From contig NC_068985.1 of NCBI RefSeq assembly GCF_001194135.2, positions 25,159,548-25,210,176 of the forward strand: DNA of 50,629 nt, written 5' to 3'. Positions within the stretch are counted from its first letter, which is position 1; each line of letters starts with the position of its first letter. The stretch comes from Octopus bimaculoides. Its lineage: Eukaryota. Position numbers and translations under genes: made by a program. This document shows, piece by piece, positions 1 to 50,629 of the stretch. The notes under the pieces are model-generated. The model was given only the letters and a program-made list of their open reading frames with translations. It was not told the DNA's origin and ran no database searches.

Positions 1-147
1 GTTCTGTGTATGGTTTTAGGTAAAGTTCTGTGTATGGTTTTAGGTAAAGTTCTGTGTATGGTTTTAGGTAAAGTTCTGTGTATGGTTTTAGGTAAAGTTC
101 TGTGTATGGTTTTAGGTAAAGTTCTGTGTATGGTTTTAGGTAAAGTT
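1..147. repeat. 24-bp minisatellite, 6 copies (gttctgtgtatggttttaggtaaa), cut by the window edge
   Basis: Perfect tandem units; gives the spurious (MVLGKVLC)n ORF. Confidence 0.95.
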
Positions 148-226
148 GGTAAAGTTGTATATATAAAAATACAATTTAACATTAAGCTGAAGAATCACTT
201 AATACTTTTAACACTTTATAGTAGAG

Positions 227-276
<50 letters not shown>

Positions 277-492
277 GTTTAACGTCCACTTTCCATGCTA
301 GTATGGGTTGGACGATTTGACTGAGGACTGGTAGACCAGATGGCTACACCAGGCTCCAATCTGATTTAGCAGTTTCTACAGCTGGATGCCCTTCCTAATG
401 TTGTAGAAACTCTGCCAAATCAGATTGGAGCCTGGTGTAGCCATCTGGTTCACCAGTCCTCAGTCAAATCGTCCAACCTATGCTAGCATGGA
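227..492. mobile_element. RTE-type 3'-tail repeat with (CAT)n tail, folded back on itself
   Basis: (cat)n-gtttaacgtccactttccatgctag motif seen many times in the window; arms 292-380 and 402-492 are inverted copies. Confidence 0.8.
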
Positions 493-911
493 GTACATTT
501 ATTATTTACTAACTTAAAAGCCACGCACCATGTGAACTTTTAAGCTAGCTCCTGCAGACAGCTAATTGGACCTACAGCCGAAAACTAAAGAAAGCTAAAT
601 AGCATGACTATAATACATCTATAATGACTATATACCCCGGTGGTGTTTGATCAGAGATTAACGATGGGGGCGAATTAATTCTGTAATGCAATTATTCTAT
701 TGTTCCAGTCTCAAGTTGAATTCCAACTGTTGGCCAATCTGTCCTGAAGTTCTTATCTCAATCTAAAATTATAGATTAATTTTTATGAGATAAAGGTGGG
801 CAGTGACTTCGAAATTTTGGCTTACTAGCCACCAGTTGACTGTCTGATGTAGAGGACTAGTAAGCTGAAACTATGAAGCTACTATCAACTTTTCCTTCTA
901 GAAATTAATGC

Positions 912-1077
<166 letters not shown>

Positions 1078-1131
1078 ACTCCGCTATGTCAAGATGGACT
1101 TATATATTCTTCCTCACATTTGGATTTTTAT
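1078..1131 (+). CDS. Otoancorin-like candidate exon (TPLCQDGLIYSSSHLDFY)
   Basis: catag|ACT...TAT|gtatgc, 54 nt, phase 0-0. The acceptor is weak and sits after a TA microsatellite. Confidence 0.45.
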
Positions 1132-4112
1132 GTATGCTCTCTCCCACTTGGATTTGATATGTTGCCACATTTATAATATGTCTTTTTTCTGCATTTTCGT
1201 GCAGCTGAAGATTGCTCTTCACATTGCATTTAAGGTAATGCTTGCATTACTTAAATAAATTGAAGTAGCATGAAACGTGCGTACTGCAATCACTTTTGAA
1301 ATCCGTGTTGCTTATTGTTTGATTTTAANNNNNNNNNNATATATATAGGAAGACCTGGGATGAGGTGGTGAAGCAAAACCTTCAAACATTTGGCCTCACG
1401 GAGGCGAGGACAAGTGACCAAGACCTTTGGAGATATGCTGTGCTTGAGAAGACCTGGCAAGCCAAGTGATACTGTAACTGGCCTATTCCAGTGCAGCATA
1501 ATCAGCCCATTGAAGAGTACCCTTCAATCATTGGGCAATAAACTGCGCTTGCAAAGACCTGTTGAGTCAAGTTAAGTCATTGTCATGGCCGATGACAGTA
1601 CTGCTTCTTAACAAATTTCTGAGTTAGGATGTCCCTAAATCTCTGACCATCATACACATTATATATATATATACATACATACACACATATACATACATAC
1701 AAGGGGGTGCTGAAAAGTTCCTAACTTTGAGTAAAAGAAAATATACGAGGATCAGTTAATTATGTGGAGGTGCATGGCTTAGTGGTTAAGGTGTTAGATT
1801 CAAGGATGTTAAATTGTGGTTTCAATCTCTGGACCGGACAGCACATTGTGTTCTTGAGCAAAACACTTCATTTCATGTTGCTCCAATCTACTCAGCTAAC
1901 TAAAAGGGGTAATCCTGCAATGGACCAGCATCCCATTCAGGTGGGGAATATATATGCCATGGAAACCAGGAAAACAGCCCTTGTTAGTGTACATGACTCA
2001 GGAAGGAATTTTGCTTGCTACAGGTAGTTATGATTTTATTCAACATATTCCCCTCTCAGATTCACACACTTATTGCAAAAGTCTTTCAGTTTTTCAGAAG
2101 GTTAGGTGTCCAACTAGGCCTTTCCCAGAACCCTTAAAACCAGGAAATTTCCAGGAGCCATCATATATACAAATTTACATTTGTTTGAAGCTAAAGCCTC
2201 ACAGTTTCACATTTTCTTATTTACTTTACCTATGTAATGTTTTTAAGGGATATGTAACCATCTGTAAGTTCATTTATTCATTGGCATTCTTCTTCAGAAT
2301 AAGAATAAAAAAGATTTCATCAAATTAGTACCACCAGGATTAATTAAAAAATCAGGAATGATGGTTATTAAAGAAATGTTTAATGAAGACACCAAACCTG
2401 AATTAATTCAGCTCTTCAAACCAAAGACTGAAACAGAGACAGTCACAAGAGCAACAAAGAAAGCAGAAAAAAAGAAAGTGTCTTTAGCAGAATTGGGGCT
2501 TGTAGACAAGGTATGTAAATACAACTTTATTTTCTAATTTATTGATATAATCTTTTAGCCATTTTAGCCATTAGTCTGCAGCCGTACTGTGTCACTCTTA
2601 ATTTCTATTAGATTATATTGATTATGGTATCCACCTGGCCCTTATTTTACGATCTTGTGGGGAATGAAAAGCATATCTTCCCTTTGGTATAAAGAGATGC
2701 AATTTGGCAGTGGGACAATAATGCAAGTGGTTAGGGTATTCAGCTCACAATCATAAGGTTATGAGTTCAATTCCCAGTGGCATGTTGTGTCTTTAAGTAA
2801 GATACTTTATTTCACATTGCTCTAGTTATCACTTGGCTGGCAAAAATGTGTTGTACTTGTAATTTAAAGGGCCAGCCTTGTTACATTCTGTGTCACGCTG
2901 TATCTCCCAGAGAACTATGTTAAGAATATGCATGTCTGTGGAGTGCTCAGCCACTTGCACATAACTATCATGAGCAGGCTGTTCCATTGATTGGGTTAAC
3001 TGGAACCCTTGACATCGTAACCAACTCTTCTTTATCTTTTTAATTGCAAGTAAATAATGGGTTACGAGCAAAAACAACATGCTGTCATTTAGTTCTTAAT
3101 GAAGGACAGGTTCTGGTAGCCCAACATCACAGAGTACTCTAAAAAATATGTTACTTGCATGCATTTAGAGTTAAGGCCAGTGACTAACACTGGCCAAATC
3201 AGTTCAGTGTACCTCACATTTAATGATGATTATAGTTTTCCTTTTTGGTAAAACATTGCAAACTGCACTCTGCATTAATTTTATATATGTGTGTGTGCGT
3301 GTGTATATTTATGTGTGTGTGTGTTTGTGTGTATGTGTGTATATATAGGCACAGGAGTGGCTGTGTGGATAGGTGCAGGAGTGGCTGTGTGGTAAGTAGC
3401 TTGCTTACCAGCCACATGGTTCTGGGTTCAGTCCCACTGTGTGGCACCTTGGGTAAGTGTCTTCTACTATCGCCTCGGGCCGACCAAAGCCTTGTGAGTG
3501 GATTTGGTAGACGGAAACTGAAAGAAGCCCATCGTATATATGTATATATATATGTNNNNNNNNNNNNNNNNNNNNNNNNNNNNNNNNNNNNNNNNNNNNN
3601 NNNNNNNNNNNNNNNNNNNNNNNNNNNNNNNNNNNNNNNNNNNNNNNNNNNNNNNNNNNNNNNNNNNNNNNNNNNNNNNNNNNNNNNNNNNNNNNNNNNN
3701 NNNNNNNNNNNNNNNNNNNNNNNNNNNNNNNNNNNNNNNNNNNNNNNNNNNNNNNNNNNNNNNNNNNNNNNNNNNNNNNNNNNNNNNNNNNNNNNNNNNN
3801 NNNNNNNNNNNNNNNNNNNNNNNNNNNNNNNNNNNNNNNNNNNNNNNNNNNNNNNNNNNNNNNNNNNNNNNNNNNNNNNNNNNNNNNNNNNNNNNNNNNN
3901 NNNNNNNNNNNNNNNNNNNNNNNNNNNNNNNNNNNNNNNNNNNNNNNNNNNNNNNNNNNNNNNNNNNNNNNNNNNNNNNNNNNNNNNNNNNNNNNNNNNN
4001 NNNNNNNNNNNNNNNNNNNNNNNNNNNNNNNNNNNNNNNNNNNNNNNNNNNNNNNNNNNNNNNNNNNNNNNNNNNNNNNNNNNNNNNNNNNNNNNNNNNN
4101 NNNNNNNNNNNN

Positions 4113-4146
<34 letters not shown>

Positions 4147-4629
4147 ATAAGGCTAGAGCTGGAAACAATGATCTCCCTTACAAATACTAATTGGACACAG
4201 ACTATGTTTCGCTGGCCAGCCGGAAGAAATGTCTTCCTGAAGCTAAAAACAACAGTAACACCATCCTCTATAGAACCGCTATGTTTAGTTGGCAGATATA
4301 TTTTGCAATTCCGTACTCGCTCAGAGATTTAATATCACTTATCTCTTTCTTTACGAGATCAGCGACAGTATGTTGCTAGAAAAAGGATATAGTATTTTGC
4401 AAGTGGAATGAGTTCTTCATCACTAGCCAATGATTAACACACACTGAAGATGGGTGACCACCCAGAAGCCCAGGTCTGTGTGTATCACATAAGGCTAGAG
4501 ATGTGGGCAATGACCCCCCTTGCAAAGACTGATCAGATGCAGACAGTGTATAAGTGGTGACTGGACCGGCTAGTTTATCCTGGCATCAAGTCATATTAGT
4601 TGACACTATTTGGTTTGACTTTATTATTG

Positions 4630-4663
<34 letters not shown>

Positions 4664-7600
4664 CTTTTATAAGGAATATTCTAAAAGAATATATAACTGA
4701 ACTTATATTGAGTGCTCTATTATTTTGAGCAAATATATATATATATGTATTTTTATATTATTAATAAATTCATAAAATTAACAATAATATTTGTAGGAAA
4801 TCAATATTTAATATTTCGAAAGATATATATCCGATATGACATGGTAAAATAATAAATTTAAAATTTAAAACATACGAAATATAAATATAAATATATGAAT
4901 GTAGATAAAGATACATGTGAATATAAATGCATATAAAAATTTATGCGTAATTAAGTATGAATATTATAAAGTCTAAAATTTTAAAAAATCTAAAATTTAA
5001 AGAATTAAACATCTATAATANNNNNNNNNNNNNNNNNNNNNNNNNNNNNNNNNNNNNNNNNNNNNNNNNNNNNNNNNNNNNNNNNNNNNNNNNNNNNNNN
5101 NNNNNNNNNNNNNNNNNNNNNNNNNNNNNNNNNNNNNNNNNNNNNNNNNNNNNNNNNNNNNNNNNNNNNNNNNNNNNNNNNNNNNNNNNNNNNNNNNNNN
5201 NNNNNNNNNNNNNNNNNNNNNNNNNNNNNNNNNNNNNNNNNNNNNNNNNNNNNNNNNNNNNNNNNNNNNNNNNNNNNNNNNNNNNNNNNNNNNNNNNNNN
5301 NNNNNNNNNNNNNNNNNNNNNNNNNNNNNNNNNNNNNNNNNNNNNNTATATATATATATATGTATATATATACACACACACACAAAATATATTTTCCTTT
5401 CCAGGTAATGGCAGATGAACCTGATGACAGCACAATGAACTTGGTCCTCCGTTCATCCCTCCTTGCTGTGATACCAGTAACGCAGCTTGATAAATTATCA
5501 GAAGATGTATTGTGTAACAAAGACATTGCAATAAGTGAATTAAAGCTGGATCAGGTAGGAATTTTATTCTTTGAGCCTATTTTGTTTCACTTTATTCATC
5601 TTTCAAAAATGATTTACCTGAATTTTGTATGTGTATATGAACACACAAGAGGCCAGTTACTGCAGTATTTGCCCTGGGATAATACTTTTTATGCACTTGC
5701 TATGTTAAAAACACAATAAATATCACAGAGGGATGAATATTCTAAATTGCCTTTATATTGCCAGCTACTCAACCATGAAAGAGGTATAGAATTGATTGTC
5801 AACTAAGCAAATTGAGAGAGTTGTTTGTTGCTAACGATCCACTGAGCAAACTCTTTGATATTTTCTGCTGAAATATTGGAGACAGGAGAACATTATTCAA
5901 TGTATTTTTTCGTTTTTTTAAAAATTTTTTTCTTTAAATAAGATTGCAGGATATAGCTTGAAGCAAATATTGCTGCTATTTCTAGGTGACTAAGGATCTA
6001 AGTTAATTGAAGTAAAGAGGGTGTTTGTTGCTTAATCCCAGGTCACAAAGCACTGCTAGAGAAGAAATTCTTCCTTTTGTTTACATTACTGAATGACTTC
6101 GTGTTACATTCTTTTCATTGAATTTATGTGATATAGTACAAAGATAGTTTCCTATTGCCTTTCCTTGTTTTTTTTTTTAATCATAACAGCAGAGTACCAT
6201 CATCATCATCATCATCATCATCATCGTCATCATCAGAATCATCACCGTTTAATGTTCATTTTCCATGTTGGCATGGGTTAAACAATTTGATGGGAGCTGA
6301 CCAACCAGGTTGCTACCCAGACTCCAACTGTCTGTTGTGGCATTTTTCTATGGCTAGATGTGCTTCCTAGGACACCTAACAAGGCAGCGAGCTGGCAGAA
6401 ACGTTAGCACGCCGAACGAAATGCTTAGCGGTATTTCGTCTGCCGCTACATTCTGAGTTCAAATTTCGCTGAGGTCGACTTTGCTTTCATCCTTTTGAGG
6501 GTCGATTGAAAAAGTACCAGTTATGCACTGGGGTTGATATAATCGACTTAATCCGTTTGTCTGTCCTTGTTTGTCCCCTCTGTGTGTAGCCCCTTGTGGG
6601 CAGTAAAGAAATTAGATGTCCTTCCTAATACCAGCCACTTTACAGAATGTGCTGGCTGCTTTTTAAATGCCACTGGCATGGGTGCATTTAGGCAGCAGAA
6701 GTATAAGTGAATTTTAAGTGGCACTGGCACCCATAAAGGGCAAGCCTATTGCTTTCAGAATTTTAGAAAAAGCCAGAAAGAAATGCTATAAAACATTTTA
6801 TCGAATGCTCCAACAATTCTGTCATTCTACTACATGACTTGGACTCGTACTTTACTTCATCAACCCCAGAAGGATGAAAAACAAAGTTGACCTCAGCAGG
6901 ATTTGGACTCAAAACCTTTATGTTCTGGATCAGAACAAATGTTAAAACAATTCTGCCAGTCTACAAACTTCAATGGGTACTTTACTTTATCAGCTTCAGA
7001 AGAATGAACGAAAAAAATTGGCCTCCATGGAATTTGAACTCAGAACATAAATGCCACAAGGCAACTATTCTGTCAATTAACCACCTTAGAACAGATATAT
7101 GTATGATCAAAGGACATTCCGGTCATGGCTATTTCATCTTATTTTCTGGAATAATGCCACCCAGATAATAATATCCCATGTGTCCTTTTATAGCAGCAGG
7201 GTACTGAGAAAGGTTTGACAGCTATTTCTAGCAGGTTGTGCAACAATGTAAAGTCTCTTTCGTTGGTTCACAGAGAAAACAGTCATTTGCTTTGCTTAGG
7301 TTTAAGAATCTTGATCATGGGGTCAGTAGTCAGGTTCCTTAATCTCTTTAGTGATTAATAAGCAGAGTCATTAGTGCATTGGTTGAAATACCATACAATA
7401 TTTATTCTGATCTCTTACGTTCAACCAGGACTTATGATAAGACTCAACATTTATGTTACCATATTTCTGCTGAAATACACTACCTTGGTTCCAATTAATT
7501 CCAAAAATAATGAAGAATTTAATAAACAGACTTTGCCATTATTAAGATGATGTTTAGAAAATTAATTGTGAAAATTTGATAAGTAGTTTAAATGTAGATG

Positions 7601-10600
7601 ACTTTAACCCTTTTGCATTTAAACTGGCTATGTCTGACCCAAATATTCTACCTGTTTTATGATCAAAATAGTCAGATCTGACCTCTCACACCTACTTGAC
7701 AATGTCATTCTTAAAATAAGCAATCACTTTATCAAAATCTCAAAGCTCTGATACAATGCATGGTTAGTTCAAAACTCCCTCTCTCAATCATACTCTATCT
7801 CAATGGGGCTGGGGTCATCCTAGGCTAGTAATCCAGGAGATGTCATAGTGTGTAAACCCTCATCGCTGGTGATCCAAAGCCAGCCTTTCCACATCCTTCA
7901 AAATGATGTTGAACCTCAGAAGATCTTCTTTAATTACGTCCAGCCAGGGTAGTCTGAATGCTAAATTGTTAAAACATGAAGTTTGTATCAGAGAAACATA
8001 GGCAGCCTCAGGTAGGCTGGTATCAAAAGGATTCATCCATCACTCAGAATAAGACCGCCACCAAATTTTTGAGTGCATTTGGCAGAATCTATTCTGTTGT
8101 CAGGGTTTCAGTTTCAGGCCAGGATTCCAGTTTCAGGATGCCTTCCTGTCTCTCCACTTCCCTTTCTTTCTCTCCAGCACCTTCCCTTCCACCTGTCTCA
8201 GAGACTCTGCAAAGGATTATGTTATCAGCAATTCTTATCCCTCTTGACTAAGCAATTAAGAAAAAAAGATAAATGACCATTCAATCTTTTATCTTTTACT
8301 TGTTCCTGTCATTGATCTGTGGCCATGCTGGGGCACTGCCTTGACAGATTTTCATAAACAAATTAACCCCAGTGCTTATTTTCAAGTCTGCTACTTATTC
8401 TGTCAACTTCTGTTGCTTAGGGATGTAAACAAATTAACAATGGTGTATGAATGTATATATACACATGTGTGTGATGGGCTTTCACACAGCTTTTGTTTAC
8501 CAAATTCACTCACAAGACGCTGGTCGACCATTTAAATAAACACTAACCTTTAAAAAATATCTTTCTCTCAAAACATTGTGTTCAATTTTTGTATGGCAGG
8601 CTCTGGCAATGAGTAAGAAGTGTTCCTCAATGGTAAAAGAGGTTCTCAAGACAGATCCAGATAAACTGGGTATCCTCACAACAAAAGTGACAAAAGAAAT
8701 GCTCAACGAGTTAGATGCAGACAAAACTTCTGAAGTGGTACAAGAAGCATGTAAATATGAACGTGATCTTAATATTGATGTGGTAAGTAGCTGAATTTAT
8801 TCTAGTATCTTTGAAACATATTTATTGACTTCTCTCATCGTTCTGTGTGTGTAATTGAATAAGAGAGACTGTTGTTGCTGTTGCCGCTGCTGCTGCTGCT
8901 GATGCTACTGTTTGGTTTTTAGCTCTGGGTCAGACCTGATCAAGCAGGTCTATCCTCAAAGGCATTTCATCTGTGATCATCTCATTTCTTTTCTTTTTAT
9001 TTAGACATAATGTTTGTAGAAACTACGTTATCCAATGTGTCTTTTTCTTTTAAGACTGTTAAGTGTGAATTGAGGGAATTTAACAATTGTTTCTTGCCAG
9101 TCAAACAATTGGTTTAATAAAACTTCCCTCTTCATATGTGTTGTTTGCTAATCACTTTAGCAAGGTTTATCTCTCCCCAAATTATGGACCAAAGCTCAAT
9201 TTACATGGTTGAAGCTAGCAATTTCACAAGAGGGACATACAGCTTTGGAAGTAAATTGGGAAGTTTCTAGGTTCGTATCTTTCTGAAAATGCATTGCTTT
9301 ATTACACATATGTGGCATAGTGGGTAACATACAAAAAGTGTGAGAGGACATTAGTGGATAATGTGCTAGGAGTGACGGAGGGGGTGACATCAGGTAAAAA
9401 AGCAAGTAATTTTAAAGTCCTTTTTTTACTCTTGTAATGGCTAGGAACTGATGGTTGTGATCAAGGAATCCTTGGAAATTCTGTCAACTGGCCAGAGTAT
9501 AGGGTTTATAAGGGTTACTCAATGAGCTCCAGTTGGGCTTTTGAGGAGTTTCCTTTTGGAGTTTTTTGCCAGTAGATACAAGATTCAGTTTCAACCAGGA
9601 ATTAAAATTTGGTCAATGATTTAATCAACCATATATTATCTTACAAAATTAAAATTAATAAAAAAAAAATGGCACAAGCATGATGATGGGTTACTTTGCA
9701 CAGACAGTATATTACTAAAGAAATGCCCTTGATATAAAGGTTAATTTCTCAAGTCATGCAGACTCGTAAGGGCCGGTTTCATGGTTTCAATGACGTATAA
9801 ATTCCCCACCTGGATGGGACACTGGTCTGTCATAGGATTACTCATTTTTGCCAGCTGAGTGGACTGGAGCAACATGAAATGAAGTGTATTGCTCAAGAAC
9901 ACAATGTGTCACCCAGTCCAGGAATTGAAACCACAATCTTATGATCATGAGTCCAACACCCTAACCACTAAACCACATACCTCCACAAATGCCCTTGATA
10001 TCATATTGAATGAACAACTGTAAGTGAGTGTAAAAAGATATAAAACTCAATATTTTGAGTTCTACTATTAACAGTACTTCATTTTTTTTTTCAGGCAAAA
10101 TTATTATTTTCTGTCTTAAAAGAGAAGAAAGTGAATGTAATCAAAGACAGTGATAAAGCTAGCTGCACAATAAAATATGCTATAAAGTGAGTTAATTTTG
10201 GCAAATTATTGATGTCTTAGTGTTTTTAGTGTTTTTTTTTTAATCTTAGGCCTGTTGGAACCAAGTTAGACCTCATCTAGCAGACCTTCTTTCTTTCTTG
10301 CCTTTAACCCTCCAACGCGGAGTATAGGCCGCTTATAATTGAATTCCATGTCGCATGATTTTTCACTTCTGTACTTATACTCTGCCATGAATGTCCCCCT
10401 TTCTCTAGTTCCTTTTGTGTTGATCTACGCCATGAGTTCTTAGGCCTACCTTTCTTTCTTTATCCATCCGGATTCCACTGTAAAGCACTTTTCACTACAT
10501 TTGGTGTGTCTTTTCTAATTGTGCTACCAATCCACTTCCACTATTTCTTAAATATTTGCTCCCTAATCGAAACTTGATTTGTTCTTTGCCATAGCTCCAT

Positions 10601-11079
10601 ATTGCTTATGTGTTCGGGCCATCTGATTTTAAGTATACTACGCAAGCACCTATGATTAAAAAAAAAAAAGTACAATAAGGTCTTTGCTTTGCTGAGAAAG
10701 TTTTAATAAGACTGGAATATGTCTGCATTTACATTTACCATCTGCACTTACTGGAATCATTGAAATAATATTTTTATTACAATATTGTTACATCTGCTTT
10801 GGGATTCTCTCATCATTACTCTAGCAAATGCAAGATTGTCTGTGCATCATTTAGGTCCAAACTGTCACAGGTGGTACAATTCCTCACTATAAACTTTGGC
10901 AATATTTTCTTTTACTTGTTTCAGTCACTGACCACAGGACTTATTCTTTGTAAGCCTAATACTTATTCTGTTGGTATCTTCTGTCAAACCTCTAAGTTAT
11001 GGAGATGTAAACACACCAACATCGGTTGTCAAGCGATGGAGGTGGGAACAAACACAGATACATACACACGAATATATAT

Positions 11080-11165
<86 letters not shown>

Positions 11166-14100
11166 GACATGCTTCTTTCAGTTTCCATCTACCAAATCCA
11201 CTCACTAAGCTTTGGTCGGCCGAGGCTATAGCAGAAGACACTTTTATAGATAAGGTGTAGGTAGGGCAGTGTGGTAAGAAGTTTGCTTCCCAACTACAAG
11301 GTTCCAATTTCAGTCTCACTGTCTGGCACTTTAGACAAGTGTCTTCTACTATAGTCCCAGAATAACCAAAGCCTTGTGAGTGGATTGGTAGACAGAAACT
11401 AAAAATAAAGCCTGTCACATATAAATATATATGTGTGTGTGTATGTGTGTTTGTGAGAAAGAGAAAGATGGTGATGATGTTGATAGGAAATACAGCATTG
11501 ATACAGATCTTGAATAGTATATAGTGGTAGCACTGTAATTAGCAAAGCCTTTTATTGTTTTCAATGCTGAAGTGAATCCTCCTATTAGGAAATCTTCACC
11601 GAGGGCTGCTATAGCTCTCAACTTCCTTGTACTTGAAAACTAGAATGAATCCATGAATTTAAATACATTTCTGTAAAGACAATAGATGTTTTTCAAAGAG
11701 AAAGAAGATCCTTCTTACTTCTATTTTTAAATTTGCATATTTGTTTGAATTTATTTTCAGTGAAATCAAGGACCTTGATGTGAAATCTGATTTAGAAGTT
11801 GCTAAAAGTGTGTGCAAAAATCTTGGAAATAGCATGAATGAAAAAATGTCTGAAGAATCTGGAAAAATATTCAGAAACTTATGTTTTGAAGTAAGATAAG
11901 TGTTTGAATTATATACACTACAAAAAACAGCTTTTTAAAGAATAAAAAGTTTTGAATGGTACAACAATGCACTATAATGCAAAAAATGGACTATATACCT
12001 GTTGTAATTTAGTTATCCATAGTTCGATGATATTTCAGAATACAATTCCTTCTTTTTTTTTTTTTTTTGCAGTTAGTTTCAAAACTAATAAAGAATATAA
12101 CAAAATAACTTTTTCCTTATTAAGATGATTTTAAGAACATAAATGAATATGAAATTTTAGTAGAAAGTTTTAATTTAAAACACTTTAAAACAGAGTTTTG
12201 TACTTTAGAACCAGAGGAGTCTAAGTGGGTGGTATCAAAAAGGTTAAATTCCTATCTAGGAATAATCCACTAAACATTGTGATATTTGATGATTCCAATA
12301 TTCTTCCAATAATGTTATGAAATAAACATTTACACTGTTTAGTAATTGTGGGGATGAGGTGAATGGAAGGAAAGGGTCAGTAACATCAGTGGCTGAGGGA
12401 CCCTACTGGAAGAGGAAGAGTAAGTGATGACATGGTTGGAAGTAGGACTGGTGTGGGCCTCTTTCACCTCAGGCAGCCATAGTGGATGGATATGAGTAGA
12501 CATGCAAGCTAGAAAGGGCATTAGCAGTAGGTTCTAGCAGTAGGTCAGGCAAGTAGGGCAGATCTCAGATTTAATCCAGTTGAACAGCTGACACTGAGAG
12601 GTAGATGAACTGTATTTTGTTCCTCACATTACAGTTCCATTGCACTATAGTAATAATATTTTGTTATAATGATTATTACAAGGTTTATTCTTCATGTATT
12701 CATTATAAATATTTTTTTTTTCTTTTTTGTTTTTAGTTAGTAGTGGATAAAGAATTAAGTTTTGAAGAATTTGGAAATTTAATTAATTTCCTTGATGTGT
12801 CCGATATTAAAAAATTAGATGATGAACAACTTCTAGAAGCAGCACAGATTTTGTCACAAAGTGTACAAGACAAACCTGTTTTTGAAGAAATCAGCAACAG
12901 ACTTAAAAAGATCGACAGGTAAAAAACAAAAAAATGTTTTTGCATTTTGATTTGACAAGTCTTTGAAATAAAGCAAAATTGTTTGATGATTTATTTAGTG
13001 GTGGAATATGGTTGTGGTGGTGGTTTGGGTAGCGATGATAAGAATGGCGATTTGGGTAATGGAACACAGTTGTGATTGAGAAAGAAATAACGATTGAAGA
13101 GATGTTAGGAGTGAGACATGATAGTGGTGATGATTGTGGTGGTGGTGGTGGTGGTGGCGGCAGCGGTGGTAATGGAAAGGATAGATATTATGATGACGGT
13201 TAGGATACTGATGACTTGTAATGATGTTCTGTAGTAATGTTATTATTACATGTTCCTTATATTTAACAGCCTCAGCAATCCTGTCACTCTGACTACAGAT
13301 AATATCACTCTAAGCAGCATCTTTATTGCAGGTCGGGATGACATTGATAAGATACCAAAGGTAAGTGTTCAGTAATTATAAGGTTAAAAATTCATAGTCT
13401 TTCTGGGTGGTAGTTGATGTTGTTATTGTTTAGCCTCCTATTGACTTTAGTCATGCAAATGTATTTTGAAAGATATTCAAACTATGGCATTTTACGTAGA
13501 GTAATTTTTTTCCCATTCTTCCCTGAATAACAAAGAGACCAACCACCAAAAGACATTAATAAAGTTGTCATGAGTGGCTGTGTGGTAAGTAGCTTGCTTC
13601 CCAACCACATGGTTCGGGGTTCAGTCCCACTGCGTGGCACCTTGGGCAAGTGTCTTCTACTATAGCCTCGGGCCGACCAAAGCCTTGTGAGTGGATTTGG
13701 TACACGGAAACTGAAAGAAGCCTGTCGTTATATGTGTGTGTGTATGTTTGTGTGTCTGTGTTTGTCCCCCCAACATCGCTTGACAACCGATGCTGGGGTG
13801 TTTACATCCCCGTAACTTAGCGGTTCGGCAAAATAGACTGATAGAATAAGTCCTACGCTTACAAAGAATAAGTCCTGGGGTTGATTTGTTTGACTAAAGG
13901 CGGTGCTCCAGCATGGCCACAGTCAAATGACTGAAACAAGTAAAAGAGTAAAAGAGTATTTGTAAATCCTAGAGCAATGATCTACTATGGTTTCTCTATA
14001 AGGATAGAATCACTTTTAACAATACCATTTTGGTGTTATCCTTCTGAATCAAAAGAATTGATAGTTGATACATTGAGTCCTTAAAAGACACTTTGCTTAC

Positions 14101-15691
14101 AGCTTTATCAAGCTGGTGTTTGAAGCATAATTTAACAAAAGGTTCTTTTATAAAATTATGATGAAAGGTTTTTATTCAACACTTTAAAACAATGCAGAAG
14201 GGCCACTTGATAACATGCAAAGCTGTTAAATTTTCTTTAAAGTGGATTTAACAGGTATGTATGCTATTAACTGGCTCTTCCACTCTGTGGTTGCTTCCAT
14301 TTCAACACATCTTAGCTCTGAAACTTAAAATCTGGCAAATTTGTATCACAGGATCAGAGTCAGTTTAAAGCAGGTTGATAAGAAAAGGTTTGACCCTTTC
14401 ATTTCCAAAGTTCTCTAGAATTATCAATTTTTCTTTTCTTTTTTTATTTCTATTTTTTATTTTTTGCATTCTGAGTTCAAATCCTATCAAATGTTAACTT
14501 CGCCTTTCATCTTTCTGGGGTTGATTAACATAGAATATTGGTCAAATATTGGTATCAATTTTACTGACAAAAATTTTTTCCCCTAAAAAATTGCTGGATG
14601 GGAGAAGGAAAGGGCAATCACAATAGCTCTTGCAAGTCTTCCAGGAGAATAAGAACGATATAGTTCATATTAAATTTTATCTTCAACAGGTGAATGTTGG
14701 AGGAATTATTGGTAAGCTGGTAGTTTCTGAGAACAATTATGAGGAAAAAAAACTTGGAAAAAAATGTTAAGTGAAGCATCTTTGGAATCATACATAGTAG
14801 AAATATTAATAGAAAAAAAGATGGGTGCATTGAATGAGTTAGGACTGAATTAGTACACAGTAAGTTAAGAGGAACAAAAATAATGGTAGTATTTGTAGAA
14901 GAGGCAAAAACATTCTTCAACTTTTCAGGACGTTGATATTCAACAAACATTCATTGTAGTTGTTGTGTATTGACTTAATAGAAGAAATAAATAGGTAGCT
15001 AATTAACTATTCAAATGAAAGTAAATTTGTCCTTTTATTTACAGACGAACCTTGAGTCAGCTTCCTTGCTACTAACTGAAGCTATAAAAACACAGGTGTT
15101 GCTGAAGAAAAGCTGCATAACAGAAACAGGTGACGAAACTGCATGTTCACAACTAGATCCATATTTGAAAAAGGTTATTGGAGCTCTGGTGAATAAACAA
15201 GCAAAAAGACGCAGGCGACGAAGGTCAACCACTGGTAATAAACAGAAAATTTTTCTTTGTTGATAATCTATTATATGCTATTATTGCTCTGATTTAAACC
15301 CTCAAGAGTATTAAGAACAAGGATAGTCAGAGGTAACACATTTGGCCAACAGAAGAAACGATAACAGTGGTGTCAAAACAATACAGTAGACCCATCATGA
15401 ATAGTTTCATCCCTATTGAACCCTATTTACTCTAAATCGTCCTCCAGTAAACTATAAAGAATACAAAACAGTGCAATTAATATCAACACAAGTCAAACTG
15501 CATAAGCATTACACCCTGTGAAAAATACATATTTCAAGGTTTTTTGATGAATGAAAATTCCCCAAAAAATCATATCTGAGAAACGATTGACTAGAAATGT
15601 TTATATTTATGGAAATGGTCACTATCACTATGCATATATAAGCATTGTGTTCCCGCTTTTGTTTGTTAGTATACAGAGGTGATATATATAT

Positions 15692-15724
<33 letters not shown>

Positions 15725-18700
15725 GCTGAGTTTGTGAGCGTGTGTGTGTGTGTGTGTGNNNNNNNNNNACCTTACAAGATAGCAAGCTGGGAGTCGCACC
15801 AATGGATTCCTCATGGTCGAAAATTCCTGGAATCGACCATTTATTATTTTTTTTATTGCTTCCTAAGACGTGAATTTTTGTATTAAAAAAAATTTTAAAC
15901 CAAGACTTATAACAATTTTAAAGTCGAAGCATGAGTTAAGTCCCCTTCTAGCTACGATGATCCTTTGCTGCTGTGTTTACATTCCTGTAACTTAGCGGTT
16001 TCGTAAAAGACACTCACAGAATGAGTACTAGGCTTACAAAGAATAAATCCTGTGGTTGATTTCTTCAACCAACGACAGTGCTCCACCATGGCTGCAGTCA
16101 CATGACTGAAACAAGTAAAGCAATAAAAATCTATGCTATTTTAATCCCGAGCAAGGCCAGGTGTGTGTTGCATCTATAGAAATCCACACCTTACAAGATA
16201 GCAAGCTGGGAGTTGCACCAATGGATTCCTCATGGTCGAAAATGCCCGGAATCGACGATTTATTATTTTTTGCAATGAGCCAGCATCCCATCCAGGTAGG
16301 GAAAATATTCACCATAACACCAGCATTTATGAGTCAGTATGACTCGAGAAAGTAACTTTACTTTACCTTTAGGCTGACCGAAAACTTGTGAATGAGTTTG
16401 GTACATGAAAACTGGAAGAAGCCTTCTGCTTGTATGCATGTTTGTGTTTGTGTGTGTATATCGAGTTGTATGATTTGGTGTTTGAATATAGAAGATAGTA
16501 TTATGTAAAGGTTATCTTACATAACTACTTGAAAATGTGTATTAAATGCATTCAAAACATCAACATTTGGTTTTGTTCTTATTTGGATGCACACATACAC
16601 ACTCATCTTCACATGGGTTTACTGATTGTAAACAAAAGGCCAAAAAGCTCATTCACATATTGCTATTTGTTGCCAGTTCTCTACATAACCAAGTCCAGGC
16701 TGCTTGTTGTTGGATAGACTAGGAGGTTATTACTTTGCTTGGAAACAAGTGCCAGTTGGCTTTATGAAGAGCATCCAGCTGTATAGAATTCTGTACAAAT
16801 GCATTTTCATCCGACCCATGCCAGCATGGAAATATAGATGTTAAAATAATGATGATGATTTCCTCATGAGTTGTCTAACAAATAATTTTTTTTTTTTCTT
16901 GCCTTTAACCCTCCAACGCGGGATATAGGCCACTTATAATTGAATTCCATGTTGCATAGTTTTTCGCTTCTGTACTTATACTCTGCCATGAATGTCCCCC
17001 TTTCTCTAGTTCCTTTTGTGTTGATCTACGCCATGAGTTCTTAGGCCTACCCCTCTTTCTATATCCATCCGGATTCCACTGTAAAGCACTTTTCGCTACA
17101 TTTGGTGTGTCTTTTCTAATTGTGCTACCAATCCACTTCCACTATTTCTTAAATATTTTCTCCCTAATCGAAACTTGATTTGTTCTTTGCCATAGCTCCA
17201 TATTGCTTATGTGTTCGGGCCATCTAATTTTAAGTATACTACGCAAGCACCTGTTGATGGATGATTGTATTTGCTTATTTGACTTAACTGTTGTAAATTA
17301 TGTAAATGATGTGTCAATAATAAATTTTGTTCCTAATTTCATGCCATAGTTTAACAGTCAATTGTCTTACAAATGAAAATAGTATGTGTTTAACCCTTTA
17401 GTATTCAAATTATTTTATCAAGTGTATTGCTTATTTATTTATGTTGATTTAAATAACTCATGCATTATCTTGTAGCTTTGAGATTTTGATGATGTTATTG
17501 TTTATTTTTAGCATGGCATTGTAGGATTAATGTAAGAGGCTGGATCCAGTCAGTTTGAATGTAAAACAGGTAGAATATTTTGGGCCGGATATGGCCGGTT
17601 TAAATACCAAAGGGTTAAAGTTCTTACCACACAGCCAAACCTGTTGCTTCCCAATCACATGGTTTCTGGTTCAGTTCTGCTGTATGGCTCACTGGGCAAA
17701 TGTCTTCTACTTAAGCCCTGGGCTGACCAAAGCCATGTGTATGGATTTGGTAGATGGAAACTGAAAATCCATTGTGTGTGTGTGTGTGCGTATGTATGTA
17801 TATATGTATATGCAGGTGTGTATGTGTTACTACTACCTTGCCTTGACATTGCATAATAATTGTCAGTTTCACCCTCATGCAGATGACATCCTTTGCTTCC
17901 AATCTTCTGTAAAACATCTGTTCATGGGCAAATATTACCTCACATGGAAACAGGTGAGAGTTGGCAAGAGGAAGAGCATCAACAAATTCTGTCCAACCCA
18001 TGCATGTATGGAAAAGTAGACATTCAAATGGTAAAAGAAGACCCCCTTCAGTCATGAATGACCATGGGATTGCACCTAGAAAGTTCCCCTCCAAGGCACG
18101 AATCTGGGCAAGGTCGTTTATGGAAGACCAGCAGTCATCCATGCATACCAACTGCCCCTCTCCATGCCACCAATGTTATGCAAGAGAAAGGCAAACACTG
18201 AGCTTGGCATCAGTGACGTTGCAACTCTACAGCTGAGTGAACTGGTGCAAAATGAAATAAAATGTCTCGCTCAAAAGCACAACACACAGCCTAGTCTGAG
18301 AATCAAACTCACTACCTTATGATTGTGAGCCCAACGCTCTAACTACTGAGCAATATGCCTTCACTGTACATTCAAATGATGATGCGTATAATCGATTGTG
18401 TTTTATTTCTTTCTTCCATACCTGAATGTTACATATGAAATTGATATTATAGATATAATACATGGTGATTTCCCTTGGTTGCAGCATGTGACTGTGAACT
18501 ACCCTCTCAACTGGGCAGTGCAGCGGAAATGATAAACCCTGAATCTTTGAAAGAAATGCTTTGCAATGAAAATTTTCTGACTTGTATGGAAAAACTCAGT
18601 GTGGTAAAATCCTGGACTACAAATCATCAAGCTGTTTTTGCAGAGAAAGCTAAAGTCGTGAGTATAACAAATACAGTTTTCTTACAAAGGAATGTATTTA

Positions 18701-21700
18701 GTTTTTGTTTGTTTTGCAAAATTCTTGATGTAAATCACATATTGTAACACTGTTGAACTTTGGAATGAATAGACTTCCAAGAAAAATTCACTGCTCCCTT
18801 CTACAGCAACTTTTCACAAAAAAAGGAAAACCATGGAAATCCACAGTAGTATTGTAAAAGGTTTTGATAAGATGAGCAATGTTTACTCAATTATACGGAA
18901 GTAAAGTACAACCAGTGTGTGTTTTTAATGGCAATATGACCTCCCCAAAGTAGAACATATTAGAAAAATGAAGTGGAAAAAATTATTTTTTAACTCAGGA
19001 ACATGTTTAGCAATTGAATTTCCATGATAAAGATCTCTTTAAATTCAGTGCTGCAGGACATTCCTCATCTATAAAATCTTTAATTTAAGTCTGTGTAGTT
19101 AAGAAGTTTGCTTCTCAACCACATGGTTTTGGGTTCAGTCCCTTTGTGCATAACCTTGAGCAAGTGTCTACTAGTCCTATGGACCACCAATGCCTTGCGA
19201 GTGAATTTGGTAAACAAGATCTTTGAGAAGCCCATTCCCTTTCTTCTTTTTTCTGTTTTCTTATTCTTTCCTTCCTTGCAAGTTACTTGGCAACGCACCA
19301 GTGATGGTGGCATGAAAGCTACATCCAGTATACCTAGTGTAAAGCAGGTGATGTTATGAAAGACATTCAGCTGTAGAAACCTTGTCAAAGCTGACATGGA
19401 GCAAGATGCAGGCCTGTAGCTAACTAGACCCTCTCAAACTGTCCAATCCATGCCAACATGGAAAATAGATGTTAAATGATGATGATGAGGATGATGATGA
19501 TGTGTATGTCTTTGTGTTTGTTCTTTCATCACTTGACAACTAGTGCTGGTTTGTGTATTTACCTTATGACTTGATGGTTTGACAAAAAAAGGAAAAAAAA
19601 AAGGGACCGATAGAAAAAATGCTAAACTTAAAGATAAGTGTTAGGGTTGATTTGTTTGTCTAACCATATAAGGCGGTGCTCCATCATGGCTGCAGTTCAA
19701 TGAGTGGAACAAGTAAATGGATGAAAGAGTAGATACCAGATAAGATTATAATTTTCCAGATTAATCACCTGTACCTTTGTAGCATATATTTATAATGTCT
19801 CTTTTATTCATTTGACTCTGCTGGGACATAGGACATTGAGAAGTGATCTCCATCTGTATTGATCTTTGGCAATGGATTGCAGTTGTCTGTAGGTGCTTCA
19901 GTGTCTTTGGACCTTCTCCATATTGTTTTTGGTCAGCTATGCTTCCATTTTCCTTGGGTGTCTGTTAGAGGAATTAACTTATAATGCTGGAAGCAGGTTT
20001 CCATAGGGTGCCAGTATGGAAAATAAATATTACATGATAATGATGATGACACAATGGGCTTCCATACAGTTTCCTTAGTCCAAATGTTACTCACAAATCA
20101 TTAGTCAACCCAGAGATATAATAGTAAACATTTGTCCAATATACAAAGAGGTGGTACTTCTTAATCACATAGTCATGTCTGCAGATGTATTATCTTAACA
20201 TTTATTTTAACTGTCTTTTCTACATGCGTAAATTTCTGGGATAAATTTTTCAATAATAATTAAAATTTTCTGAATGATTAATCCTGCCTTCTGTGTTTCA
20301 TAAATGGTTAACAATGTTGAAAGTTGCAATAATGGTCATAGGCTACCTTCATCAAAAATGATCTAAAATATAAAATCATAAAAAGATGATGTTAATAACT
20401 CACAAAATTTTTATTAATATACAGTAATTTTTTTCTTTTTTTTTCCAATTCTAGGCCCTAGGTTCACCCAAATCTACAAAATGGTCTGAATCCGATTTGA
20501 AATCTGTGGTTCCTGCAATACCAGGTCTGTCAGTTGATGAAATTGGCAGCTTAGATCTCAACACATTGGATCTTGCTTTTGCTTTAGGAAATCAAATCAC
20601 CTGGAATTCTGATAAGGTAAAGATATTTGTTTTATCATTATTTGCAGAAAGCTCACAAGCTGGCAGAATTGTTAAGAGTTTCAAAAAAGCCCACAAGGGT
20701 TGATATAGTAACATACCAGCTTCCTTCTTTCACCCAGCTTGTTTAGGAGCTACAATGTTGTTGGTGGTACAATGATCCTGTAGAAACAAGTTGAAGCTGC
20801 TAGTGAACATATACATGATGTTTTGACAGATTATTGGAGAGTAATTTTTAGTTTTCATGGTTTGGCTATTTTGGGGACTGAGAAGGGTGATGGGTGTTGA
20901 CAGCCATGTGAGTACATTTAACATACCCTTGATATTCTTCCCATACAATGTTGCTAAATCACACAGATAAAAGTTAAGATATTTTACTCAATATCCTGTA
21001 ATGAGATCTGGACCAGAAGATTTCCTGTTTGGTATCTTCTTTTCAAGACTGTTTCTAGCCTTTTAGATTATTCTGTCAAATGTAATACTTATTCATTTAT
21101 ATTGCTTTGAATTAATCATGCATTATCTTGCAGTTATGAGATCTTCATGATGTGATTGCTTATTTTTAGAAGGACACTGCATGGTAGGTGTGAGAGGCTG
21201 CATCTAGCTGGTTTGAACACAAAACAAGTAGAATATTTAGGCCAGATGTGGCTGGTTTGAATACTAAAGGGCTAGTATAAAGTATTTGTCCAGGGATTGA
21301 TATGGGAATGGACCTGACACTATATTTAGGAAATGCAGGCATAAATAGGTGCTTATGTGTGTTTATGTATATGTGTGTTTATGTATTATAAATGCAACCA
21401 TTATCATGACTTGTTTCTCTTTGCAGTTGAAAGCAACGTTTGATGTGCTTTATAAAAAGTTACTGAACTCCAGCAACAGTCTTATCACCAGCCTTGAACT
21501 ACAAACATTTCGTAATCTGCTTTGTGGCATGAACACTAATATTATTCAATCAATAAAATCTGAGGAATATTCGTAAGTTGCATCAACTTTATTTCCTTTA
21601 GAAACACACACACACACCATATATTTGTTTATTATGAAGGCATGTGTCTTAGTGGTTAGGGTATTCAGCTGACGATCGTAAGGTTGTGAGTTCAATTCCT

Positions 21701-24105
21701 GGTGACATGTTGAGTCCTTGAGCAAGACACTTTATTTCACATTGCTCCAATCCACTCAAGTGGTAAAAATGAGTAGTACCTGTATTTCAAAGGGTTGGCC
21801 TTGTCACACTTTGTGTCATGCTGAATCTCCCTGAGAACTACGTTAAGGGTACATGTGTCTGTGAAGTGCTCAGCCTCTTGCACGTTAATTTCATGAGCAA
21901 GCTGGGACCCTCGTCGTCGTAACTGACAGAGTGCTCCTTATTTTTTAAATTTGTTTATTCATTTAATACAAGCATGTTGAATTGAGCAGGTTGTAAGAGC
22001 AGCCCTGCCAAAATCAATTTTACTTTTCATCCTTTCAGGGTTGATAAAATAAACAATTAGTTAAGTACTGATGTCAATGATATTTAGTAATCCACTCTGC
22101 TCATTCCAGTCCTCATGTCTTTGCAAGAAACAAATATTAGAGAAATGGTTATTATCTTTAAATACAAAATATATTTATAATAGCTAAGCGAGATCGTGCC
22201 AGTGCCGCTCGACTGGCTCCTGTGCAGGTGGCGCGTAAAATACACCATTTCGAGTGTGGCCACTGCCAGTACCGCCTGACTAGCCTTCGTGCCAGTGGCA
22301 CGTAAAAGCACTCACTACACTCTCGGAGTGGTTGGCGTTAGGAAGGGCATCCAGCTGTAGAAACTCTGCCAAATCAGATTGGAGCCTGATGTAGCCACCT
22401 GGTCCACCAGTCCTCAGTCAAATCATCCAACCTATGCTAGCATGGAAAGCGGACGTTAAACGATGATGATGATGATGATGTCAGTTCAGTGCTTGCTCAA
22501 ATGCTACAAATGTTGGTTCAAATTTTAGCATGAGGCCAGCAATTTTTGGTGATAGGGTAAGTTGATTACATCAATCCCAGTGCTCAACTGGTACTTATTT
22601 TATTGATCTCAAAAGGGATGAATTAAGTTAACCACAACAGAATTTGAACAAGATGCCACTAAACATTTTGCCTGGCACAGTAGTGATCCTGCCAACTCAT
22701 TGCCTTAACCCTTTAGCATTTAAACTAACCACATGTGGCCTCTCACACCTACCCTACAATCCCATTCTAAAAATATACAGTCATAACACTGAAGTCTCGA
22801 AGCTACAAAACAATGTGAATAAATAAGTACTATATTTGACAGAGTAATCTGAATGCTAAAGGGTTAATTGCTACAAATATTAGCATTATTTTTCAGCTCC
22901 CTGAGCTAAGAAAATCAACTTTTATATATACAGTGCATATCCCAAATCTGCACTTCAAAATATTGTCAAGTACAGGCATGGCTGTGTGGGGAAGAAGTTT
23001 GCTTCCCAACCACATGTTTTCAGGTTCAGTCTCACTGTATGGCACTTTGGGCTAAGTTATGGGACGTTAACACACTAACACCAGTTTTCAAGTGGTTGGG
23101 GGACAACCACAGACAAGAAGACACATACACACACATATATATATACATAATTAATCAAAGGACATACTAAGTATGTCTACCTGCTAGAAATAACTCTACC
23201 TGCTAGAATTTAAATTGCCAAAATACACTGATAACTACAGAAATCAACAGTCTGAAGGCAAATAGACTAAGACAATCTTTCAGCATACATTCAAGTATTT
23301 GGACTCATGTGGACTGGCATAATAGCCTCACTTTCTTCAGCAATCGCCTATAATATTGATTCTGTTATCATTTTTAAATTGTTACACTAGGTAATAATAG
23401 AGTCAATGATATCTTTGCAAATTATTTGCTCCATATATATTTATATATATATATATATATATACACACAATGGGCTTCTTTCAGCTTCCATCTACCGAAT
23501 TCACTCACAAGTCTTTGGTTGGCCTGAGACTATAGTAGAAAACACCTGCCCAAGGTGCCACACAGTGGGACCAAACCTGGAACCATGTGGTTGAGAAGCA
23601 ACCTTCTTACTAAACAGCCATGCCTGCACCTGTTTATTTTTCTCGCACATTTTCTGCTCATGTTTAACACAGTAAACTGTAATTTACAGCAGTTGCTGCT
23701 TAGTACCAAGCCAGCCACAATTCAGCAAATCTATAATCAAAGATTATCTAACGTATCCTTTCTTTTTAAGATAGCAGGTAGTATTTGAGGGTATTTGGTT
23801 GCTATATCCAGCAAATGAAGTGATTTGTTTGTGTCAACTATCGTTAACACTTCTCACTTGTGATATCTCCTTTATACAAACTTCATGTCTTTATTTTATG
23901 AGGCATGGCCACAGTTTACTCTTTTACTTGTTTCAGTCATTTGACTGCAGCCATGCTGGAGCAGCAACTTTAGTGGAGCAAATCAACCCCAGGACTTATT
24001 CTTTGTAAGCCTAGTACTTATTCTACTGGTCTCTTTTGCCGAACCACTAAGTTACGGGGATGTAAACACACCAGCATCAGTTGTCAAGCGATGTTGGGGG
24101 GACAA

Positions 24106-24145
<40 letters not shown>

Positions 24146-24167
24146 NNNNNNNNNNTTGGGGGGACAA

Positions 24168-24218
<51 letters not shown>

Positions 24219-27200
24219 AATCCACTCACAAGGCTTTGGTCGGCCCGAGGCTATAGTAGAAGACACTTACCCAAGGTGCCACACAGTGGGACTGAACCAG
24301 GAACCATGTGGTTGGTAAGCAAGCTACTTACCTATAGTTGGATATCTGCATAAAATTAATAAGTGCCTATAGACAAGGATTTAATCTTAAGTGAACTAAA
24401 AAACAAAACCCCACTCTCCAGCAATAAAAATGGTATTTGAAAATATTGTTGATATAAGAATCTCATGTTCATGTGATATTTCCATGCTTTTATATCTGCT
24501 TCCAGAACTGCAGCTCGAGAACTTGGAAACATTGACTGTTTTACAAATGAGCAGCACAAACTTTGGGTCCAAAAAGCCAAAGATGTATACCAAGATGTTG
24601 ACAAGTGGTCAGATTCAATAATTGCAAGCATGGGAGCTGTGATTAGTAAGTAATAGTAACATATGCTTGTTGTTTTGTTAGATTTGGATATATAAAACAT
24701 CTCTTCAAAGACTTACATTAAAAAACCAATAAACAGTATTGCAGGAGAAATACCTAGCTAAGGATAAACCTCTGTACCTGGCTTTCGTTGACATGGAGAA
24801 AGCCTTTGACAGGGTCCCCCGATCCCTTATCTGGTGGTCAATGAGGAAACTTGGGATAGAAGAATGGTTAGTGAGAGCTGTGCGAGCCATGTACAGAGAT
24901 GCTGCCAGTAAGGTGAGGGTTGGAAATGAGTACAGCAATGAATTCCGGGTAGAGGTAGGGGTCCACCAAGGTTCCGTCCTCAGACCCCTCTTATTTATCA
25001 TAGTCCTCCAGGCAATCACAGAGGAGTTCAAGACAGGTTGCCCCTGGGAGCTCCTCTATGCTGATGACCTTGCCCTAATTGCGGAGTCACTATCANNNNN
25101 NNNNNNNNNNNNNNNNNNNNNNNNNNNNNNNNNNNNNNNNNNNNNNNNNNNNNNNNNNNNNNNNNNNNNNNNNNNNNNNNNNNNNNNNNNNNNNNNNNNN
25201 NNNNNNNNNNNNNNNNNNNNNNNNNNNNNNNNNNNNNNNNNNNNNNNNNNNNNNNNNNNNNNNNNNNNNNNNNNNNNNNNNNNNNNNNNNNNNNNNNNNN
25301 NNNNNNNNNNNNNNNNNNNNNNNNNNNNNNNNNNNNNNNNNNNNNNNNNNNNNNNNNNNNNNNNNNNNNNNNNNNNNNNNNNNNNNNNNNNNNNNNNNNN
25401 NNNNNNNNNNNNNNNNNNNNNNNNNNNNNNNNNNNNNNNNNNNNNNNNNNNNNNNNNNNNNNNNNNNNNNNNNNNNNNNNNNNNNNNNNNNNNNNNNNNN
25501 NNNNNNNNNNNNNNNNNNNNNNNNNNNNNNNNNNNNNNNNNNNNNNNNNNNNNNNNNNNNNNNNNNNNNNNNNNNNNNNNNNNNNNNNNNNNNNNNNNNN
25601 NNNNNNNNNNNNNNNNNNNNNNNNNNNNNNNNNNNNNNNNNNNNNNNNNNNNNNNNNNNNNNNNNNNNNNNNNNNNNNNNNNNNNNNNNNNNNNNNNNNN
25701 NNNNNNNNNNNNNNNNNNNNNNNNNNNNNNNNNNNNNNNNNNNNNNNNNNNNNNNNNNNNNNNNNNNNNNNNNNNNNNNNNNNNNNNNNNNNNNNNNNNN
25801 NNNNNNNNNNNNNNNNNNNNNNNNNNNNNNNNNNNNNNNNNNNNNNNNNNNNNNNNNNNNNNNNNNNNNNNNNNNNNNNNNNNNNNNNNNNNNNNNNNNN
25901 NNNNNNNNNNNNNNNNNNNNNNNNNNNNNNNNNNNNNNNNNNNNNNNNNNNNNNNNNNNNNNNNNNNNNNNNNNNNNNNNNNNNNNNNNNNNNNNNNNNN
26001 NNNNNNNNNNNNNNNNNNNNNNNNNNNNNNNNNNNNNNNNNNNNNNNNNNNNNNNNNNNNNNNNNNCACATGAGATGCACCATTTTGAGCGTGGCCGTTG
26101 CCAGTACCGCCTGACTGGCTCCCGTAGGATTTTCGAGTGAGATCGTTGCCAGTGCCCCTGGACTGGCTTGTGCAGGTGGCACATAAAAGACACCATTTCG
26201 AGCGTGGCTGTTTTCGTGCGAGTGACACGTAAAAGCACCCACTACACTCTCTGAGTGGTTGGCGTTAGGAAGGGTATCCAGCTGTAGAAACTCTGCCAAA
26301 TTAGATTGGAGCCTGGTGTTGCCATCCGGTTTCACCAGTCCTCAGTCAAATCATCCAACCCATGCTAGCATGGAAAGTGGACGTTAAACGATGATGATGA
26401 TTATGATAATCATAATCAATCAGTCTTGATGTTCTAAACCTTTTGATACTAAACTGCTCTTGTTCTTATTGTATAGACTCCTTGTTTTAAAGTGAACTAA
26501 AAATATCCAATCAAAATTTCATGTTAATTTGTTCCAAACATCAGCTTCAAAGTGACTATGTTATTTCACTATATTCATTATTTTTAAATTTTATTGAAAG
26601 AAAAACAATGTACTTCTATAGAAATATGGTAATAGGATTAAGGTAAGGAAAAATGAGGTAACTAAGTGTTTTTCCAAAGTGAGACTTAGTTTATCCATAA
26701 CTTACCTGTCACAGCAATGATACAATACATTAACATTTAAAATGAAGTTCTGACATTTCTTAGTCTTTCCTACAGTTGGTTAAAGTTATTCAAATGGGAA
26801 TTAAATATAAAAATCAAGATGAAAAGAATGTGTGTGTATTGATGAAGTCCAACCCAAATCTAATCAAGCAAACTTATGAAAGGCATTCTGGTCATGAATG
26901 TAGATTTCTCAAGTTATATAGAATTACATTCTCTAATGTATCCTTTATTTTAAAACATTAGAGAACTATCTGAAAGTGCTGAACAACCATTAAGAGGCTT
27001 CCAAATGTAGTGTTGTTTCAACCAAACCTATAATCATTGCACATTCCATCCTATTTTTTTTACAATGTGTAGAACCAATTTACCCTATCCCTCATTTGTG
27101 ATTTAGTCCTCATTGTATGCATTCTACTTCTTGGTCTACTTGTCATAAAATCTCAACTATACAATGGTCTTTTACTTGCTTCAGTCATTAGATGGCATCC

Positions 27201-29857
27201 ATGCTGAGACACCACCTCCAAGAACTTTTAGTGGAATGGATCAGACCCAGTACTTATTCTATCAGTCACTTTTGCTGAACTGGGGCACAAACACACCAAC
27301 ACTTGTTGTCAAGTGGTGATGGGGGACAAACACACAAAGATAGTGTCCATCTACCAAATCCGCTTACATGGCTTTGGTTGACCTGAGTCTGTAGTAGAAG
27401 ACACTTTCCCAAGGTCCAATGCAGTGGGGCTGAATCCAGAACCACGTGGTTAGGAAGCAAGCTTCTTAACACACGTGGATCTCTTCTCACCATAAAATGT
27501 AAATTATGAAATATATGTTGAGAATACCTTTAAGAGGAAAATGGGCAGAGCATATCATTTCTGTACCTAAGAAGTGGCTGTAACATTCATATCAATATGC
27601 AAATAGTTTGCAAAAGAATGCTTTGCAATGCTGAAAACTTTAGAAAAGATATAAATAACAAGAGAGATGAGAATGGATGCAATACAAGCTTAGGGTTGAA
27701 GTACATGGTGGTTAAATGCTTTCGTATATGATTGATATTAACTGAGTATCCCATCGCGCATTTTGTGGTGCAAATATGGCTATGTCTTTACAACCATGTG
27801 ATCCTTGCTGGATTCTGCTATGCAGCACCAACCAAACCCTTTTGTAATTTGGTAGACAGAAACTGTCTGGAAGCCTGCTCATGATCTTAGGGTCAGGAGT
27901 TCAATTACTGACAGCAAGGCACTTTATCTCCCTTTGCTCCAGTCCTCACAACTAGCAAAAATGAGTACCTGTATTTCAAAGGGTCAGCCCTCATCATCAT
28001 CGTTTAACGTCCACCTTCCATGCTAGCATGGGTTAGATGATATGACTGAGGACTGGTGAAACTGGATGGCAACACCAGGCTCCAATCTGATTTGGCAGTT
28101 TCTACAGCTGGATGCTTGTTAATTTCACAAGCAAGTCATTCCGTTACTTGGATCAATTGGAAATCTCATTCTCATAACCAACAGAGTGCCAGCATGTAGA
28201 CATACACACTGACACATAGTTGTCTTTCACTGAAGGCTACAACCATTGGCAAGAAATTAAAACGCCAGTGATATTATGTTGACTCTTGCCACAAGAAATA
28301 CTGCCAACTACTGAATGGCTTAATGGAAACCTGAAACCAGAACTATTGCTCTCTAATTCCAACAAAAGAAAAATCTATGTTGCTTTTTCCATCAAATATG
28401 TAGAGGGTGGTTTACTGTAAGCTTTTGAGAAAATAATCAAGCTAATGCATGCAATACATTTCAGGTGGTTTATCAGCAGAAGATTTACAGAAGCTGACAT
28501 CAACACAAATCACTGCAATACTTCCAGACACAATACCAAAGATTGCAGCTGAATCTCTGAAGGTAACAGTTCACCATTTTTACAAGTTTGCGACATAGTA
28601 GGCTACTGTGACCTGTAAATGGTTCACTCACTTGGGAAACAGACGAGCCTAGTATAATTGTCTTGCAATACAAACTACACAATTCTTGCATTATAACTGG
28701 CCCTTGCACATTCTCTGTAGTTTCAGCCATCAGTATTAGGGCTTCCTATACTTTCTGATATGGCAGACAACTCAAAGTGTCTGCTATATCCTTCACTCAG
28801 TCCAGCATGGAAACTTTCAATGAGAAACAAAGATAAAGTGTCTGTGAGCCATGTATTTACCTTTTAAACAAATATTTGAAAGTTGTCAAAAGACAATAAT
28901 GCAAGTTCTATCACTCTTCACAAATTTTAAATCAGTGGAAATTACAACATACTACTAAGAAAATACAAATAGACTCTTGCAATGCCTACTCAATGTAGGC
29001 CTAGGTACTCTACGTCTCATAACATATTGCATTCATGTTTAACTGTGCTTTTCATTTTTTCCCTTCTTTTCAAGAACTTTCATCCACACCAGTTCAACTA
29101 TCTGACAACATCCCAAGTTCAGAAAATAACTGCAGCACAAAGCTCCGAATTAAACAGTGAACAAATAGATATCATTAAAGAAAAACTGAAATACATCAAT
29201 AGCTTACCGGAGAAAAACAATAGTGATGGTAACTATACAATTTGATTTTTAACAAACAAGCCCAGATTATTATTTTATTTTGATAGGGATTAGAAATCCT
29301 AACTAAAAGCTGTCAACACAAGCCATTAATTTTCTGATAATACCCAATTTAACAATGATTAACAACATTAATCCTTTAGCATTCAAACAGGGCCATATCA
29401 GGCTCAAAATATTCTGCCTGTATTATGCTCAAACTGTCCCTCTCACACGCACCCTACCATGTCAGTCTAAAAACAAACTCATCAAAATCTCAAAAAAGAT
29501 AATGCATAATTAATTCAAAACAATGTGAATGAATAAGCATTACATTCAACAGATTGCTAAAGGGTTATTGACATTTTCATTGTCTAAGGAAAAATATTTG
29601 AAATTAAAACATGCTTAATAGACTAATGAAATTTATGTAACAAAATTTCTTTGTAAATCTTCACTTCAAATGTTTTTATAAATGTTGTTTAAAAAGGTAC
29701 CATACTTTTAGCATTAAGGCCATTACCATTTGAAAACATGCTTCTATGATAAACTTTAGACCAATACAATTTTTTTGTCCATTTTTCTTCAGGATCTCGC
29801 AGCAATTTGAACGTCGCAGTTTTAATCTTCAGTATCCTGTTGCTCATTCTATATTAA
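1078..29857 (+). CDS. OTOA: Otoancorin-like (otoancorin/stereocilin/mesothelin family) GPI-anchored protein; multi-exon gene, 5' end not found in window
   Basis: 17 exons joined by GT-AG with consistent phases give an open frame of 750 aa (722 aa from 2298). The C-terminal half (EKAKVALGSPKSTKWSESDL...LDLNTLDLAFALGNQITW...NLLCGM...LGNIDC...KAKDVYQDVDKWSDSIIASMGAVISGLSAEDL) matches the repeat pattern I recall for vertebrate otoancorin; no search was run. Ends in a hydrophobic tail NVAVLIFSILLLILY*. The symbol means family resemblance, not proven orthology. Confidence 0.85.
1205..1234 (+). CDS. Otoancorin-like candidate exon (LKIALHIAFK)
   Basis: ttttcgtgcag|CTG...AAG|gtaatg, 30 nt, phase 0-0. 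Confidence 0.6.
1346..1590 (+). mobile_element. RTE-type LINE ORF2 C-terminus and start of 3'UTR
   Basis: Translates RKTWDEVVKQNLQTFGLTEARTSDQDLWRYAVLEKTWQAK*, a typical RTE C-terminal pattern. Confidence 0.7.
1698..2165. mobile_element. Mariner-type non-autonomous element with nested SINE (about 1764-2025)
   Basis: Imperfect TIRs: tacaagggggtgctgaaaagttcct and aggaaatttccaggagccatcata; related to the TIR at 46491. Confidence 0.6.
2298..2510 (+). CDS. Otoancorin-like exon (NKNKKDFIKL...ELGLVDK)
   Basis: ttcttcag|...|gtatgt, 213 nt open, phase 0-0. Confidence 0.8.
2710..3030 (+). mobile_element. tRNA-derived SINE (second family)
   Basis: A-box-like agtggttagg and B-box-like gagttcaattccc; similar copies at about 21640-21935 (+) and 9760-9975 (-). 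Confidence 0.75.
3346..3545 (+). mobile_element. tRNA-derived SINE (ggagtggctgtgtggtaag family), cut by a gap
   Basis: tggctgtgtgg A-box and gggttcagtccc B-box; the first about 21 nt are duplicated. Confidence 0.8.
3556..4112. other. Assembly gap (N-run)
   Basis: Other gaps at 1329-1337, 5021-5346, 15759-15768, 24146-24155 and 25096-26067. Confidence 1.
5405..5554 (+). CDS. Otoancorin-like exon (VMADEPDD...SELKLDQ)
   Basis: tttccag|...|gtagga, 150 nt, phase 0-0. Confidence 0.85.
6382..6612 (+). mobile_element. SINE (ggcagcgagctggcagaa family) nested in an RTE-tail repeat
   Basis: tRNA-like head with gagttcaaatt; flanked by tagatgtgcttccta (6355-6369) and tagatgtccttccta (6613-6627). Confidence 0.8.
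7604..7972. mobile_element. TTAA-flanked MITE (piggyBac-like termini)
   Basis: ttaacccttttgcattt...tctgaatgctaaattgttaa. Confidence 0.6.
8600..8782 (+). CDS. Otoancorin-like exon (ALAMSKKC...RDLNIDV)
   Basis: ggcag|...|gtaagt, 183 nt, phase 0-0. Confidence 0.85.
10095..10186 (+). CDS. Otoancorin-like exon (AKLLFSVLKE...KYAI)
   Basis: tttttcag|...|gtgagt, 92 nt, phase 0-2. Confidence 0.85.
10287..10651 (-). mobile_element. RTE-clade LINE 3' fragment, copy 1
   Basis: Reverse strand reads RCLRSILKIRWPEHISNMELWQRT...WNPDG*RKKGRPKNSWRR with stops; (AAAG)n-like tail. Confidence 0.85.
10910..11240 (-). mobile_element. SINE (same family as 13571) with internal (TA)n
   Basis: Reverse complement of the family body and tail. 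Confidence 0.7.
11761..11890 (+). CDS. Otoancorin-like exon (EIKDLDVK...RNLCFE)
   Basis: attttcag|...|gtaaga, 130 nt, phase 2-0. Confidence 0.85.
12737..12918 (+). CDS. Otoancorin-like exon (LVVDKELS...RLKKID)
   Basis: tttttag|...|gtaaaa, 182 nt, phase 0-2. Confidence 0.85.
13270..13360 (+). CDS. Otoancorin-like exon (LSNPVTL...DIDKIPK)
   Basis: tttaacag|...|gtaagt, 91 nt, phase 2-0. Confidence 0.85.
13571..13957 (+). mobile_element. Near full-length tRNA-derived SINE
   Basis: A and B boxes, internal (TG)n and gtaaaaga tail; matches the copy at 37961-38335. Confidence 0.85.
15045..15234 (+). CDS. Otoancorin-like exon carrying KRRRRRRS polybasic site
   Basis: tttacag|...|gtaata, 190 nt, phase 0-1; TNLESASLLL...KQAKRRRRRRSTT. 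Confidence 0.85.
16886..17252 (-). mobile_element. RTE-clade LINE 3' fragment, copy 2
   Basis: Closely similar to 10287-10651, with the same 5' boundary (agcacct) and a poly(A) tail. Confidence 0.85.
17390..17618. mobile_element. TTAA-flanked MITE
   Basis: ttaaccctttagtattcaaa...tttaaataccaaagggttaa. Confidence 0.75.
18485..18657 (+). CDS. Otoancorin-like exon (CDCELPSQLG...AEKAKV)
   Basis: ttgcag|...|gtgagt, 173 nt, phase 1-0. Confidence 0.88.
20455..20616 (+). CDS. Otoancorin-like exon (ALGSPKSTKW...TWNSDK)
   Basis: ttctag|...|gtaaag, 162 nt, phase 0-0. Confidence 0.88.
21427..21572 (+). CDS. Otoancorin-like exon (LKATFDVL...NLLCGM...SEEY)
   Basis: tttgcag|...|gtaagt, 146 nt, phase 0-2. 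Confidence 0.88.
22185..22480 (+). mobile_element. RTE 3'UTR/tail repeat ending in (GAT)n
   Basis: Same sequence as 26068-26400 (+), 40935-41215 (-) and 50475-50607 (-). Confidence 0.8.
22705..22867. mobile_element. TTAA-flanked MITE, 163 bp
   Basis: TTAA-ccctttagcattta...tgaatgctaaaggg-TTAA. Confidence 0.85.
24506..24645 (+). CDS. Otoancorin-like exon (TAARELGNIDC...SMGAVI)
   Basis: cttccag|...|gtaagt, 140 nt, phase 2-1; this frame is missed by the ORF track. Confidence 0.88.
24739..26400 (+). mobile_element. 5'-truncated RTE-clade LINE: reverse transcriptase fragment, gap, then 3'UTR with (GAT)n tail
   Basis: Uninterrupted frame LYLAFVDMEKAFDRVP...GVHQGSVLRPLLF...ELLYADDLALI at 24739-25095; Ns at 25096-26067; tail at 26068-26400. 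Confidence 0.9.
28465..28562 (+). CDS. Otoancorin-like exon (GLSAEDLQKL...AAESLK)
   Basis: atttcag|...|gtaaca, 98 nt, phase 1-0. Confidence 0.88.
29075..29228 (+). CDS. Otoancorin-like exon (NFHPHQF...EKNNSD)
   Basis: ttttcaag|...|gtaact, 154 nt, phase 0-1. Confidence 0.85.
29368..29568. mobile_element. TTAA-flanked MITE (degenerate)
   Basis: ttaatcctttagcattcaaa...gattgctaaagggttat. Confidence 0.7.
29793..29857 (+). CDS. Otoancorin-like last coding exon, GPI-type signal (GSRSNLNVAVLIFSILLLILY*)
   Basis: ttcttcag| acceptor, TAA at 29855-29857; small residues (N-S-D-G-S) precede a terminal hydrophobic stretch. Confidence 0.85.
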
Positions 29858-29961
29858 ACATGAAAACTATTTTTGAACAGCATATTAATAATTACTATTT
29901 TTAATATTGTATACATTTTCAGTTCAAATCTTGCCAAGGTCAACTTTACCCCCTATGTGTC

Positions 29962-29967
29962 AATAAA
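29962..29967 (+). terminator. Candidate polyadenylation signal of the otoancorin-like gene
   Basis: AATAAA about 105 nt after the stop; further AATAAA at 30044 and 31075. Confidence 0.4.
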
Positions 29968-31721
29968 ATGAAGTGGCAGTTAAGTAGTCCTCTCCCTTTT
30001 CTTGGCCTTGTGCAGGTTACAAACTTATTTACTCAACTCTTTTAATAAATATATAATTTCCTGACTATAGTGTATACATTAGCACATCAACTGAAGACAC
30101 TCCTAGAAATTAAATTGTAAATTATTCAAGAGCAGGTGCTTGGGACACTGCAAGTTTCAAATTCCTATGTATTAAAATACAGGCAGGACACTCATTTTTA
30201 TAATTCATCTTACATTAATATTTAAAACTTCACATAAAAAGTTTAATTTAAAATGCTAAGCACCTTTTAAAAATTATTTTTCCATTTCACTAACTAATTA
30301 AAATTACTCTATGTACACTCTACACAAAGCTGAATTCAGAGATCCCTCATACACCAATATGGATTTAAATTCCAACTAGAGATAACTTTTTTTTTTTGAA
30401 ATTATGTCTTATTTTGCATTAGTCATAATTAAACACTAAATTCAGCTTTTCTGTAATTTAATATGAATCACACTGAAATGAAGTATTTTCAAACCAAATA
30501 TGTACTTTGTCTTCTTTTTGGATCTGAGCAATGAATCGAAGGTGTTGCAGTCTGACTACCCCATTCTTTATCATAAAATTTTGGCTGAGTGTTTTAATAT
30601 AAAAATTGAAGAATTAGGTAAAATAAGTCATTATGAAGTTGTAGTATAAAACATAACATGAAATTTACAGGGAGCATCTCTGTTCCCTAGACATTAACAA
30701 TTCAAGAATTATTAGATTGGAAACGCCTCTTAGAACATGTGTACTAAATCATAAGCACAACCTGACACAAAATATAAGGAGACTAAGCAAACCCACGATG
30801 ATCCTTAATTGGACATATCTATACTTAAAGGACCTTCAGTCATGTGTCCTAGCCTGTGTTAAACAGCTACATCATGTCAAAAGATGTGTGTGGCTTTTAA
30901 ATATATAAAATTATAGCAATATTAAGCCCAGCATTGATTAACTTTTCTTGCCTGTGATTACTTGCCCTTACACACACACACACACCATAATAACTATCAA
31001 TATACTCTGGCATTAAGATTTCTTGGACATCAGATAAGAACTTCCCAGTACATTACTTTTATTAAAACTTCATCAATAAATTAATATTTAAAATGACATA
31101 AAAATTATGATTTGTTTGAGAATATTATTTAAGCTACTTCTTATCTTCTATTATCAAGAGATGTAAAATCCACAAAGCAATCAGAAGCTTAATGATTATT
31201 ACCACTCAACTACATAAATTAGGTATAAATACTAGAAATAACTCACAATATATAAGACATAGGAATCACTCAGATATTCTTATTTTCAGCATGTCAATAT
31301 TTATTTTGAAATTAAAAAAAAAAATTTTCAGAAGAGATGGGAATAAATCAGTAACAAAATTTGCTATTTCCATTACTAGGCATTGTTCACATTACTGAAT
31401 ATATCAAAGTATACAAGTTTCACACATTCCATGCATGAAGAGGTTAAATTTGATAGTAAGAATTCAGCTTTTTCAAAGCAGATGCCAATTAGTGACCATC
31501 AATATTTGCCAACAAGAGAATTAAAGAAACCCAAATGAAAACAAAAACAAAAATCACAACTGAGTGGCAATATATATATATGTATATATAAAATGTTTTA
31601 ATCCTGTAATGAGTTTATGATTGTAAATACAGATCTGCTCTTAGTTGCAGTAAAGAGAATGTTAATGAAGGTTAAAGAAATGACTTTCAAAGATGGTGTG
31701 TTCTCTCAATTATTATTCTTC

Positions 31722-31861
31722 CTAGTCATCATCCTCCTCTTCCTCTTCATCATCATCATCATCATCATCATCATCTTCCTCCTCCTCATCATCATCGTCG
31801 TCATCTTCCTCCTCCTCCTCTTTCTTTTGAACCAATTTTCTTTTCTTGGCATCAGGGTCTC
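31722..31861 (-). CDS. Nucleolin-like last exon (GDPDAKKRKLVQKK + acidic tail*)
   Basis: tttttcag| acceptor, TAG at 31722-31724, 140 nt, phase 1. Confidence 0.85.
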
Positions 31862-34800
31862 CTGAAAAAAAAAAACCCAGACAAATCAAGCATTCATTAT
31901 TAGGTAGGTAATTTGTTTAACGTCCATCCGTCCCCCATATTCCAGCTATCAAACAATGCTATGAAGATGTCCTTACTGTCAGAGATCTTCCATTCCACCT
32001 GTTCTTGAAAGCAGAGATAGAGGATGATTTTTAAACAGTGATATCAGCAAATATTTCCATACAGTTTCTATGTACCAAACTTTCTCAAAAAGCATAGGCT
32101 GGCCTAAGGCTGCTATTACTGAAAGTGTTGCAAAGAGAAAGGGCTCAAGATCATATGGCAACAAAGCAAACTATTCACGGCTAAAGTTTATAAGATATGC
32201 CCTCTACTTTCAACAAGTAACATAGGACTGATGGAAAGACGTATTGCCAATTCTTGTCATACACCAGCTAAAGAATTAATAATGGAATACATTTCTACTG
32301 CCAGTCCTTATAAAGTGGCAAAATAACTTTAGTGGACTTAAACTGAAGAAAACTAAATAAATTTAACCCTTCAGTTACCAAACCGCCCAAAGCCACCTGA
32401 AAAAATTTTGGTTCATGTAACCAAGCTGCCCATAACCACATATATTTAAATGAGACTATCAAAGAAATCTTGCTATGAAAACACGTGATTATACTGCATA
32501 AACAGTTTTGTACAATGATTGACATTTTATCTTAATTCTGTCAATTTCGGGAGTTTTTTTCTTCTGAACTTGTACCTGTTGAAAATTTGTAATTCTGAAG
32601 AAAAAAAGAAAAGAAAAAGACACCAATTTCATTGTCAAGCATCAAGTCAAAATCCGATGGATTTTTCATTGAAGATCTAGCAACCCAATTAAGAGCTGGT
32701 TATTCTATAAGGAAAAAAAAAAGCTGTAAGGAGAAAAAGCAAAGCCGGCCTTCCACAAATCACAGTTGTTTAATGAAACCAGACTAAATTTATGATTATG
32801 TTAGAAATGAATTGAAACACATAAGGGGTGTACTTTGGTTAGAAATATGGTAATGAAAGGTTAAACAAACAGAATTAAACACTGTACCTTTAGGTTCGTC
32901 CAGTTTCCTCTTTATTTCTTTCGATAATGGTACTAATTTTGCATAGAGAGCTATCAAAGGAGTGCCATGAAGTACTTTGCCCTGTACCTGTTTCAATGCT
33001 TCAGAACACAAGTCGGGTATTTCAAACTTAGCAAATGCATATCTAAAGAAAAAAAGGGAAAAATCGTGAATAAGCAATTTGTCAATGTAAAAATGTTTTC
33101 CATACCAACTGAATAATCCACTTGGTTTTCATGACAGCAAACAGAGTTTTTCTGCTTAACTATAGTAACCCAAACTGGCAAGTAAAAAAACCACATTATT
33201 GGCTGGTTGACAATTCTTTGTGCACAATGAAACCTTTACATATCCAACCTCAATAAAATAATATGCCTGTTAGCTTCTATTTCAGACATCACCCTAATTT
33301 TTTAAATTTTTTTCTTTTACATTTTATAAAAAAAATTTCAACAAAGTATTTTTGTAGGAAACATGGATCTGCCTGGGAAAAAATTGTGTAAATGAAACAA
33401 TGACAGGTACATTTTTGGGAATACATGCTTGCTAAACCTACTAAATGGGGTATCATGGTAAGGGGGAAATGTGAATCAAACATGGCATTGTACTATTTTG
33501 ATGTTAGCAGGCATGTATTGCCAAAAATGTACCTTACTCTTTATACCCAATCATGGTTTCATCAGACAGAACAATGAGTAGAAATTTTACCGTTTCCACT
33601 GCAATAGTTCTGAATACACTTTGCAGTAAAAACAGAGAATTGAAGGCTTGAGCAACACGAGATTAAATTGTGTTATGCACCAATCTTCTCTGTGAAATCT
33701 GGAATTGTGGTTCGTATAATTTTCAACTGTGTTGCCATAATGTTTTGAATTTCTTCACTTTTACCATCAAAATCTCTCTCGACCAAAAATTTATTAACAT
33801 GAATATCAGATTCATCATAAGACATTACTGTTTTCTTTTAAATTTTGTATATCATCATGTCCAAATAGCTATCCGTTGATGCCATATCAGTAAATGTTAA
33901 CAAACACACTTCACTCCAAATGTTGAAAAAACTCAGGTAGTCTCTAAAAGATTTCAAGCTATTTATACTTAAAGAAAGGTGGGAAAGACTATTTCTTCAT
34001 GTCAAAGCTACAAAAATTCAAAACCTTTTCTTTTTAAGCAATTTTGTAGAGAAGCCGATTACAGCTGGTTTGAACAAATGAAGTGATCATTTTAGCTAGA
34101 TTAAATGCTAAAAGGTAAAGTAACACTGGTTTGAATACAGTGCTGCCACATCAATGAAACACTAAGTGGGAATAATATTCAGAAAACAGGGTTTAATAAA
34201 CTGAAAAACAATAAAAGTTGTAGTTCAGTTAAAAGTCTAGTGAGGTTAAACCACTTACCCTAAAGGCACATTTGTTGATGTCTTGACTGGCAAAGTCACT
34301 TGGGCATTTGGAAGTACCTTTTGCAAATCTTCTAATGTTGTCTTTTGAGGGAAACCAGTTATGTACAATTTCTTGGGATCAAGCTTTCCTAGAATTAAGA
34401 ACATGCAATTACATATTAACAAATAGAAATTTAGTCATTTTGGTGGCATGAACCTATCTCCTTAAAATGTCTACCCATAAATCCTTCAATCATAATTTGA
34501 AGTAAGTTTTTCAGATCTGAAGAACACTGCATTGAACCTTAGCAAATACATGATTACTTTCAGATTTACAAGTTTCTTAGAAATATAACATCTTCAAAAA
34601 CCATAGTAAACAGCAAGTTATTTTAATGCAAGTCACAAACATGGAAAAAGCTGGTATCAATTAGCAATTAATTCAGTAAATTTAGACATTACCAGTAGCA
34701 ACACAAAATAGAAATGCCAATGGAGGCTGAAATGTTATCTGCACTTTATTCAGTAAATGAACAACAGACAAACAGAATAAAAGATCATGTTTATTTCAAA

Positions 34801-37800
34801 GAAGAAGCCTGAAACAAACCTCTCTAAGAACCACATCTTGATTCAGAAAAGAGACGATATATAAATTCTCCTTTTCGAAGAGAACTCAGGAAAGTGTCTA
34901 ATGATTACTCAATACATTTAGCTAACCAGACTGTAGAATTGTGCTCTGAATAGGCACAGAATACACATGCTTTATAAGCCAGACTTTACCTACTCACCTA
35001 GTTTTGTATAGGAAAAGTATAAAAGTATTAGAAATATACTGACAATTGTTGAATTAAAAAATGTTTTCTACAGCAATACTTACCAATATTACCTTTTGGA
35101 CCCTCAGACGTACTTTTTGTAGATGCAAAATCGACAAATATTGGGTTGCCCTCAAATTTACATTCTGAAAGTGTCTTAAAGTTTTTCTGTGCAGTTGCTT
35201 CATCTTTAAATTCTACAAAAGCATACCTAGAAAACAAGAGATCACTTGTTAATTTTACCAGAAAAATATAACTTTACGTCAACTCACTGACTATATCAAC
35301 AGAAAAAAGGAAAATATTGTTAAGAAGCAACTTCACAAAACTTACACTGATGAATCTCGGGATTTCCTCATTCTGACTACTAATATATCACTTGATAATT
35401 TAGAAAGTTCACTTTCTGTGATCTTTGAGGGAAGCTGTTTTACAAAAAGTGTTCGTTTGTTTCTTTCATTAAAGAACTCTGAAATGAAAAGAAAAATTCA
35501 CAATAAATTTGATGAAGATGAAATAAAATTCTCAGTTTTAGAAATATACTCACAAAGAACTATATATAAAGAATACCCAACAAAATTAGGCAGTTGAGTT
35601 ACTGCCAAATTTCAAGGAACTAATCAGAATTTAGAATTTTATGTGGAAATGAATATTAACCTTTATGTTACTATATTTCTAAGTAAAACATAACCCTTAT
35701 GAGTTTCAGTTTAATTCTAAAGTCATCACAAATTTAGACTGTTTCCATTAAATAACTGCAACTATTTTATTTATTGACAAATGTGATTTTTGGAATACAA
35801 TTGAAGAAAGGGTTCCTAATTCTATGGCATAGCTTGCCTTAAAAAAGTCGCACTAATCACAAATAAATACATGTAAATCACAAGCTAACTTCTTTCTCTG
35901 TTTCTTTACTGAGTAATGGTTCGTTCCTGTAGTGATCACTTCAAACAAGCTTACAATTGCTTGATCTCTCTACATCTTCCACCAAACCTCAGTCGCAATT
36001 TATGTTCCCAACACTAGCTAAAGGATGACCAAGTTATATTGCTAAAGTCTTTGTTATATTTAAAATTAATTGAAAGGAACAGAGCATCTCAACAGAAATA
36101 CAGTCACGAAAGGGTTAAGTGTCAGGACACAAATGTGTAAGTTACAATATAAAGTTTGATAGTGGATACATATCTATTGAAACAGCAGCAGGTATTCTAC
36201 ATTCCAACAAGAATAGGCAGAAAAGAATTGTTTACATAATCAGTTTGATTGGTCATCTTCCCCTGCTGGTTGAGTAAAGTGTCACCCAAGCTGATGTTTA
36301 TTGGTAATTAAACTTAATTTGCAACACCTGTGATCATGATTTGAGTAGACATACAGCAGTATGCTAAAGATCAGATATAACCTCTTGTGGGCAAGAAATG
36401 TAAAATAAAGTTTATTATAAACAACACAAACACTTTGTAATTTAATAGCTTTCAATGCAGTACCTGTTAAACCGAAATGATTTTTATTTAATGAAAATTT
36501 AATAAAATCTAATCATAAGTGAAATTATGATAAATACAACTGAATTGAAAACCTTTTTCCCTTGGAAATTCTGAAAACTTTTGGGAGCGAATTTTACATG
36601 AGTAGAAACTTTTAATAAATTTTATCAAGAAAATCACCTGCATAAATTACATGGGCTTTTACAGTAGTTGACAGTCTCCTTCCTACCTAGAGGAATTTGG
36701 GGCAGTTTTTGCCAAGCTGCACAGGATTACAAATGTTTCCAGCATTATAACAAATTTTTCGAAGTTGTGTTGTATGACTTGCATACATGAGACACAAAGA
36801 TGTCCAAAGAAAATTACGAAATGGTGAAATCAAAGTTTGGAAGGTGTATGAGGTAAACACTGGGTACTTATGTCACACAAAAGATGTAGTTTAGTTAGAA
36901 ATATAGTAACAAAAGAGTTAAACTGTAGCTACGATATACTTATAAATTCAACTTACTCAACTGTTCTTGGTATGCTCCTTGTAGGTCTTCAATAGGATTC
37001 TGTTGTCCAGCATCTGCTTCCATAGCTGTATCAGCTTTTTTGGCAGGAGTAGCTGCCTCTGTTTTCTTAGCTTTATTATCTTTTGGAGTTTTGGCAGGAG
37101 TAGCTGCTGCTTCTGTTTTCTTAGCTTTGTCCCCTTTTGGCGTCTTGGCTGGAGCAACCTCTTCTGCTTTCTTGGGCGTTTTTGCTTCTGTGTCTTTACC
37201 CTTACCAGCTTTAGGGGTCTTGGCAGGAGTAGCCGTCACAGCTTTCTTAGTCTTCTCCTCCTTAGGTGTTTTGGCAGGGGTAGCTGCCTTCTTAGTCTCT
37301 TTGCCACGGATTGCTTTAAGCATTGCCTCCAGATCCTTTTCATCTAGTTTTAGAAAAGCAACATCATTAAAGAATGTATGAAGTGTAAACAGAAAACATA
37401 ATATGCAAACAAAAAGAAATGAATAGCTGAAATGTACCTATTTCATCATCATCATCATCGTCATCATCCTCCTCCTCCTCATCATCATCTTCCTCCTCCT
37501 CATCGTCGTCGTCGTCATCTGATGCCATGACAAGTTCCTTTATGTGATCAACATCCATCTCTTCATCTTCCTCCTCTTCATCATCATCATCTTCCTGTAG
37601 AAATAATTATTTTATCAGAAAATTACACTTCACTACACTTATAAAACTCCATTTATACTCCCTGTAGCAATGCCGGCAAGCTAACTTTGTAACCAAAGTC
37701 ATTTAAGCTTATCATCATAGAAAATGTATCCACAAATTTTATAATAGACATTGAACACAAGAAGTGTACATGCACAAGTAAACAAAAGTAGCAGAGATTG

Positions 37801-38565
37801 AAGGCCAAGTACTTCAACAACTGGATAATCTGGGAGAATTGCAAGGAAAATGATTTTTAATTACATCAATAATTGTGCAGTCCAATTAATATAAGCTTGT
37901 ATTGACAAGATTAATCCAAATAGCAGTCCATGTTTCTAAACCATAAAAGAAAGTAATCAACAGGAGTGACTGTGTGGTAAGTAGCTTGCTTACCAACCAC
38001 TTGATTCCGGGTTCAATCCCACTGTGTGGCATCTTGGGCAAGTGTCCTCTACTATAGTCTCGAGCTGACCAAAGCCTTGTGAATGGATTTGGTAGACGGA
38101 AACTGAAAGAAGTCCGTCATATATTTGTATATAAATAAATATATATATATGAGTGTGTATGTTTGTGTGTCTGGGTGGTGTGTTTACGTCCCCGTAACTT
38201 AGCGGTTCGGCAAATGAGACCGATAGAATAAGTACTAGGCTTACAAAGAATAAGTCCTGGGGGTCGATTTGCTTGACTAAAGGCAGTGCTCCAGCATGGC
38301 CAGTCAAATGATTGAAACAAGTAAAAGAGAGGGTAAAAGTAATCAACCCTTCAGCATTTAGATTTCTGTCAAATTCATCATATTGTAGCTTTTAGATTTC
38401 AACCATGTGATAGTTTACTTTTAGAATAACACAGCAGGGTAGGTGTGAGAGTCCTCATCTAGTTAGATTGAGCATAAAACAGGAAGAATATTTTGGCTGG
38501 TTTGGATGCTGAAACATTAAGCCTTTGTGATATTCTTTTTGTAGGTTTCTAACAAATACCAAAAC

Positions 38566-38628
<63 letters not shown>

Positions 38629-41600
38629 CTGAAGCCCTTACCTCATCTTTTTTTACGACAGGTTTCTTTTTATTTGACTTGGGTGGTGTCTTTGTAGTCA
38701 CACTTTTGGACTTTGGCTGAAATTCAAAACATCCAAATTTCATTTATTTAATAACATTGACATATTTTAACATCCAGCAGCATAAAGAAAATAACAAACA
38801 CACACACACTAATACATAATATCTTGAAACGAGTATTTAAAAATTTTCTCTAATCAATCTTTATCTTATACAAAGATTTTTGATGCAAATCTAAATGAAA
38901 GAACAGATATTTCAACTAATAATAAATGATAACCTACAGCCAGGCAATCAGATTACTGATAACATAAAGACTGAGGAAACTTGCCATAAGTAGCACATAC
39001 AATAAGGTTCTGAAAATGGAGTCTTCCCAAAACAATACACAAGACATGCTACTATACTGGTGTAGCTTTTGTTCAATATGAAGGGTGGGAGAAAACAAAC
39101 CAAATGGCAAATCACCATGCTTATATCCTATTCTTCAGCTTTGTTATGGTGTAGTAACAAACAAATATATTCTAGAGCTGTCCTATGTGCAGAGATAACA
39201 ACAAATGCTATTTCATGTAATAAATTTATCCAAGAGCCACATTCTGCTTTCTAAATAATTTTAGAATTATTTGAAATATTACATTGTGTATTTTCCCAAC
39301 AGCGAGACTATGGTTTCAGAAACTAGACATGCTGTATGGTAAAACACAGGTTTGCATTGCAACTACCTCGGCCCAACTAATGCCTTGTGGAGCAATTTCG
39401 TAAATGTAAATTGCAGAAGCCCTGTATATTAACAGTTGGGCAGAAAGAGACTAACAAAATATGTGTCAAATTTAAAATGAATACCAGGGTCAATTCAATT
39501 GACTAAATCTTGAGGTGATGCCCCAGCACAGTTGCATTCCAATGATTGAGAAAATAAGAATGTACTTACTTGCAAGCAATTTCAACATCCTCTTGGTAGT
39601 GTCTGCACCAAAAGTTCTTAAATCATGACTTTCTAATAGATCTTGCACTAACCCTTTTCATGCCATATTTCTGTTGAGATGCTCCTTGTTTAAATTGAGA
39701 CTAAGGTTTGGTGGAAGAATTTAATTTTGTACTACAGAGCCAAAGGCCTGCCGAGATAAATCTAAGCACGTTTTTAATGTACAACCAATTTTGAATACAA
39801 ATGCACAGGAGAGAAGTTTCTTTCCAGACAAGGTTACAAGTCCAGTCCCACTGTTTAGCACCTTGGTTAAGTGTCTACTGTAGCCCTGAACCAACCAAAA
39901 CCCATTTATGTATGCATTATACATGTATGTGTGCTATTTATTAATAAATTACTTGAAAATTCTATCTTATAGAAAACACTACTAATATAATAATAGTATA
40001 TTAGTAAAAAAAAAAAAAAAAAAAAAAAAAAAGGTATTCTTTCGATATGACTTGACAAAATCAAAACATTTCAATTCGGCTGTTGTCAACTGTTAGTTGA
40101 CAAAATGGGAGGAGGAAAAGAAAGCTAATGGGTTGTACGTGCATGTTCTTGTCCGTGTCTGTTCTGTTTTTATGTATGTGTTGTGGAATATAGATATAAC
40201 GAAATTATTTTACATGCACTTATGGTATGAACACATGGTACATACACAAGCAGGTAAGAAACCTCAAGTTTAAAATGAGATATTGCTGGCATAATCTTAT
40301 ATCTATATTCGACAACACAAATACATAAAAACAGAACAGACACGGACCAGAACAAGCATGCACGTACAACGAATTAGCTTTCTTTTCCTCCTCCCATTTC
40401 GTCAACTGACAACAGCCAAATTGAAGTGGTTTGATTTTGTCATCAAAAGAATACCAAAGAAAAAAAAATTGAAAACATAAACTTACTGTTGCAGCTGATT
40501 TAAGACCATTTTGTTTTTTAGCAGATGGGACTTTCTTAGCAGGCAGATTTGGTCTTGGCGTATCAACTTGTGCCTTTACAGCACTCTGCAAAGAAAAAAA
40601 GAAACAGACAAATAAACTCATTTCATAGATTTAACATAACTTTCACAGCAGCAATGTGGTTAAAAATATAAACTCACAATAAGGACATGTGAATCAAGTA
40701 GTTATAAGCAAAAACTGCCAAGCTTACAAACTGAATTAAATCCCAGTTTCAAAAAGTTATAATTGTGAACAACACTGGTGATATGATAAGCTCGATTGCT
40801 TATGCTCCAAAGCATGAAGCCAAAATGAAAATGTTTGAGTTCTGTCTGATGCAGCATTAACTCAGGTTATTGTACCAACCCATCAGAAAGCTATCAGTTA
40901 TGAGGGCTATTAAAATCGACAAAATTTTTACTATTCATCATCATCATAGTTTAACGTCTGTTTTCCATGCTAGCATGGGTTGGACGATTTGACTGAGGAC
41001 TGGCGGACTAGATGGCTACACCAGGCTCCAATCTGATTTGGCAGAGTTTTTACAGCTAGATGCCCTTCCTAACACCAACCACCGCAAGTGGGTGCTTTTA
41101 CGTGCCACCGACACGAAGGCCAGTCAGGAGGTACTGGCAACGGCCACGCTCGAAATGGTGTATTTTTACGTGCCACCTGCACAGGAGCCAGTCTAGTGGT
41201 ACTGGCAACGAAGTTGGAATATCATCAAATACATCTAATAACTATGAATTCCATTTTGACTCTTAACTGCATCCAACCCTCTCATTCTTTTAACACACCC
41301 TCTAATTTCTTGCACACACATTTCTCCATCATTTACTTTCTGTCGATCTCTTTGTGTAACAAAATTGTGTGAGATCTGTCCATACCCAATATTTCCACCA
41401 CTCTTCTGTACTACTAACCTCTTTGGGGGATGGGAGTTTCTAAATCAGAACCAACTCAAACCATGACTATAGTAAAACAAAGGTCCTTGAGAAAACCTCT
41501 CAACTCTGGGGTTTTATAACAGGTGTGGTGTGAACTGATGATACTGATACAATGCACACACACACACACACCACAAATGTCATTTTAATCCATTATTACA

Positions 41601-44069
41601 ATAGTTGCACAAAATTCGTGTTATCTTATATATCTTTGATAAGGTTTCATCTTCCACTATTTTTCACATATGACTGGTACCTTAAATAGCACCCACCACA
41701 CACTAAGTACTAGTAATCAATTTGAGCAGTGACAGCAGGCTCTCTCATCTTGCAAAGCAACTACTGTAGCACTGTTGTCACACACAAAGAATTTAGAAAA
41801 GAAAAAAAAAAAAAACATAATTAGTCAAATAGATGTTAAAACTGCTTACCCCTTTCTTTTTTGCTGATTTAGGCGTTTTGTTTTTTGGAGTATTGGCTAC
41901 CTAATAAAAGAAATAACTTCTGTTAAATATCTTCAATTGAAATCTCAAAATGAACAAGATAAAAAAGAAAAAATGTGAAGACAGTTTTTAAATGTATTGA
42001 TTTTTGTTTTTCTCCAGACATTTTAATATTTTTGCAATAGATGCGAATAAGTGGCACAGTGATAATTTCAGCATGCTGCCAAGATAGCATAGCATGTTTT
42101 CTCACTCTCACTTGCTAATGTGTTAATTAGTGCCAATGCTCCTAATGGAAAAATAGGAAAGCAATTTATTTGGAAATAGTCCAGTGTCATCGTTGTAACG
42201 TCCACTTTTCCATGCTTGCATAGGTTGGACAAGTTTATTGGGGTTAGATTTTCTATGGCTAAATGGCCTTCCAGTTGACAACTAGCTGTTTCCAAGTAAG
42301 GTAATATTTCCTCATGGCCAGGCAAGTCTTTGTAGGCTACTGAAAATGAATGACATTTATTTAAAATCTCACAATGTCAAGACAAAGAGACTCAACACAC
42401 ATACAGTGGGCCTCTCTTAGTTTCCACCAACCAAATTCACTCTCAAGGCTTTGGTCACGCCAAAGCTATAAATAGAAGACGCCTCTCCGTAGAAAAGTAC
42501 CTCCCAGTTGAGTCCTACCATCCTATAAAATAATATATCTGATACACTATAACATCTCCAGTCATTATGTTAAAAAAAAAAAAAAAGCCTAGATAACTGA
42601 AAAACTATATCAGTTACATGGATGGCGGGTAGCTACAACGACCAATAATATAACAGCAATACTTGAGACAATATTCATTCATAATCACGATATACTATGT
42701 CGTTAATAGATTAATATGAATACACTTGTTTCTAGATGCTTTTCAGACAGTTAAAATGTACAGAATACATTACTTCATCTTTAATTTTCAAAATTGCTTA
42801 TTTAGAAATTTCCATCAGAGTGAAAGTAATATAATGAATAGATCCCTTAATAAATTGTGGGGTAAGATTGGATTCAATTGTCTTTGATCTCAGGTTTGCT
42901 ATTTTATGACAGTCCCTTTCTATCACTAAAGAAAGTGATTACATAGATGCATTCCTGTTGGGTTTTGATTTTAGTAAACGTTTTTGTTAACAATGTAATT
43001 GTCGTCTTCTGTTATACTGTTTAGTCCCTACACACTTGAATGTGATCATTTTGAAGAAAATCGATGGGACCAACATTATAACAGCAATACTTGAGACAAT
43101 ATTCATTTATAATCACGATATACTATGACTAATGAGCAGAAGACAACCTTCAGTTAATGTTAATGAAGTTGTGCTAAATATAATCTGGTTTACACTTTTG
43201 AAGAGTAAAAGATCTTCACCCGTTAACAAAAACCATGTCGTTAATAGCTTAATACGAATACACTTGCTTCAAGATGTTTTTCAAAAGAATACATTACTTC
43301 ATCTTTAATTTTCGAAATTGCTTATTTAGAAATTTCCATCAGTATTTTGTATATTAAAATAATATATAGTTACATAAATTGGTCGAAACGTCACGTTTGT
43401 GGAATTTACGCCGTTGTTTGCAAGCCACACTCGTTCCTAGCTAACAATTAAGTCTATTTCATTTACATAAAGCCTAAGATACTCTGAGTAAATGAAAAAA
43501 ATTTTTTTATCGTTGCCACATCGAAAAATCATATTCCCCGTTCTAATTTAATCTAAAATTTTGGAAGTCTGGTTGAGTCTCGTCCAGTTATGGCCCAGAC
43601 AAAAAAAAAAAAAAAAAAAAAAAAAAGACTAACAAATTGACCCCGATATGTCGCTATAAAAAAGAAACTTCAACAGCCGCTAAATTTAATACTAGAGAAA
43701 ATAGTTACTATTTAATACCTAAAATTAAAAAGATTTTATTTTAAGGTATAAGAATTTAAATGAACAAAACTTTATGTAAGATCTCACAAAAAAAAAAAAA
43801 ATCCAATGTCAATCAATATGTAACGTGTTCCCTCGTGTACATGAAGTCCACGTGTTCACTGAAAACTCGTAGAAGTAAACTTGCGTATGGATTTCGTTCG
43901 TTTAACCGCAAAATCCGACCCACTAGGATAACATTTATCCAATATAAAATTAGTTTTCTCCACATTAGGTCAGCCTTCAATACAAATTAGTTTTCCCACA
44001 TTAGGTCAGCCTTCAATATAAATTAGTTTTCTCCACATTAGGTCAGCCTTCTTTCGTCTGAGACTTACC
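31722..44069 (-). CDS. NCL: Nucleolin-like RNA-binding protein; multi-exon gene with 2 RRMs
   Basis: Ten phase-consistent coding exons from 41900 down to 31722 give 489 aa: K/P-rich N-terminus, D/E tract, TPAK/TPK repeats, RRM (RTLFVKQLP...YAFVEFKDE), RRM (KLYITGFP...GYAFAKFE), PDAKKRKL and a D/E tail. The layout resembles nucleolin. The start codon is unresolved and the symbol means resemblance only. Confidence 0.8.
32888..33042 (-). CDS. Nucleolin-like exon, RRM2 C-half (YAFAKFEIPD...LDEPK)
   Basis: ctttag|...|gtacag, 155 nt, phase 2-1. Confidence 0.9.
34259..34388 (-). CDS. Nucleolin-like exon, RRM2 N-half (KLDPKKLYITGFP...VPLG)
   Basis: ttctag|...|gtaagt, 130 nt, phase 1-2. Confidence 0.9.
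35084..35226 (-). CDS. Nucleolin-like exon, RRM1 C-half (YAFVEFKDE...PKGNI)
   Basis: ttctag|...|gtaagt, 143 nt, phase 2-1; contains the RNP1-like YAFVEF. Confidence 0.9.
35346..35478 (-). CDS. Nucleolin-like exon, RRM1 N-half (FFNERNKRTLFVKQLP...RDSS)
   Basis: atttcag|...|gtaagt, 133 nt, phase 1-2; contains the RNP2-like LFVKQL. Confidence 0.9.
36957..37343 (-). CDS. Nucleolin-like exon, K/A/T/P-rich TPAK-repeat region
   Basis: aactag|...|gtaagt, 387 nt, phase 1-1; 4x TPAK and 5x TPK. Confidence 0.85.
37438..37594 (-). CDS. Nucleolin-like exon, acidic tract
   Basis: ctacag|...|gtacat, 157 nt, phase 0-1; EDDDDEEEEDEEMDVDHIKELVMASDDDD... Confidence 0.85.
37961..38335 (+). mobile_element. Full-length tRNA-derived SINE with 11-bp TSD
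   Basis: aaagtaatcaa at 37950-37960 and 38336-38346; inserted at the left end of a MITE (about 38344-38520). Confidence 0.85.
38642..38716 (-). CDS. Nucleolin-like exon (PKSKSVTTKTPPKSNKKKPVVKKDE)
   Basis: atttcag|...|gtaagg, 75 nt, phase 0-0. Confidence 0.85.
40033..40455. mobile_element. Long-TIR foldback/MITE element in a nucleolin-like intron
   Basis: Arms about 40033-40198 and 40297-40455 are imperfect inverted copies; termini GGTAT/ATACC, flanked by A-rich 9-mers. Confidence 0.8.
40487..40585 (-). CDS. Nucleolin-like exon (SAVKAQVDTPRP...LKSAAT)
   Basis: ctttgcag|...|gtaagt, 99 nt, phase 0-0. Confidence 0.85.
41850..41900 (-). CDS. Nucleolin-like exon (VANTPKNKTPKSAKKKG)
   Basis: tttattag|...|gtaagc, 51 nt, phase 0-0. 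Confidence 0.85.
42501..42522 (-). CDS. Candidate start-codon micro-exon (G-ATG: MVGLNWE)
   Basis: ttttatag|GATGGTAGGACTCAACTGGGAG|gtactt; the only in-phase ATG exon I found between 41900 and 44069. Confidence 0.4.
43941..44050. repeat. About 36-37-bp tandem repeat, 3 copies (tagttttctccacattaggtcagccttcaata...)
   Basis: Direct reading; lies just inside intron 1 of the nucleolin-like gene. Confidence 0.85.
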
Positions 44070-44130
44070 TAGATCACCGATTTCACCAACACGGAGTACT
44101 CATTCTACGTGTAAGCCTTGTATTAAGCAT
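44069..44130 (-). other. Probable non-coding first exon (5'UTR) of the nucleolin-like gene
   Basis: Consensus donor CTAG|GTAAGT at 44069/44068; contains a short ORF MSTPCW* (44103-44083). The 5' boundary is a guess. Confidence 0.55.
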
Positions 44131-45504
44131 TGGTGCACATTGCACATTCCAATGTGCACCTAAACATTTCCTGATCATGAAGTCAGCTACGGAATTTTCA
44201 AGAACGACAAACGTGTAAAATTGATCGGCGGTTTGGTTCTAGGTTTTAATATCTTTTTAAATAAACGGCTGCCATATTAACGGAAGAGATGTGTTAATAA
44301 TAATAGCTTTATGAGTGCAACTACCAACATAAATGTTAGTAGTTACATTCATGGGGAAACAGAACGGTCACCCTAACCAGATTTACAATTAAAACTTCAA
44401 CAAAAAAACGTATGGAAAATGTAATGCTAATTAATTACATGCTAAACAGAATATTTGATATTTAAAACAATAACGATCATTTATAAATAAATCAATTTAA
44501 TTTTTCACTTAGAGATCGACTGTTATTTAAAAAGGCTTGGTATAAGCTAACCTTAGATACAATGGCAAAATTCGCAAGCACGTGTTGCGTTCTCAAACAC
44601 ATTAGCAAAAGGATCGCATCATCACAATTTAATAGGTATATAAAAGAGTAATTCATCTTATTCTTTTTTTTTTTTTGATGACACAAAATCAAAATATATT
44701 CACTAATTTGAATACTAATTTTCACAAAAGCAAAATCCAGCTTGAGTTTGAGAAATTTAGTTCAATGAAGAAGCTGTGAACACTGAAGTACATGGAAGCA
44801 CGTGGATGAAATAACAGAAGAATATTAACAAAAATAACCCTGGAAATTTAAAGATTTTTCCAAGGAAAAGTATTGTAGGATTGTAAGGAATAATATGTAC
44901 AAACTTACTTTGCTAGTATTCATGTTTCTCCTTCTTTCTCTCTAAAAATACACGATTAGCAGACAGATGCTTCAATGTCAGGAAAGGAGTAATGTCTGAC
45001 TGTTAGACAGCAAAAGGATGGAAAGACTTCTTTTCTTTTTTTAACTAATCAAATGTAAGAACGTCACAGATAGCAACAACAGCGCCACAAACGATAAGTG
45101 TTCCGAAGCTATAAAAGTCAAGGGAAATAATTCAAAAAATTTTTAGTTTTCTGGTTTTCATAAATTTGAAATAAAACACGTCAATTTCTTAAATCTATAG
45201 TAATGTCTATTCTCTCTCATCGAAACTATTGACTTGAATTATTAATTATTCAAATTAATGCCTTTCTCTCTAAACATATGTCCCGTAAGAACATAAATGT
45301 TCATTTTGTTAAAATAATAAAATCAACCAATCTAGTTTCTTATTTTTAGCGGACGATTTTTTTAAAAGTAATATTTGCCATAAGAGTAAGGCAATATGTG
45401 ATTTTTTTAGTAATATTTATCATAGTATTTCTATTTGTGACAATTGCGATTTTTTTCTCTTTATTCTTAGTCTTTCTTTTTAATGCTTTTATTCTTTACA
45501 AGGC

Positions 45505-45680
45505 ATTCCTGACCCACTCGTCTCGCCTCTCATTACTCTAGTGTTCAACACCTGCACTAATCATTATGCTCACCCCTTTCTTCCCCGAACGTTGGCCCTC
45601 TGGCATTCCCTTCCGGGACATATCTTCCACGCTTGTGTTGGTTTACAAGGGTTCAAGAAAATTTTAATCGTATCAATTTC
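45505..45680 (+). mobile_element. Ancient LINE ORF2 3'-end remnant (CR1/L2/Jockey-type motif)
   Basis: Reads TNHYAHPFLPRTLALWHSLPGHIFHACVGLQGFKK, resembling the conserved SFFPRT..LWNSLP...FK C-terminal motif. Confidence 0.65.
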
Positions 45681-46490
45681 TTGGTAGGGGAGCACATGAA
45701 TGCTATAGACGCTGCTCCTTCCTCCAAACACAGCAATAAAAGCGTTGGAAAATGTCATTAAAATTGTAAGAACGTCTCCTAAAATGTACGTATAACTATT
45801 GCTGTCCGGGATAAAACTAGAAAATATATTGGAGAAGATTGGCATAGCCTGAATCCTTGAAAATCTGAGGAACGCATCAGATTAAGAGTAACCCATTACT
45901 CATAAACTGTACTCCTACTATCAAAGATGACAGCTAAATTCAAAGAGCTCAAAATACGGGTATGAAGTGATGATCAACTCTCACTGTAATTGACATTATG
46001 AGCTGGTAGATGAGAAAAAGGCTAACGTTGTAGAACGAGTATTTATTCTAATCAGTTCAAGATTATAGGCATCTTACTTTGATTTCTAAAAGCTAAATGA
46101 GCTATTTACAATACTTACTTAACCTGTTAACCTATTTGGTGGTTCTTCGTTTTAAGGTTAAGGTTATACGTAACTCGTAGGTTGTTTTTTCGAACCAACA
46201 CTCAAGAAATTATGTAAATCTGACTCGTAAGGTCTTATTCAACATTTCATTAATTCCAATTCAATCGTTTAAACAGTATTATAAATAAAGCAGTTTACTT
46301 ATTATTTTTTTTTTTTGAAGGCATGTGATAAAAGGCTTGTTTTCTAATTCTTTTTCTTCTAAGAGCAGTAGTCCAGCAACAAAATTTGCTTAGTGGGTGC
46401 AAACCCAGGTCCAAATTTTTAAATGAAAAATGTGAATTTTTTCAATGTTAACAGTAAAACAAATGCAGGTATAATAATAATTTTTATTAT

Positions 46491-46980
46491 TATGAGGGTT
46501 GGCTGAAATGTTCATTGGCTGAGAAAAACACTCTCATGGAATGTAACCAAATGAAGTTCATTTTTTAACATAGTTCTTCATACTGTCCATACACTACCAT
46601 AAGTAGTTGCAGTGCTTGGATCACACTGGTGAAGAAACTGTTCTGTTCATCAAAATGGTTTTCAACAGCAGATAAGACTTCATCATCACAGTGATACTGG
46701 TGCCCAGCTGAGTGTTTTTCTATGTTGGGAAACAGATGATAACCAGATGGAACCAAATCACTAACATAGGGAGGGTGATCAACGAATTCAAAGCCAGTCA
46801 CGTGCAGCAGCCATTGAAACCAAGCACTTGTGTGCTGAAGCATTGCCCTAATGAAACACGACACCATTCGTCAGTTTTTCTGGATGTTTGGTCTTGCTAG
46901 CCTTTCATAACTACCTAACAAGTTGGCATTGAACTTTCCATTGATGGTGTGATCATTTTGAAGATAGTCAATAAGCACAA
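46491..46980 (-). mobile_element. Mariner (Tc1/mariner) transposase 3' remnant with one TIR
   Basis: HPPYVSDLVPSGYHLFP (degenerate YSPDLAPSDY) and VLIDYLQNDHTING; TIR tatgagggttggctgaaatgttc at 46491. Confidence 0.85.
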
Positions 46981-47872
46981 TATTTTTCGCACTAATGTAT
47001 AGTACATGTAATAATGTGAAGTATATTTTGCATATTAAAATGTTGGTAGAGATGGACTATATGTAATCTGAACCTTTCCCTAATGAAGAGACGAGAATCC
47101 TGAAATTTTTGCGCAGATCCACCTTTGAAAATATATATTCAAGGAAATGAAGATGTCCTACCCAACAAATCGAATACTATATAGCATATCAACATACTTC
47201 CTTTTCTCTTCCTTTAAATTTTAGCCCTATTTATGCCAGCATTATTCCACCAGTTCTGCGGACTTTCCTTCTTTAGGAATTCACTCATATCAAATCTCCA
47301 AAAGAACATATATACAATATATCTACCATTTTAAAAAAGTTTTCAAAAATACCATCCAAGTTGTGTCCCTTAGTAATTCATTACATAATTTAACAAAACC
47401 TTGCAAATGAATATTTTCAAAAATAAATATGCAGATTCATATCTATATAAAATTAATCTCGCTGCATAATTAGGCTCATGAGACCCTTTTTTGACAGCTT
47501 AGGATGAGGAAGGAGGTAAGCAGTTCCCTTCTCTTTACGGGTTTTCAATATTCGCTTTCGTCTCCTGCTCATGATGCTTGAATACAGTAGTGAAATGTTA
47601 TTGAAATGAAAATAAAATTATTCCAAACACAACTCTGTTTCATAGTGGTATCAAATTCATCATTCGATAATAGTTGTTATATTATTATATTAATTAATAA
47701 AAGCAAAACGTAGTGTTCTTTTTTATAGATGCAGATGTAAGTTAGACTTACAAGCGCTAGTTTTTAATCTTGATTAAAAACACTAGTTTTTAATCTTGTT
47801 GTTAAAAAGTAAATACTTGATCAAACCACAATTTTGGGGGGACCAGATAAAATACAGTTTAACAATAGTATC

Positions 47873-48464
47873 GGATCTTTTTTAAAACGGGGGCCACATT
47901 TTTCATTAACGAAACACTTTGAAACTTGGAACACTGGTAGAATGTGTCATATAAAACATCTTTTTCTCTTAGTCTTCTTTAAAAAAAAAGAAATCCATAA
48001 ATTATTCCATGTTAAAGATATCGTATTTCTGTAATTTCAACCAATCACTGACGTCCATTCAGCCGATATACATTAAGTGCTGACTACATAAACAAACGAT
48101 TCTGAAACAATTAACCCTAACCCTAACCCTAACTCTAACCCTAACCCTAGGGTTAGGGTTAGGGTTAGGGTTAAAGCAAATTTAAAATGAAAAAAGCAAA
48201 TAAAACGAAGGTATGGAGATTAAATACGCTTTACATCGTTTAATGAGCCAAAGGAGTAAATGTAAACAACTGAATACTTGTCAGTGATTGGTTGAAATTA
48301 TCGAAATAAGACAATTTTTTACATGAAATAAATTCGGATACAAAAATATTTTTCTGTTCTATAACACAAAATAGATAAGTATACGAAGTTTGAAAGTCTT
48401 TCGGTACCAAAAACACTACGTAAAACATTAATGAAAAATGTGGCCCCCGTTTTAAAAAAGATCC
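47873..48464. mobile_element. Non-autonomous TIR element: perfect 37-bp TIRs, 8-bp TSD, telomere-repeat palindrome inside
   Basis: TIRs at 47873-47909 and 48428-48464; TSD ATAGTATC at 47865-47872 and 48465-48472. Confidence 0.9.
48111..48174. repeat. Interstitial telomere-type repeat palindrome (CCCTAA)n-(TTAGGG)n
   Basis: ttaa-(ccctaa)5-ccctaggg-(ttaggg)3-ttaa, with one ctctaa variant. Confidence 0.95.
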
Positions 48465-48530
48465 ATAGTATCTACTTTTATGGTGAGACTAAAAACGTAT
48501 GTTCATTAAAAACACCCGTATGCCCACCCC

Positions 48531-48976
48531 GGTAATCTTCCAGTTTAGGGAGGAAACAAAAGTAAATAAAAATACAAGGGAAATAACTTAACGTCTTACT
48601 AGTATTGTCCGTACTCTCCCCACCCCACCCGTTTGCGAGCGCACATTTTTTTTTTTCATATTCGTTCACAGCAAGTTGTTTTACATCTATTACACTAATT
48701 TTTTTTTTTTTTGAGCTCGGGTCAAACGCTTTAGTTTGACCGTTATTTCCCTATACTGGAAGATTGCCATAAGTTATTGTGCAGCCGGTACTATGATATT
48801 CAATCACGTGTGTGATTTATTTATAAACAGTTAACTTCAATCACGTGTGTGATTTATTTATAAACAGCTAAGAAAAAACACATTTCAGAGTAGTACGGAT
48901 AATACTAGTAAGACGTTAAGTTATTTCCCTTGTATTTTTATTTACTTTTTTTACCTCCCTAAGCTGGAAGATTACC
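48531..48976. mobile_element. Non-autonomous TIR element with about 85-bp TIRs and 9-bp TSD
   Basis: ggtaatcttccag...tccgtact versus agtacggat...ctggaagattacc; flanks gcccacccc and gccctcccc; internal about 33-bp direct repeat. Confidence 0.85.
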
Positions 48977-49099
48977 GCCCTCCCCCTCTCCACAAGAAAA
49001 AGTCTTTTGTAGCTGGTTTATCAATAAAGGGAGGTTACTTTGTAACAATTCCTGCAAAATAATTTTGACAGGCAGGTAAAAGTCGACTATGCCGAATTA

Positions 49100-50410
49100 G
49101 GTGAACCTTTTACCTGCCTATCTCAAAAGGGTTACTGATCAAGACATTTTCCTTTCTTAGGAACTTCACTGACATTAGTGATAGAGACATAGACATCATC
49201 ATGCATGCCAGGAAAATAGTTCTGTTTAATAAAGGCTTTACCTGAGTGGAACAATTCGACCCTGACGGCTACTTTGATGTGGTGATAGGAACCTATGTCA
49301 GCTCTGACCTTTGTGACCTCATTGGGCTATACATCCTGGACACCCTAGGGAAGAAATTCACTTCAGCTCTCTTTGAACTCTACAGAGATGACAATATGAC
49401 CATCTCAAGTGGAACCAATGGGCACACTCTTAACAGACTTAGGAAGAATCTGATTAACATCCTACACTCCATGAAACTCAAAATAACAATTGAGACCAAC
49501 CGCATCATCATGAACTTCCTAGGCATCTCACAAGACTTGGGTTCTGGTCCATGCAGGCTCTACCACAAACTAAATGAAAGGCTGTCCTACATCAACTACT
49601 ATGCCAGTAACAGCAACAGCAGTATCACTGTAACCATGTCCTGTAATAACAGCACTGACAGCAACAATAGCAGCCCCAACAACAGCAGTAGCAGCAACAC
49701 CAATATGAAACCCAGGGCCAATAGAAGAAACACCAGAGGCAGGAACACAACCAGCAATCAAGTTCAGAGATACATCGGTTCGGCCAGAACTGCCTTTAAG
49801 CAGTGCCTGTACAAGCATAGGTCCTCGTTTAGGATTCCAGAAAGGTGTTATGTCATGTCCTTGGTCAGCCACATATGGCGTCTTAAGGATGAAGGCACTC
49901 CATACGAAATTAAATGGAAGCTCATAGAGCAACCAGGATCCTATATAAGTGGGAGGGGATGATACAAGCTTTGTATAGTAGCATGGGCAAGGATCCTTAA
50001 AGACTTGCTTGACCAGAGGACATTCTTAAACTCCAGAAACGAGATCTATAGCCCTGTCTGCATTTTTGATGTTACCTCCTGCAGGCATGAGATTCCCTGT
50101 TCATCGATTAGAGTTGTAAAAAATACTTGCAGACCAGAACCAACCTAAGGGCAGACGTTCCCCGTGTGTCAATTAAAATCATAAGATTTTGCTGACCCAA
50201 CCAACCTAAGAATGACAGCCCATCCTGTTTAAGGCTCAGACAGTATAGAATATTCTTTTGTTTACAAATTAACTGACCATAACAATTTTCTCCTTCCAGT
50301 TTGATGAGAAGCTATATGCTCACAGCCATTGGAGTCTGATGAATCATCTATAAAGCTAAGTGGTTTATGAATGTGAAATCATTGGTCACTCTATGACTGG
50401 ACACAATTAA
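49100..50410 (+). mobile_element. Penelope-like retroelement remnant (RT + GIY-YIG endonuclease + 3' pseudo-LTR region)
   Basis: FYLPISKGLL...DIIMHARK, FDVVIGTYVSSDLCDLIGLYIL...LYRDD, then YIGSARTAFK...HRSSFR...LVSHIWRLKD...IKWKLI; stops present. Confidence 0.85.
50331..50392 (+). ncRNA. Degenerate type I hammerhead ribozyme motif in the PLE 3' region
   Basis: ggagt-CTGATGA-stem II-GAAA-tcattgg-TC-actct; stem I is ggagt/actct; a more decayed tandem copy lies at 50297-50339. Confidence 0.6.
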
Positions 50411-50629
50411 CTCCCTGTAGATGTGTTACTGCTCTAACTTTTAGAGTGTGCTTCTTTTTTGGGTATATGATCCTATCATCATCATCGTTTAACGTCCGCT
50501 TTCCATGCTAGCATGGGTTGGACGACTTGACTGAGGACTGGTGAAACCGGATGGCAACACCAGGCTCCAATCTAAATTTGGCAGAGTTTCTACAGCTGGA
50601 TGCCCTTATATATATATATATATATATAT

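What the first reader, a model, noticed from the sequence alone, without database searches (positions are those of the whole stretch)
1078..29857. Invertebrate otoancorin/stereocilin-family GPI-anchored protein: candidate hair-cell anchoring component
Seen: a phase-consistent 17-exon frame with a GPI-type tail and repeated LG/LC..W helical motifs. Established: vertebrate otoancorin and stereocilin link hair-cell epithelia or bundles to acellular gels, and cephalopods have statocyst and epidermal-line hair cells. Inference: this protein may attach cupula or statolith matrix to cephalopod hair cells, or serve another apical adhesion role. The N-terminal half looks much more diverged than the C-terminal half.
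Basis: partly seen in the sequence, partly recalled or inferred. Interest (0 to 1): 0.7.

Follow-up and report, generated by a model that had tools for sequence, protein, structure and literature searches.

The report
Otoancorin/stereocilin/mesothelin-family GPI-anchored protein gene
The window holds an intact multi-exon gene for a cell-surface protein of the same family as the vertebrate ear proteins otoancorin and stereocilin and the tumour antigen mesothelin. The family assignment is solid, but nothing here shows that the protein works in hair cells.

Summary
I recover 15 plus-strand exons (2298-29857). All have canonical AG/GT splice sites and matching phases. They show strong codon periodicity, overlap no repeats, and end in a GPI-type tail with the stop codon at 29855-29857. 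All six assembly gaps lie in introns. For the three gaps in the C-terminal half, alignment to homologues is continuous across the junctions.

The family assignment is strongly supported:
- A profile of 19 published MSLN/MPFL/OTOA/STRC sequences scores 86 bits (E about 1e-28). The best of 2000 shuffles scores 12.9 bits.
- hhalign gives 97.4% probability.
- Pfam Stereocilin hits at E = 1e-6.
- Three cysteines are invariant.

The protein is most similar to otoancorin (25-28% identity) but branches at the centre of the family tree. It is therefore a family-level relative, not an otoancorin orthologue. A KRRRRRR site sits where mesothelin is cut by furin. The N-terminal half has no detectable relatives.

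The hair-cell role is untested. Reported invertebrate "otoancorins" are expressed in testes or found in skeletal matrix. This is a new member of a known family, of modest interest.

The parts
2298..2510 (+). Exon 1 of the model (aa 1-71, phase 0/0). First confident exon, not the true 5' end.
   Evidence: Acceptor ttcttcttcag, donor gtatgt. Purine at codon position 1 = 0.76. No repeat overlap.
5405..5554 (+). Exon 2 (aa 72-121, phase 0/0). Starts 59 nt after the gap at 5021-5346.
   Evidence: Acceptor tttcctttccag, donor gtagga.
8600..8782 (+). Exon 3 (aa 122-182, phase 0/0).
10095..10186 (+). Exon 4 (aa 183-213, phase 0/2).
   Evidence: Acceptor tttttttttcag, donor gtgagt.
11761..11890 (+). 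Exon 5 (aa 213-256, phase 1/0).
12737..12918 (+). Exon 6 (aa 257-317, phase 0/2). Contains an LSxxQL-type motif (VSDIKKLDDEQLLEAAQ).
   Evidence: On its own it gives a faint Pfam Stereocilin match, E = 0.065, profile positions 188-222.
13270..13360 (+). Exon 7 (aa 317-347, phase 1/0). Last exon of the part with no detectable relatives.
   Evidence: Acceptor score 5.6, donor gtaagt score 7.7.
15045..15234 (+). Exon 8 (aa 348-411, phase 0/1). The family-homologous region starts here (aa 388 onward; envelope from aa 351).
   Evidence: V391 is invariant in alignment A2, which supports the weaker donor at 15234 over the in-phase alternative at 15129.
15204..15224 (+). Polybasic site KRRRRRR (aa 401-407): candidate furin/proprotein-convertase cleavage site, 5 residues before the first conserved cysteine.
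   Evidence: It is the only R-x-K/R-R match in the protein. It aligns to the linker where human mesothelin has RPRFRR|EVEKTAC and mouse MPFL has RPKRRIGRSC. Cleavage itself is inferred.
18485..18657 (+). Exon 9 (aa 411-468, phase 2/0). Cysteine-rich start of the C-terminal domain (ACDCELPS...EMLC...LTC).
   Evidence: C412 is invariant across the window protein, OTOA and STRC.
20455..20616 (+). Exon 10 (aa 469-522, phase 0/0). Main part of repeat unit A (KAK...W...GLSVDEIGSLDL).
21427..21572 (+). Exon 11 (aa 523-571, phase 0/2). Contains the conserved LCG motif (C555) and SEEY, which aligns with SEF in OTOA.
24506..24645 (+). Exon 12 (aa 571-618, phase 1/1). Conserved C582; repeat unit B (KAK..W..MGAVISG, which aligns with LGTIAAG).
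28465..28562 (+). Exon 13 (aa 618-650, phase 2/0). GLSAEDLQKL segment.
   Evidence: Aligns to PDB-verified mesothelin residues 499-555 (GGAPTEDLKAL...), z = 5.0, 0 of 1000 shuffles. Best Pfam Stereocilin stretch.
29093..29228 (+). Exon 14 (aa 651-696, phase 0/1). An alternative in-frame acceptor at 29075 would add NFHPHQ.
   Evidence: The 29093 form gives the longer Pfam alignment.
29793..29857 (+). Exon 15 (aa 696-716 plus stop TAA at 29855-29857). Hydrophobic end of the GPI-type signal.
   Evidence: Acceptor score 7.1. VAVLIFSILLLILY is the most hydrophobic 15-residue region and the protein ends there.
29216..29854 (+). GPI-attachment-type signal (aa 692-716, split by the last intron): small residues S-D-G as candidate attachment (omega) site, spacer SRSNLN, 14-residue hydrophobic end, no cytoplasmic residues.
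   Evidence: Rule-based reading of the sequence. No trained GPI predictor was available.
1094..1234 (+). Candidate (unproven) first coding exon: ATG at 1094 or 1178, donor gtaatg at 1234, phase 0, hydrophobic peptide.
   Evidence: The coding score is negative and there is no homology or transcript support.

Best explanation
Positions 2298-29857 (+) hold an intact gene for a secreted, membrane-tethered protein of at least 716 residues. Its C-terminal ~330 residues belong to the stereocilin/otoancorin/mesothelin superfamily.

Shown:
- The C-terminal domain (aa ~388-716) is homologous and co-linear with the conserved C-terminal region of OTOA, STRC, MPFL and mature mesothelin, including three invariant cysteines.
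- It contains an internal repeat.
- It ends in a GPI-type signal.

Inferred:
- The protein enters the secretory pathway through a signal peptide encoded by a 5' exon that I have not identified.
- A furin-type convertase cuts it at KRRRRRR|S (aa 401-407), the position where the mesothelin precursor is cut. This would release or loosely retain a lineage-specific N-terminal fragment rich in Lys/Glu/Leu, and leave a ~300-residue C-terminal domain on a GPI anchor in the outer leaflet of the apical membrane.
- By homology with solved mesothelin structures, that domain is a disulfide-stabilised alpha-helical solenoid.
- As in its vertebrate relatives, it would bind a glycoprotein or gel-like apical extracellular matrix and tie it to the cell surface.

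The tissue, and hence the matrix, is unknown. In evolutionary terms the protein is a co-orthologue of the whole vertebrate family. It is closest in sequence to otoancorin and shares the mesothelin/MPFL-type precursor layout.
For: Gene model: canonical splice sites and matching phases at 14 of 14 junctions; codon periodicity exceeds all 1000 resamples of other ORFs; no repeat overlap.

Family:
- An HMM built from the 19-sequence published alignment scores 86.0 bits, E = 1.4e-28, matching HMM positions 226-452 to aa 388-619. The reversed sequence scores 1.3 bits and the best of 2000 shuffles scores 12.9.
- hhalign against 11 vertebrate sequences gives probability 97.4%, E = 9.7e-12, over 186 columns.
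- Pfam PF21058 Stereocilin scores 28.6 bits, E = 1e-6, above the gathering score of 26.6. Reversed and shuffled controls give no hit.
- C412, C555 and C582 are invariant with OTOA and STRC.
- A profile of the window protein plus OTOA and STRC finds mesothelin as the top three PDB hits (best E = 0.0053).
- The C-terminal 80 residues align to PDB-verified mesothelin residues 499-555 with z = 5.0.

Placement: sub-family HMM scores are OTOA 53.2, STRC 13.1 and MSLN/MPFL 6.7 bits. Identity in the core is 25-28% to OTOA, 20-22% to STRC and 15-18% to MSLN. In a neighbour-joining tree the protein joins at the central node in 88 of 100 bootstraps.

Processing: there is a single polybasic site, in the mesothelin furin-linker position. 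The family is known to be furin-processed (MSLN) and GPI-anchored (PMC2628672). The GPI-type tail is shown.
Against: - No start codon or signal peptide was found in the window. Secretion and GPI anchoring both need one.
- No transcript evidence was available. Exons 1-7 rest only on splice sites, phases and periodicity, and they have no detectable relative.
- Furin cleavage and GPI attachment are read from the sequence only.
- The fold could not be predicted, because the structure tool refuses spliced sequences.
- The vertebrate sequences I used are machine-read from a PDF and carry OCR errors. The Xenopus block looks partly copied from the chicken block.
- Direct phmmer of the window protein against PDB, and the Pfam Mesothelin model, give no hit.
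- Two gaps between exons 1 and 2 could hide an exon.
Confidence: 0.75

Rival explanations
1. One reading: the protein is the cephalopod counterpart of otoancorin or stereocilin in function. It would be made by statocyst or epidermal-line hair cells or their supporting cells and would anchor the cupula or statolith matrix to them.
For: The protein belongs to the family and is closest in sequence to otoancorin. It has a GPI-type tail like OTOA and STRC. Vertebrate OTOA and STRC tether acellular gels to ear epithelia (PMC2628672).
Against: No expression data could be consulted. The protein is not an OTOA or STRC orthologue but branches before their split, so ear-specific roles may be vertebrate innovations. 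The other vertebrate members (MSLN, MPFL) are not ear proteins. Invertebrate 'otoancorins' studied so far are in tunicate testes, are testis-upregulated in a starfish where the protein is also in the secreted set, and occur in octocoral sclerite matrix. No paper in the library links the family to cephalopods.
Confidence: 0.12
2. Same molecule and same tethering mechanism, but working elsewhere: in the gonad or gametes (as in tunicate and starfish), or in another apical or secreted matrix such as cuticle, sucker lining, mucus layer or biomineral matrix.
For: The Botryllus otoancorin homologue is up 54-fold in fertile colonies and was located by FISH to testes (PMC4523013). Starfish otoancorin is among known secreted proteins and is upregulated in testes (PMC9759900). 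An otoancorin-like protein is in the octocoral sclerite organic matrix (bioRxiv 2020.07.15.202069). Human OTOA is also classed as a cancer/testis gene (quoted).
Against: Those proteins were named by BLAST and their relation to this gene is untested. There are no data for this species.
Confidence: 0.45
3. Two genes, or a wrongly joined model: exons 1-7 (no detectable relatives) belong to a separate upstream gene, and only exons 8-15 form the family member.
For: The N-terminal half scores 0.0 bits against the family N-part, has no Pfam family, and is not similar to the C-terminal half (z = 0.78).
Against: Exon 7 has no stop codon and ends in the strongest donor of the gene (score 7.7), in phase with the strong acceptor of exon 8 (6.1). 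No ATG-initiated exon sits between them in the best chain. All family members carry a long N-terminal part before this domain. The polybasic linker makes sense only if something precedes it.
Confidence: 0.07
4. A decaying or unexpressed pseudogene, or an assembly artefact.
For: Six assembly gaps lie in the locus. The 5' end was not found. There is no transcript evidence.
Against: 2151 nt of reading frame are intact across 15 exons. All splice sites are canonical, codon periodicity is strong, and cysteines and motifs are conserved.
Confidence: 0.04

Closest known systems
Otoancorin (OTOA), vertebrate inner-ear GPI-anchored protein
   Same: Highest similarity: the OTOA-only HMM scores 53.2 bits and identity is 25-28% over ~200 residues. 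Shared motifs include LC(A/G)..., SE(F/Y), C, KA(E/K), W and (L/M)G(T/A)(I/V)(A/I)(A/S)G, and the cysteines are conserved. Both end in a GPI-type signal.
   Different: The window protein is not inside the OTOA clade. OTOA is ~1150 residues with two family units and the homologous region begins at residue 570, whereas the window protein has at least 716 residues with one detectable unit. OTOA has no polybasic site in the linker. The N-terminal halves are unrelated at detectable level.
Mesothelin precursor (MSLN: MPF + mesothelin) and MPFL/MSLNL
   Same: Same layout: an N-terminal part, then a polybasic furin-type site a few residues before the first conserved Cys, then a ~300-residue domain, then a GPI signal. 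The alignment to PDB-verified mature mesothelin is co-linear. Mesothelin is the top PDB hit of the profile built from the window protein, OTOA and STRC.
   Different: The sequence is very distant: 15-18% identity, 6.7 bits for the MSLN/MPFL HMM, and no Pfam PF06060 hit.
Stereocilin (STRC)
   Same: Pfam PF21058 Stereocilin is the only significant Pfam family. Identity to the STRC region 1194-1666 is 20-22%, and the LCG and IG..AAG-type motifs are conserved.
   Different: STRC is 1775 residues with three units. The STRC-only HMM gives just 13.1 bits. PF21058 does not cover the STRC region used in the published alignment, so the Pfam hit is to another STRC unit.
Invertebrate 'otoancorin' homologues (Botryllus, Acanthaster, octocoral)
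   Same: They are non-vertebrate members of the family as named by homology, and they are secreted or matrix-associated.
   Different: The reported sites (testes, sclerite matrix) are not mechanosensory.

Membership tests
Stereocilin/otoancorin/mesothelin superfamily (Sathyanarayana et al. 2009, PMC2628672) | Significant profile similarity to the conserved region shared by MSLN, MPFL, OTOA and STRC | tested here: met
   HMM of 19 members scores 86 bits, E = 1.4e-28; shuffles reach at most 12.9 bits. hhalign gives 97.4%, E = 9.7e-12.
Stereocilin/otoancorin/mesothelin superfamily (Sathyanarayana et al. 2009, PMC2628672) | Conserved cysteines of the C-terminal domain | tested here: met
   C412, C555 and C582 are invariant in A2. 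The four cysteines of mature mesothelin align at or within one residue of four of the six cysteines in the window protein's C-terminal half.
Stereocilin/otoancorin/mesothelin superfamily (Sathyanarayana et al. 2009, PMC2628672) | C-terminal GPI-attachment signal | tested here: met
   S-D-G, a 6-residue spacer and a 14-residue hydrophobic C-terminus with nothing after it. This is a rule-based reading, not a trained predictor.
Stereocilin/otoancorin/mesothelin superfamily (Sathyanarayana et al. 2009, PMC2628672) | N-terminal signal peptide | tested here: inconclusive
   Only weak candidates exist upstream of exon 1. The true first exon may lie elsewhere or outside the window.
Stereocilin/otoancorin/mesothelin superfamily (Sathyanarayana et al. 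2009, PMC2628672) | All-alpha ARM-type superhelical fold | not testable with these tools
   Structure prediction and the search of protein representatives refuse spliced sequences. The fold is inferred only through homology to solved mesothelin.
Pfam PF21058 Stereocilin | Whole-protein score above the gathering score of 26.6 bits | tested here: met
   28.6 bits, E = 1e-6 with the 29093 acceptor. The C-terminal half alone scores 25.2 or 23.8 bits, just below. Reversed and shuffled controls are negative.
Otoancorin orthologue | Branches inside the OTOA clade | tested here: not met
   In the neighbour-joining tree it joins at the node between MSLN/MPFL and OTOA+STRC in 88 of 100 bootstraps, and with OTOA alone in 9 of 100.
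Otoancorin orthologue | Expression at the apical surface of ear or mechanosensory epithelia, contacting an acellular gel | not testable with these tools
   No expression data were available, and no literature exists for cephalopods.
Mesothelin (Pfam PF06060) | Match to the Mesothelin profile | tested here: not met
   No PF06060 hit even at E <= 10. Human MSLN scores 1204 bits and mouse MPFL 121 bits against the same profile.
Mesothelin (Pfam PF06060) | Furin-type cleavage site between the N-terminal fragment and the GPI-anchored domain | tested here: met
   KRRRRRR|STTAC aligns to RPRFRR|EVEKTAC. Only the motif is shown; cleavage itself was not tested.

The most novel reading that the evidence does not exclude
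The gene encodes the protein that fastens the cupula or statolith gel to hair cells in cephalopod statocysts and epidermal lines. If so, the attachment of hair cells to an overlying gel would use the same protein family in molluscs and vertebrates. That would point either to deep homology of the attachment or to repeated recruitment of one family, and a single pre-duplication gene with a mesothelin-like precursor layout would be doing the job.
Probability: 0.12. Interest if true: 0.7.

Novelty: new member of a known kind. Interest (0 to 1): 0.3.

Why it matters
- It gives a well-supported protostome member of a family best known from human deafness genes (OTOA, STRC) and a cancer antigen (MSLN). 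The exon map is usable for cloning or probe design.
- The mix of otoancorin-like sequence with a mesothelin/MPFL-like polybasic linker and one family unit suggests that the furin-cut, GPI-anchored precursor is the ancestral layout. The long multi-unit OTOA and STRC would then be derived.
- It offers a concrete candidate to test whether invertebrate hair cells use this family to hold their accessory gels. As it stands, though, that is only a hypothesis.

Tried and rejected
- **Large protein database (search for homologous proteins).** I queried it with the concatenated exons, with the C-terminal half (E <= 10), and with a profile of the window protein plus OTOA and STRC. All three returned nothing. 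The last search did not even recover vertebrate OTOA or STRC, so that collection evidently lacks these animal proteins. The null results say nothing about how widespread the gene is.
- **The search of protein representatives and structure prediction.** Both refuse spliced proteins. I ran no further search on one 57-71-residue exon, because that library derives from the same collection.
- **Single-exon Pfam scans.** Uninformative.
- **phmmer of the model against PDB.** No mesothelin hit.
- **N-terminal half.** It is not similar to the family N-part, to the MSLN N-part, or to its own C-terminal half.
- **ORF 12124-12270.** It looked coding by eye but has no usable splice sites and is not needed for phase, so I dropped it.
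- **Small extra exons.** My exon-chaining program proposed several at low penalty (14690-14719, 16098-16160, 16284-16295, 16373-16387, 28296-28406, 28727-28843). They vanish at a modest per-exon penalty, and in the C-terminal half they would break the co-linear homology.
- **Initial exon 1875-1940.** It lies inside a repeat and was rejected.
- **Rfam and tRNA scans of the window.** Nothing found.
- **Source organism.** It could not be verified.

Full report
**The window.** It is 50,629 bases at 35% G+C, with six N runs at the stated positions. It is rich in microsatellites and interspersed repeats. It looks like an AT-rich animal genome.

**Gene model.** Stop-free stretches that look like coding sequence lie on the + strand between 2.3 and 29.9 kb. 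I scored splice sites with simple position weight matrices and chained candidate exons by dynamic programming. With a moderate per-exon penalty the chain settles on 15 exons, from 2298-2510 to 29793-29857.
- Every acceptor has a pyrimidine tract followed by AG, and every donor is GT (most are gtaag or gtgag).
- Phases match at all 14 junctions.
- The codon table was trained on these same stretches, so I ran an independent test. The chi-square of base against codon position is 0.152 per codon for the 2151-nt coding sequence, against 0.027 +/- 0.014 (maximum 0.091) for pooled other ORFs of the window. None of 1000 resamples reaches it. Exons 1-7 and exons 8-15 are each positive, at 0.229 and 0.101.
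- No exon overlaps a repeat detected by self-BLAST. The 'initial exon' my program picked (1875-1940) lies entirely in a repeat and is spurious.

**Gaps.** All six N runs fall in introns or upstream of exon 1, so no reading frame has to cross unread sequence.
- For the gaps at 15759, 24146 and 25096-26066, the flanking exons join at aa 410/411, 570/571 and 617/618. The alignments to OTOA, STRC and mesothelin run straight through these points. No exon is hidden there.
- For the two gaps between exons 1 and 2 there is no homology guide. A hidden exon whose length is a multiple of three cannot be excluded.

**5' end.** Exon 1 starts at a good acceptor in phase 0, so at least one exon lies upstream. 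Three candidates exist:
- ATG 1094 or ATG 1178 up to the donor at 1234 (phase 0). The peptides are hydrophobic but the coding score is negative.
- A more signal-peptide-like ORF, MSRWTYIFFLTFGFLCMLSPTWI*, at 1086-1154. It has no usable donor.

I do not confirm '17 exons' or the start.

**The protein (716 residues as modelled).**
- It is rich in Leu, Lys, Ser, Glu, Ile and Asp, and poor in Gly and Pro.
- It has 14 cysteines and three N-glycosylation sequons.
- It has one polybasic site, KRRRRRR (aa 401-407).
- Its only strongly hydrophobic segment is at the very end: ...EKNNSDGSRSNLNVAVLIFSILLLILY. Small residues (S-D-G), a six-residue polar spacer, a 14-residue hydrophobic end and nothing after it make up the classic GPI-signal layout.
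- All five tryptophans lie in the C-terminal half, each a few residues after an LG or LC.
- Two units (aa 455-501 and 583-628) are clear repeats of one another (z = 7.2).

**Family assignment, first attempts.**
- Single exons gave nothing in Pfam.
- The spliced protein hits PF21058 Stereocilin at 28.6 bits, E = 1e-6, against a gathering score of 26.6. Reversed and shuffled copies give no hit.
- The large protein database returned nothing.
- phmmer against PDB did not reach mesothelin.
- I wrote out human mesothelin from memory and checked it. Residues 296-600 match PDB 7UED chain M at all but one of 305 positions, and the whole sequence scores 1204 bits on Pfam Mesothelin.
- A Smith-Waterman alignment of the window protein's C-terminal half to mature mesothelin is co-linear over about 280 residues (z = 3.2). 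Cross-controls between halves are flat. The last 80 residues align with z = 5.0.

**Family assignment, decisive step.** Additional file 1 of Sathyanarayana et al. 2009 (PMC2628672) is held as text. It gives the conserved regions of 19 MSLN, MPFL, OTOA and STRC sequences. The text is machine-read and has some OCR errors.
- I re-aligned these sequences and built an HMM. It scores the window protein at 86.0 bits (E = 1.4e-28 for one target), matching HMM positions 226-452 to aa 388-619. The reversed sequence scores 1.3 bits and the best of 2000 shuffles scores 12.9.
- The tool's own hhalign, using 11 of the vertebrate sequences, gives probability 97.4%, E = 9.7e-12, over 186 columns.
- Motifs line up: KAK...W, LS..E(L/I)..LDL, LCG, SE(F/Y), C, and MGAVISG against LGTIAAG. 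C412, C555 and C582 are invariant with OTOA and STRC.
- A profile of the window protein plus OTOA and STRC, with no mesothelin in it, finds mesothelin chains as the three best hits in the whole PDB (best E = 0.0053). This ties the domain to a solved helical-solenoid fold.

**Position in the family.**
- Sub-family HMM scores are 53.2 bits (OTOA), 13.1 (STRC) and 6.7 (MSLN/MPFL).
- Identity in the ~200-residue core is 25-28%, 20-22% and 15-21% respectively.
- A neighbour-joining tree nevertheless puts the window protein at the central node, between MSLN/MPFL and OTOA+STRC, in 88 of 100 bootstraps. It groups with OTOA alone in only 9 of 100.
- The simplest reading is a single invertebrate gene related to the whole vertebrate family. 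OTOA would simply be the slowest-evolving vertebrate copy.

**The polybasic site.** It sits in the linker just before the first conserved cysteine. This is exactly where human mesothelin has RPRFRR|EVEKTAC and mouse MPFL has RPKRRIGRSC. OTOA and STRC have no such site there. An alternative in-phase donor at 15129 would skip this segment, but V391 within it is invariant across the alignment. I therefore keep the segment in the model.

**N-terminal half (aa 1-387).**
- It scores 0.0 bits against the N-part of the family profile, and 514 of 2000 shuffles do as well.
- It has no Pfam family.
- It is not similar to the C-terminal half.

Its link to exon 8 rests on the strong, phase-matched donor and acceptor pair at 13360/15045.

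**Mechanism.**
- Shown: family membership of the C-terminal domain, the internal repeat, the conserved cysteines, the GPI-type tail and the polybasic motif.
- Inferred from the family (PMC2628672): secretion, convertase cleavage into an N-terminal fragment plus a GPI-anchored ~300-residue helical solenoid, and binding of a glycoprotein matrix at the cell surface.

**Function in hair cells.** This cannot be tested here. The library holds no paper linking stereocilin to cephalopods, and the only paper holding both 'otoancorin' and 'cephalopod' (or 'mollus...') is the starfish study. Where invertebrate 'otoancorins' were examined:
- In the tunicate Botryllus the gene is expressed in testes (FISH; 54-fold up in fertile colonies).
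- In a starfish it is among known secreted proteins and is upregulated in testes.
- In an octocoral the protein is part of the sclerite organic matrix.

Stereocilin was not detected in a sponge transcriptome. These points lower the prior for a role specific to mechanosensory cells. They also show that invertebrate members of the family are already on record.

**Verdict.** This is a real, apparently intact gene and a new member of a known family. It has an informative mix of otoancorin-like sequence and mesothelin-like precursor layout. The hair-cell part remains a hypothesis with a low prior. Interest is modest.

Noticed in passing
window 32799-37437, minus strand: A second gene downstream, on the opposite strand. 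One exon carries Lys/Thr/Pro-rich TPAKTPK repeats (36943-37437). Several others carry pieces of RNA-recognition motifs: LFVKQL at 35345-35497, YAFVEF at 35031-35273, LYITGF at 34258-34434. By eye it looks nucleolin-like. Pfam gives RRM_1 at E = 9e-4 for one exon.
   Followed up: partly
window 13569-13955, with further copies at 3368-3553, 11249-11455, 24215-24332, 37961-38329 and elsewhere, both strands: A short interspersed repeat family with up to ~10 copies in the window. All copies lie in introns or between genes. No tRNA-like or Rfam match was found.
   Followed up: partly
window 10287-10651 and 16888-17252: A 365-bp duplicated element in two introns. Its minus strand encodes a peptide (…RGRPKNSWRRSTQKELEKGGHSWQSI…) that by eye resembles the C-terminal end of a non-LTR retrotransposon ORF2. 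A similar fragment on the + strand sits at 1329-1466, next to the first gap. Pfam gives no hit.
   Followed up: partly
window 46568-46870, minus strand: An ORF with HPPYVSDLVPSGYHLFPNIEKH…, which by eye looks like the C-terminal part of a mariner/Tc1-type transposase. No Pfam hit at E <= 0.01.
   Followed up: partly
window 49246-49959, plus strand: The longest open frame in the window (238 aa), with a Ser/Asn-rich stretch. It has no Pfam family and its nature is unknown.
   Followed up: partly
window 1086-1154, plus strand: A short ORF, MSRWTYIFFLTFGFLCMLSPTWI*, that looks like a good signal peptide. It ends in a stop and has no usable splice donor in phase with exon 1. It lies about 170 nt before a 10-N gap of unknown true size, so a missing piece of a real first exon cannot be excluded.
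   Followed up: partly
window 15683-15770 and 24066-24250: The two 10-N gaps inside introns are flanked by TG/TA microsatellites. This pattern fits contig joins at simple repeats rather than lost unique sequence.
   Followed up: no
not in the window: the conserved regions of OTOA (570-1020) and STRC (1194-1666) taken from PMC2628672: Neither region matches any Pfam-A family at E <= 0.01, and PF21058 'Stereocilin' does not cover this STRC region. The most conserved part of the family therefore seems to have no Pfam model outside PF06060 Mesothelin. This explains why the window protein is barely picked up by Pfam.
   Followed up: partly
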